A stretch of 64,000 nucleotides of DNA, taken from the NCBI RefSeq assembly GCF_035084215.1, contig NC_090364.1, positions 4,278,001-4,342,000 of the forward strand, written 5' to 3'. Shown here piece by piece: positions 1 to 64,000 of the stretch; positions within the stretch are counted from its first letter, which is position 1, and every line of letters begins with the position of its first letter. The stretch is from Heptranchias perlo (lineage: Eukaryota). The position numbers and the translations under genes are program-made. Below the pieces are notes generated by a model that saw only the letters and a program-made list of their open reading frames with translations, was not told the DNA's origin and ran no database searches.

Positions 1-1288
1 GGGCTGGCTTGGTGCTGTGGGCCAGGCAGAAGCTAGATTGTAGGTGGGAAACCAGCAAGAGCGTACCACTCAAACTAATGTTGAGTACATTGGCACTTGC
101 CCTCCCTGTCCTTTTCTGTATTTAGCAACAGCTTGCTGCAGTGATCAAATCTCTATTTCAGTTTAGATGCAGGAAGGAAGTGCAAATAGAAAGCCTTAGT
201 TAGCAGAATACTAACCCAGTTACACACGTGAGCTTTATTGATGCCTGCCTAAGTGGTCAGGGAAGGATTGTGCTGGGAGCCCACAGACATTTTGAGTAGT
301 GGGAGTATAGACAATAAAAAAAATGGAATAAGCCATATAGAAAAACAGATAAACGATTAAAGAAAAGTGGGACAAATACATACAGCAGGGCGAGAGGCTC
401 GAGAACCAGTAACCACATCTTAAAATGTGGGGGAGGAGACAGATAGAAAGAAATGGGATGTGGTATGACTGTTTAGTAGAGCAAATATCAGCAAGGGAAC
501 CTTATTGAATCCATACAGCCTAGAGCAGCTGCTCAAGCAGAGGCTAGAAGCATACACAAATAAACAAGGAACTGGAGGAGAGAGGCTAGAAAACCAGGTA
601 ACTACAGGAGACACCATTAACAGTAATTTATGGACTCATTGGCAGCCAGCTGCATGGACAACCCTGTTATGAAATTCCTGTATTTATTTTTTCATTACTC
701 TGGTATTAAGCAGTTTGAGACAGGGAAATTTTCTTACCTACTAAAACCAGCAACAGGGATTCCTAGCCTCAAATTCAGGAGTTATCCTCATAAGTAGGTT
801 TACGTGATCATTGAACAATTAAGAATTTTTTTTCCCCCCCATGGTGGAGGGCTTTATTTAAAAAAAACCAGCAAAAGCTATATTATGTTGTAACATGTCT
901 AAATATAAAGGAACAAAGACATTCCTCAGCCCTGGCAAGAGTAGTGTTGTGAAAAGGAATAGGTCAGGAAATGTCTTACTGTAATCATCTTAACAGCACA
1001 TGGACCCAAACGATCAGAATTTGACACCATTAGCTACCTAGCAAGGCACTGAAAACTTTAGCCATCCAGTCCCACATCACATGGACCCTTCCCCTCCCAA
1101 CAAAAGTGTTAGTCATTTTAAGGACACGACATTCAATACTCATTGTTTTTATTTCCAGTCACAGTGAGTTACTACAATACTTCAGAGTGATGCTTTGTAC
1201 AACTTACAATCAAAACTTCATACACCACAGATCATTCAATGTACAGGTTGGAGTGTCTGCAATTACAGAATATAATCCTGCAGTAAAT

Positions 1289-3869
1289 TCAGTCACTCTC
1301 CCCCAGGGTGTGCTTATCAAACAGGTACACTCCCATGCCATTCTCAGGGGCTCCCAGTCTCTTCAGGTTGGTGATGTGATCTCCAAGCTTCTTGATCATC
1401 TTCACTTGTTCATCCAAGTAGTGGGTCTCCAGGAAGTCACGCAACTGGAAAAGGGAGATTTTCATTTAAGGCACCTATTTCATTAAGATTGGTTTATTAA
1501 ACAAATTGCTTCAGGCACCCTGCATTGATTCACTTTCTCCTACTCAAGGAGAAAGCAGTCCTAAAAGTGACTATTGCACAAGAATCAATTCCTACTCCAA
1601 ACCTTCCCTTCCTGCTTTGTTTTCAGAGGTCGTCTCCACGTCTGCCTCTCACTAAAACTGGTACTAATCGAGGCATCTAGTAAACTGAATAAACAGATGG
1701 GCTTTTGAGGGTCTGTTCTCAGTGGACAGTTTGTGCAGATCCAGCGGACTCTGGTAAGGTGGCAGAGGATGCGAACAGTAGTGACCACACTTCAAGAGAA
1801 GTTAAATTGGCTGTAAAGTGCTTTGGGACATCCAGGTCACTATACAAGTGCAAGTGCTTCCTTTCATAAAGGAAACATTAGAAACTTACATGAGGGTCTG
1901 TCCTCTCAGTGGACAGTTTGTGCAGATCCAGCAGACTCTGGTTCACATTCTTCTCCATCTGCAGAGCTCTCTGCATTGCCTCCAGACCATTGCTCCACTC
2001 ATCCTGCTCTGGTTTCTGGGGGGGGGGGGGGGGGGGGGAAGAAAGAAACAGAAAGAAAGAAATTGAAAAATTAGTTATTCTTGAGCATGATAAGACTTAG
2101 GATCACAAGTCAATGTCCCTTCTTGGTAGGTCACCCCTTCTCCCCACCCCCCCTAGATTTTACTAGTCTGTTCATCCCAGCAGATATCCTAATAAGTGAG
2201 TTGTTCTTTATTCACAGCAGTGTATGCTTTAAGGTGGGGTATCCTAAAAGGAAACACAATATGCCAAATGATGTCCAACAAGTACTAATTGCAGTAACAT
2301 TTCCTTGCCTTTGGACAAACCCCATCAGATTAGTTTTTTTGTACTTGCAAGTTAGCTTCTAATGACCTTCCCAATCCCTTTGCTCATATACTCTTATCCT
2401 TACATAGGAGGTGAACTAACTCATTGAACTAAATCAACCATCATACCTACCCCAGAGCTCACTACAGATCCTAGCTTAACATATACCACTATTTGCAAAT
2501 CCAGATCATACATGCACTAGTGGGCACCAGCTCAAAGATGGTCTATTTTATCCCAACTCTGCCTCCTGCTCCACCCAGTTTTACTGTTGTCACAAGGTTG
2601 CATCTAATTCCATGCACTTCAATTTTAGTCAGCAATCTCCTACCTTCTGAAAATCCATGTACACAACATTTATTAAATCCCCCTGGCAAAATTCACTCAA
2701 TAGAAAATCTATTAACTAGTCTACTTTTCACAAAAGCAAGGCAATTCTTCAAAGCTTGCTGACCTTGATGTCCTCCAAGATGACTCGGCCCCCACGCTGA
2801 TTCTGGAATTTCAGTAGTTTCTCAGCGTGCTCCCGTTCCTCATGTGACTGCTCCTTGAAGAACTCAGCAAAGTGACGCAGGGCAACATCATCCCGGTCAA
2901 AGTAATAGGACTGTTGGTAGAAATAAAATGGAAAGAGAGAGTCAGGTCAGACCTAAATCTCATCCAAGGCCAGCTCAAAAATGGTGGTAACATCATGGTA
3001 GATATACCCATTCTCTACCTTTTGAAACTTAGCTATCAATTAAGGGGCTCAGTTTCTACAAAAAAAGGGAAAAAATTCTGGCACGTCAAACTCAATTTGC
3101 TTAATTGATCTTTTCTGAGTATGTTGACAGTCCAGCTCTGTGGCATAGCTCAACTAGACAAGAGGTTGCCTAAAAACATTAGGGAGCAAATGCTTTTTGG
3201 ATTAAAGTTTATTTCAGCATTCAAGCTATACTTACATCAGCTAAACTGTGGTAGCTACTTTTGTTCCCAGGTAGAAGTCTAAAATCAGTGAAGGGAAAGA
3301 GCAAAATCTTTCAAATTCAGTAGTTTAACAACTTGAAATCATTGTGAAGATCCAGCCTCAGTGAGGAAAACTTCAACACAACAGGATTCTCAGGACTTCA
3401 CTCAATTAGAAAGGGGAAATAACTAGCCAGAACCAGCCAATGTTTCACTAACTAGTTACCAATTAAATGTAGTTGTTTGCATTCAAGTTGGAAAAGGTTC
3501 ACCAGGTTTGTACATCTGCAAGATGAACCCTCTATTACAAACTTCATGGAACCCTTCAGTTAATTTCAGAATAGGACACAGCTATTATAGAGCAGGGAAC
3601 AATCGGTCAATGAAATCTTCTACAAGTTCACTGGATTGAGACTGGGGAAGAGTCACATAGGTACACTCCAGAGCCAATCCATTAACCTAGAGAAATTCTA
3701 CCTGCTTGGAGTACAATGACACCACAGCCTTAATTTTGAAACAGAGCCCCAAAAATACAAAACTCACCATAGAAAGATAAACATAAGAAGAATAGAGTTC
3801 CATATTGATCTGCTTGTTAACACCATCCTCACACTCCTTGTGATAGTTCTGACATACTTGGGAGGCCAT
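1289..3869 (-). CDS. fth1: Ferritin H/M-type subunit, copy 1 (176 aa); exons 3768-3869, 2764-2910, 1890-2015, 1289-1444
   Basis: Splices (GT-AG, all phase 0) to [176 protein letters not shown]. Canonical vertebrate ferritin intron positions; ferroxidase residues E27,Y34,E61,E62,H65,E107,Q141 present; AATAAA near 1148-1153. Exact orthology (H vs M) not resolved. Confidence 0.93.
1706..1755 (-). pseudogene. Partial extra copy of ferritin exon 3 within intron 3 of copy 1
   Basis: tgagggtctgttctcagtggacagtttgtgcagatccagcggactctggt matches 1891-1942 with a 2-nt deletion and a few substitutions; lacks splice sites. Confidence 0.85.
1781..1860 (+). mobile_element. 3' tail of Deu-domain SINE (same element as 7405-7778)
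   Basis: gtgaccacacttcaagagaagttaa...catcc..ggtca..ctatacaagtgcaag matches 7703-7770. Confidence 0.6.
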
Positions 3870-3944
3870 CTTTACTTTCACTATTAACAGAAATCTCACT
3901 TCAAACTGCAGGAACAACCTAACCTCTTCCCTCACAAGCTCTTG

Positions 3945-4070
3945 TATTTATACTACTGGGACAGCCTGCATTTAAACAGGGTATGACATCACCAATGACG
4001 ATTGACAATCCCTGATAGCCACTCAGGAATCTTCCATGAATCCAGGCACCAATTAACAAAGGACAGGGGG
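3945..4070 (-). promoter_or_regulatory. Ferritin core/proximal promoter: TATA box, CRE/AP-1-like TGACATCA, CCAAT boxes
   Basis: TATAAATA on minus strand at 3945-3952, ~80 bp upstream of ATG; TGACATCACCAAT and a second CACCAAT upstream; block is near-identical upstream of every exon 1 in the window. Confidence 0.75.
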
Positions 4071-4841
4071 TTATGCTTGAGGCTTTCCGCGACCGGTGGG
4101 CACCGCAGGGGCTGGAGTGCATCCTGAACGAGGATAATAAAATTTTGATTTGAACTCTTGGTTTTGGTTTGTTTGGTTTTTAGTTGTTAAGCACACCCCA
4201 CACCCCCCTTCTTATAAAAGGGGGGCCTAATTGGAAAAAAGAACAAAAAAAAAAAAAAAAAAAAATCTGTAAAAAAAAACAATCCCTGATAGCCACTCAG
4301 GAATCTTCCATGAATCCAGGCACCAATTAACAAAGGACAGGGGGTTATGCTTGAGGCTTTCCGCGACCGGTGGGCACCGCAGGGGCTGGAGTGCATCCTG
4401 AACGAGGATAATAAAATTTTGATTTGAACTCTTGGTTTTGGTTTTTAGTTGTTAAGCACACCCCACACCCCCCCTTCTTATAAAAGGGGGGCCTAATTAG
4501 AGAAGATATAAAAAAAAATAAAAAAAAAAAATCCAGGCACCAATTAACAAAGGACAGGGGGTTATGCTTGAGGCTTTCTGCGACTGGTGAGCACCGCAGG
4601 GACTTTTTAATGTGTTTTAGGCCCCCTTTTATAAGTGGGGTTCGCACCACAGGGACTGGAGTGCATCTTTGATCAGTACAATAAAATTATTTGACTTTGT
4701 TTATTTTTATTCTGATTAGTGTTTAAAAAAGAAAGTGACACCCTAACCCCCCTTCTTATAAAAGGGGGCCTACCCCCCCCCCCAAAAAAAAAGGGGATGT
4801 ATGGTGTTAAAGAGGGCTTATATAAAAAAAGATAAAAAGAA
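4071..4841 (+). mobile_element. Stack of three 5'-truncated Tx1-clade 3' ends (4071-4279, 4345-4531, 4562-4841) separated by duplicated promoter sequence
   Basis: Each matches the ORF2 end (LEAFRDRWAPQGLECILNEDNKILI*), GT-rich 3'UTR, C6-TTCTTATAAAA-G6 hairpin and poly(A) of the full-length element at 37375-37556. Confidence 0.92.
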
Positions 4842-4928
4842 GTGGGGGTGGGGTGTGATTCCCAGAGCCAGTCAGAACTTTGGAATACAGGCAGGTTTGG
4901 ATGATTCTGTGATGTCATTGCTGATGGT

Positions 4929-5127
4929 CTCTATTCTTTTTGTATTACTATTAATAACTCAAATCAACTAATGAAAGTGCCCTTTTTTAGAGGGGCACAA
5001 ACAATCAACACCCCAAATCATAAAAACCAAAGGAAACTTATCAAACTAAACAATAATATTACCCACCGGTCGTGGAAGGCCTCAAGCGCACTGGCAGACA
5101 CCCCGAGTTACCTCTCCAGGGCCACCC
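4929..5127 (-). mobile_element. Older, inverted 5'-truncated Tx1-clade fragment in copy-1 upstream region
   Basis: Reverse complement reads cgggtggccctggagagg...ggtgtctgccagtgcgcttgaggccttccacgaccggtggg (cf. 37335-37401) plus 3'UTR hairpin; flanked by imperfect repeat gctgatggt/gctgttagt. Confidence 0.8.
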
Positions 5128-5139
5128 GCTGTTAGTTTT

Positions 5140-5550
5140 TTTGACTTTCCTCAAACTGAATCTGATAACATCTCTGTTCCCAGAATCAGAGCTTCACAAC
5201 ATATCTCAAAGAGATCAATGAGTTTACAAATGGAAATCCCATCCAGTACATGGTATCAAGCACAATCGGTTCTAAGTTAACCCGTCTCTTAGACAATTGA
5301 TGGGCATGTGGATGGGTCCAGAAAGAGTCCATTATACCAAGATTCACAATGTTGATCAGCACAATAGATTGAAGGAGACTGACCTTCACCAGACAGTCCG
5401 CAAACCAACCGACGAGTTGGGGAAATGGAAAGTGGATCAGGTGGGAGCTTCAAACAGAACTCTGTTGCTCCATCACTAAAGTGCGAAGTGGATTTTTATC
5501 CCCATGAAATTTAAGAACTGTAAAGTCCAATGTTTAGTTTGCACTGTTTT
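5140..5550. repeat. Conserved ~400-bp upstream block of the ferritin repeat unit (also ~10585-11010, 16750-17175, 22105-22525, 37985-38405, 53385-53790)
   Basis: Clearly alignable copies (tctgataacatctctgttcccagaatcagagcttc...gaccttcaccagacagtccgcagtgagtccgcaaacc...gtttgcactgtt). Confidence 0.85.
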
Positions 5551-6876
5551 TTCATCTCTTACAAATCTTGAGTCTGTTGTGAGGAAAAGTTTTATACCTA
5601 AAATGTCAACTATCTTGTGTTTTCTTGACCAATGCTGCCTGACCTGCTGAGTATCTCCAGCATTTTCTGTTTGTTTGCAATTTCCAGTATCTTGCTCATA
5701 CAGGCATCCACCAGCCCCTGCCAGTCAAGATAATATTTAATTTGCAGGCAGGCTAATTATGTAAAACAGTTCCCCTTATCTGCTACCTAGGTCTTGGAGA
5801 GAATATTTAATGGGCTTATATGCCTTAGTACTTTCCCTTTAAGGCATCTATTTTTGAACATTAATAGATGTTTAATTTTTGGTGTTTCCAGGGAAACAAA
5901 AAAAAAAAATCACACTTTGGATTAGGGCAGTCTTTAATGGGTTGCAGTCATTAGAAAAATACCAAGTGAAGCATTGAAGATAATGTACAATGACTGTGAT
6001 TACAATTAACTGGTGGCTTTAAGAGAGAGTGGTGTACTAATAGAAAGGGAGTGAAATTAAGTTGTTGAGAGACATAAATACCAAAGCAAATGATTCCTAT
6101 ATATCAGTACTGCTACCACTTTATCCAACACCAAGCTCCAGGTAGGTCATACAGCAGTATGATGTATAGCTTTATACAGATTGGTATTGTACTTAATCCT
6201 AGAGCATTGATAATTATTCCCCCCAGGGGAAAGATGTTAACTAATAGCATTGACCACTTTAGTCTTCCTATGAGCAAGCTATACAAACCACAATACTTCA
6301 GCAATCCAGTGAGTGATATGTGGTATTACTCTAATACCAAGATTCCATGTTCCTCTCACCCTTTACTTTCCCCCCCACCAAGATTCAAGTCTGAAGCAGG
6401 ATGCCAAGCAGATGCTTTTCATTCTCCAGACTGAAGAGAATTAATGCAGAAGGGACTAATTCAACACCCTCCCCAAACTCTTCAAAGCTCCACAATATTT
6501 TGCTGCTCAAAGGGGGTTTTTATGATTGCAGTTGCAGAAATTCCCTCTAAGCATCAGACAATTGAGATGCAAGCACAACTATCCTGGACAGGCACTAATC
6601 ATATTTAGGAAGATTGACTGGGAGGCACTCATTTTTAGGCATGTAAAGAGTTAACTTGGGATCATAAGTTACTCAGCTGGGCATCATGCAGATGATATCT
6701 TGGTTTTTCTCAATAAAAAGATCAGCTACTTAATTATGCAACAAAGACAAACCAGTTCAATGATGAATAGCTTTTATTTCCATGCAGTGACAGATGAAAA
6801 ACTGGGAATTAACCACAATCAAAGCATTCACCACCAGAATTTGGTCACTTTCATATGTATGTTTATAGAATCCCAG

Positions 6877-9940
<3,064 letters not shown>

Positions 9941-10219
9941 CTTAACTTTTACTGGTAATACCAATCTCAGTTCAAACACCACTATAGTAACAACCTAACC
10001 TCTTTCCTCACAAGCTCTTGTATTTATACTACTGGGACAGCCTGCATTTACACAAAGTATCACCAATGATGATTGACAATCCCTGATAGCCACTCAGGAA
10101 TCTTCCATGGATCCAGGCACCAATTAACAAAGGACTAGGGGGTGGTGTGTGATTCCCAGAGTCAATCAGAGCTTTGGAATACAGGCAGGATTGGATGATT
10201 ATTCTATGATGTCGTTGCT

Positions 10220-10570
10220 CTAGGTTTATTCCTCTTTTAATAGATCCCGTTTGGGAGACACTGTGGTGCTTCATACCCAAAAAAAAAGAAATCTAATAAA
10301 AGTGCCCCAAAGGGTACAACTAAGAAACACCTAAAATCATACAAAAAAAGGAAACTTAGCAAATTAAATCAGAATATTATTTTCCGTGCCCACTACACAC
10401 TCCAGTCCCTGCGATGCCCACCGGTTGCAGAAGGTCTCAACCGTACCAGCAGACATCGCATGCTCCTTCTCCAAGGCCACTCAGGTGTGGACAAGACTGT
10501 GGAAGAGAGGCAGGCAGCCAGAGCGACCACCCCCATGGATCACGTCCAACCTGGACCCATAAATGGCCAC
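10220..10570 (-). mobile_element. Diverged inverted 5'-truncated Tx1-clade fragment upstream of copy 2
   Basis: Reverse complement matches ORF2 C-terminus (gtggccatttatgggtccagg...ctgcctgcctctcttcc...accggtgggcatcgcagggactggagtg); interrupts the promoter at ttgct|gttgg. Confidence 0.8.
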
Positions 10571-12023
10571 TGCTGTTGGTTTTTTTGACTTTCGTCAAAT
10601 TAAATCTGATAACATCTCTGTTCTTAGAATCAGCGCTTCACAAAATATCTCAAAGAGATCGATGAGTTTACAAATGGAAATCCCATCCCGTAGATGGTGT
10701 CGAGCTCAATCGGTTCTAAGTTAACCCGTCTCTTGGACAATTGATGGTCATCTTGGTGTGTCCAGAAGGAGTCCGTTATACCAAGATTCACAATGTTGGT
10801 CAGCACAATAAATTGAAGGAGACTGACCTTCACCAGACAGTCCGCAGTGAGTCCGCAAACCAACCGACAACGAGTTAGGGAAATGGAATGTGGATCAGTT
10901 GGGAGCTTCAAACAGAACTCTGTTGCTCCATCACTGTAAAGTGCGATGTGGAGTTTTATCCCCATGAAAGTTAAGACTGGCAAAGTCCAGTGTTTGGTTT
11001 GCACTGTTTTTTCATCGCCTGCAAATCTGGAGTCTGACGTGAGGAAATGATTTAAAACTGAAATGGCAACTCTTGTGTTTTCTTGACTGATGCTGCCTGA
11101 TCAGCTGCCAGCATTGTCTGTTTTTGTTTGACATTTCCAGTATCTGCAGTATTTTGGTTTTTGTTCCTATTCTGTTGTAACTCTGGTCCAACTACCAGGC
11201 ATTGAAAAGAAAGACCACAAAGACTCAAGAACAGAGAAGAATGAATTACATTAAACTTACACCAAAATAGGCTGTTTGGCCCAGCCAGTTCATGTTGGTG
11301 TTCATTATTCACACAAGCAGTAGTCCTAATCCCATTGGCCTACCCTATTGCCCTACCATGGCATCTAATCTTACTCATGGAGACATCATCCATCCCCTGA
11401 CAGTCAAGCCAATATTTTATTTGTAGGTAGTGTAACCATGTATAATAGCTCACCTTGTCTGCTACCTCAGATCATGAGAGAATATTTAATGGGCTCATGT
11501 ACCTGAGTACATTCAAACAGGGTTCATTCATTGCCTTCAGGTGAACTACTTTCAAACACCATTAACAGGTGGGTTTAATTTCTGGTGTCTTCAAGCAAAC
11601 TCAAAAATCACACTATTTGTGGTTGAAGGGCAGTCTTTTTGAACAAGTTGTGGTAATTAGAAAAATACCATGAAATATGAAAGATAATGTACAGTAACTG
11701 ATTACAATTAACAGGTGGATCCCTGTAAGAATTAGAGATTCCATATTAGAAAGGCAGTTAGTGTTTGGGAGATGTAGAGGCATGATTTGATTGAGTAATT
11801 TAGATCAGCAATGATCATCTCCACTTTACCCAACATATGCCATATAGCACACACTGCAGTTTGACTGCTAGTTTAGGAGATGTACAAGAATCATATGCAC
11901 TAGCACTGATTACCAATACCAACAAACTCCAAACAGGACATCCTGCAATTTGATGGTTTAATCAATCCCAGCAGATTGTTAAGCATTGCCCCAGAGGAGA
12001 GAATGTTAAACAAAAGACAGCCT

Positions 12024-12482
12024 ATCCCATGCAATCGGCGTTTACGCCATTTTACGGACACCCAGGCCGCTTGCATTTTCTGCGGCCTGGAGGAGTCCGT
12101 TTTCCACTTGTACACTGGGTGTGCGAGACTGCAGCCCCTGTTCCATTATTTGGAGGGGCTGCTCCTCAAGTTCTGGCTGCATTTCAGTCCCACGCTCCTG
12201 ATCTTTGGCCGCCCGGTGAGGAGGGGGGCGGGCAGGTCGGCGGACGTCCTCGTGGGCCTGTCCAAGGTGCTCGCGGTCCGTGGGGGCGGTCGCTCGGCCT
12301 GTCTGCCTCTCTTTCGTGGGTTGCTCCGGAGATGGAGCACGCGGTGTCTGCCGGTACGCTCGAGGCTTTCCGCGACCGGTGGGCATCGCAGGGGCTGAAA
12401 TGCATCCTGGACGAGGATAATAAAGTTTTAATTTGAGCACTTGGTTTTGGTTTCTTTGGGTTTTAGTTCTTAAGAAAAAAAA
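12024..12482 (+). mobile_element. 5'-truncated Tx1-clade element with poly(A) and TSD, intergenic
   Basis: Encodes CNRRLRHFTDTQAACIFCGLEESVFHLYTGCARL...; TSD aaaagacagcct at 12012-12023 and 12479-12490; empty paralogous site at ~23531. Confidence 0.92.
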
Positions 12483-13155
12483 GACAGCCTGCCCACAGGA
12501 AAACACTAAGGTGGTTAATGCTATACTGCATAATACAGGCCACACACTTTAGTAATCTAGAATGACTTGTTGCATAAGACTAACACCAAGGCACCTGAAT
12601 TGCAGGTTCCTCCACCCCCCCCCACCTACTATCCTGACAAAAGTCTGAAGCAAGATGCCACACTGATGCTCTTAATTCTCCAGGCTGACCAGTTATTACT
12701 AAAGACACTAATTCAGCCCCCCCACACCTTGCAAATTCCTTTGTTGCACAGCTTCACAACACTTCACAGATGTTACGAAATCCCTTTTTTAGCAGGAATT
12801 GTTACTGAGATTACAGTTACAGAAATTGGTGTATTTTAGAAGTTCCCTAAAACTTCAGGAGAGAGAGCTCAGAGATGAGCACAGCCACCATATACAGGAA
12901 CTGAATGATGTTTAGGAAGCTGGTTCACAAGGGACTTCTATTTTTATGCATGTAAAAAGTTTGAACTTACAATCTAAGTTACACAGTTGGTGGTTATGCA
13001 GTGGATACCTTGGTGATTTGAGTAGTCAGACATCAAAGAAACCAGTTCAATAAGGAATAGCCTTTATTTCAATTACAGCAACAGATGAGAAAACTGGGAA
13101 TTAACCACAACCAAAGCATTCAGTCATTTCATTTTCACCAAGTATAGAACCCCAG

Positions 13156-16100
13156 TCAATGCAGGCTGTGCTTGTCAAACAGGTACACTCCCATGCCATT
13201 CTCAGGGGCTCCCAGTCTCTTCAGGTTGGTGATGTGATCTCCAAGCTTCTTGATCATCTTCACTTGTTCATCCAAGTAGTGGGTCTCCAGGAAGTCACAC
13301 AACTGGAAGAGAGAAACTAGTGAGTGCAATTAACTCAAACATGTCAAGTGAGGATCATCTCCATCAGAAGTTATTCCTGCTAATTTCCTGGACTGGAATA
13401 ATGGTAAAATTAGTGCACTTGTGGGATTGGCACATTTAGCTAGACAAGACCAAACCAAGATTATCCCACAAATAGCAAGTCATCAATTCCATTAAACAGG
13501 AGAGATCTCATTTGATGCCTCATATCAAGTCCCCTGGGGGTAGGTGAATGAACCAGGTCTGGAGTAAATAGCCTTTTGCAGAATAGCTGAAACACAAACC
13601 TATGGACTTCAAGGGTTAAGTTATGAGGAGAGATTACACAAATTGGGGTTGTATTCTCTAGCATTTAGAAGGTTAAGGGGTGATCTGATACGATATTAAG
13701 GGGGAACAGATAGGGTGGATAGAGAGAAACTATTTACACTGGTTGGGGATTCTAGGAGTAGGGGTTAGTCTAAAAATTAGAGCCAGACCTTTCAGGAGTG
13801 AGATTAGAAAACATTTCTACACACAAAGGGTGGTAGAAGTTTGGAACTCTCTTCTGCAAACAGCAGTTGATACTAGCTCAATTTAAATCTGAGATCGATA
13901 GCTTTTTGGCAACCAAAGGTATTAAGGGATATGGGCCAAAGGCAGGTATATGGAGTTAGATCACAGATCAGCCATGATCTTATCAAATGGCAGAGCAGGC
14001 ACAAGGGGCTGAATGACCTACACCTGTTCCTATGTTCAACTCATCTGAAACATTAGGAACTTACATGAGGGTCTGTCCTCTCCTTGGAGAGTTTGTGCAG
14101 ATCCAGAAGACTCTGGTTCACATCCTTCTCCATGTGCAGGGCTCTCTGCATTGCCTCCAGACCATTGCTCCACTCATCCTGCTCTGGCTTCTGAAAAGGA
14201 AGGTGTTGTCTTGTTAGCACATTCAGCTGAAATGGAAGTTGAAAGTCCAAGGGATGTTATGCGCAGGGACAACAGGATTAGAAGCAACAGAAAAGTTAGT
14301 GTGCATGTCAAGGTTAGGAACATGACAAAAGATTGGGGAGTCAATCACTGGGATGACATTAGAGGCCATTGCTGGATACCAGGAGCCAGCAAGTCCATTG
14401 ACTGCTATTTTACCAGCTGTAGCAGCTCTAAACCCAATTAGCCACCTTTTTTGCCATAACTCTGAATATACTCCATGTAGCTATCTCTCCCTTTTAAATA
14501 CCTCAATTGACAGCATCTATGGATTTCTACAGTAGACTCCCACATTCTATTTAATAGTCTCCTCCCCAGTCACCAACTTAGCTCAAATGCAAGGATTATC
14601 CTCATGTCCTTATTTACAAAGTCAATTCTAAGACAGCTTCATTAGATCATTAACTGCCTTTGTTCTTGAAGATGATAATCAGTGAAGCTTTGATTGAGAC
14701 CAGGTTTATTGGTTAAGGTCAGTGCACTTGAAGTGGGGCACAAAAAACTGGAACACAGTCTTTGTGCACTGACCAGCACTAATTGCAATGCAATTTCTGG
14801 CTCATTCTACATAGGTCAGCATTCCATTTGCCTTGAAGTGCCTTTTGCACTGCCAAACTACTTTTAAAACTAACATGTAGCTGGATCCTCGAGTCACTAA
14901 AAATCTACCCACCTCCAAGATTCTTCCATGGTACTGGGAAGAATCTGCCACACCATGGCAGTTAATTATTGAAGATAACAGAAGACTATGTTTGACTTTA
15001 GGATTACTGACAAGCTTTGTTCTGCTCTCTGCCAAAATATAGGCAGTTTATCCAAGAGGGGCTAGCACCTCAATGAAAAAGGGAAAGATTCTTTTTTTTT
15101 TTAAAAGGGGGCAATCTTGCTGCTTGACAATATTACTTAAACACCAATTCTTCCTCTGATCGCCACACCAGTTTCCTATCTGCTAGAATTTTTCTACCAG
15201 TTCCATTTTCCACCTCACTAACTCTCCCCCAACACCAGCAATTTCTCATTAATCTCACTTGCTTTTAACAACTTAAGGGTGTAATGGTAAGAGACCAAAC
15301 TATTTAAAATAGTGACAATTTTAAGCTACCAAAAGGTGCATGACAGAAGACCCCCTCCTTAGTTTAAATCTAACCTGGACATCCTCCAAGATGATTCGGC
15401 CTCCACGCTGATTCTGGAATTTCAGCAGTTTCTCAGCGTGCTCCCGTTCCTCATGTGACTGCTCCTTGAAGAACTCAGCAAAGTGACGCAGGGCAACATC
15501 ATCCCGGTCAAAGTAATAGGACTGTAGGTAGAGATAAAATGGAAAAGAAGAGACAGGTCAGACCTAGATCTCATACATGCCCAGCTCAAAAATGATGGTA
15601 ACATCATAGATAAATTACCCAGTCTGCTATCAATTAAAGGGACTCACAGTTTAAGAAAGATTTTCTTGCAAGTCAAACTCAATTTGCTTCATTGATCTTG
15701 TCTGAATATCTACCCTCCCTGAAAAGTAGCTCAACTGGACAAGAAGTTTGTATTAGAAGAAAACATTAGGGAACTATAATGCTTTTTAAGATTAAAGCTT
15801 CATTTCAGCACTCACCCAACACCAAGGGCAACTTATCAGCAACACCCACTTGTTACATGTTGACAGTCTAAAATCAGTTAAGCAAGAGCAGAATCTTCCA
15901 ATTTCAAAAATTTAACATCTTGAACCACTGTTAGTGTAACGATCCAGCCTCTGAGGAAAACTTCAGCACAACAGGATTCACTCAATTAGAAAAGGGAAAA
16001 AAAAACTGGCTAGAACCAGCCACTGTTCCATTAACTCAGCAAATTTAAATTGATTCCATCCAAGTTGCAAGTTAACCAGGTTTATGCAACTTCAAGATAA

Positions 16101-16455
16101 ATCCTGTATTAGAAATTTCATGGAACCCTTGAGCCAGCTTCAGATTTAAAATTAATCAGAACAGGATAGAAGAATCTGTTAATGAGACCTTCTACAAGAT
16201 CACGGTTAAGAATATTCACTAGATTGAGGCTGGGGAGGTCACAGAGATACACTCTGAAGCCAATTCATTAGCCTAGAGAAATTCTACCTGCTTAGAATAC
16301 AATGACATCACAGCCTTAATTTTGAAACAGTACCTCAAAAATACAAAACTCACCATAGAGAGATAAACATAGGAGGAATAGAGCTCCATATTGATCTGCT
16401 TGTTGACACCATCCTCACACTCCTTGTGATAGTTCTGACACACTTGGGAGGCCAT
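13156..16455 (-). CDS. fth1: Ferritin H/M-type subunit, copy 3 (173 aa); exons 16354-16455, 15375-15521, 14065-14190, 13156-13302
   Basis: Intact exons, GT-AG junctions, ends FDKHSLH*. Confidence 0.93.
13605..14036 (+). mobile_element. CR1-type (HER1-like) LINE 3' fragment in intron 3 of copy 3
   Basis: Typical CR1 3' region: ttatgaggagagatta...tttagaaggttaaggggtgatct...cacacaaagggtggtagaagtttggaactctct...gatcagccatgatct...aggggctgaatgacctacacctgttcctatgttc; absent from the paralogous introns. Confidence 0.8.
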
Positions 16456-18610
16456 CTTAACTTTTACTATTAGCAGAAACCACACTTCAAACACCACTAC
16501 AAAAAATCACCTAACCTCTTCCCTCACAAGCTCTTGTATTTATACTACTGGGACAGCCTGCCTTTGAACAGGGTATGACATCACCAATGATGATTGACAA
16601 TCCCTGACAACCACTCAGGAATCGTCCATGAATCCAGGCACCAATTAACAAAGGACGGGTGGGGGATGATTCCCAGAACCAATCAGAGCTTTGGAATACA
16701 GGCAGGATTGGATGATTATTCTGTGATGTCATTGCTGTTGGTTTCTTTGACTTTCCTCAAAAAAAAAATCTGATAACATCTCTGTTCCCAGAATCAGAGC
16801 TTCACAACATATCTCAAAGAGATCGATGAGTTTACAAATGGAAATTCCATCCTGTAGATGGTGTCGAGCACATCAGTTCTAAGTTAACTCATCTCTTGGA
16901 TAATTGATGGGCATCTTGGTGGGTTCAGAAAAAATCCATTATACCCAGATTCGCAATGTTGATCAGCACAATAGATTGAAGGCGACTGACCTTCACCAGA
17001 CAGTCCGCAGTGAGTCCGCAAAAAAAAGGACAACGAGTTGGGGAAATGGAAAGTGGATCAGTTGGGAGCTTCAAACAGAACTCTGTTGCTCCATCACTGT
17101 AAAGGGCGATGTGGAGTTTTATCCCCATGAAATTTAGAAACTTTAACGTCAAGTGTTTAGTTTGCACTGTTTATTCATCTCCTGCAAATCTCGTGTCTGT
17201 TGTGACGAAAGTTTTTATATCTGACATGTCAACTGTCTTGTATTTTCTAGACCAATGTTGTCTGACCTGAGTATCTCCAGTATTTTGTTCCTATCCTGTT
17301 GTATCTCTGGTCCAACTATCAGGCATTGAATAGAAGGACCACAAAGCCTCAAGAACAGAGAAGAATGAATTACAGAAAAAATTAACCCCGAAGCAGGCTG
17401 GCCGGCCGGCCGAGCCAGTTGTGTTGTTTATCCTCCACATAAGCAGTAGTCCTAATCCCACGGGCCTGTCCTGTTTCCAAACCATGGCATCTAATTTTGC
17501 TTATGCAGGCATCCTCTGTCCCCTGCCAGTCAAGCCAATATTTAATTTGTCAGTAATGTAACCATGTATAACAGCTCACCTTAACTGCTACCTAGGTCCT
17601 TGAGACTATTTAGTGGCCTTATGAATTTTGGATGTGTTTCATTTCTCATTGCTTCAGGGAAACTCAAAAATCAGCACACACTGTGTGTTAAGAGCAATCT
17701 TTTTGCATAAATTGTGATTAGAAAAATACCAAGTGCCATCAAACACATTGTACAGCAACTATTTGATTACAATTAACTGGCGGATCTTTCAGTTAGTGGC
17801 CCTCTAATCAAAAGAAACTGAACAATTTGTCAAGAATCATTTGCTTTAGTGTCAGTTATACCAGTTCTGATTACCCAACACCAACAAACTCCAAACAGGA
17901 CACACTGCAGTTTGATGGTTTACTCAGTCACAAAGAATAGGTCAGTGCTGCCCTCGGAGGAAACTTTAAGACAATCTGCCAAAGGAAGACTGTAGGCTGG
18001 TCAATACTATACAGGCCACAACTCTTTAGCAACCCAGTGAGTGACTTGTGGCATCAGATTAATGCCAAGGCACCTCAATTACAGGTATCCCTCACCTGTG
18101 CCTTGTCCTGATAGATACAAGTTTGAAGCAAATGATATTCATTCTCCAGCCTGAAGAGTGTTATTACTGAGGACACTAATTCAGCCCCCAGCTTCATTTC
18201 AAACCACAACATTTCACTGACATGGTATGAAAAACCCCTTTTGAGCAGGAACTGTTACTGAGATTACAGTTGCAGAAATTGTGTATTTCAGGCATCCCCT
18301 ATAAGCTTTTCAGTTACAATTTGGAGATGTGAGCACAGCCATCCTGGACAGGCACTGAGTCAAGTTTAGGAAGCTGGACCAGGAGGGACTTAATATCTTC
18401 AGGCATGTAACTTGGATCATATGTTACTCAGCTGGGTGTTGTGCAGTGGAGATCAGAAGAATCAGGTCAGCACCTTAATTATACAACAAAGACAAAGCAG
18501 TTCAATGATGAATAGCTTTTATTTCCATGTACAATGAGTTAGATCAGAAAACTGGGAATTAACCACAATCAAAGCATTCACCACCATTTTCACCAAGTAT
18601 AGAATCCCAA

Positions 18611-21677
<3,067 letters not shown>

Positions 21678-21876
21678 CTTAACTTTTCCTGTTAACAGAG
21701 ATTACTCTTCAAACACCACTACAGGAACAACCTAACCTCTTCCCTCACAAGCTCTTGTATTTATACTACTGGGACAGCCTGCAGTTAAACAGGGTATGAC
21801 ATCACCAATGATGATTGACAATCCCTGATAGCCACTCAGGAATCTTCCATGAATCCAGGCACCAATTAACAAAGGA

Positions 21877-21996
21877 ATCACTGTATTTTGGTTTGTTTTG
21901 TCTTAAATAAAACACACCCTACTGCCCCCGCCCCCTCTTAAAAGAGGGGGGGGGGCCTAAAACAAAAAAAACTCAATAAAAACAAATTTTAAAAAA
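21877..21996 (+). mobile_element. Tx1-clade 3'UTR-only insertion in copy-4 promoter (duplicated at 37758-37877)
   Basis: GT-rich tract + cccctcttaaaagagggg hairpin + A-rich tail; TSD aattaacaaagg at 21864-21875 and 21995-22006. Confidence 0.82.
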
Positions 21997-23214
21997 TTAA
22001 CAAAGGGCAGGGGGTGGGGGGGTGATTCTCAGAGTCAATCAGAGCTTTGGAATACAGGCAGGATTGGAGGATTATTCTGTGATGTGATTGCTGTTGGTTT
22101 CTTTGACTTTCCTCAAACTGAATCTGATAACATCTCTGTTCCCAGAATCAGAGCTTCGCAACATATCTCAAAGAGATCGATGTGTTTACAAATGGAAATC
22201 CCATCTCGTAGATGGGGTCCAGCACAATTGGTTCTCAGTTAACCTGTCTCTTGGACAATTGATGGGAATCTTGGTGTGTCCAGAAAGAGTCCGTTATACC
22301 CAGATTCACAATGCTGATCACCACAATAGATTGAAGGAGACTGACCTTCACCAGACAGTCCGCAGTGAGTCCGCAAACCAACCGACAACGAGTCGGGGAA
22401 ATGGAAAGTGGATCAGTTGGGATCGTCAAACAGAATTCTGTTGCTCCATCACTGTAAAATGCGATGTGGAGTTTTATCTTCATGACCTTTAAGAGCTGTT
22501 AAGTCTAGAATTTACTTTGCACTGTTCATTCATCTCCTACAAACCTCCAATCTGTTGTGAGGAAAAGTTTTATACCTGAAATGTCAACTATCTCGCATTT
22601 TCTCAAGCGATATTGCCTGACCAGATTGTAGTATCATCAGTATTATGTTCCTATCCTGTTGTAACTCTGGTCGAACAACCAGACATTGAATAGAAGGACC
22701 ACAAAGCCTCAAGAACAGAGAAGAGTGAATTACATAAAACTTACACCAAAACAGGCAGTTAGGTCCAACCAGTTCATGTTGTTTATCCTCCACACAAGTA
22801 GTCCTAATCCCATGTGCCTGCCCTGTTACCAAACCATGGTATCTAGTCTTACTCATATAGGCATCCTCCATCCCCTGCCAGTCAAGCCAATATTTAATTT
22901 GTAGATAGTGTAATCATGTATAACAGCTCACCTTGTCTGCTACCTTCGCCCATGAAAGAATATTTATTGGGCTTATGTGCCTCAGTACTTCATTCACTCA
23001 AGGTGAACTATTTTTAAACACCATTACTAGGTGTATTTAATTTCTCATGACTTCAGGAAAACTCAAAAATCACTACTATTTGTAGGTTAAGGGCAGTCTT
23101 TTTTGTACAAGTTGTGGTAATTAGAAAAATACTAAGTGAAGTATAGATTATAATGTACATCAAATATTGAATTTCAATTAACTTGTGAATTCCTATAACA
23201 GTTAGTGGTGCTAT

Positions 23215-23350
23215 AAGGGCCTGTTTCCATGTTGTAACTTCTATGATTCTATTGCAGGCAATTGGGACTAGCTTAGTGGTATAAACTGGGCGACATGGAC
23301 ATGTTGGGCCGAAGGGCCTGTTTCCATGTTGTAACTTCTATGATTCTATA
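23215..23350 (+). mobile_element. Short CR1/HE1-type 3' tails, two in tandem (duplicated at 39096-39231)
   Basis: aagggcctgtttccatgttgtaacttctatgattctat occurs twice; second preceded by catggacatgttgggccg, a typical shark CR1 terminus. Confidence 0.65.
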
Positions 23351-24175
23351 ATCAAAAGTGATTAAGTCATTGGGAGATATACAGGAATCAATCAATCATT
23401 TATACCAGTCCTGATTACCCACCACCAACAAACTCCAAACCAGACAGACAGCAGTTTGATGTTTCTGCAGACTGGTGGGTTACTTAATTCCAGAACATTG
23501 CTAAGTATTGCCCTAGAGGAGAGAATGTTAAACAAAAGACTGCCTGCTCAAAGGAAGACACTAAGGTGGTTAATACTGTACAACACTTCAGTAATCCAGA
23601 GTGATGTGTGGCATGAGACTAATGCTAAAGTACCTCAATTGTAATTTCCCCCACTGACAGAAACAAGTCTGAAGCAGGTTGTAAAGCTGATGCACTTCCT
23701 TCTCCAGACTGGACAGTTATTACTGAAGACACTACAATGGGGAACAGGGGCCCTGAATTATTGTTTCAAAGCTTTGCAACATGCTGACATATGTAATGAA
23801 AACTGGAATTGTTACTGAGATCACAGTTGCAGAAATTGTGTATTTCCAAAATCCCCAATAAGCCTCTCAGTGAGGAGATGTGAGCACAGCCATCCTGGGC
23901 AGTACAGAATCAATTTTAGGAAGCTGGACCAGGAGGGGCTTATGTATTTGAAAAGTTCTAACTTGATCACTAGTTACTCAGCTGGGTGTCATGCAATGGG
24001 GATCTTGGTGATCAGATCAGCCACTCAATTATACAAAACAGACAAAGCAGTATAAAGATAAAGTTTTTATTTCTATGTACAGCAACAATGAGATGAGAAA
24101 AGTGGAAATTCACCACCAGAATTTAGTCACACTTCATTTTCACCAAGTATAGAATGAATGGTTATAGAACCCCAG

Positions 24176-27100
24176 TCAATGCAGGCTGTGCTTGTCAAAC
24201 AGGTACACTCCCATGCCATTCTCAGGGGCTCCCAGTCTCTTCAGGTTGGTGATGTGATCTCCAAGCTTCTTGATCATCTTCACTTGTTCATCCAAGTAGT
24301 GGGTCTCCAGGAAGTCACACAACTGGAAGAGAGAAACTAGTGAGTGTAGTTTGCTCAAACATGTCAAGGTGAGGATCATCTCCAGAAGTGACATTATTCT
24401 TGCTAATTTCCTGGACTAGAATAATGGTAAAAGTAGTGCACTTGGGGGGGATTCATACATTTAGCCAGACAAGACCAAGATTACCCCACAAATGGAAAGT
24501 CTGCTATTGTATTAAACTAGAAATCACCTTCAGTTCCATTTTGGTACCTTAGATATCAAGAGCCCTGGGAGTAGTTTAGTGAAACAAACCTATGAAAAAC
24601 CACCAATTTATAAGTGGCAGATTCCAATTCCACCCTCAACTAATTTGAAACTTACATGAGGGTCAGTGCTCTCCTTGGACAGTCTGTGCAGATCCAGCAG
24701 ACTCTGGTTCACATGCTTCTCCATCTGCAGAGCTCTCTGCATCACCTCCAGACCATTGCTCCACTCATCCTGCTCTGGCTTCTGAAAAAAAGGGAAGAGT
24801 TGTCTTGTCAGCACACCTACAATGGAAGCTGAAAGTCCAAGCACTGTTATTCTCAAGAACAGCAGGGTTAGAAGCAATGGACATTAATCGTGCACCTGAA
24901 GAATAGGAATACAAGGAAGGATTGTGGAGTCAATAACTGGGATGACATTGGAGGCCATTGCTGGATACTAGGAGCCGATCAGTCCATTGACTGCCATTTT
25001 AAACTTGCAGCTCTAATCCCAATTCCCACCTTTTTCCCATAACCCTAAACACCCTCCAAGTAGTTATGCATCCCTTTTGAAATAGGGAATTGGCTTTGCA
25101 TCTATGGCTTTCTAGATTAGAAAGCACTGTCAACTTGAAGCTTGTAACTATTTTTGCACTTGCAAACTAGTTTAAAAGTTGCATGTACTTGGATCCTCAA
25201 GTTGCTTTTTAAATATGTTCACACCTCCCCTCAAAAATCCTTCCTTTAGAAGGTTCTGCAATCTGCCATTCTTGTATTGTACTGGGAAGCAGTACAAACA
25301 TCTACCAATGCCATTTAGTGGTGAATTGGAGGAAAACAAGACTATGTCTTACTTTAGAGTTACTGACCAGCCTTGATCAACTCTTCCAAATATAAAAAAG
25401 TGTTTCTCCTGGAGTGGTTAGGGCCTGAACAAAAGGGCATGAGGGTGGTTACAAGGAGTGTGAACTTACTAGTTGACAATATTCCTTTAACCCCATTTCT
25501 TCCTCTGATCTCCACACCAGTTTCCTATTAATGTTACAATTTTTCTTCCAGTTCCTTGCCCCACAAAGATTTAGTTAGCAATTTGTGCAGAAACTCATCT
25601 TTCTGAACATCCACATACATTGATCCTCCTATATCCACTAGCTCAGTGACCCAAAGAACATCAACTCACCCTAATCACTTATACCTTTCCAAGTCCTCAC
25701 TTATTCTTGCCCAATACTAACTATTTTACTCAATCTCACTTGCTTTTAAGAACTTTTGGGTGTAATGGCAAGATATCAAACTATTTAAAATAATGAGGAA
25801 ACTTTTTAAGCTACCCAAGATTCATGACATTAAATCTAACCTTGACGTCCTCCAAGATGATTCGGCCCCCACGCTGATTCTGGAATTTCAGCAGTTTCTC
25901 AGCGTGCTCCCGTTCCTCATGTGACTGCTCCTTGAAGAACTCAGCAAAGTGACGCAGGGCAACATCATCCCGGTCAAAGTAATAGGACTGTGGGGAAAGA
26001 CAAAAATGGGAAGAGTCAGGTCAGGCCTAAATCTCATCCATGGCCAGCTCAAAATGATAGTAACATCATGGTAGATAAATTACCCATTTGCTGACTCAAT
26101 ACTTCGTTTTCAATTAAGGGGCACAGTTTCTAAACAAAAAGTGTTTTCCTTGCAAGTCAAACTCAATTTGATTCATTGATCTTCTAAAAATGTTGAAAAT
26201 CCCTCCATGAAGTAACCAAGAGTTCATTAGAAGAAGGACACATTATGGAGCAATAGGGCTTTTTGGATTAAAGTTTCATTTCAGCAATCAAACTACACTT
26301 TAGCTCAACTTATCAGTGGCATCTACTTCAGTTCCCAGATAGAAGTCTAAAATTAGTGCAGGGAAGAGAGCAAAAGGTTTCAAATTCAGTAGTTTAACAA
26401 CTTCAAACACTTGGGGCTCGATTTTAGCGTCAGGTTTCCTGCGGGTTTCCAGCAGGGGGGGGCCCCGAAAATCCCGATATTCAGTCACGTGACCGGATCA
26501 CGCCGAGATCCCAGCCACTTCCGGGTGCCGCGCAGGCCCCGCTGGTGGGAATCCCGCAGGCAATTAAAGCCAGCGGGGTTCCACTTGAGTGTACTTACCT
26601 TGCTTGTTGAGGTCATTAAATGAGCTGAAGCAGCTGTCAAAACAGGAAGTGTGGGATTTTAGCTTCAACGCAGTGTGTTTCACACACTGGTAGAAGCAGT
26701 CTCCCTTCAACCGGTCGTGTTCCAGCCAGCAGCCTGTGGCAGCTGCCAAAGGTGCACTCCACAGCGGGTGGGAGAGCCCTCACCCACGCAGGAGGCCACC
26801 GCGTCACGTAGGGCAACCCCTGCCCTCCACCACCCCCGCCAAGCCAGAGGACAGACCGACGTGAAACCGCAGCCCCAGTGCGAGGAACCACCTACCTAGC
26901 CTGCACAACCCCTCAGACCAACACCTGCCAGATGGGTGGTGCGTTGACATCCTCGGAGGACGAACAGCATGACCAGCCCCAGCAGCCTCGCAGTCCACCT
27001 CGGAGACGTGGAGCCCCCCAACACGGTGCTGCGGCACACCCACCTGCACAGCAGGAGGGAGGGCAACCGCAGAGAGAGATGCGTCGCAGGAGGCACTACC

Positions 27101-30100
27101 CTCCGCACAGGGTGTACAGACCGAGGCTCCCCTACACACGTGGCTCATGACGCCTCTGAGGAACCCCATCACCGAGCCGGAGCGTCGGTACAATGACAGC
27201 CACACTGCTACCAGGTCTACAATTGAGCAGACCATAGGGCTGCTCAAGATGCGCTTCGGGTGCCTTGATCGTTCTGGGGGAGCGCTCCAATACACACCAT
27301 TCAGAGTGGGACGAATCATAGTTGTCTGCTGTGCCCTGCATAACATGGCACTACAGAGAGGGGTGCCGCTGGAGGAGGCCCAATCCACACCCGCCACCCA
27401 CGTTGAGGACGGCGATGAGGAGGAGGAGGACGCGGATGCGCCAGAGGATGGTGGACGACCCATGCGCCGAACCACGACTCACCGGGATGCTCGCCGGGCC
27501 AGGGAGGCACTCATACGTCAACGGTTCTCCTAGAGTCAGACAGTGCAAGGCGCCCACATCTCCACACCTGCGAGGGGCCATACCAGCCCCCTCCACTGAA
27601 GACTGTTGCCAGTACTCCTGCACCCACAGCAGTGTGCCCAATGGGTGGCAGCAGGTGTTCGCCGTCATGATGGCCTGCACGGAACGCACCTATTGCACAG
27701 GCCGCGGAAGAATGGACGAGAGGTGGCAGGAGTGGTGAGAATATAGTATTTAATATGTACAATGTGAGATAATATAAACAAAAAGTGTACAAATTAATAG
27801 ACACCCTGGTGCATTCCCTTTGTGCTTATAACGCCTTTGGATTTATTTTGCGGGTACCCCTACGTGGTGCTACCCCTGTGGCTCCAGCAGAGGTAGTGGC
27901 AGGTTGCTCCTGTTCTCGCCCTGACCGGGTAGATGCTTTGGGCGGACGGCCCCTGGGTTTCGGTGCCCGTGAGGGCACCTCCACAGACTGCTCCTCCTGC
28001 ACCGGGGCAGGGGCAGACTCGGCCACCTGGAGAGGAGGCACCATTGCGGGTACTGGTTGAGGGGGGGCAACGGGTGGGACGTGGGGGCGCCTTGAGAAGC
28101 GTCCCCGCTTCCATGTCCCCGGTCACCATCATCCCTCTCGTGGCCTCGGCCCACATCACCCCGTCCACCCTGCTGGACGGCAGTTTGGATGGCATGTGTG
28201 AGGCCTTGCAAGGCCACCTAGTGTATCCGTCAGCCTGTTTATGGCGGCGGAATGTTGCTCACCCTGAATCCGTACAGCCGTTGTCAGGGCCTGCACGGAC
28301 TCGATGTGGAGCTGTGCGTGACGCTCGAGGGAGGCCAGCCTGTCCTCCACCGCAGACATTCCTGCGACACTGTCGCTGGTACCCTCCTGTACCTGCGCCA
28401 CCAATGCCCTCATGCAGGAGTTGGACTCCTCCATCGCCTGCGCAATTGTGGACAATGCACGCGGCACCTCTCCCAGTACCTCAGCAATTAGCTGGTGCCC
28501 CTCGACAACTCTCCTTTTCACTGGTGGCCCCCTGGGTTCAGCATCTGGGTCCGGCTGAGCAGAGCCTGGAGATGAGTGCTCCCACCGACGCAGACCCTCC
28601 GCGGCTGCCCCTGCCACCAGGGTCTGCTCATGCTCACTCGTGCGCGGTGAATCACCAAGTGCTACCCCAACTAGTTGGCGAGGGGGACCCACCGAGGTGC
28701 GTGTCTCTGCGCTGGTGGATGGTTGGCTCAGATGTGACGATGCACCCTCAGAGACCGGCATATCCTCTGAGGAATCGCCCTCCTCAATCGCAGCGCTCGC
28801 AGACGGCCCTGCAAGAGAACAGAGGGCACTATGAGGCATGTGCACCAACGTTACGGTGCGCCTGATGGCAGGTGATGATACGGTCACTCGCGATCATGGG
28901 TGTTGAGTGTCAGCTTTCCCTTACCGGCCGTTTCTGCAGCGACAGACTCGCCATCTGCGACCGACAGGCAATGTGGTGTGCGGGCGAGGTCGAGCGCCTC
29001 CACCTCTGCGTCTGCGTCGGTGAGGTCTACCAGGTGCGGCGGGCCACCTCCGGTGCGTGCCCTTTCCCTGTGGCTCTTGCTCCTCTTCTCCCGTCAAGGC
29101 AAAACACAGATGCGTGAGTGGGTGCGTATTGCATAGTGAGACGCATCGAGCATCGGTGTGGGTGGGTTGAGCGTGGGGCAGATGGATGGGAGGATGCGTG
29201 TGCCACATGCTCATCCCATTGCATAGGGATTGGGGTGTGTGGTAGTGTTCGGGTGGGGACAGGGACGGTGGGTACTTGCGGGCACGGCGAGGATGGTGAG
29301 TGAGTGGCTGTGAGGATTGCTGCGGGAGCGCTGTGTTGGCTCTGCAGGAGGGGTTGTGATCTGTTTGGCGTGATGGTGGGGACGGGTTGTGGGAGGGTGC
29401 GTTAGTGTACTCACCTTGCCGGACCTAGTGAGGTAATTGAACCGCTTGCGGCACTGCTCCCATGTCCTTGGGGTGTTGGCCCTGCTGCTGACCTCCGCCG
29501 CCACCTCTGCCCATGCCTTCCTGGTGGCGGCAGCAGGGCACTTGCGTCCATCCGCAGGGAAGAGCGTGTCCCTCCTCCTCCTCACGCCCTCCAGCGTCAG
29601 CTGAGGCGCAAGGTCTGAAAAACGTGGCGCAGCCTTTCCCCTCGGGTGAGCCATCATCTGTAGCCTACTGATTGCAGCAGGAGGGGCTTTGGGAGACTGC
29701 CCCTTTAAGTGGAGCTCCTACATCGCGTCGACGCAGCTGGGGAGCGGAGAACCCGGAAGCAGGGCTTAACCAGGTCAATTATCCCACGATCGCACGGGGG
29801 ACGCACGCAATTAGCCGTCCGCGTTTTCCACGCTCCCGGAGGACCACCTGCTGGGAACCCGCAGGCCTGCTAAAATCAAGCCCTTAGTGTCACCTCAGTG
29901 AGGAAAACTTCAGCACAACAGGAGTATAAGTATGTCAGTCAATTAGAAAGGGGAGGGGAAGAAAGCCAGAACCAGCCAATGTTCCACTAACTAGTCACCC
30001 AAATCTAATTTCCCCCCACCAAGTTGCAAAAGTCAAACAGGTTTATGAATCCTCAAGATGAATTCTCTATTACAAACTTAATGGAACCCTTGAGTTAACA

Positions 30101-30415
30101 TCAGGATAGGACACAGCTATTAGAGCAGGGAACAATCTGTTAATAAGACCTTCAATGAAATCATTGTGGTAAGAGTATTCACTAGATTGAGACTGGGGAG
30201 GTCACAGAGGTACACTCTGAAGCCAATTCATTGACAAGAAACTCTATCTGCTTAGAATACAATGACATCACAGCCTTAATTTTGAAACTGTGCCCCAAAA
30301 ATACAAAACTCACCATAGAGAGATAAACATAGGAGGAATAGAGCTCCATATTGATCTGCTTGTTGACACCATCCTCACACTCCTTGTGATAGTTCTGCCA
30401 CACTTGGGAGGCCAT
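24176..30415 (-). CDS. fth1: Ferritin H/M-type subunit, copy 5 (173 aa); exons 30314-30415, 25841-25987, 24656-24781, 24176-24322
   Basis: Starts MASQVWQNY; intact exons; intron 1 enlarged by a 3.5-kb Harbinger; ends FDKHSLH*. Confidence 0.92.
26932..27533 (+). pseudogene. Harbinger DDE transposase remnant (N-terminus fused out of frame to C-terminus)
   Basis: [11 protein letters not shown]...HRVYRPR then jumps to [57 protein letters not shown]...CCALHN (HARBI1-like); catalytic core missing. Confidence 0.88.
27826..29657 (-). CDS. Harbinger Myb/SANT-like DNA-binding protein (spliced; exon 1 29415-29657; downstream exons approximate, probably frameshifted)
   Basis: APRFSD...LFPADGRK...[13 protein letters not shown]...[13 protein letters not shown] trihelix motif followed by a GTGAGT donor; coiled-coil-like segment at 28156-28800. 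Confidence 0.78.
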
Positions 30416-30495
30416 CTTAACTTTTACTATTAGCAAAACTCTCACTTTAAACACCACTGCAGAAACAATGTCACCTCTTCCCTCACAAGCTTTTG

Positions 30496-30746
30496 TATTT
30501 ATATTACTGGGACAGCCTGCATTTGAACAGGTTATGACATCACCAATGATGATTGACAATCCCTGATAGCCACTCAGGAATCGTCCATGAATCCAGGCAC
30601 CAATTAACAAAGGACAGGGGGTGGGGTGTGATTCCCAGAACCAATCAGAACTTTGGAATACAGGCAGGATTGGAGGATTATTGTGTGATGTCATTGCTGT
30701 TGGTTTCTTTGACTTTCCTCAAACGAAATCTGATCACATCTCTGTT
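30496..30746 (-). promoter_or_regulatory. Copy-5 ferritin promoter, sitting head-to-head with the Tx1 5' end
   Basis: TATAAATA (30496-30503), two TGACATCA motifs, three CCAAT boxes; same block as in other copies. Confidence 0.75.
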
Positions 30747-31477
30747 GGGTTGTCTTTCAGACACACCAGCTCGGCATTGGAGCTGATTCTGGCTGAACTG
30801 CCACTGAGTGGAGAGCAGAGAGAGCAGAGGGAGCAGGCCCTTGCCCGGGTCCCTCTGAGTCAAGGAGAAGGAGAAGGAGAAACCACCATCAACAAGGAGG
30901 GAGGGAGGGAGAAGAATACTACCAAACAGCAGCCGGGAGGGGTTGTGCTGCTGCTGCTGCTGCTGGTTTGCGACACCGAACAGAGGGAGGAAGAGGAGGT
31001 CGGTGCAGTGAGGTGCGTCGGCTGAAGGTAGGGGGAGGAAGAAGACTTCAGAGGACAGGGGTCCCCCCCAAGTGTCTGGCCCAGGACAGCTGGAGCTGCC
31101 TGGGTGAAGTTACTTTTTCAATCTTTGGAGGACTGAGCCTCGGCAGCTCCAGCTGTCTAGGGGAAGACATCTCCTCCCCCTGCCCACTGGAAGACAGACA
31201 GAAGAAGATCCACCTTTTAAGGTGCAACCCCGCCCCTCTTCCACCCACTTCTGCAGCAGCCTACCCCTGCAGACTCCCTCCTTCCCATTCCACCATTAAT
31301 CCCTCCCACCTTCTCTTGCTCTCCCGGATATTCTGGGGGAAAGTAAAACCAGCAAAGGGGCCCCTCTCCCAACCAAGCTCTGGGATTCGGGGAGAGAGGT
31401 TTCCTCAGGGCTTCTTTTAAAAAGGCCTAATTTCATCAGTGGGCCCGAGACTTGGGGTGGGTGTGGCTCCTGAAGTC

Positions 31478-33519
31478 ATGGCGTCACCATCTTCGCCGGT
31501 GCCGGGACCCAGCAGGACGTATGCGGCGGTTACCTCGGGGGCCGCTCCTACAGTTCGTGCCGCTCCTGCTGGGCCGGCGCCTTTCCGCCTCATTACCAGG
31601 AAGCATGGGGTGAAGAGCTACGCCCACCCCAACATGACCATTGAGGCCTGCGTTAAGGCCATGGCCGAGGTTGTCGGCCCCTCGGCCATCGTCGCGGCCT
31701 CAAAAATGTACGGGAGGGCGGTGTTCTTCCTGAGGTCCGAGCGGGCGGTGTCCCTGGCCCTTAGTAAGGGGCTCACGGTGGGCGGGACCTTCCTGCCGGT
31801 GGACCCGCTGGAGGCCACCGCGCAGCGGGTCATTCTATCTAACGTCCCGCCTTTCCTGTCGGACGAGCTCCTCCTCCCCCACCTACGTCAACTGGGGGAG
31901 GTGAGGTCGGGGGTAACGCCGCTGCCGCTCGGACTCAGGGAGAACAGCCTCCGGCATGTTTACTCCTTCCGTCGCCAGGCATTCGTCAAGCTGGCACGGG
32001 AGGAGGTTACGGAGGGGGGCTTTAACGCCCTCCACGAGGGGACCCCTTACCGCGTCTTTTGGACGGCAGAGGGTGGGCGGTGCCATGCCTGTAAGGAGGT
32101 GGGGCACCTGAAGAGGAACTGCCCTGCCTCTCAGGCCGCCAAAACAGCTACGGCGGCCGGGGCTGGCGCCGCCACCGCTCCTCCCCCCCAACCCCGCCCC
32201 CGCGTCGGGAGAGTCAACTGCGCGGGTGGAGGTTGTCGGCGAGGCCTCCGCCGGTGGGGGGGGGGGGGAGCGGGGGGAAGGGAACCCTCGCCCGAAAAAA
32301 GCGCGGAGAAAGAGAAAGAATCTCGAGGCTGGTCCCCAGGACATGAATAATCTTAGTCAGCCCGAGGCCGTGACCGCGGCCAGTCAACACCTCGCGGTCG
32401 CGACAGAGCCCGGGCTGGCGGGTGATCAGGAGGGAGCGGAGGTGGGGGCCCCAGCAGACATGGAGATCCCCCTCCCTCCGCGACCCTCCGGGAAGAAGAA
32501 AAGGCGCCACTCCCTGGAAGCGGAGGAGGTCCCTGGTAAGGGACGGCCCCCCGTGGAAGGGGAGGTGGCGCCAGCCACGGATCCTGTGGCCCCGCCCATT
32601 ATTTCTAACCAGCGGCAGGGGTCGTCTGCCTCTCGGGGGGAGGTGACCGAGCCCGTGCCTCCCGGGGGGGATGGGGAGACCCTGCTGATGGGGGGGGTCG
32701 CGGATCCGTGTACTGACGCCAGTATCCCGTTCACCGGGTCGGGAGTCCTGGGTGCCGGGTTGGGCGAGGCCGTTGCGGCCGAATTCGTCTGCCCCCGGCT
32801 TGACCTCTCCCAGGACCTGCTCGACCTGGTGGTTGGTTTTAATCGAAACATCTCACCGGCCGGGTCGGTCGGTGGCGGTGTGGGTGGGGAGACCCCCTCC
32901 TCTCAGTCTCTGGGCACGGTGCCGGGTGAGGTGGGAGAACACGTTCTCCCCGGTTTCCCCCTATATCCGGGTGCCAGTTTTTCACCGCTCGGAGGCTGGG
33001 GAGGGTCCCCGCCCGGCGCCGCCCTCTGACCCGGACCCCCCGGTGGAGCCCGGGGAGGACTCCTCTGCCGACGATCCTGGGGGTGGGATCGTGACAGAGG
33101 CGGGGCCGGCCGGCGCGGCCGTCCCGTTCTCCGCACCCTGTGCGGGGAGTGGGTTGGCCGCGGGCGACGATGACCCGGAGGAGGACGGAGACTCGGTGGT
33201 GGGCACTTGGGAGGATTTAGAGTTCGCCGCCAGTGAGGTGGTGGACGCCCTCGTGCCCTGCACCGAGTCTCCCCTCATCCCCGTTGAGGAACTCCGGAAT
33301 TTTGCGTCCGGTTGGAGCCATCGTCGCGATGGCGTCCGGCGGGCCCTCGACCGTTGGTCGGAGCCGGCGCAACTAATCTGCTCGGTCCGGGCTGCCGTCG
33401 CGTCCGTGGCCGCGGAAGAGTACGGCGGCGGGGACGGGCTGCGCCGGCTCAGTTCCCTCCTCGCCGGGCTCTTGGGGGAGTGGCGGTCGACTAGCGGCCC
33501 CGCTCCCTCTGCGCTTTAG
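31478..33519 (+). pseudogene. Tx1 ORF1 (nucleic-acid-binding/gag-like), split over three frames
   Basis: MASPSS...RKHGVK...IVAASKMYGRAVFFL...VILSNVPPFL...HVYSFRRQAF...CHACKEVGHLKRNC (CX2CX4HX4C) is characteristic of Tx1 ORF1; frame breaks lie in or near C/G runs (could be sequencing errors). Confidence 0.8.
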
Positions 33520-33548
33520 GTTTAAGTAGGTTGCGCTGTGCTCTTGTC

Positions 33549-36500
33549 ATGGAGATCACCATAGCCAGCCTCAACATCAACGGCGGCAGAGACGCCCGCC
33601 GTAGATTTGACAAGTTCTCGGTCCTTCGGGACGGGAAGTATGCGGTGTGCTTTCTGCAGGAAACCCACACCGTTCCGGGAGACGAGGCCACGTGGATCCT
33701 GGAATGGGGAGGGGGGGTCTACTTGAGTCACCTCGCCAGCGTTTCGAGCGGGGTGGCCATCTTGTTGGCCCCGACTTTTCAGCCGGAGATCTTGGGGGTC
33801 AAGGAGCCGGTGCCGGGCCGCTTGCTCCACGTAGCCCTTCGCCACGGGGACGTGCCGCTTCACCTGGTGAACGTGTACGCCCCCTGGTCCGAGGGCGAGC
33901 AAGTGAGCTTCTTTGAGGAAGTGTCCACTTACCTGAACTCCGTCGACGCCGGCGAGTGCATTATCCTCGGGGGGGATTTTAACCGTACCCTCGAGGCGAG
34001 GGACCGCTCCGGTCCCGTGCGTGCCCGAACGGCGACGGGGAAGTTGAGGGACCTGGTCGGGTCCTTCGACTTGGTGGACGTCTGGCGGAATCTCCATCCC
34101 GACTCCGGCCAGTTCACCTTTGTGAGGGCCGGAGGAGGGAGCTCCAGAATCGACCGCCTGTACGTTTCGCGGGCGTACGCCTCCTGCGTCCCGTCGGCCT
34201 CCATCCGGCCGGTGTCGTGCTCGGACCACCACCTGGTGTGGATGGAGCTCGCTCTGCTCCGCGCCCGGTCGGGGTCCGCGTACTGGCACTTTAACAACCG
34301 GCTGCTGGAGGACGCGCGGTTCCGGGACTCGTTCCGTCTGTTCTGGAGCGACTGGAGAGGGAAGCGGGGAGGCTTCTCCTCCTTGAGGCTATGGTGGGAC
34401 GTGGGCAAGGCTCACGTCCGCCTCTTCTGTCAAGAGTACGCGAGGGGGTCGACCAAGAGGCGGGAGTCCGAGGTCAGGCGGTTGGAGCAGGAGGTGCTTG
34501 GCCTGGAGTCCCGTCTCGGTCAGGCTGCCGAGGATCCGGCCCTGCGGCAGGTGTACGAGGAGAGGAAGGACGCTCTGAGGGACCTGCAACTGGTCGGGTC
34601 CCGAGGAGCGTACGTGAGGTCGCGGCTCCAGCTCCTTCAGGACCTGGACTGCGGCTCTCCCTTCTTCTACTCGCTGGAAAAGCGGCGGGGGGCTCGTAAG
34701 CAGCTCCTTACGCTGCTGGCCGACGACGGGACCCTCGTCTCGGACCCGGAGGGAGTCAGGGTCCGTGCTCGATCTTACTACGAGGCTCTGTTCTCTCCGG
34801 ATCCGTCCAGCGAGGAGGCGCGCAGAGTTTTGTGGGAGGACCTGCCGAAGGTTGGCCCGGAGGACGCCGACAGTATGGATGCTCCGCTGAGTTTGGCGGA
34901 GCTGACCGGCGCCCTCCACCAGCTCTCTAGGGGCAAGTCCCCGGGGCTGGACGGGCTGACCGTGGAGTTCCTCAGGGCCTTCTGGGACGTCCTGGAGGGC
35001 GACTACGCGCGGGTCCTGGGGGAATGTCTGGCGACCGGGGAGATGCCCCTTTCGTGGCGCAGAGCGGTCGTGGTCCTGCTGCCTAAGAAGGGGGATCTCC
35101 GTCACCTTAAAAACTGGCGCCCGGTCTCCCTCCTCAGCACGGATTATAAGGTCTTTGCCAAGGCGATGTCTGCTCGCCTGGGCACCGTGCTGGCCCACAT
35201 GATCCACTCCGACCAGTCCTACACGGTCCCGGGCCGGAAGATCCACGATAACATCCATCTGGTCTGGGACCTGATCCACCATTCCCAGAGGGCTGGTCTG
35301 TCGGTCGCCTTCCTTTCCTTAGATCAGGAGAAGGCGTTCGACAGGGTGGATCACGAGTATCTATTCGGGACACTGCGCGCTTTCGGGTTCGGGTCGCATT
35401 TCGTCGCCCGGATCCGACTTCTGTTCGCCGCCGCGGAGTGTCTGATTAAGGTTAACGGATCCTTGACGGCGCCCCTTCGCTTCGGGAGAGGAGTGCGTCA
35501 GGGGTGCCCCATGTCCGGCCAATTATACGCCGTCTGCGTGGAGCCTTTCCTGCGCCTCTTGCGCAAGAGGTTGTCGGGACTGGCTCTGCGCGAGCCGGAC
35601 GTGGAGGTCGTCCTTTCGGCTTACGCCGACGACGTGCTCCTCGTGGTCACGGATCCCCTTGACTTGCGGAGGATGCGCGAGTGCCAAGAGGTCTACTCTG
35701 CGGCGTCTTCCGCAAGGTTCAACTGGGAGAAATGTTCCGGACTCCTGGTGGGTCAGTGGCGGGTGGACTCCCTGCCGGAGGAGCTCAGGCCTTTCGCCTG
35801 GAGTACCACGCACCTCCGGTACCTGGGAGTCTACCTCGGCCCTGCCGAGGAAGCCTGGCCGGCGAACTGGGAAGAGCTGGAGGCCAAGGTCGCCGCTCGC
35901 CTGGCGCGCTGGACAGGACTGCTCCGAGTGTTATCCTACAGGGGTCGAGTGCTGGTCATAAACCAGCTGGTGGCCGCCATGTTGTGGTACAGATTGGTCA
36001 CTTTGACCCCACCCCCCGAGTTTGTCGCCAAAATTCAGAAGAAGTTTGTCGACTTCTTCTGGGCCAGAGGGATACACTGGGTCGCTGCCGCGGTCCTGAG
36101 TCTCCCGCTTAGGGAGGGCGGTCAGGGGCTGGTGTGCGTCCGCACCCAGGTGGCAACTTTCCGCCTTCGGACGCTGCGGCGATACCTGTACGTTGAGCGT
36201 CCTCTTAGATGGCGTGCGCTGGCGACGTATTTTTTCCGCCAGCTGCACGGCCTGAACTACGACACGCAGCTCCTGTTCATCTCGCTGGTGGGCGGCCGCA
36301 CGTCTTTGCAGGAGCTGCCTGTCTTTTACCAGGATCTGCTCAGGGTCTGGAACATGGTCGCCTCTGGTCGGAGCTCTCGCCCGTCAGGGGTAGCGGCCGT
36401 CCTGCAGGAGCCGCTGCTCGGGAATCCGTTCCTCCGCGATATCGGCTTCGGCCACTCGCGGCTGTCGGTGCGGAGGGCCGTGGCCGGTCGGGTGACCAGA

Positions 36501-37454
36501 GTCAGGGACGTCCTGGATGGCGGTGGGTCGGGTTGGTTGGAGCCGTGGGCGCTCGCCGCACGGATGTCCTCGTGGCGTGCCGGGGACGCGGCCATCGCCA
36601 TCCGGGCGTTGAAATCGGCGCTCGGCCCTGACTCCACTCGGGATGTGGAGGCGGCTCAGGCGTGCGGAGCCATCCCGTCCGACCTGACCCCCGTTCGGAC
36701 GGAGTTCCTCCTCGGCGCCAAACCCCGGAACCTCCCTCGGGGGGCCGCGCCTCACAACTTGAGCCGTCTCTCGGAAATTCCCTCCGTGCCGTTTCACACC
36801 GCGCGGAGGGATTTCCTGTACGGGCTGCTCCTGCACACCATCCACTTCCTCGCCCTCGTCTCTCGGCCGGACACGCCCTGGCGTACCATCCTGCCGTCCG
36901 GCGGAGACGGGGGTCCCCATTGGGAGGCTCTCTATACAGGGGTCCTCCCGTGTTACTTTGGGGATCTGGGGTGGAGGGTGGCGCACGGAGCAGTCGCGTG
37001 CAACCGGCGGTTACGCCATTTCACGGACACCCAGGCCGCTTGTGATTTCTGCGGCCTGGAGGAGTCCGTGTTCCATCTGTACACTGGGTGTGCGAGACTG
37101 CAGCCCCTGTTCCATTATTTGAAGGGGCTGCTCCTCAAGTTCTGGCTGCACTTCAGTCCCACGCTCCTGATCTTTGGCCGCCCTGTGAGGAGGGGGGCGG
37201 GCAGGTCGGTGGACGTTCTCGTGGGCCTGCTCCTGGGCCTGTCCAAGGTGGCCATCCACAGGTCTAGGATGATCGTGGTCCGTGGGGGCGGTCGCTCGGC
37301 CTGTCTGCCTCTCTTCCGCGGAATGCTCCGCGCCCGGGTGGCCCTGGAGATGGAGCACGCGGTGTCTGCCGGTACGCTCGAGGCTTTCCGCGGCCGGTGG
37401 GCACCGCAGGGGCTGGAGTGCATCCTGGACGAGGAAAATAACATTTTAATTTGA
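33549..37454 (+). CDS. Tx1 ORF2, intact 1301 aa: APE endonuclease + reverse transcriptase + C-terminal Cys/His motif
   Basis: SLNING, FLQETH, GGDFN, RID, SDH endonuclease motifs; KSPGLDG, NWRPVSLL, SLDQEKAFD, GVRQGCP, YADD, YLG RT motifs; CDFC..ESVFHLYTGC. Confidence 0.96.
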   Translation: MEITIASLNINGGRDARRRFDKFSVLRDGKYAVCFLQETHTVPGDEATWILEWGGGVYLSHLASVSSGVAILLAPTFQPEILGVKEPVPGRLLHVALRHGDVPLHLVNVYAPWSEGEQVSFFEEVSTYLNSVDAGECIILGGDFNRTLEARDRSGPVRARTATGKLRDLVGSFDLVDVWRNLHPDSGQFTFVRAGGGSSRIDRLYVSRAYASCVPSASIRPVSCSDHHLVWMELALLRARSGSAYWHFNNRLLEDARFRDSFRLFWSDWRGKRGGFSSLRLWWDVGKAHVRLFCQEYARGSTKRRESEVRRLEQEVLGLESRLGQAAEDPALRQVYEERKDALRDLQLVGSRGAYVRSRLQLLQDLDCGSPFFYSLEKRRGARKQLLTLLADDGTLVSDPEGVRVRARSYYEALFSPDPSSEEARRVLWEDLPKVGPEDADSMDAPLSLAELTGALHQLSRGKSPGLDGLTVEFLRAFWDVLEGDYARVLGECLATGEMPLSWRRAVVVLLPKKGDLRHLKNWRPVSLLSTDYKVFAKAMSARLGTVLAHMIHSDQSYTVPGRKIHDNIHLVWDLIHHSQRAGLSVAFLSLDQEKAFDRVDHEYLFGTLRAFGFGSHFVARIRLLFAAAECLIKVNGSLTAPLRFGRGVRQGCPMSGQLYAVCVEPFLRLLRKRLSGLALREPDVEVVLSAYADDVLLVVTDPLDLRRMRECQEVYSAASSARFNWEKCSGLLVGQWRVDSLPEELRPFAWSTTHLRYLGVYLGPAEEAWPANWEELEAKVAARLARWTGLLRVLSYRGRVLVINQLVAAMLWYRLVTLTPPPEFVAKIQKKFVDFFWARGIHWVAAAVLSLPLREGGQGLVCVRTQVATFRLRTLRRYLYVERPLRWRALATYFFRQLHGLNYDTQLLFISLVGGRTSLQELPVFYQDLLRVWNMVASGRSSRPSGVAAVLQEPLLGNPFLRDIGFGHSRLSVRRAVAGRVTRVRDVLDGGGSGWLEPWALAARMSSWRAGDAAIAIRALKSALGPDSTRDVEAAQACGAIPSDLTPVRTEFLLGAKPRNLPRGAAPHNLSRLSEIPSVPFHTARRDFLYGLLLHTIHFLALVSRPDTPWRTILPSGGDGGPHWEALYTGVLPCYFGDLGWRVAHGAVACNRRLRHFTDTQAACDFCGLEESVFHLYTGCARLQPLFHYLKGLLLKFWLHFSPTLLIFGRPVRRGAGRSVDVLVGLLLGLSKVAIHRSRMIVVRGGGRSACLPLFRGMLRARVALEMEHAVSAGTLEAFRGRWAPQGLECILDEENNILI

Positions 37455-37556
37455 ACACTTGGTTTTGGTTTATTTGGTTTTTAGTATTTAAGCACACCCC
37501 ACACCCCCCCTTCTTATAAAAGGGGGGCCTATTAACAAAAAAAAAAAAAAAAAAAA

Positions 37557-37734
37557 TCCAGGCACCAATTAACAAAGGACAGAAGGTGGGGTGTGATTCC
37601 CAGAACCAATCAGAGCTTTGGAATACAGGTGGGATTGGAGAATTATTCTGTGATGCCATTGCTGTTGGTTTCTTTGACTTTCCTCAAACGAAATCTGATC
37701 ACATCAAAAAAAAAAAGAAAAAAAAAAAAAAAAA
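37557..37734 (+). other. 149-bp ferritin-promoter fragment followed by a second poly(A): probable 3' transduction
   Basis: 37557-37705 aligns to 30592-30740 with 8 mismatches, then ~29-nt poly(A), then the sequence resumes as a copy of 21854 onward. Confidence 0.75.
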
Positions 37735-40056
37735 TCCAGGCACCAATTAACAAAGGAATCACTGTATTTTGGTTTGTTTTGTCTTAAATAAAACACACCC
37801 TACTGCCCCCGCCCCCTCTTAAAAGAGGGGGGGGGGCCTAAAACAAAAAAAACTCAATAAAAACAAATTTTAAAAAATTAACAAAGGGCAGGGGGTGGGG
37901 GGGTGATTCTCAGAGTCAATCAGAGCTTTGGAATACAGGCAGGATTGGAGGATTATTCTGTGATGTGATTGCTGTTGGTTTCTTTGACTTTCCTCAAACT
38001 GAATCTGATAACATCTCTGTTCCCAGAATCAGAGCTTCGCAACATATCTCAAAGAGATCGATGTGTTTACAAATGGAAATCCCATCTCGTAGATGGGGTC
38101 CAGCACAATTGGTTCTCAGTTAACCTGTCTCTTGGACAATTGATGGGAATCTTGGTGTGTCCAGAAAGAGTCCGTTATACCCAGATTCACAATGCTGATC
38201 ACCACAATAGATTGAAGGAGACTGACCTTCACCAGACAGTCCGCAGTGAGTCCGCAAACCAACCGACAACGAGTCGGGGAAATGGAAAGTGGATCAGTTG
38301 GGATCGTCAAACAGAATTCTGTTGCTCCATCACTGTAAAATGCGATGTGGAGTTTTATCTTCATGACCTTTAAGAGCTGTTAAGTCTAGAATTTACTTTG
38401 CACTGTTCATTCATCTCCTACAAACCTCCAATCTGTTGTGAGGAAAAGTTTTATACCTGAAATGTCAACTATCTCGCATTTTCTCAAGCGATATTGCCTG
38501 ACCAGATTGTAGTATCATCAGTATTATGTTCCTATCCTGTTGTAACTCTGGTCGAACAACCAGACATTGAATAGAAGGACCACAAAGCCTCAAGAACAGA
38601 GAAGAGTGAATTACATAAAACTTACACCAAAACAGGCAGTTAGGTCCAACCAGTTCATGTTGTTTATCCTCCACACAAGTAGTCCTAATCCCATGTGCCT
38701 GCCCTGTTACCAAACCATGGTATCTAGTCTTACTCATATAGGCATCCTCCATCCCCTGCCAGTCAAGCCAATATTTAATTTGTAGATAGTGTAATCATGT
38801 ATAACAGCTCACCTTGTCTGCTACCTTCGCCCATGAAAGAATATTTATTGGGCTTATGTGCCTCAGTACTTCATTCACTCAAGGTGAACTATTTTTAAAC
38901 ACCATTACTAGGTGTATTTAATTTCTCATGACTTCAGGAAAACTCAAAAATCACTACTATTTGTAGGTTAAGGGCAGTCTTTTTTGTACAAGTTGTGGTA
39001 ATTAGAAAAATACTAAGTGAAGTATAGATTATAATGTACATCAAATATTGAATTTCAATTAACTTGTGAATTCCTATAACAGTTAGTGGTGCTATAAGGG
39101 CCTGTTTCCATGTTGTAACTTCTATGATTCTATTGCAGGCAATTGGGACTAGCTTAGTGGTATAAACTGGGCGACATGGACATGTTGGGCCGAAGGGCCT
39201 GTTTCCATGTTGTAACTTCTATGATTCTATAATCAAAAGTGATTAAGTCATTGGGAGATATACAGGAATCAATCAATCATTTATACCAGTCCTGATTACC
39301 CACCACCAACAAACTCCAAACCAGACAGACAGCAGTTTGATGTTTCTGCAGACTGGTGGGTTACTTAATTCCAGAACATTGCTAAGTATTGCCCTAGAGG
39401 AGAGAATGTTAAACAAAAGACTGCCTGCTCAAAGGAAGACACTAAGGTGGTTAATACTGTACAACACTTCAGTAATCCAGAGTGATGTGTGGCATGAGAC
39501 TAATGCTAAAGTACCTCAATTGTAATTTCCCCCACTGACAGAAACAAGTCTGAAGCAGGTTGTAAAGCTGATGCACTTCCTTCTCCAGACTGGACAGTTA
39601 TTACTGAAGACACTACAATGGGGAACAGGGGCCCTGAATTATTGTTTCAAAGCTTTGCAACATGCTGACATATGTAATGAAAACTGGAATTGTTACTGAG
39701 ATCACAGTTGCAGAAATTGTGTATTTCCAAAATCCCCAATAAGCCTCTCAGTGAGGAGATGTGAGCACAGCCATCCTGGGCAGTACAGAATCAATTTTAG
39801 GAAGCTGGACCAGGAGGGGCTTATGTATTTGAAAAGTTCTAACTTGATCACTAGTTACTCAGCTGGGTGTCATGCAATGGGGATCTTGGTGATCAGATCA
39901 GCCACTCAATTATACAAAACAGACAAAGCAGTATAAAGATAAAGTTTTTATTTCTATGTACAGCAACAATGAGATGAGAAAAGTGGAAATTCACCACCAG
40001 AATTTAGTCACACTTCATTTTCACCAAGTATAGAATGAATGGTTATAGAACCCCAG

Positions 40057-43000
40057 TCAATGCAGGCTGTGCTTGTCAAACAGGTACACTCCCATGCCAT
40101 TCTCAGGGGCTCCCAGTCTCTTCAGGTTGGTGATGTGATCTCCAAGCTTCTTGATCATCTTCACTTGTTCATCCAAGTAGTGGGTCTCCAGGAAGTCACA
40201 CAACTGGAAGAGAGAAACTAGTGAGTGTAGTTTGCTCAAACATGTCAAGGTGAGGATCATCTCCAGAAGTGACATTATTCTTGCTAATTTCCTGGACTAG
40301 AATAATGGTAAAAGTAGTGCACTTGGGGGGGATTCATACATTTAGCCAGACAAGACCAAGATTACCCCACAAATGGAAAGTCTGCTATTGTATTAAACTA
40401 GAAATCACCTTCAGTTCCATTTTGGTACCTTAGATATCAAGAGCCCTGGGAGTAGTTTAGTGAAACAAACCTATGAAAAACCACCAATTTATAAGTGGCA
40501 GATTCCAATTCCACCCTCAACTAATTTGAAACTTACATGAGGGTCAGTGCTCTCCTTGGACAGTCTGTGCAGATCCAGCAGACTCTGGTTCACATGCTTC
40601 TCCATCTGCAGAGCTCTCTGCATCACCTCCAGACCATTGCTCCACTCATCCTGCTCTGGCTTCTGAAAAAAAGGGAAGAGTTGTCTTGTCAGCACACCTA
40701 CAATGGAAGCTGAAAGTCCAAGCACTGTTATTCTCAAGAACAGCAGGGTTAGAAGCAATGGACATTAATCGTGCACCTGAAGAATAGGAATACAAGGAAG
40801 GATTGTGGAGTCAATAACTGGGATGACATTGGAGGCCATTGCTGGATACTAGGAGCCGATCAGTCCATTGACTGCCATTTTAAACTTGCAGCTCTAATCC
40901 CAATTCCCACCTTTTTCCCATAACCCTAAACACCCTCCAAGTAGTTATGCATCCCTTTTGAAATAGGGAATTGGCTTTGCATCTATGGCTTTCTAGATTA
41001 GAAAGCACTGTCAACTTGAAGCTTGTAACTATTTTTGCACTTGCAAACTAGTTTAAAAGTTGCATGTACTTGGATCCTCAAGTTGCTTTTTAAATATGTT
41101 CACACCTCCCCTCAAAAATCCTTCCTTTAGAAGGTTCTGCAATCTGCCATTCTTGTATTGTACTGGGAAGCAGTACAAACATCTACCAATGCCATTTAGT
41201 GGTGAATTGGAGGAAAACAAGACTATGTCTTACTTTAGAGTTACTGACCAGCCTTGATCAACTCTTCCAAATATAAAAAAGTGTTTCTCCTGGAGTGGTT
41301 AGGGCCTGAACAAAAGGGCATGAGGGTGGTTACAAGGAGTGTGAACTTACTAGTTGACAATATTCCTTTAACCCCATTTCTTCCTCTGATCTCCACACCA
41401 GTTTCCTATTAATGTTACAATTTTTCTTCCAGTTCCTTGCCCCACAAAGATTTAGTTAGCAATTTGTGCAGAAACTCATCTTTCTGAACATCCACATACA
41501 TTGATCCTCCTATATCCACTAGCTCAGTGACCCAAAGAACATCAACTCACCCTAATCACTTATACCTTTCCAAGTCCTCACTTATTCTTGCCCAATACTA
41601 ACTATTTTACTCAATCTCACTTGCTTTTAAGAACTTTTGGGTGTAATGGCAAGATATCAAACTATTTAAAATAATGAGGAAACTTTTTAAGCTACCCAAG
41701 ATTCATGACATTAAATCTAACCTTGACGTCCTCCAAGATGATTCGGCCCCCACGCTGATTCTGGAATTTCAGCAGTTTCTCAGCGTGCTCCCGTTCCTCA
41801 TGTGACTGCTCCTTGAAGAACTCAGCAAAGTGACGCAGGGCAACATCATCCCGGTCAAAGTAATAGGACTGTGGGGAAAGACAAAAATGGGAAGAGTCAG
41901 GTCAGGCCTAAATCTCATCCATGGCCAGCTCAAAATGATAGTAACATCATGGTAGATAAATTACCCATTTGCTGACTCAATACTTCGTTTTCAATTAAGG
42001 GGCACAGTTTCTAAACAAAAAGTGTTTTCCTTGCAAGTCAAACTCAATTTGATTCATTGATCTTCTAAAAATGTTGAAAATCCCTCCATGAAGTAACCAA
42101 GAGTTCATTAGAAGAAGGACACATTATGGAGCAATAGGGCTTTTTGGATTAAAGTTTCATTTCAGCAATCAAACTACACTTCAGCTCAACTTATCAGTGG
42201 CATCTACTTCAGTTCCCAGATAGAAGTCTAAAATTAGTGCAGGGAAGAGAGCAAAAGGTTTCAAATTCAGTAGTTTAACAACTTCAAACACTTGGGGCTC
42301 GATTTTAGCGTCAGGTTTCCTGCGGGTTTCCAGCAGGGGGGGGCCCCGAAAATCCCGATATTCAGTCACGTGACCGGATCACGCCGAGATCCCAGCCACT
42401 TCCGGGTGCCGCGCAGGCCCCGCTGGTGGGAATCCCGCAGGCAATTAAAGCCAGCGGGGTTCCACTTGAGTGTACTTACCTTGCTTGTTGAGGTCATTAA
42501 ATGAGCTGAAGCAGCTGTCAAAACAGGAAGTGTGGGATTTTAGCTTCAACGCAGTGTGTTTCACACACTGGTAGAAGCAGTCTCCCTTCAACCGGTCGTG
42601 TTCCAGCCAGCAGCCTGTGGCAGCTGCCAAAGGTGCACTCCACAGCGGGTGGGAGAGCCCTCACCCACGCAGGAGGCCACCGCGTCACGTAGGGCAACCC
42701 CTGCCCTCCACCACCCCCGCCAAGCCAGAGGACAGACCGACGTGAAACCGCAGCCCCAGTGCGAGGAACCACCTACCTAGCCTGCACAACCCCTCAGACC
42801 AACACCTGCCAGATGGGTGGTGCGTTGACATCCTCGGAGGACGAACAGCATGACCAGCCCCAGCAGCCTCGCAGTCCACCTCGGAGACGTGGAGCCCCCC
42901 AACACGGTGCTGCGGCACACCCACCTGCACAGCAGGAGGGAGGGCAACCGCAGAGAGAGATGCGTCGCAGGAGGCACTACCCTCCGCACAGGGTGTACAG

Positions 43001-46000
43001 ACCGAGGCTCCCCTACACACGTGGCTCATGACGCCTCTGAGGAACCCCATCACCGAGCCGGAGCGTCGGTACAATGACAGCCACACTGCTACCAGGTCTA
43101 CAATTGAGCAGACCATAGGGCTGCTCAAGATGCGCTTCGGGTGCCTTGATCGTTCTGGGGGAGCGCTCCAATACACACCATTCAGAGTGGGACGAATCAT
43201 AGTTGTCTGCTGTGCCCTGCATAACATGGCACTACAGAGAGGGGTGCCGCTGGAGGAGGCCCAATCCACACCCGCCACCCACGTTGAGGACGGCGATGAG
43301 GAGGAGGAGGACGCGGATGCGCCAGAGGATGGTGGACGACCCATGCGCCGAACCACGACTCACCGGGATGCTCGCCGGGCCAGGGAGGCACTCATACGTC
43401 AACGGTTCTCCTAGAGTCAGACAGTGCAAGGCGCCCACATCTCCACACCTGCGAGGGGCCATACCAGCCCCCTCCACTGAAGACTGTTGCCAGTACTCCT
43501 GCACCCACAGCAGTGTGCCCAATGGGTGGCAGCAGGTGTTCGCCGTCATGATGGCCTGCACGGAACGCACCTATTGCACAGGCCGCGGAAGAATGGACGA
43601 GAGGTGGCAGGAGTGGTGAGAATATAGTATTTAATATGTACAATGTGAGATAATATAAACAAAAAGTGTACAAATTAATAGACACCCTGGTGCATTCCCT
43701 TTGTGCTTATAACGCCTTTGGATTTATTTTGCGGGTACCCCTACGTGGTGCTACCCCTGTGGCTCCAGCAGAGGTAGTGGCAGGTTGCTCCTGTTCTCGC
43801 CCTGACCGGGTAGATGCTTTGGGCGGACGGCCCCTGGGTTTCGGTGCCCGTGAGGGCACCTCCACAGACTGCTCCTCCTGCACCGGGGCAGGGGCAGACT
43901 CGGCCACCTGGAGAGGAGGCACCATTGCGGGTACTGGTTGAGGGGGGGCAACGGGTGGGACGTGGGGGCGCCTTGAGAAGCGTCCCCGCTTCCATGTCCC
44001 CGGTCACCATCATCCCTCTCGTGGCCTCGGCCCACATCACCCCGTCCACCCTGCTGGACGGCAGTTTGGATGGCATGTGTGAGGCCTTGCAAGGCCACCT
44101 AGTGTATCCGTCAGCCTGTTTATGGCGGCGGAATGTTGCTCACCCTGAATCCGTACAGCCGTTGTCAGGGCCTGCACGGACTCGATGTGGAGCTGTGCGT
44201 GACGCTCGAGGGAGGCCAGCCTGTCCTCCACCGCAGACATTCCTGCGACACTGTCGCTGGTACCCTCCTGTACCTGCGCCACCAATGCCCTCATGCAGGA
44301 GTTGGACTCCTCCATCGCCTGCGCAATTGTGGACAATGCACGCGGCACCTCTCCCAGTACCTCAGCAATTAGCTGGTGCCCCTCGACAACTCTCCTTTTC
44401 ACTGGTGGCCCCCTGGGTTCAGCATCTGGGTCCGGCTGAGCAGAGCCTGGAGATGAGTGCTCCCACCGACGCAGACCCTCCGCGGCTGCCCCTGCCACCA
44501 GGGTCTGCTCATGCTCACTCGTGCGCGGTGAATCACCAAGTGCTACCCCAACTAGTTGGCGAGGGGGACCCACCGAGGTGCGTGTCTCTGCGCTGGTGGA
44601 TGGTTGGCTCAGATGTGACGATGCACCCTCAGAGACCGGCATATCCTCTGAGGAATCGCCCTCCTCAATCGCAGCGCTCGCAGACGGCCCTGCAAGAGAA
44701 CAGAGGGCACTATGAGGCATGTGCACCAACGTTACGGTGCGCCTGATGGCAGGTGATGATACGGTCACTCGCGATCATGGGTGTTGAGTGTCAGCTTTCC
44801 CTTACCGGCCGTTTCTGCAGCGACAGACTCGCCATCTGCGACCGACAGGCAATGTGGTGTGCGGGCGAGGTCGAGCGCCTCCACCTCTGCGTCTGCGTCG
44901 GTGAGGTCTACCAGGTGCGGCGGGCCACCTCCGGTGCGTGCCCTTTCCCTGTGGCTCTTGCTCCTCTTCTCCCGTCAAGGCAAAACACAGATGCGTGAGT
45001 GGGTGCGTATTGCATAGTGAGACGCATCGAGCATCGGTGTGGGTGGGTTGAGCGTGGGGCAGATGGATGGGAGGATGCGTGTGCCACATGCTCATCCCAT
45101 TGCATAGGGATTGGGGTGTGTGGTAGTGTTCGGGTGGGGACAGGGACGGTGGGTACTTGCGGGCACGGCGAGGATGGTGAGTGAGTGGCTGTGAGGATTG
45201 CTGCGGGAGCGCTGTGTTGGCTCTGCAGGAGGGGTTGTGATCTGTTTGGCGTGATGGTGGGGACGGGTTGTGGGAGGGTGCGTTAGTGTACTCACCTTGC
45301 CGGACCTAGTGAGGTAATTGAACCGCTTGCGGCACTGCTCCCATGTCCTTGGGGTGTTGGCCCTGCTGCTGACCTCCGCCGCCACCTCTGCCCATGCCTT
45401 CCTGGTGGCGGCAGCAGGGCACTTGCGTCCATCCGCAGGGAAGAGCGTGTCCCTCCTCCTCCTCACGCCCTCCAGCGTCAGCTGAGGCGCAAGGTCTGAA
45501 AAACGTGGCGCAGCCTTTCCCCTCGGGTGAGCCATCATCTGTAGCCTACTGATTGCAGCAGGAGGGGCTTTGGGAGACTGCCCCTTTAAGTGGAGCTCCT
45601 ACATCGCGTCGACGCAGCTGGGGAGCGGAGAACCCGGAAGCAGGGCTTAACCAGGTCAATTATCCCACGATCGCACGGGGGACGCACGCAATTAGCCGTC
45701 CGCGTTTTCCACGCTCCCGGAGGACCACCTGCTGGGAACCCGCAGGCCTGCTAAAATCAAGCCCTTAGTGTCACCTCAGTGAGGAAAACTTCAGCACAAC
45801 AGGAGTATAAGTATGTCAGTCAATTAGAAAGGGGAGGGGAAGAAAGCCAGAACCAGCCAATGTTCCACTAACTAGTCACCCAAATCTAATTTCCCCCCAC
45901 CAAGTTGCAAAAGTCAAACAGGTTTATGAATCCTCAAGATGAATTCTCTATTACAAACTTAATGGAACCCTTGAGTTAACATCAGGATAGGACACAGCTA

Positions 46001-46296
46001 TTAGAGCAGGGAACAATCTGTTAATAAGACCTTCAATGAAATCATTGTGGTAAGAGTATTCACTAGATTGAGACTGGGGAGGTCACAGAGGTACACTCTG
46101 AAGCCAATTCATTGACAAGAAACTCTATCTGCTTAGAATACAATGACATCACAGCCTTAATTTTGAAACTGTGCCCCAAAAATACAAAACTCACCATAGA
46201 GAGATAAACATAGGAGGAATAGAGCTCCATATTGATCTGCTTGTTGACACCATCCTCACACTCCTTGTGATAGTTCTGCCACACTTGGGAGGCCAT
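40057..46296 (-). CDS. fth1: Ferritin copy 6 (duplicate of copy 5); exons 46195-46296, 41722-41868, 40537-40662, 40057-40203
   Basis: Identical exons to copy 5 at offset 15881. Confidence 0.92.
42295..45764 (+). mobile_element. Harbinger transposon, duplicate of 26414-29883
   Basis: Same TIRs, transposase remnant (43028-43414) and Myb/SANT exon (45296-45538). Confidence 0.92.
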
Positions 46297-47366
46297 CTTA
46301 ACTTTTACTATTAGCAAAACTCTCACTTTAAACACCACTGCAGAAACAATGTCACCTCTTCCCTCACAAGCTTTTGTATTTATATTACTGGGACAGCCTG
46401 CATTTGAACAGGTTATGACATCACCAATGATGATTGACAATCCCTGATAGCCACTCAGGAATCGTCCATGAATCCAGGCACCAATTAACAAAGGACAGGG
46501 GGTGGGGTGTGATTCCCAGAACCAATCAGAACTTTGGAATACAGGCAGGATTGGAGGATTATTGTGTGATGTCATTGCTGTTGGTTTCTTTGACTTTCCT
46601 CAAACGAAATCTGATCACATCTCTGTTGGGTTGTCTTTCAGACACACCAGCTCGGCATTGGAGCTGATTCTGGCTGAACTGCCACTGAGTGGAGAGCAGA
46701 GAGAGCAGAGGGAGCAGGCCCTTGCCCGGGTCCCTCTGAGTCAAGGAGAAGGAGAAGGAGAAACCACCATCAACAAGGAGGGAGGGAGGGAGGGAGGGAG
46801 AAGAATACTACCAAACAGCAGCCGGGAGGGGTTGTGCTGCTGCTGCTGCTGCTGGTTTGCGACACCGAACAGAGGGAGGAAGAGGAGGTCGGTGCAGTGA
46901 GGTGCGTCGGCTGAAGGTAGGGGGAGGAAGAAGACTTCAGAGGACAGGGGTCCCCCCCAAGTGTCTGGCCCAGGACAGCTGGAGCTGCCTGGGTGAAGTT
47001 ACTTTTTCAATCTTTGGAGGACTGAGCCTCGGCAGCTCCAGCTGTCTAGGGGAAGACATCTCCTCCCCCTGCCCACTGGAAGACAGACAGAAGAAGATCC
47101 ACCTTTTAAGGTGCAACCCCGCCCCTCTTCCACCCACTTCTGCAGCAGCCTACCCCTGCAGACTCCCTCCTTCCCATTCCACCATTAATCCCTCCCACCT
47201 TCTCTTGCTCTCCCGGATATTCTGGGGGAAAGTAAAACCAGCAAAGGGGCCCCTCTCCCAACCAAGCTCTGGGATTCGGGGAGAGAGGTTTCCTCAGGGC
47301 TTCTTTTAAAAAGGCCTAATTTCATCAGTGGGCCCGAGACTTGGGGTGGGTGTGGCTCCTGAAGTC

Positions 47367-49405
47367 ATGGCGTCACCATCTTCGCCGGTGCCAGGACCCA
47401 GCAGGACGTATGCGGCGGTTACCTCGGGGGCCGCTCCTACAGTTCGTGCCGCTCCTGCTGGGCCGGCGCCTTTCCGCCTCATTACCAGGAAGCATGGGGT
47501 GAAGAGCTACGCCCACCCCAACATGACCATTGAGGCCTGCGTTAAGGCCATGGCCGAGGTTGTCGGCCCCTCGGCCATCGTCGCGGCCTCAAAAATGTAC
47601 GGGAGGGCGGTGTTCTTCCTGAGGTCCGAGCGGGCGGTGTCCCTGGCCCTTAGTAAGGGGCTCACGGTGGGCGGGACCTTCCTGCCGGTGGACCCGCTGG
47701 AGGCCACCGCGCAGCGGGTCATTCTATCTAACGTCCCGCCTTTCCTGTCGGACGAGCTCCTCCTCCCCCACCTACGTCAACTGGGGGAGGTGAGGTCGGG
47801 GGTAACGCCGCTGCCGCTCGGACTCAGGGAGAACAGCCTCCGGCATGTTTACTCCTTCCGTCGCCAGGCATTCGTCAAGCTGGCACGGGAGGAGGTTACG
47901 GAGGGGGGCTTTAACGCCCTCCACGAGGGGACCCCTTACCGCGTCTTTTGGACGGCAGAGGGTGGGCGGTGCCATGCCTGTAAGGAGGTGGGGCACCTGA
48001 AGAGGAACTGCCCTGCCTCTCAGGCCGCCAAAACAGCTACGGCGGCCGGGGCTGGCGCCGCCACCGCTCCTCCCCCCCAACCCCGCCCCCGCGTCGGGAG
48101 AGTCAACTGCGCGGGTGGAGGTTGTCGGCGAGGCCTCCGCCGGGGGGGGGGGGGGGAGCGGGGGGAAGGGAACCCTCGCCCGAAAAAAGCGCGGAGAAAG
48201 AGAAAGAATCTCGAGGCTGGTCCCCAGGACATGAATAATCTTAGTCAGCCCGAGGCCGTGACCGCGGCCAGTCAACACCTCGCGGTCGCGACAGAGCCCG
48301 GGCTGGCGGGTGATCAGGAGGGAGCGGAGGTGGGGGCCCCAGCAGACATGGAGCTCCCCCTCCCTCCGCGACCCTCCGGGAAGGAAAGGCCCCACTCCCT
48401 GGAAGCGGAGGGGGGTTCCTGGTAAGGGACGGCCCCCCGTGGAAGGGGAGGTGGTGCCAGCCACGGATCCTGTGGCCCCGCCCATTATTTCTAACCAGCG
48501 GCGGGGGTCGTCTGCCTCTCGGGGGGAGGTGACCGAGCCCGTGCCTCCCGGGGGGGATGGGGAGACCCTGCTGATGGGGGGGGTCGCGGATCCGTGTACT
48601 GACGCCAGTATCCCGTTCACCGGGTCGGGCGTCCTGGGTGCCGGGTTGGGCGAGGCCGTTGCGGCCGAATTCGTCTGCCCCCGGCTTGACCTCTCCCAGG
48701 ACCTGCTCGACCTGGTGGTTGGTTTTAATCGAAACATCTCACCGGCCGGGTCGGTCGGTGGCGGTGTGGGTGGGGAGACCCCCTCCTCTCAGTCTCTGGG
48801 CACGGTGCCGGGTGAGGTGGGAGAACACGTTCTCCCCGGTTTCCCCCTATATCCGGGTGCCAGTTTTTCACCGCTCGGAGGCTGGGGAGGGTCCCCGCCC
48901 GGCGCCGCCCTCTGACCCGGACCCCCCGGTGGAGCCCGGGGAGGACTCCTCTGCCGACGATCCTGGGGGTGGGATCGTGACAGAGGCGGGGCCGGCCGGC
49001 GCGGCCGTCCCGTTCTCCGCACCCTGTGCGGGGAGTGGGTCGGCCGCGGGCGACGATGACCCGGAGGAGGACGGAGACTCGGTGGTGGGCACTTGGGAGG
49101 ATTTAGAGTTCGCCGCCAGTGAGGTGGTGGACGCCCTCGTGCCCGACACCGAGTCTCCCCTCATCCCCGTTGAGGAACTCCGGAATTTTGCGTCCGGTTG
49201 GAGCCATCGTCGCGATGGCGTCCGGCGGGCCCTCGACCGTTGGTCGGAGCCGGCGCAACTAATCTGCTCGGTCCGGGCTGCCGTCGCGTCCGTGGCCGCG
49301 GAAGGGGACGGCGGCGGGGTCGGGCTGCGCCGGCTCAGTTCCCTCCTCGCCGGGCTCTTGGGGGAGTGGCGGTCGACTAGCGGCCCCGCTCCCTCTGCGC
49401 TTTAG
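47367..49405 (+). pseudogene. Tx1 copy B ORF1, frameshifted
   Basis: Same protein as 31478-33519 in several frames. Confidence 0.8.
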
Positions 49406-49434
49406 GTTTAAGTAGGTTGCGCTGTGCTCTTGTC

Positions 49435-52400
49435 ATGGAGATCACCATAGCCAGCCTCAACATCAACGGCGGCAGAGACGCCCGCCGTAGATTTGACAAG
49501 TTCTCGGTCCTGCGGGACGGGAAGTATGCGGTGTGCTTTCTGCAGGAAACCCACACCGTTCCGGGAGACGAGGCCACGTGGATCCTGGAATGGGGAGGGG
49601 GGGTCTACTTGAGTCACCTCGCCAGCGTTTCGAGCGGGGTGGCCATCTTGTTGGCCCCGACTTTTCAGCCGGAGATCTTGGGGGTCAAGGAGCCGGTGCC
49701 GGGCCGCTTGCTCCACGTGGCCCTTCGCCACGGGGACGTGCCGCTTCACCTGGTGAACGTGTACGCCCCCTGGTCCGGAGCCGAGCAAGTGAGCTTCTTT
49801 GAGGAAGTGTCCACTTACCTAAACTCCGTCGACGCCGGCGAGTGCATTATCCTCGGGGGGGATTTTAACCGTACCCTCGAGGCGAGGGACCGCTCCGGTC
49901 CCGCGCGTGCCCGAACGGCGACGGAGAAGTTGAGGGACCTGGTCGGGTCCTTCAACTTGGTGGACGTCTGGCGGAATCTCCATCCCGACTCCGGCCAGTT
50001 CACCTTTGTGAGGGCCGGAGGAGGGAGCTCCAGAATCGACCTCCTGTACGTTTCGCGGGCGTACGCCTCCTGCGTCCCGTCGGCCTCCATCCGGCCGGTG
50101 TCGTGCTCGGACCACTACCTGGTGTGGATGGAGCTCGCTCTGCTCCGCGCCCGGTCGGGGTCCGCGCACTGGCACTTTAACAACCGGCTGCTGGAGGACG
50201 CGCGGTTCCGGGACTCGTTCCGTCTGTTCTGGAGCGACTGGAGAGGGAAGCGGGGAGGCTTCTCCTCCTTGAGGCTATGGTGGGACGTGGGCAAGGCTCA
50301 CGTCCGCCTCTTCTGTCAAGAGTACGCGAGGGGGTCGACTAAGAGGCGGGAGTCCGAGGTCAGGCGGTTGGAGCAGGAGGTGCTTGGCCTGGAGTCCCGT
50401 CTCGGTCAGGCCGCCGAGGATCCGGCCCTGCGGCAGGTGTACGAAGAGAGGAAGGACGCTCTGAGGGACCTGCAACTGGTCGGGTCCCGAGGAGCGTACG
50501 TGAGGTCGCGGCTCCAGCTCCTTCAGGACCTGGACTGCGGCTCTCCCTTCTTCTACTCGCTGGAAAAGCGGCGGGGGGCTCGTAAGCAGCTCCTTACGCT
50601 GCTGGCCGACGACGGGTCCCTCGTCTCGGACCCGGAGGGAGTCAGGGCCCGTGCTCGATCTTACTACGAGGCTCTGTTCTCTCCGGATCCGTCCAGCGAG
50701 GAGGCGCGCAGAGTTTTGTGGGAGGACCTGCCGAAGGTTGGCCCGGAGGACGCCGACAGTATGGATGCTCCGCTGAGTTTGGCGGAGCTGACCGGCGCCC
50801 TCCACCAGCTCTCCAGGGGCAAGTCCCCGGGGCTGGACGGGCTGACCGTGGAGTTCCTCAGGGCCTTCTGGGACGTCCTGGAGGGCGACTACGCGCGGGT
50901 CCTGGGGGAATGTCTGGCGACCGGGCGGTCGTGGCGCAGAGCGGTCGTGGTCCTGCTGCCTAAGAAGGGGGATCTCCGTCACCTTAAAAACTGGCGCCCG
51001 GTCTCCCTCCTCAGCACGGATTATAAGGTCTTTGCCAAGGCGATGTCTGCTCGCCTGGGCACCGTGCTGGCCCACATGATCCACCCCGACCAGTCCTACA
51101 CGGTCCCGGGCCGGAAGATCCACGATAACATCCATCTGGTCTGGGACCTGATCCACCATTCCCAGAGGGCTGGTCTGTCGGTCGCCTTCCTTTCCTTAGA
51201 TCAGGAGAAGGCGTTCGACAGGATGGATCACGAGTATCTATTCGGGACACTGCGCGCTTTCGGGTTCGGGTCGCATTTCGTCGCTCGGATCCGACTTCTG
51301 TACGCCGCCGCGGAGTGTCTGATTAAGGTTAACGGATCCTTGACTGCGCCCCTTCGCTTCGGGAGAGGAGTGCGTCAGGGGTGCCCCATGTCCGGCCAAT
51401 TATACGCCGTCTGCGTGGAGCCTTTCCTGCGCCTCTTGCGCAAGAGGTTGTCGGGACTGGCTCTGCGCGAGCCGGACGTGGAGGTCGTCCTTTCGGCTTA
51501 CGCCGACGACGTGCTCCTCGTGGTCACGGATCCCCTTGACTTGCAGAGGATGCGCGAGTGCCAAGAGGTCTACTCTGCGGCGTCTTCCGCAAGGATCAAC
51601 TGGGAGAAATGTTCCGGACTCCTGGTGGGTCAGTGGCGGGTGGACTCCCTGCCGGAGGAGCTCAGGCCTTTCGCCTGGAGTACCACGCACCTCCGGTACC
51701 TGGGAGTCTACCTCGGCCCTGCCGAGGAAGCCTGGCCGGCGAACTGGGAAGAGCTGGAGGCCAAGGTCGCCGCTCGCCTGGCGCGCTGGACAGGACTGCT
51801 CCGAGTGTTATCCTACAGGGGTCGAGTGCTGGTCATAAACCAGCTGGTGGCCGCCATGTTGTGGTACAGATTGGTCACTTTGACCCCACCCCCCGAGTTT
51901 GTCGCCAAGATTCAGAGGAAGTTCGTCGACTTCTTCTGGGCCAAAGGGATACACTGGGTCGCTGCCGCGGTCCTGAGTCTCCCGCTTAGGGAGGGCGGTC
52001 AGGGGCTGGTGTGCGTCCGCACCCAGGTGGCAACTTTCCGCCTTCGGACGCTGCGGCGATACCTGTACGTTGAGCGTCCTCTTAGATGGCGTGCGCTGGC
52101 GACGTATTTTTTCCGCCAGCTGCACGGCCTGAACTACGACACGCAGCTCCTGTTCCTCTCGCTGGTGGGCGGCCGCACGTCTTTGCAGGAGCTGCCTGTC
52201 TTTTACCAGGATCTGCTCAGGGTCTGGAACATGGTCGCCTCCGGTCGGTGCTCTCGCCCGTCAGGGGTAGCGGCCGTCCTGCAGGAGCCGCTGCTCGGGA
52301 ATCCGTTCCTCCGCGATATCGGCTTCGGCCACTCGCGGCTGTCGGTGCGGAGGGCCGTGGCCGGTCGGGTGACCAGAGTCAGGGACGTCCTGGATGGCGG

Positions 52401-53325
52401 TGGGTCGGGTTAGTTGGAGCCGTGGGCGCTCGCCGCACGGATGTCCTCGTGGCGTGCCGGGGACGCAGCCGCCGCCATCCAGGCGTTGAAATCGGCGCAC
52501 GGACCTGACTCCACTCGGGATGTGGAGGCGGCTCAGGCGTGCGGAGCCATCCCGTCCGACCTGACCCCCGTTCGGACGGAATTCCTCCTCGGCGCCAAAC
52601 CCCGGAACCTCCCTCGGAGGGCTGTGCCTCACAACTTGAGCCGTCTCTCGGAAATTCCCTCCGTGCCGTTTCACACCGCGCGGAGGGATTTCCTGTACGG
52701 GCTGCTCCTGCACACCATCCACTTCCTCGCCCTCGTCTCTCGCCCGGACACGCCCTGGCGTACCGTCCTGCCGTCCGGCGGAGGCCCCCAGTGGAGGGCT
52801 CTCTACTCGGGGTTCCTCCCGTGTTACATCGGGGATCTGGGGTGGAGGGTGGCGCACGGAGCAGTCGCGTGCAACCGGCGGTTACGCCATTTTACGGACT
52901 CCCAGGCCGCCTGCAATTTTTGCGGCCTGGATGAGTCCGTGTTTCATTTTTTCGCTGGGTGTGGGAGACTGCAGCCCCTGTTTGATTATTTGGAGGGGCT
53001 GCTCCTCAAGTTCTGGCTGCACTTCAGTCCCACGCTCCTGATCTTTGGGCGCCCGGTGAGGAGGGGGGCGGGCAGGTCGGTGGACGTCCTCGTGGGCTTC
53101 CTCCTGGGCCTGTCCAAGGTGGCCATCCACAGGTCCAGGTTGCTCGCGGTCCGTGGGGGCGGTCGCTCGGCCTGTCTGCTTCTCTTCCGCGGAATGCTCC
53201 GCGCCCGGGTGGCCCTGGAGATGGAGCATGCGGTGTCTGCCGGTACACTCGAGGCTTTCCGCGACCGATGGGCACCGCAGGGGCTGGAGTGTATCCTGAA
53301 CAAGGAAAATAAAATTTTAATTTGA
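49435..53325 (+). pseudogene. Tx1 copy B ORF2, disabled
   Basis: In-frame TAG at 52411-52413 (TGG in copy A) and a 9-bp deletion near 50925 (ATGEMPLSWRR -> ATGRSWRR). Confidence 0.92.
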
Positions 53326-54364
53326 TGCCTGGTTTTGGTTTATTTTGTTTTTAGTATTTAAGAAAGAAAAAAGAAAAAAAAAAATCTGATGACATCTCTG
53401 TTCCCAGAATCAGAGCTTCACAACATATCTCAAAGAGATCGATGAGTTTACAAATGGAAATCCCATCCCGTAGATGGTGTCGAGCACAATCGGTTCTAAG
53501 TTATCCCGTCTCTTGGACAATTGATGGGAATCTAGGTGTGTCCAGAACGAGTCCGTTATACCCAGATTCACAATGTTGATCAGCACAATAGATTGAAGGA
53601 GACTGACCTTCACCAGACGGTCCGCAGTGAGTCCGCAAACCAACCGACAACGAGTCGGGGAAATGGAAAGTGGATCAGTCGGGAGCTTCAAACAGAACTC
53701 TGTTGCTCCATCACTGTAAAGGGTGATATGGAGTTTTATCCCCATGAAATTTAAGAACTGCAAAGTCCAGTAATTAGTTTGCACTGTTTCTTCATTGCCT
53801 GAAAATCTCAAGGCCGTTTGAGGAAAGTTTTTACCCTGAAGCGTCAACCGTCTTGTGTTTTCTCCACCGACACTGCCTTATCGTTTATAGAGACATCCCC
53901 TGCCAGTTAAGCCAATATTTAGTTTGTAGATAGTTTAATCATGTTTAACAGCTCACCTTGTCTGCCAGCTTAGTCTTTGAGAATATTTAATGAGCTCATG
54001 TGCATAAGTACTTTCAAATGAAGTTAATTCATTCCCTTTAGGTTAACTATTTTTGAACATTAGAGGTATTTCATCATCTAAACTCATCCCCACACACTTT
54101 GTGGGTTCAGGGCAGTCTTTTTGAACAAGTTGTGGTAATTAGAAATATACAAAGTGAAGTATGGAAGATAATGTACAGCAACTGTTTGATTAAAATTAAC
54201 CGGTGGATTCCTGTAACAGGTAGTGATGCTGTAATAGAAATTGTGTTTAACTTGTTGGGAGACACAAATTGTACAAAAGCAAATGATTCTTCCAGTATAT
54301 CAGTACAGATCTCTCCACTTTACCCAACACCAAGTACGATATTCTGCAGTTTGATGTATGGTTG

Positions 54365-55240
54365 TAATGTATTGAAGTTTGTTAACAATACAAAGCTAGG
54401 GGGGAAAGTAAGCTGTGAGGAGAACACAAAGTGTCTGCAAAGGGATCTTGACAGGTTAGGTGAGTGGGCAGGGTGGTGGCAGATGAAATATGAGGTTATT
54501 CACTTTGGTAGGAAGAATAGAAAAACAATATGTTTTAAATGGTGAGAATCTAGTCAACGTTGGTGTTGAGAGATTTAGGTGTTCTCATACAAGAAACACA
54601 GTTAGTATGCAGGAAATTAGGAAAGCAAATGGCATATTGGCCTTTAGTGCAAGGGGGTTGGAGTGCAAGAGTAATTAGTCTTACGACAGTTCTACAGGAC
54701 TTTGGTGAAACCTTACCTGGAGTACTGCGTACAGTATTGGTCTCCTGATGTAAGGATATACTTACCTTAGAGGCAGTGCAACGAAGGCTCATTCGATTAA
54801 TTCCTGGGATGAGAGGGTTGTCTTAAGGAGAGGTTGTGTAGAATAGGCCTACATCACTGGAGTTTAGAAAAATGACCTCATTAAAAGATGAGGGGATTTG
54901 ATAGGATAGATGCTGAGAGATTGTTGGCCCTGGCTAGAGAGTCTAGAAATAGGAGGTATAGGCACAGAATAGGTGGGGTCACTGATTCAAGATTGAGAGC
55001 AGGAGGAATTTCTTCATGCAGAGGGTTGTGAATTGTTAGAATTCTCTACCTTAGAGGGCGAGGGATGCTGAGTCATTAAATATATTCAAAGCAGAAAAGG
55101 ATAGATTCTTCTTCTCTAGGGAAAAATCAAGGGATAATAGGGAAATCAGGCAGGAAAGTAGAGTTGAGGGCACAGATCAGCCATAATCTAATCCAGCCTG
55201 CTCTGCCATTCAAGGGCATGTATGGCCTACTCCTATTTGT
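54365..55240 (+). mobile_element. Degenerate CR1-type LINE 3' portion
   Basis: Translates to KFVNNTKLGG..LQRDLDRLGEWA..WQM..EVIHFGRKN..RDLGVL..RKANGILAF (CR1 RT C-terminus) and ends in gatcagccat...tggcctactcct. Confidence 0.85.
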
Positions 55241-55449
55241 GTATAGACTGGTGGTTTATCCTGTACTAGTGCATTGATAAGTATTATACAGCCACTTAAT
55301 TATACAATAAAAAGACAAACCAGTTCAATGATGAATTGCTTTTATTTCCATGTGCAGATGAGAAGTGGGAATTAACCACTAAGCATTCACCACGAGAATT
55401 TGGTCATTTAATTTTCACCAAATATAGAACTAATGGTTTAGAACCCCAG

Positions 55450-58976
<3,527 letters not shown>

Positions 58977-60652
58977 TGTTTCTATATTAGTATTTTTTTA
59001 AACTATGCCCAGAAAATTCTAGAATTACCCACTTCCCCCACAAGCTCTTGTATTTATACTACTGGGACAGCCTGCATTTAAGCAAGGAATGACATCACCA
59101 ATGATGATTGGCTGTCAGGGATTGTCAATCAGGAATCTCCATGAATTCAGGCACCAATTAATAATGGGGGGTGGGAGGGTGTGATAACCAGAGCCAATCA
59201 GAGGTTTGGAATACCGGCCGGTTTGGATGATCAGTCTCGGTGATGTCATTGCTTTTGGGATCTTTGACCTCCCTCAAATCTGAAAGTGTCTCTTTGTTGA
59301 AATCTCACGGAATCATAACGTTGAATTATTTGATAATAATTTGCTATTTTCACTGAGTTGGCTTTTCATAATCTGGTCAAGTTTGTTACTTGTTAGTAAT
59401 TGTGACACGGACAATATTCAAAGGAATCAAGTAGTCTTGAGTGAATTTGCAAACCAAACCTTGGACAGAGAAATGGAAATTCCATCCCATGGATGGTGTG
59501 AATCGTCCCCAGTTCTAATATAGAGAATGGGTGTGTCTGAGGATTGGCAGCATGGGGGCATCAACTGGGCAAAGCATTGTGGGATGTGTCATGTTTGGTT
59601 ATTTTTTTCATGAATACTGAATACAATGTCACAGACAGACGCATCCCCATTTACTCCAGCGTGTTAGATGAGTCTTTTTATGGTCAGCTTTCCATGAGGC
59701 TAAAGAATATTTGGAGCTAATTGAAATGATGAGATTCAGATGTTCTAACAGTCTAGCTCATCACAGTGTTTTTCTGAGATCCAAAGTCTTGACATCTGGT
59801 TTCATTGCAGAAGTAGTTCAGTCTTGGTGATGATATGTGTTCCCTTGGATTAAAACTCTGTTTTAGAGGGGGTGGCAGTGATTCACATCCAGATCCACCA
59901 ATCATTGTATAAGACACTAGCTTATTTGGGAGATGCTACCAATGAGCACAGTTGACCCACCTAAACTGGAAATATATCTGGGTATTTATAACTGTATTGG
60001 CCAGAAAGGATCCAAGATGCAGTGAATATTCTGCGGTCACAAAGAGGTTCAACCAGACTGATGGACATCCCTATGTTCATACTCAATGACCACCCAGAAA
60101 CTTTGATTAAGGTCTGTTGTTACTGTTTCTGAGAGAGTGTTTGATTGATTCTTTCCACAGAAGCCCTTAGAATTCAGTATCACTACCTGTAGGGAGTGGG
60201 GATGTTGACAGGTACAAAAAACCTCAAAAAAAAACTGCTCTTCCCGGAGCAGATACTTTTCTTAAATAGAATGGTTCATTGGACTGAAATGGTTTAACCC
60301 ATTTATTGCCTTCATCTTTTAGCAGAAGAAAATGTTACAGCAGCTGTATTGAGTGGTTAAAGAGTCACCATTTATGGAAAGAGCATATCAATCAGCAGTG
60401 GGAACAGTAACTTGTCTTTACTTCTGGTTTCAACACAATCATTGAAATGTACAAATACAACTTGCACTCCAGGTATATACAGGATTGGAATTAGACTTTC
60501 AACAGGTGGCCCTGAACACTGGAAGTGCTCACTGCTCAAAGATTTTTTTCCCCCAGGGAGGTGGAAGGAAGTCATGAGAAATAGAGTTTAAAGCCAGCCC
60601 AGAAATGGAAAAATTTCAATTTCTAAGAATGCAGTGATAATACAAGACTAAC

Positions 60653-60757
60653 CATGGAGAGGTAAACATAGGAGGAATAGAGCTCCATATTGATCTGCTT
60701 GTTGACACCATCCTCACACTCCTTCTGATAGTTCTGACACACTTTGGAATTCATCAT
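60653..60757 (-). other. Orphan ferritin exon 1 with its own promoter (alternative first exon or truncated pseudogene)
   Basis: (M)[34 protein letters not shown] then a GTTAGT donor; TATA/CCAAT block at 60799-61010; no exons 2-4 before the copy-7 promoter. Confidence 0.8.
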
Positions 60758-61061
60758 CACAATGTTTGAGAACTAACCTCTTCCCTCACAAGCTCTTGTA
60801 TTTATACTACTGGGACAGCCTGCATTTAAACAGGGTATGACATCACCAATGATGATTGACAATCCCTGATAGCCACTCAGGAATCTTCCATGAATCCAGG
60901 CACCAATTAACAAAGGACGGGGGGTGTAGGGGCTGGAGGGATGAGACCCTGAGCCAATCAGAGCTTTGGAATACAGGCAGGTTTGGGTGATGAATATCAG
61001 TGATGTCACTGCTTTTGGGTTCTTTGATCTCCCTCAAATCTGAAAGTGCTTCTTTTGAGCT

Positions 61062-61188
61062 TTCTCCACGCCCAGGTGTCTGCCGGTATGCTTGAGATCT
61101 TCCATGACCAGTGGGCACCACAGGGATTGCAGTGTATAGCAGACACTGATAATATTATGATCTAGTTTGAAGAAAAAGAAAGTAAAAC
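61062..61188 (+). mobile_element. Old 5'-truncated Tx1-clade 3' end upstream of the orphan exon 1
   Basis: ggtgtctgccggtatgcttgagatcttccatgaccagtgggcaccacagggattgcagtgtat...tag + A-rich tail; absent from the paralogous promoter at ~59290. Confidence 0.75.
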
Positions 61189-62019
61189 ATTGGCTTTAGT
61201 GGTTGCTGGTGCAATTGTGAGCACTTTTGGAGGATTCCTATAGATTAAGTAAGATCTCTAAAGGGAGTGGTCCTGGAGAGGAGGGTGCCTCTTTGTTTAA
61301 AACCCTCAGGGACGCAACTTTGAATTATTTGATAATTCACTGAAGTGGCTTTTCATAATCTGGGTAAGTTTATTACTTGCAAGTAATTGTGGTGAGGATA
61401 CAATATTCATAGCAATCAAATCATTTAAGGGAATTTGTAAACCAATCATTGGACAGAGAAATGGAAATTTCATCCCATGGATGGTGTGAATCGTCCCCAG
61501 TTCTAATATAGAGAATGGGTGTGTCTGAGGATTGGCAGCATGGGGGCATCAACTGTGCAAAGGATTACATTGTGCTGGTGTTCAGGACCACAGTATTTCT
61601 TTCTCCAGTACCTTACCTAAATTCTTATTCATGTGAAGGTATAGGCAGTGTTGGTAGGTTATTCAACTACTCAGGGAGATGGGTGCAGATAGAGAAGAGT
61701 TCTTTCTTAAATAGGATTGCTCATTGGACCCAAATGGTTTAACAGTTGCTCATTTCCTTGTTTTAACATATTACAGCTGATATTTTGTTGTACAGGGTTT
61801 AAAAGAGTTGCCATTTATGCAAACAATATTCATCAGCAGTAGGAACAGAAACTTGCAGTATACATTACTGCTAGTCAACACAATGATTGAAATTAGACCT
61901 TCAACATATGGCCCCAAACATCAAAGTCAATAAATTGGAATTACCTTAGAAGGCAGGGGAAAACAAAATTAACAGGACTGAATCCCATGTTCAAGTTGAG
62001 ATTGAAGAGGGCCACATCT

Positions 62020-62340
62020 CTGGAGTTAGACTGGTGAGAGGGGATTTTTTGAAACAGACAAGATTCTGAGGGGGCTTGATGGGGAAGATGCTGTTTCCCC
62101 TGACTGGAGAAATTCAGGATAAAGGACCAGCCATTTCAGACAGATGAAGAGGAATTTTTTCACTCCAAGGGTTGTGAACCTTTGGAATTCTCTACCCCAG
62201 AGGGCTATGGATGATGAGTCTGTTCAAGGTTGAGTTATTCATGGACTCCAGGGGAATCAGGCAGGAAAATGAGGTCAAAGATCAGCTATGATCTTGTTGA
62301 ATGGCAGAGCAAGCTCAAGGGGCCATATGATCAACTCCTT
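62020..62340 (+). mobile_element. Degenerate CR1-type LINE 3' fragment
   Basis: gatgaagaggaattttttcactccaagggttgtgaacctttggaattctctaccccagagggct...gatcagctatgatcttgttgaatggcagagcaagctcaaggggcc. Confidence 0.75.
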
Positions 62341-62559
62341 ATATAATTCAAATTAGGTTACATCAGGAAAAATAAGCAACCAGTTTAAGAGATAACAAAA
62401 ATCCAATTCAACATTATAGTTTATTTACTGTTACATTTCACAACCAGAGCCCAGTTCTTTGTACAAAGTCACAAAAGCCATCATTCTTATAGGAGTGGGG
62501 TCTGGCACAAGACTATATAAACAAGAGTACAAAAAACAGGCTTTATCCCTGCAGTCAGT

Positions 62560-63954
<1,395 letters not shown>

Positions 63955-64000
63955 CTGGAATTTTAACAGAATCATGTCAGACCTAGATCTCACCAACATA

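What the first reader, a model, noticed from the sequence alone, without database searches (positions are those of the whole stretch)
4006..4600. Stacked Tx1 stubs share one 5' junction but have different tails: homology-guided re-insertion
Seen: three stubs start with the identical junction ggacaggggg-ttatgcttgaggctttc. Their poly(A) tails differ and join different target bases (acAA|TCCCTGAT at 4283, AA|TCCAGG at 4532, A|GTGGGGG at ~4842), duplicating ~65 and ~30 bp of promoter. The third stub is most diverged. Inference: new cDNAs primed just gene-proximal of an old stub and annealed to it, copying its junction. This would be a miniature version of the 15.9-kb event. It also multiplies CCAAT boxes in the promoter.
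Basis: partly seen in the sequence, partly recalled or inferred. Interest (0 to 1): 0.72.

Follow-up and report, generated by a model that had tools for sequence, protein, structure and literature searches.

The report
Stacked retrotransposon stubs in shark promoter
Three leftover ends of a jumping gene, stacked in front of a shark ferritin gene, share exactly the same starting junction, most likely because new copies were finished by pairing with the old copy next door, a known kind of insertion accident caught here as it repeated.

Summary
Observation confirmed. Three 3' stubs of a Tx1 retrotransposon sit at 4072-4843, upstream of one gene in a shark ferritin array. They share one 5' junction, found nowhere else in the window, and are separated by exact 67- and 33-bp target repeats.

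Stub 2 is a chimera. It has stub 3's junction and first 16 nt, but a young body: 11 differences from stub 3 in positions 17-66, 9 of them matching the young copies. DNA duplication cannot give that. The same pattern appears at 15.9 kb: 2 substitutions in 10.4 kb, then 109 in the Tx1 3' 5.2 kb.

Stub 1 versus stub 2 is less certain. The bodies have 0 substitutions and 2 indels, and the tails differ beyond run length (p about 0.003, optimistic). A 5-nt microhomology still leaves DNA duplication open.

Sequence cannot separate one-step cDNA capture from an ordinary insertion followed by homologous repair. The CCAAT gain is minor and distal.

The mechanism resembles L1 chimeric insertions and R1/R2 annealed 5' junctions. 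New here: an inherited truncation point and strong clustering at ferritin promoters. No outside loci could be examined.

The parts
3771..3872 (-). Ferritin heavy-chain-like gene g1, coding exon 1 (exons 2-4 near 2767-2913, 1883-2010, 1300-1460)
   Evidence: Exon 2 matches Pfam Ferritin; best identities 94-98% to Heptranchias perlo and Heterodontus francisci ferritins; each exon reads open
3943..4004 (-). TATA box and proximal promoter, untouched by the stack; ends in an 11-bp palindrome (4000-4010) that contains stub 1's target site
4005..4071 (+). Original 67-bp target segment (site 1 at its left end, site 2 at 4039), ending at the shared 5' junction
4072..4232 (+). Stub 1 body: Tx1 ORF2 end, 3' UTR and terminal hairpin
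   Evidence: 149 of 149 aligned nt identical to stub 2, two indels; 11 substitutions against full copy A
4233..4279 (+). Stub 1 A-rich tail (47 nt) with an internal non-A block
4279..4345 (+). Exact 67-bp duplicate of the target
4346..4498 (+). Stub 2 body: first 16 nt as in stub 3, remainder young-type; 9-nt deletion in the T/G-rich UTR
4499..4531 (+). Stub 2 A-rich tail (33 nt), joined at site 2, the site also used at 37557 and 37735
4530..4562 (+). Exact 33-bp duplicate of the target
4563..4772 (+). Stub 3, the old resident copy that owns the junction
   Evidence: 20 substitutions and 12 gap events against stub 1; long branch 0.47
4604..4643 (-). Nested inverted 40-nt Tx1 3' end inside stub 3, flanked by a 13-bp duplication (4591-4603 / 4644-4656)
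4773..4843 (+). Stub 3 3' extension and degenerate tail; promoter sequence resumes at 4844, 771 bp from its normal place
30747..37556 (+). Context: full-length Tx1 copy A with open ORF2 (33495-37454); 5' part matches copy B, 3' part differs
37555..37734 (+). Context: 151 bp of another ferritin promoter (from site 2) plus a second A tail after copy A; read as a 3' transduction
   Evidence: best window match has 8 substitutions in 151
46628..53384 (+). Context: resident full-length Tx1 copy B with an ordinary ~20-bp target duplication at site 3

Best explanation
The stack is a record of repeated Tx1 insertion whose 5' end was resolved on the resident copy next door. (1) An ordinary 5'-truncated insertion made stub 3. 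(2) Later a Tx1 particle nicked the promoter 33 bp gene-proximal of stub 3 (site 2) and began target-primed reverse transcription. (3) The new cDNA paired with stub 3, its unpaired end was trimmed back to stub 3's tip, and synthesis was completed across stub 3's junction and the 33 bp back to the nick. Equivalently, the top strand was cut just inside stub 3 and primed on the cDNA. Result: old junction, new body, new tail, and a long target duplication. (4) The same happened again from site 1, 67 bp away, most simply on stub 2, giving stub 1. Pairing with a copy 3' of the nick duplicates the intervening DNA rather than deleting it, so the proximal promoter survives and stubs pile up with the oldest furthest from the gene. 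The 15.9-kb duplication is the same geometry with copy B as the resident. SHOWN: architecture, exact duplications, chimeric make-up of stub 2 and copy A, reuse of site 2, different tails. INFERRED: that recombination happened during insertion, flap trimming, the order of stubs 1 and 2, and the RNA origin of tail 1.
For: Junction present 3 times only, no microhomology at it. Stub 2 vs stub 3: 0 differences in 33 bp of target plus the first 16 nt, 11 in the next 50 nt (Fisher p=5e-4); stub 2 has the young state at 9 of 11. The two stub-3-type sites are the two most 5' of 12 sites where stub 3 differs from young copies (p=0.015). The longest identity run between stub 3 and young copies in the first 66 nt is 12 nt, too short for ordinary unequal crossing-over by the usual minimal-homology figures (recalled). 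Site 2 carries three tail junctions: 4532, 37557, 37735. 15.9-kb copies: 1 substitution in 8,895 host nt, 1 in 1,508 nt of Tx1 5' part (17 expected, P=5e-7), then 48 in 4,146 and 61 in 1,092. Tails 1 and 2 differ by 4 edits after collapsing runs and by 3 in their non-A letters, against 0 substitutions in ~215 nt around them (p=0.002-0.003). An A-rich tail and 9 of 9 homopolymer runs copied in the 15.9-kb event stayed unchanged. Stub 1 has the undeleted state of the 9-nt indel, as do copies A and B. In a human-genome study 0 of 39 nearby repair-type duplications ended in poly(A) (PMC2671141, passages).
Against: Stubs 1 and 2 share 3 private alleles beyond the tip (positions 76, 85, 115), whereas the young copies A, B and the 12-kb fragment all differ from each other there. 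Stub 1 therefore needs the same master as stub 2, or is largely a copy of it. Sites 1 and 2 share a 5-nt microhomology, site 1 lies in a palindrome, and that palindrome bounds a small inversion in another promoter, so a DNA-level break is plausible there. Tail 1 joins 2 nt further left relative to the shared motif than the site-2 tails. The tail statistics assume tails mutate like unique DNA, which they do not, and the 15.9-kb control may be much younger. Markers 3 and 7 are CpG transitions also seen in unrelated old pieces. The tree leaves stub 3 among the young copies on a long branch, so 'older subfamily' is not shown. No pre-insertion allele, reads or other genomes could be examined.
Confidence: 0.5

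Rival explanations
1. Two steps. An ordinary, longer Tx1 first inserted at site 2 (or site 1). While heterozygous it was shortened by repair from, or unequal exchange with, the insertion-free allele, which re-annealed at the resident stub. The same route explains the 15.9-kb duplication as unequal crossing-over between a new copy at gene 4 and copy B.
For: It gives exactly the same sequence. For the 15.9-kb case there are over 5 kb at ~99% identity to recombine. Trimming a long promoter insertion could be favoured by selection (inference).
Against: Each case needs two events. For stub 2 the homology is short and broken, with a longest run of 12 nt. The duplicated host DNA differs at only 1 of 8,895 nt, which fits one chromatid better than two alleles, although recent shared descent could also do it.
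Confidence: 0.2
2. Stub 2 is a true chimera, but stub 1 is a DNA-level tandem duplication of the 274-bp unit through the 5-nt microhomology between site 1 and the end of tail 2. The tails and two repeat tracts drifted afterwards.
For: 166 nt identical across target and stub; 0 substitutions in 149 nt of body; 3 private shared alleles beyond the tip; microhomology and palindrome at site 1.
Against: It needs at least 3-4 non-length changes in a 33-47-nt tail, starting at the first tail base, with none in ~215 nt around it. A comparable tail stayed identical in the 15.9-kb copy. Stub 2's 9-nt deletion must postdate the duplication.
Confidence: 0.2
3. The stub became a tiny non-autonomous element. 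A transcript from the back side of the ferritin promoter carried target plus junction plus stub, was reverse-transcribed in trans, and annealed by its target sequence, as proposed for R1/R2 co-transcripts.
For: It explains exact junctions and the identity of stubs 1 and 2. The stubs face away from a promoter. Read-through into promoter DNA occurs in this family (151-bp piece). Precedent for R1 (PMC2718515, passages).
Against: It cannot make stub 2 from stub 3, because the bodies differ. Tail 1 does not begin with tail 2's sequence. The junction is absent from the other 7 promoters.
Confidence: 0.08
4. Three independent ordinary insertions with a strongly preferred truncation point, or all three from DNA duplication of one stub.
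For: Tandem insertion into regenerated targets is known for R1 and SINEU-3.
Against: The other Tx1 pieces here all end at different positions. The spacers are 67 and 33 bp, not one constant duplication. Differences between stubs 2 and 3 are one-sided and absent from the target repeat.
Confidence: 0.02

Closest known systems
Chimeric L1 insertions completed on a resident L1, with duplication of the intervening DNA (Gilbert et al. 2005, PMC1190285; recalled, not read; seen only in a reference list); 'templated insertions' in tumour L1s (bioRxiv 10.1101/2024.08.27.596794, passages)
   Same: Growing cDNA leaves the RNA and pairs with nearby homologous DNA in an SDSA-like step, so nearby DNA is duplicated. 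Large duplications are treated as long target-site duplications (bioRxiv 10.1101/2024.12.14.628481, passages).
   Different: Here it is germ-line, Tx1 rather than L1, repeated at one spot, and acts on a ~160-nt, ~75-85% identical stub, so that the truncation point itself is inherited.
R1/R2 5' junctions formed by annealing of cDNA to target homology; R1 tandem arrays (Stage and Eickbush 2009, PMC2718515, passages)
   Same: Multicopy target, stacking of copies at one site, precise 5' junctions where the cDNA can anneal.
   Different: R1 arrays are separated by one constant 14-bp duplication and the homology comes from co-transcribed target. Here the spacers vary (67, 33 bp) and the homology is an older element copy.
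Target-preferring Tx1 families: Xenopus Tx1, Keno, Kibi, Koshi, Tx1-Mar; tandem SINEU-3 (Kojima 2015, PMC4494074, passages and section 15)
   Same: ORF2 is 50% identical over 99% of its length to Xenopus TX1 ORF2; clustered, stacked insertions.
   Different: The targets named in the text read are transposons, snRNA/5S genes, satellites and microsatellites. Ferritin is not mentioned (0 hits). Here several nick sites are spread over ~280 bp of a protein-gene promoter, not one fixed site.

Membership tests
Tx1-clade non-LTR retrotransposon (source of the stubs) | ORF2 with N-terminal APE-type endonuclease and reverse transcriptase | tested here: met
   Pfam Exo_endo_phos 6-227 and RVT_1 512-762
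Tx1-clade non-LTR retrotransposon (source of the stubs) | Closest characterised relative is a Tx1 element | tested here: met
   Xenopus TX1 ORF2, 50% identity, 99% cover
Tx1-clade non-LTR retrotransposon (source of the stubs) | ORF1 with CCHC zinc knuckle | tested here: inconclusive
   zf-CCHC E=7e-4, 19.9 bits, below the 20.8 cut-off
Tx1-clade non-LTR retrotransposon (source of the stubs) | Placement inside Tx1 in an RT phylogeny with named families | not tested
   No tree of RT domains was built
Tx1-clade non-LTR retrotransposon (source of the stubs) | A-rich tail and short target duplication on ordinary insertions | tested here: met
   Copy B ~20 bp, 12-kb fragment ~16 bp, 21.9-kb stub ~12 bp, inner piece 13 bp
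Target-specific Tx1 family (Kojima criterion) | More than 20% of genome-wide copies flanked by the target | not testable with these tools
   No eukaryotic genome collection on hand; within the window 5 of 6 primary insertions lie within ~320 bp of a ferritin TATA box
L1-type chimeric insertion with duplication (features recalled) | New tail at a nick 5' of a same-orientation resident copy, with exact duplication of the DNA between | tested here: met
   33 bp, 67 bp and 15.9 kb
L1-type chimeric insertion with duplication (features recalled) | Switch from resident-copy sequence (5') to new sequence (3') | tested here: met
   Stub 2 vs stub 3 between positions 8 and 16; copy A vs B near 31.5-32.3 kb
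L1-type chimeric insertion with duplication (features recalled) | Same switch in stub 1 relative to stub 2 | tested here: inconclusive
   No substitutions to map; only two indels and the tail differ
L1-type chimeric insertion with duplication (features recalled) | Formed in one step from an insertion-free allele | not testable with these tools
   Needs population alleles or a de novo assay
R1/SINEU-3-type tandem array | Copies separated by one constant target duplication, each with its own 5' end | tested here: not met
   Spacers of 67 and 33 bp; one shared 5' end
DNA-level tandem duplication | Whole unit, tail included, equally similar between copies | tested here: not met
   Not met for stubs 2/3; for stubs 1/2 met in the body but not in the tail
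DNA-level tandem duplication | Microhomology at the breakpoint | tested here: met
   5 nt shared by site 1 and the tail-2/site-2 junction

The most novel reading that the evidence does not exclude
Sharks carry a Tx1 lineage that uses the promoters of their greatly amplified, ovary-expressed ferritin arrays as its safe harbour, a protein-coding equivalent of rDNA for R2. It inserts facing away from the gene, 60-280 bp above the TATA box. New insertions routinely finish on the nearest resident copy downstream, so they keep the proximal promoter, inherit old truncation points and, when the resident copy is a gene away, duplicate whole ferritin genes. The element would thereby help build its own target array.
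Probability: 0.3. Interest if true: 0.78.

Novelty: new variant of a known kind. Interest (0 to 1): 0.52.

Why it matters
How the 5' end of a LINE insertion is fixed is still debated. This locus shows, in natural germ-line sequence, that a resident copy as short as ~160 nt and only ~75-85% identical can set where a new copy ends. Shared truncation points are therefore not always proof of DNA duplication or common descent, which matters wherever truncation points are used as markers. The same geometry at 15.9 kb copied a whole ferritin gene. That offers a concrete, testable link between a retrotransposon and the large ferritin arrays of sharks (155 and 179 copies reported, with ovary-specific expression of the largest cluster; bioRxiv 10.1101/2024.09.09.611499, passages). 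No effect on ferritin expression is shown.

Tried and rejected
- A tree of the stub bodies (8 rows) did not place stub 3 with the old pieces. The claim 'stub 3 is an older subfamily' was dropped to 'stub 3 is old'. The 5-kb antisense piece and the 21.9-kb stub were left out of that tree as too short or gapped.
- The Fisher test with 6 tail changes over-counts and is not used; the tests with 3 and 4 changes are.
- The 3' hairpin folds in all copies but beats shuffles in only 1 of 6, so nothing is built on it.
- Rfam gave 0 matches in the window, so no iron-responsive element reached the gathering score.
- Searching the other 7 promoters for stacks with a shared junction found none.
- Snippets in tails that resemble target sites (4 nt in tail 1, 9 nt in tail A) are too short to count as evidence.
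- Ten literature searches listed no paper on Tx1 at ferritin genes or on stacks with a shared truncation junction. The library lacks most subscription papers and Repbase. The supplements of PMC4494074 were not opened and may list more Tx1 targets.
- PMC1920257 (passages) added only background.
- The genome collection on offer holds bacteria and archaea only, so orthologous shark loci and genome-wide Tx1 flanks stayed unchecked.

Full report
Setting. The window is a tandem array of ferritin genes on the minus strand, with 8 copies of exon 2 at roughly 5-7 kb spacing where no large element intervenes. Exon 2 matches Pfam Ferritin. Its highest-identity hits are shark proteins: Heptranchias perlo 92-98%, some named 'oocyte isoform-like', and Heterodontus francisci 90-94%. 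Two full-length elements (A, 30747-37556; B, 46628-53384) encode an endonuclease plus reverse transcriptase ORF2. Copy A's ORF2 is 50% identical over 99% of its length to Xenopus TX1 ORF2. The stubs are the last ~160 nt of this element, facing away from ferritin gene g1.

Observation. The 15-nt junction occurs at 4061, 4335 and 4552 only. The layout is: 67-bp target, stub 1, tail 1, exact 67-bp repeat, stub 2, tail 2, exact 33-bp repeat, stub 3, degenerate tail, rest of promoter. The 7 separate Tx1 pieces listed all start at different element positions, and there is no microhomology exactly at the shared junction. The junction was therefore copied, not re-made. Ordinary insertions here have 12-20-bp duplications.

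Stub 2 against stub 3. With stub 3's nested insert set aside, the two are identical over the 33-bp target repeat and the first 16 nt. They then differ at 11 of the next 50 positions (Fisher p=5e-4), and stub 2 has the young-copy base at 9 of those 11. Of 12 sites in the first 66 nt where stub 3 departs from the young copies, stub 2 follows it at positions 3 and 7 only, the two most 5' (p=0.015). So stub 2 is stub 3's junction on a young body, with the switch between positions 8 and 16. Against it: both marker sites are CpG transitions and recur in unrelated old pieces (position 3 in 1 of 3, position 7 in 3 of 3). Stubs 1 and 2 have 3 other private alleles, so their source could have carried these too. 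The tree puts stub 3 among the young copies on a long branch (0.47), so it is old but not shown to be a separate subfamily. The junction, not the two SNPs, carries most of the weight.

Stub 1 against stub 2. The bodies match at 149 of 149 aligned positions with two indels, both in repeats; stub 1 keeps the 9 nt that stub 2 lacks, as do A and B. The tails (47 and 33 nt) differ from their first base: 19 raw edits, 4 after collapsing runs, 3 among non-A letters. Against 0 substitutions in ~215 surrounding nt this gives p=0.002-0.003, an optimistic figure because tails mutate faster. As a control, an A-rich tail and 9 of 9 homopolymer runs of 7 or more stayed identical in the 15.9-kb duplication, though that event may be younger. 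For DNA duplication: site 1 shares 5 nt with the tail-2 junction, lies in an 11-bp palindrome, and that palindrome bounds a small inversion in the promoter at 59105-59131. I put a new RNA-derived tail at about two to one over DNA duplication.

The large event as an internal model. 21852-37492 and 37733-53362 are 99.1% identical. Substitutions number 1 in 8,895 host nt and 1 in the first 1,508 nt of Tx1, where 17 are expected at the downstream rate (P=5e-7). They then rise to 48 in 4,146 nt and 61 in 1,092 nt. Copy A is thus B's 5' part on a different 3' part. It is followed by a tail, 151 bp of a ferritin promoter that matches no window copy exactly (best 8 substitutions, 7 promoters compared), and a second tail that joins site 2 of gene 4. 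Site 2 carries three tail junctions (4532, 37557, 37735), which marks it as a real cleavage site and implies that the source element itself sat in a ferritin promoter. The geometry is the same as for stub 2: a new tail at a nick, a resident copy further 3', and the DNA between them duplicated.

Mechanism. The simplest single process is target-primed reverse transcription whose cDNA pairs with the resident copy 3' of the nick. A cDNA longer than the stub would have its unpaired end trimmed to the stub's tip, and mismatches nearest that end would be replaced by resident sequence. That predicts resident alleles only at the first few sites, as seen (inference). Duplication rather than deletion follows from the resident copy lying 3' of the nick. 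It leaves the TATA-proximal ~120 bp intact and stacks copies with the oldest outermost. The order of stubs 1 and 2 cannot be fixed. Sequence cannot exclude a two-step route, an ordinary insertion later trimmed by repair from the insertion-free allele. That route is quite plausible for the 15.9-kb case and less so for stub 2, where the longest perfect match in the first 66 nt is 12 nt. A SINE-like route through a transcript of the stub itself fits stub 1 only.

Clustering. In empty-promoter coordinates the sites lie 63, 96, 108, 123, 202 and 232 bp from the TATA motif; the 61-kb fragment starts 278 bp from its TATA motif. Leaving out nested and chimeric events and counting the two antisense pieces as one, 5 of 6 primary insertions fall in about 5-8% of the repeat unit. 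The binomial p is 3e-6 to 2e-5, but the window was chosen after seeing the data and older pieces may be missed. The nick sites are not one sequence, so this may be open-chromatin preference rather than strict specificity. It could not be tested genome-wide.

CCAAT. g1 has 4 plus-strand CCAAT motifs; four paralogues have 3 and two have 2. The two added ones are ~370 and ~590 bp from the TATA box. g1's own distal box is mutated and displaced by 771 bp. Nothing shows a functional effect.

Comparison with what is known. cDNA pairing with nearby homologous DNA and long duplications are described for human L1 (bioRxiv 10.1101/2024.08.27.596794 and 10.1101/2024.12.14.628481, passages). Chimeras with resident L1s are recalled from Gilbert et al. 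2005, which I did not read. Annealed 5' junctions and tandem arrays are described for R1/R2 (PMC2718515, passages). Target preference and tandem insertion are described for Tx1 and SINEU-3 (PMC4494074, passages and section 15). The stack works like an L1-type chimeric insertion and fails the constant-spacer test for an R1-type array. Ten searches listed nothing on Tx1 at ferritin promoters or on inherited truncation junctions; coverage of subscription journals and Repbase is missing. Shark ferritin arrays are known to be very large and ovary-expressed (bioRxiv 10.1101/2024.09.09.611499, passages).

Verdict. The feature is real and is a new variant of a known kind of insertion outcome. One of the two re-insertions is well supported as a chimera, the other is probable, and the timing of recombination is open. 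Interest 0.52; the bolder reading, a ferritin-promoter Tx1 that expands its own target array, has probability about 0.3.

Noticed in passing
window 21852-53384: 15.9-kb duplication that copies a whole ferritin gene; Tx1 copy A switches from B-identical to different near 31.5-32.3 kb.
   Followed up: yes
window 36401-37492 vs copy B: A second step in divergence between A and B (1.2% to 5.6%) in the last 1.1 kb, and B lacks the terminal hairpin; one of them may be a mosaic again.
   Followed up: partly
window 37555-37734: 151 bp of ferritin promoter between two A tails, from a paralogue not in the window; looks like a 3' transduction from a Tx1 sitting at site 2.
   Followed up: partly
window 4604-4643: Inverted 40-nt Tx1 3' end nested in stub 3 with a 13-bp duplication; its target resembles site 1.
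   Followed up: partly
window 4773-4843: Unexplained 70-nt extension after stub 3's hairpin, with C, A and G runs that could be the remains of another 3' end.
   Followed up: no
window ~4940-5128 and ~10250-10570 (minus strand): Old antisense Tx1 pieces at the same promoter position in genes 1 and 2; probably one insertion older than the gene duplication.
   Followed up: partly
window 59105-59131: Small inversion in one promoter, bounded by the palindrome that holds stub 1's target site.
   Followed up: partly
window ~26412-29885 and its copy ~42293-45766: A ~3.5-kb GC-rich element with terminal inverted repeats in ferritin intron 1; one frame matches a Myb/SANT-like domain. It looks Harbinger-like (label recalled); the putative nuclease frame gave no Pfam hit.
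   Followed up: partly
window 4233-4279 and 37531-37556: Tail 1 holds 4 nt that match the start of site 3, and tail A starts with 9 nt matching the target at the 21.9-kb stub's site; possibly read-through relics of source loci, too short to prove.
   Followed up: partly
window 58860-60930: Two exon-1/promoter copies only 1.8 kb apart; the one at 60653-60748 has no exons 2-4 of its own and appears cut just before the start codon.
   Followed up: no
window 57564-58247 and 54057-54545: Open frames that look like fragments of other LINE reverse transcriptases (by eye; not confirmed by a search).
   Followed up: no
whole window: No Rfam iron-responsive element at the gathering score in any of the ferritin copies.
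   Followed up: no

Follow-up and report, generated by a model that had tools for sequence, protein, structure and literature searches.

A 15.9-kb tandem duplication of a whole ferritin gene is present in the assembly and is young. Because one end of the duplication is the fresh junction of a retrotransposon that favors ferritin promoters, this Tx1-clade element probably helps to multiply the ferritin genes it targets. The duplication lies in the window, which is the whole 64,000-nucleotide stretch analyzed (G000:C43:4278001-4342000, in a genome of 3.25 Gb); coordinates without a prefix are window positions. Duplication by this kind of event is a known type of outcome, and the Tx1 family behind it is the more interesting object. 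In the assembly, the gene-4 target carries a young insertion junction, the upstream element is a hybrid, and the flanks are nearly identical; from this we infer the route of duplication.

The first duplicated unit (21854-37734) comprises the remainder of the gene-4 promoter, a spacer, ferritin gene 5, Tx1 copy A, a transduced promoter piece, and a poly(A) tract; the second (37735-53384) repeats the same flank and contains ferritin gene 6 and Tx1 copy B (both units are defined by alignment and are unstranded). When the window is compared with itself, a single alignment joins 21852-37492 with 37733-53362 at 99.1%. Mapped along the units, identity is not uniform across flank and element but falls into three zones. 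Across the 10.4 kb of the first zone (21854-32260), the units differ by three substitutions and one 8-bp repeat indel, with a single SNP in the 8.9 kb of duplicated flank; the second zone (32261-36370) is 98.6% identical (45 mismatches and six gaps over 4.1 kb), and the third, the final 1.1 kb (36371-37492), is 93.9% identical (61 mismatches). A preceding sequence-only reading had described about 8.9 kb of non-Tx1 DNA and the Tx1 5' end as almost identical, and the Tx1 bodies as diverging past about 32460, more so toward their differing 3'UTR ends; the zones bear out both descriptions. As in large target-site duplications (TSDs), the direct tandem flanks are almost identical and a poly(A) tract adjoins the endonuclease target at one breakpoint.

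The duplicated genes belong to a tandem, minus-strand array of four-exon genes, which we take to be ferritin genes from their sequence, translation, and exon layout. Gene 5 (24179-30415, minus strand) has the vertebrate ferritin layout of four exons, the first three of 102, 147, and 126 bp, and an open frame of 173 amino acids (about 175 are expected); the translated exons of its duplicate, gene 6 (40060-46296, minus strand), are the same. Intron 1 of gene 5 contains an unstranded Harbinger-like DNA transposon (26413-29885, approximate bounds; DDE_Tnp_4 and Myb/SANT remnants with short inverted ends), with a copy in gene 6 at about 42294-45766. The canonical CAGTG loop is absent by sequence from six of eight upstream stretches; genes 5 and 6 each have a candidate.

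At the left end of the duplication, the native target site of the gene-4 promoter (21849-21876, plus strand) reads ATGAA|TCCAGGCACC. Its copy opens unit 2 at position 37735, equivalent to 21854, and the left overlap is AA alone. The final poly(A) tract (37706-37734, plus strand) abuts this copy directly and is the duplication breakpoint, just as the sequence-only reading had placed it, behind poly(A) at the preferred AA| junction. There are 25 such junctions in the genome (poly(A)|TCCAG(G/A)CACC, compared with zero for the reversed control). Both units also include what remains of an old Tx1 3'UTR, in which a short TTAACAAAGG stretch is duplicated (21877-21998, plus strand; bounds judged by eye).

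The same reading overlooked a 149-bp, C38-type promoter piece (37557-37705, plus strand) that lies between two poly(A) tracts. This piece is 99% identical to promoters on contig C38 and 95% identical to the local promoter, and a local 150-bp TSD of copy A is rejected on this ground; it is read as a 3' transduction from the promoter type of another contig. Tails of the form poly(A)-piece-poly(A) are common across the Tx1 family, and among 45 matches (from the best 40 of 126 candidates) there is no second instance of the 149-bp piece with poly(A) after it. On two other contigs (L123 on C402 and L124 on C1392), an element and a ferritin promoter piece are followed by unrelated DNA; these pieces may have been exported by 3' transduction or by segmental copying.

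The element itself is assigned to the Tx1 clade of non-LTR retrotransposons from its ORF2 domains, ORF1, poly(A) tails, and closest protein. ORF2 has an N-terminal APE endonuclease (PF03372) and a reverse transcriptase (PF00078) in Pfam; by far its best match among 8000 candidates scored is Xenopus Tx1 ORF2 (50% over 98%), and it has a partial 67% match to a shark protein, which together with the ferritin array points to a cartilaginous fish as the probable host. ORF1, of 680 amino acids in element L002 (contig C38) and others, has no Pfam match and is broken in copies A and B. Family members lie immediately upstream of ferritin promoters, in head-to-head orientation to the genes. In an element set picked by similarity to the window rather than by census, six of the seven other full-length loci from the genome search touch ferritin promoter or array DNA, and the 5' end of copy A's subfamily has 24 exact matches, each with the same promoter junction, in several promoter variants. 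Both proportions, within this non-census set, are above the 20% of flanks of one sequence type by which target-specific families have been defined (PMC4494074).

The 3' ends of the family fall at many sites: in a fetched set biased to promoters, 29 of 55 distinct 3' junctions match a promoter reference immediately behind the first poly(A). Since all 24 5' ends share one junction while the 3' ends vary, the 5' ends appear to be set by homology, via target sequence on the RNA or via a resident copy. Target specificity extends to the young copies only, because the 3' ends of older relatives are scattered over many contigs. The fixed junction, CATCTCTGTT|GGGTTG, ends the upstream half ("head") of the gene-5 promoter (30592-30746, plus strand), and elements form head-to-tail arrays with promoter pieces as spacers. 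In element F1 (L032), the head changes promoter type inside shared sequence. The 5' flanks of L004, L005, L007, and L008 belong to a subfamily with a different head, in which a TATA-like motif occurs; here the element may have captured some other promoter as its 5' end. Two inverted fragments are among the truncated Tx1 3' pieces that lie in or near promoters and spacers at 12030-12482, 10363-10570, 5062-5128, and 61075-61137.

Alignments indicate that copy A (30747-37556, plus strand) is a composite whose 5' 1.5 kb is copied from B, whose middle is of B's rare lineage, and whose last 1.1 kb is 99.9% like L002. Its ORF2 (33549-37454, plus strand) is open and encodes 1301 amino acids with both enzymatic domains, matching the Xenopus Tx1 149-kDa protein at 50% over 98%. 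The final 1122 bp differ from L002 at one site; on this ground, and with three sites in 10.4 kb of flank, the 3' end of copy A and the flanks look young. Copy A's first tail has no match among the aligned tails of other copies. Copy B (46628-53384, plus strand), the resident element, has a frameshifted ORF1 and a 3' end of an older type (best other match, 94%) that lacks the 3'UTR hairpin. The sequence-only reading had given copy B a normal 18-21-bp TSD and a dead ORF2. The stop codon at 52411-52413 agrees with the latter; the TSD is 18 bp long, with one mismatch between its 5' copy (46610-46627) and its 3' copy (53385-53402, plus strand).

The same reading had given copy A the 5' junction of B and a foreign, intact 3' part beginning after 32460. 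The ORF2 is indeed open; ORF1 is frameshifted, and the sequence is foreign only from about 35400-36370 onward. Over 32466-35400 the claim fails: 48 sites (the last at 35372) are common to copies A and B and occur in none of 27 other aligned copies, and the two are mutual best matches, at 97% compared with 91% for the next copy (best 40 of 204 candidates) and, in a second comparison, at 99% compared with 93-94% (best 40 of 231). Relative to L002, ORF1 has a +1 shift near 32183 and a shared net change of -17 near 32940-32954, and neither set of 40 includes a third copy of this lineage. The middle zone holds 13 A-only and 11 B-only changes, mostly nonsynonymous in ORF2 and some at CpG, whereas the final 1.1 kb of copy A has no private sites compared with about 3.7 expected (P 0.024). 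The shared lineage of the middle zone is cleanly explained by no model; a donor from another haplotype, or a template switch via an allele of B, would fit.

Switch points are not claimed to cluster at a G-rich tract near 32250: the first differences fall at 32183, 32255/32466, and 32460, and the preceding 400 bp are too conserved to place a switch. Just before the tail of copy A, a 3'UTR inverted repeat (37494-37527; C-run, TTCTTATAAAA, G-run) is kept in most copies and is absent from B. Three copies of an internally deleted Tx1 (L059, L060, and L061) join the 5' 2 kb to the last 0.2 kb; each is followed by a spacer and then a gene without exons 3 and 4, and their ORF1 is the next closest to that of A and B (89-91%).

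A one-step origin, in which priming of cDNA in the promoter of gene 4 was followed by its joining to the resident element B some 10 kb away, is a reading that we hold with evenly balanced confidence. In this reading, a Tx1-clade LINE with a preference for the upstream side of ferritin promoters made a nick at AA|TCCAGGCACC in the promoter of gene 4, and an RNA carrying the transduced promoter piece was reverse-transcribed there; the junction anatomy shows these two steps. The cDNA would have made no new 5' junction. Instead it would have paired with B, which lies about 10 kb downstream, either on the same chromatid or on its sister, and repair synthesis would then have copied everything back to the nick. 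This would leave a tandem duplication of 15.9 kb that adds one ferritin gene and two target promoters, with a hybrid as the upstream element. Such an event would be the long-range form of a family routine: where the 3' priming site is variable and the 5' end is fixed by homology, the duplicated stretch would equal the distance from the nick to the homologous junction (18 bp, about 65 bp, about 155 bp, or, here, 8.9 kb plus the resident's 5' end).

Both halves of this route, priming at the gene-4 promoter and joining to a resident about 10 kb away, had been proposed in the sequence-only reading. The priming is well supported, by poly(A) at a recurrent target, the 3'-transduced piece, and the very young 3' end. 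The joining is supported by other neighboring pairs in the genome, and is not separable by sequence from insertion followed by unequal crossover, which predicts the same product. If cDNA joins a resident, the upstream copy should have its neighbor's 5' end and its own 3' end. Among 594 pairs from 35 elements, compared over the first 1.6 kb with a threshold of at most one difference, this near-identity was found in 4 of 16 upstream/downstream neighbors and in none of 578 other pairs (Fisher p 3.5e-7, for pairs that are not independent). The four pairs are L051 and the next element, E4/E5, E1/E2, and A/B. L051, with a poly(A) tail of 97 nt, and E1 are each first in an array and each have a unique 3' junction. 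At the gene-1 promoter (4005-4600, plus strand), tandem units of head plus Tx1 tail match the joining prediction in miniature, with identical 5' junctions, different tails, and two priming sites. The pair test left out L049, L004, L005, L006, L008, and L047; L049, a 99.9% whole-length segmental copy of L048, would be a nonneighboring pair with an identical 5' end.

Several observations weigh against cDNA joining. The donor would need B's rare lineage and ORF1 deletion, and no third copy was found among those scored; moreover, 12 of the 16 neighboring pairs do not have near-identical 5' ends, and DNA-level exchange is evident in the cluster. Elements E2, E3, and E4 have one common tail and junction, as do G1, F2, and H1, so unequal crossover also builds arrays, and crossover is probably the better fit for the E4/E5 pair. 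A two-step origin of the 15.9-kb duplication is to be weighed, in which an element first inserted completely in the gene-4 promoter and then paired out of register with B, in the promoter of gene 5, so that crossing over near 31.5-32.5 kb doubled the DNA in between. Such a precursor is readily envisaged, because local insertions that reuse the head are common. The identical tails demonstrate DNA-level copying of array members, and a 46-47-kb tandem duplication in the same C43 ferritin cluster has both of its ends in Tx1 arrays. Nevertheless, we regard two steps as somewhat unlikely: two rare events close in time are required, the 149-bp piece with its poly(A) recurs in none of the 45 matches searched, first-in-array hybrids with fresh tails (e.g., L051) are not easily produced, and the shared rare lineage of A and B is left unexplained. 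Under one-step joining and under insertion followed by crossover alike, the gene duplication would be the element's doing and would bring it new targets.

Two further explanations dispense with a recent duplication by either route. In an older duplication, the Tx1 bodies would have diverged since and been patched by gene conversion, with the left 10.4 kb homogenized recently. The nearly equal numbers of A-only and B-only changes in the middle zone, and their character, are as expected for decay in place, and the ORF1 lesions are common to both copies; even so, the lack of A-private sites in the final 1.1 kb and the need for a conversion tract of more than 10 kb that reaches the left breakpoint make this history improbable. 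Equally improbable is an assembly chimera, in which the gene-4 promoter element would exist in one haplotype only and the assembler would have switched from one haplotype to the other within the shared 5' end of Tx1, doubling the flank. The single SNP in the 8.9-kb flank is compatible with low heterozygosity. In a read check confined to contigs from four runs of a single sample, which may be the source of this assembly itself, flank contigs match exactly at a depth of 22-30 in X1 compared with 15-26 for other-locus contigs; this is short of the doubling expected for a homozygous duplication, and depth without a single-copy baseline is not copy number. At several A-only or A+B-only sites the letter in the window is in no read contig, which contigs that lose rare variants may explain. 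Against a chimera, the join would be confined to less than 1 kb of identical sequence (31504-32466), a length that long reads normally span; the 20-Mb contig resolves neighboring arrays at 97-99% identity; and the poly(A)|target junction would still be a real insertion.

Chimeric L1s were reportedly described by Gilbert et al. in 2005. L1-associated tandem duplications of 1-10 kb, described as large TSDs, have been ascribed to break-induced replication (bioRxiv 10.1101/2024.12.14.628481), and duplication-type L1 bridges (14 of 152) and pairing of cDNA with nearby DNA have been reported in tumors (bioRxiv 10.1101/2024.08.27.596794); a review calls the origin of such duplications unknown (PMC10760644). 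As described in these reports, the L1 events resemble the one-step joining favored here in that a kilobase-scale tandem duplication has one breakpoint at poly(A) on an endonuclease site and in that cDNA can pair with nearby homologous DNA. They differ in that they arose in somatic or cultured cells and involve an element of weak specificity, whereas the duplication here is in a genome assembly, is presumably inherited, involves a target-preferring Tx1, and copies an intact gene together with the element's own target. Kilobase-scale duplications made by retrotransposition are known mostly from tumors and cultured cells, and this would be an inherited case.

Target-specific Tx1-clade families include Tx1L, Keno, Kibi, Koshi, and Tx1-Mar, with targets among snRNA and 5S genes, satellites, microsatellites, and transposons (PMC4494074). 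Like them, the present family has two ORFs and an APE endonuclease with a reverse transcriptase, favors a target present in many copies, and inserts in tandem. In contrast to the families listed there, it targets promoter regions in a multigene family that codes for protein, at several sites within about 300 bp, which would widen the known target range. The R1 and R2 elements of Drosophila rDNA likewise form tandem arrays at a multicopy target with precise 5' junctions, which are attributed to annealing of target sequence on the RNA; R2 is cotranscribed with its host gene (PMC2718515). As these elements are described, R1 tandems are spaced by a 14-bp TSD, whereas the spacers here are tens to hundreds of base pairs of promoter, and here an upstream copy can carry its neighbor's 5' end. 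That the 5' junction is fixed while the 3' nicks vary is relevant to the question of how the 5' ends of LINEs become joined.

In two sharks, 155 FTL and 179 FTH1 copies are reported in clusters, with a shared and ancient expansion and ovary expression of the largest cluster (bioRxiv 10.1101/2024.09.09.611499). The genome examined here, too, has well over 100 copies in clusters, a likeness of description; the relevant passages of that preprint name no mechanism and no link to a retrotransposon. Because the shark clusters are reported to be large and ancient, the Tx1 family cannot be assumed to have founded the ferritin expansion. The earlier claim that the element drives gain of ferritin copies thus holds for the 15.9-kb event, but it is limited by the reported age of the expansion and by several duplications in the cluster whose ends are not Tx1 junctions. 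A literature search, apart from Repbase, most subscription papers, and supplements (which may list elements near ferritin clusters), found no Tx1-ferritin link and no Tx1 element that targets ferritin promoters, and two shark genome preprints make no mention of ferritin. Large L1 TSDs, target-specific Tx1 families, and shark ferritin clusters are each known, and their linkage was not found in that search. The family would be a testable engine for turnover in these very large clusters. On a broader and rather doubtful view, the Tx1 family would borrow the divergent side of a germline-expressed ferritin promoter, would never build a new 5' junction, would integrate through homology to a downstream head or resident, and would duplicate a gene when that homology lies in the next unit, so multiplying its own protein-coding target and keeping a family of more than 100 copies turning over.

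The ferritin cluster at C43:4.25-4.78 Mb contains about 80 gene copies (79 exon-4 and 83 exon-2 matches). Genome-wide, the exon-4 motif occurs 179 times, which may include pseudogenes, compared with zero for the control; at least 71 exon-4 matches lie in small groups at C38:9.6-17.7 Mb, in blocks that are 99% segmental copies of one another. Several other duplications of 15-47 kb, at 97-99% identity, are found in the C43 cluster, and about four of seven flank-containing duplication blocks have an end in Tx1; the others include exon ends. At C43:4454158 (L064), the poly(A) of an array abuts a target site, and from that site runs a 15.2-kb stretch with three ferritin genes that is a 98.8% copy of a template 176 kb away (4614637-4629876); this may be a second long case of a duplication opened by a poly(A)|target junction. 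The array at C43:4454209-4488150 has five full-length Tx1 copies in tandem, three with one tail, and thus grew partly by DNA-level copying. An inverted older paralogue (about 75-92%) of the gene block in the window lies at C43:4.72-4.78 Mb (L106-L110), where the promoters are without full-length Tx1. Within the window, an orphan exon 1 and promoter (60644-60760), without exons 2-4 of its own, lies between genes 7 and 8, and other LINE-like fragments, judged by eye, occupy a spacer and intron 1 of gene 7 (54300-55230 and 57564-58310).

Follow-up and report, generated by a model that had tools for sequence, protein, structure and literature searches.

L1 elements give rise to 3' transductions that bear double poly(A) tracts, and the partnered type of these is the described system closest to the structure that we report here; such transductions end at predicted poly(A) sites and are favoured by weak poly(A) signals in the source element (bioRxiv 10.1101/2024.08.27.596794). 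The same preprint reports that, in ten tumours, 14 of the 152 rearrangements bridged by human L1 were duplication-like, and it mentions, for chimeric L1 copies, the proposal that cDNA pairs with homologous DNA (bioRxiv 10.1101/2024.08.27.596794). In the Tx1 clade, a family is considered target-specific when more than 20% of its flanks are of one type (PMC4494074), and the targets named for Tx1 and other site-specific non-LTR elements in the accessible portions of the literature are RNA genes, microsatellites, satellites, telomeric repeats and transposons (PMC4494074, PMC4640811, PMC8869645). In the literature that we searched, Repbase and most subscription papers aside, we found no Tx1 element described at ferritin genes or preferring the promoters of a protein-coding gene family.

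We will focus here on a 64-kb stretch of the Heptranchias perlo genome, which we will call the window and whose structure is read from one assembly. A first-pass annotation had recognized a piece of ferritin promoter enclosed between two poly(A) tails downstream of a Tx1 element, and had proposed that it was transduced from a donor inserted in another ferritin promoter. A 3' transduction, the source being a Tx1 at AA|TCCAGG in a promoter that belongs to an X-like paralog and lies outside the window, is indeed the best reading, to which we give a probability of about 0.7. The transduction alone is an ordinary by-product, probably devoid of regulatory effect; the larger point is that the fragment flags a ferritin gene duplication linked to a retrotransposon, an element with an apparent preference for ferritin promoters.

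The ferritin gene array

The window is a tandem array of four-exon ferritin genes, all on the minus strand, in the order G1, G2, G3, Y, X, X', G6, G7 (an orphan promoter with exon 1) and G8 (partial). G3 and G6 match the NCBI Heptranchias perlo ferritins P0135 and P0138, respectively, at 173/173 residues each. Gene X (24176..30415, minus strand) is open, with 4 exons, 173 aa and GT-AG introns, and X' (exons at about 40057-46296) is a second open copy of it, with identical exons and an identical proximal promoter.

Several features of the array can be recorded on their own account. Exon 4 is identical between G3 and X, which suggests, at the level of sequence, gene conversion among the ferritin paralogs. 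The first cysteine of G1 exon 4 (1301-1444) is changed to arginine, and G6 (55453-58970) carries several unusual substitutions. Intron 1 of G6 holds a 227-codon frame (57564-58244) that has no Pfam match and presumably resembles the end of a LINE RT. G7 (60518-61187), which has no exons 2-4 of its own, carries an old Tx1 3' piece and adjoins the G6 promoter, for which gene it could provide an alternative first exon. Intron 1 of X is occupied by a PIF/Harbinger-type DNA transposon (26414-29883) with DDE_Tnp_4 and Myb/SANT ORFs and 15-bp terminal inverted repeats with one mismatch, and a copy of it lies 15,881 bp further.

The Tx1 elements

Two long Tx1 copies, A (30747..37536) and B (46628..53384), lie on the plus strand upstream of X and X', pointing away from these genes. 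ORF2 of copy A (33549-37454, plus strand) is open over 1301 aa and encodes an endonuclease and an RT, with PF03372 and PF00078 both above cut-off. It is 50% identical to the ORF2 of Xenopus Tx1L over 99% of its length, and in the RT tree it groups with the Xenopus Tx1L, sturgeon and turtle rows with 100/100 support (13 named rows of 118 matches; no L1 outgroup), so that, judged by these comparisons, A and B are assigned to the Tx1 clade of non-LTR retrotransposons. The ORF1 of this clade carries a zinc knuckle; that of copy A, from 31478, is frameshifted and scores 20.5 bits against PF00098 (zinc knuckle; cut-off 20.8). Copy B, resident at site 2 of the X' promoter, has a degenerate tail and a stop in ORF2. 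A strong hairpin (inverted repeat) can be found in the 5' UTR (31085-31157), where all Rfam miRNA matches are sub-threshold.

The catalytic motifs of copy A are intact, and it carries Y626F in a column that is Y in 112/112 homologs. At the 21 amino-acid differences between the middle parts of the two copies, departures from the homolog consensus number 6 in A and 6 in B, with 9 unresolved. We considered whether A might be the younger or cleaner copy, and the middle part does not support this, given these equal departures and the CpG losses (6 in A, 3 in B); only the private changes of the last 500 bp (12 in A versus 24 in B) lean that way, as a trend. The equal departures, together with Y626F, indicate that the donor resembles an aged copy rather than a pristine master.

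The 3' ends of the elements are of two types, long and short (37437-37536 versus 53308-53362). The long one, which follows a CCCC/GGGG hairpin-like stretch, is found in A, in the G1 units and in the Y insertion, all near site 1, and the short one in B and in the 12030 copy; the type may track either subfamily or site.

The double tail and the fragment that it encloses

As the first-pass annotation had it, copy A ends in a poly(A) tail of A20 (37537..37556, plus strand), which is the inherited donor junction, followed by 149 bp of ferritin upstream sequence (37557..37705, plus strand) and by a second tail, A11-G-A17 (29 nt; 37706..37734, plus strand). The fragment extends from a motif that we call site 1 (AA|TCCAGG) to a point 15 nt into the target-site duplication (TSD) of a second site. 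Its closest relative in the window is the segment of promoter X that runs from site 1 to site 2 (30592..30740, plus strand), to which it aligns ungapped with exactly 8 substitutions (141/149 match; E 1e-62), the number that had been announced; it aligns likewise, ungapped and with 8 substitutions, to 46473-46621, and the other six promoter pieces of the window differ from it by 11-27 substitutions plus indels. It was also correctly stated that no promoter of the window equals the fragment exactly: the longest exact match elsewhere in the window is 49 bp, and two diagnostic k-mers of the fragment occur once each. All 8 differences from X fall in fragment positions 27-100. At 2 of them the fragment shows the state common to the other paralogs, and the remaining 6 are private and all transitions. 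The last 49 bp are those of X, including G37690 and C37700, which are X-only bases among the paralogs of the window. Being closest to X and sharing its private bases, and yet carrying 8 substitutions, the fragment must come from a sister of X that is absent from the window.

In the minus-strand ferritin genes, the corresponding segment lies 97-245 bp upstream of the TATA-like motif. The fragment had been described as moving CCAAT and TGACATCA motifs with it. This stands for CCAAT (37565 and 37606, with ATTGG at 37634) and fails for TGACATCA, since, where X has a motif of this type (TGATGTCA at 30686), the fragment has the mutated form TGATGCCA (at 37651). The proximal TGACATCA/CCAAT pair (30535-30547 in X) and the TATA fall outside it. 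We thus rejected the idea that a working promoter was transferred, as there is no TATA, TGACATCA is mutated and the nearest ferritin start is 6.8 kb off, across the element; from its sequence, a regulatory role of the fragment is unlikely.

The junction AA|TCCAGG recurs independently in the window, at tail 1/37557, at 4531/4532 and at 37734/37735. Tail 1 joins the fragment exactly there, from which it follows, in agreement with the original proposal, that the fragment was formerly the 3' flank of an element inserted at AA|TCCAGG in a promoter outside the window. The same junction bears on a template switch, in which reverse transcription would first have copied a short antisense transcript of the promoter, itself polyadenylated, and then crossed over to the tail of a Tx1 RNA. 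Although template switching has been reported for the Tx1-mobilised SINEU (PMC4494074), coincidence alone would have to place the start of the switched piece precisely at AA|TCCAGG, where two other tails are attached to the same base, and we regard this as extremely improbable.

The 15.9-kb duplication and the chimeric copy A

Past tail 2, 247/247 bases tested agree with site 1 of paralog Y (from 21854), and agreement with X lasts for only 23. The unoccupied left copy of this recipient site lies at 21852..21875 (plus strand), at the left edge of a 15,881-bp tandem duplication. Its first unit (21854..37734) comprises the Y upstream region, ferritin X, the X promoter, copy A and the transduction, and its second unit (37735..53384) comprises the Y upstream region, ferritin X', the X' promoter and copy B. 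The identity of the two units begins exactly at Y site 1 after tail 2, with two shared A, so that tail 2 marks both a new priming site and the duplication junction. The recipient is therefore the promoter of paralog Y, a point that the first-pass annotation had missed.

The duplication had also been called near-identical apart from the fragment. This is correct for 21854-32465 (2 substitutions in 10,611 columns) and incorrect for the Tx1 copies: divergence is 1/8,893 columns outside the element and 1/1,718 in its first part, then rises to 59/4,388 (Fisher p 1e-7 for this step) and to 50/620. The first change point lies at 32293-32466 and the second at about 36590-36866. These steps make copy A a chimera, whose first 1.7 kb (from 30747 to about 32293-32466) is a fresh copy of B and whose remainder is foreign. 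The stretch from 32.4 kb to 37705 is thus a single foreign block, in which a different element is followed by its own tail and flank. On the right, this block shows the hallmarks of target-primed reverse transcription at site 1 of Y; on the left, it passes in register into B through a homologous join. The chimeric state of A implies that homology linked the transduced insertion to B, and that ferritin gene X was duplicated in the process. No short TSD flanks the whole insert, the left partner of the 3' junction being at 21854 and a 10.5-kb duplication taking the place of the TSD; the insert thus acts like a transduction and not like a canonical insertion. At the 15.9-kb duplication, two distant breakpoints are bridged by retrotransposed sequence that has a tail and a nick motif. 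That copy A inserted into a fragment already in place was considered and discarded, as at 21854, in the left unit, the sequence is Y's own and the fragment is absent.

Units that are 99.99% identical outside the Tx1 copies could be expected if the assembly had put two haplotypes or two repeat copies in tandem. The window, however, contains no N, the junction has unique sequence and falls exactly on the recurrent Tx1 junction, and A and B switch between sequences that are 1.3% apart, all of which makes such an artefact very unlikely.

Site 2 and the question of a local duplication

Site 2 lies 134 bp from site 1. The left copy of the TSD of B (46607..46627, plus strand; 18-21 bp) has 1 mismatch to the right copy (53382-53402) and is duplicated at 30726-30746. 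Copies A and B have the same 5' junction. Since B shares this junction and has its own TSD at site 2, it was at site 2 that the element at X inserted, and another event must have produced the tail 1 found at AA|TCCAGG.

This is also what weighs against the simplest local explanation, namely that A inserted at site 1 of X and that the fragment is an old target-site duplication of 149-155 bp that has since drifted. X is the closest promoter in the window, the fragment covers nearly the whole interval from site 1 to the 5' junction of A, and two X-only bases are shared. Nevertheless, B has the same 5' junction with no such repeat and with a proper 18-21-bp TSD, and the fragment is followed by a second tail and by the upstream DNA of Y instead of that of X. 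Its divergence (8/149) is far above that of the duplicated flank (1/8,893; p 4e-14) and above that of the middle parts of A and B (59/4,388; p 0.0014). The statement that the fragment is no local TSD is hence borne out, and we give almost no weight to the contrary idea, which may nonetheless be true at the donor locus.

The fragment ends 15 nt past the site-2 nick and 6 nt before the 5' junction of Tx1 in X, whereas an end placed at random within 0.3-1 kb would coincide this closely with site 2 only 2-8% of the time. In G3, an A10 run (16759-16768) sits exactly at site 2, where the other paralogs have mixed sequence; it may be the scar of a poly(A)-only insertion or the product of slippage.

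The second tail

Copy A has no AATAAA, which is present in B, and only a TATAAA can be found, 22 nt before tail 1. At the end of the fragment, a search with 13 poly(A) hexamer variants gave none within 80 nt and only an AATACA at -84. What lies past that end depends on the state of the promoter. In an X-type promoter occupied by Tx1, the sequence is GU-rich, with 10 dinucleotides of this kind in 20 nt (top 1.6% of the 20-mers of the window), whereas empty promoters have 4-5 GU-type dinucleotides in 30 nt. An A-rich stretch precedes the end point, and the A-rich plus GU-rich layout arises only if a second Tx1 follows at the donor. Such a layout is that of non-canonical poly(A) sites and is sufficient for some human ones (PMC2876958), which makes RNA processing at the fragment end possible. 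If the donor also had a B-like element at site 2, a read-through tail would be reconciled with the missing hexamer. A B-like second element fits the B-like middle and the G1-like 3' end of A (8.9% versus 13% for B), and it fits poorly with the divergence of the fragment (5.4% versus 1.3%). Under the reading that we prefer, tail 2 would have come from host polyadenylation.

It is here that a mosaic made at the DNA level has to be weighed. The fragment would then be the in-situ flank of an element at a paralog Z, brought in by recombination with B, and tail 2 would be separate, through a Tx1 event that left nothing but poly(A), with priming at Y site 1 and joining to the top-strand cut at Z site 2 or, in a variant, through a genomic A-tract at Z site 2 serving as a priming or recombination point. 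The end of the fragment within the site-2 TSD interval with no hexamer, the A10 run at site 2 in G3 and a middle of copy A that is aged like that of B all agree with it, and solitary poly(A) inserts and trans-joined nicks have been described for L1 (bioRxiv 10.1101/2024.08.27.596794). It nevertheless needs two rare events, both recent enough to leave 2 differences in 10.6 kb, and it is opposed by the GU-rich sequence after, and the A-rich sequence before, the end point in a Tx1-occupied X-type promoter; we consider it unlikely, and retain read-through transduction.

A self-cleaving ribozyme or snRNA head at the 5' end of the element, which would set the RNA end, was also tried and rejected: of 20 Rfam matches in 30400-31600, none reached the gathering score or was a ribozyme, and the fold z was -1.4. 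Elsewhere, at 4245-4279, a miniature double tail (A21, TCTGT, A9) contains the bases TCTGT that lie past the fragment end point in every ferritin promoter; these five bases hint at either another nick or a 5-nt transduction.

The donor

That the donor lies in a ferritin promoter has indirect support. Two Heptranchias ferritins, P0134 and P0137, match no gene of the window, which points to further paralogs beyond it. In a third ferritin model, P0136, on another contig, the first 92 residues are the antisense of the ORF2 end of this Tx1 (82-84% identity), spliced to ferritin exon 2, so that this first exon is either an annotation artefact or an exonised element. The P0136 element was rejected as the donor, being too divergent (82% aa identity to A, with a 4-aa deletion). 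P0136 was the sole match among 26 candidates searched with the antisense Tx1 piece (proteins of 132-420 aa), which means that 1/1 of the gene models with this piece is a ferritin. Screening of 120 ferritins gave one more Tx1 match, in the sawshark P0177, which is in sense orientation and which we keep as weak (pairwise E 2e-5 in a small database, profile E 0.02). The 149-bp tag itself is a direct handle on the source element.

A preference for the ferritin promoter zone within the window

With a 3'-end profile, 11 distinct Tx1 pieces were found in the window, a count that omits the duplicate of the 21878 piece and three weak opposite-strand matches overlapping listed pieces. Ten of the 11 join within a zone of about 215 bp, which starts 40 bp before site 1 and reaches 175 bp past it, the single one outside being at 12024-12482. 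Pieces in the zone are found in 5 of the 7 distinct promoters (G1, G2, Y, X and G7), while G3 has its A10 run only and G6 has nothing. Counting one event per promoter, 5/6 fall in 3.8% of the sequence (p ~5e-7, for a zone drawn post hoc in one window), and the window is a biased sample for flank preference. The pieces diverge from A by up to about 30%, occur in both orientations and use several nick sites, which speaks for a long-lived regional preference and not for one strict site.

The G1 promoter contains a mini-array (4006..4835, plus strand) of three units of target plus Tx1 fragment with one shared 5' junction. Units u1 and u2 have the 5' junction and the first 16 nt of u3, and their 3' parts are of a young subfamily. 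Over 114 nt, the two are identical, at a distance of 9% from A; u3 shows differences at 4/42 nt, and its continuation is 27% from u2. Read from these sequences, the mini-array would be a small-scale case in which a 3' end of young type was joined, in register and within no more than 42 nt, to a resident piece of greater age.

Other pieces complete this inventory. A short inverted Tx1 3' end (4605-4643), flanked by 14-bp repeats with one mismatch, is nested in the older G1 element. Reverse-orientation 3' pieces at 4933-5128 (G1) and 10231-10571 (G2) both lie about 110 bp from site 1 and have different 5' ends. The Y promoter carries a short 3'-end insertion (21876-21994, with its copy at 37757-37875), the 12-bp TSD of which starts 10 bp off site 1.

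Proposed course of events

The chimera and the junctions can be read directly from the sequence, and the order of events that we reconstruct from them would be as follows. A donor Tx1 outside the window would have AA|TCCAGG as its insertion point, in antisense orientation within the promoter of a ferritin paralog that resembles X. Because its poly(A) signal is weak, its transcript would pass the A-tail, run 149 nt into the distal promoter and gain a second tail there. A nick at the same AA|TCCAGG motif in the promoter of Y, where the junction is found, would then prime the reverse transcription of this RNA. At least 5.2 kb in, the new sequence would be fused, in register, with its resident homologue, copy B, which lay about 10.5 kb beyond, giving the observed chimera. 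The join would duplicate all that lies between the nick and the crossover, leaving two copies of ferritin X, and the fragment would have moved two Tx1 target motifs and no core promoter.

As for when the join occurred, we tentatively prefer, at somewhat less than even chances, that it took place during integration, through pairing of the cDNA with B. A later join, in which a new insertion of the normal kind was already in place and crossed over unequally with the B of the other homologue, is a rather doubtful possibility. We lean to the one-step join because the G1 promoter repeats the pattern at a scale that is too short for ordinary unequal crossover.

A broader and more speculative view, which as a whole we hold to be unlikely while still worth stating, is that ferritin promoters are the main target of this shark Tx1 lineage, that its integration routinely ends by pairing with a resident copy, each event duplicating from about 50 bp to whole ferritin genes, and that read-through copies new target sites. 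If this were true, Tx1 would help to build and turn over its home gene array, and the donor would be a tandem Tx1 pair around a 155-bp spacer.

Comparison with known systems

Like the partnered 3' transductions of human L1, the structure shows an element, a first tail, the downstream flank of the source and a second tail at an endonuclease-type site, together with a weak source signal (bioRxiv 10.1101/2024.08.27.596794). The terminal tail adjoins the endonuclease target of the family (AA|TCCAGG of Y), as a partnered transduction requires. It departs from them in that the element belongs to the Tx1 clade, the flank is the element's own target, there is neither a short TSD nor an end hexamer, and the source presumably lies outside the window. 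The duplication likewise recalls the duplication-like L1 rearrangements, where distant breakpoints are bridged by a retrotransposed piece with a tail and a nick motif at one end; these are somatic, with templated pieces that are typically <250 bp and lie within 15 bp of the site (bioRxiv 10.1101/2024.08.27.596794), whereas here, in an assembled genome, the copy is 10.5 kb long, it includes an intact host gene and the join lies inside a resident sister element.

With the target-preferring Tx1 families (Xenopus Tx1L, Keno, Kibi, Koshi, Tx1-Mar; PMC4494074), our element shares the clade and the clustered or tandem insertions that sandwich target DNA and, with Tx1-Mar in particular, two preferred regions and both orientations (PMC4494074). 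In contrast to the families as listed there, it is found in a promoter zone, that of a protein-coding gene family, and uses several nick sites. If the ferritin-promoter preference held genome-wide, it would extend the idea of the "multicopy safe harbour", because the target lists, in their accessible portions, hold RNA genes, repeats and transposons and no protein-coding promoters.

R2 is a further relative in behaviour, being a site-preferring non-LTR element in a tandem gene array that is linked to copy gain (PMC10266012), and the transcripts of R2Ol also bear downstream target sequence (PMC6530143). Yet R2 acts through endonuclease breaks and its benefit to the host has been shown (PMC10266012), while here we have one duplication; and, unlike in R2Ol, the carried target is copied into DNA and not used for annealing only. 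Each mechanistic step thus appears to have its precedent in L1 or R2, and the combination and the class of target appear undescribed. In this way, a single assembled vertebrate locus, in which one breakpoint is resolved to the nucleotide and the other to about 170 bp, shows how a tandem family can gain an entire host gene through a site-preferring retrotransposon.
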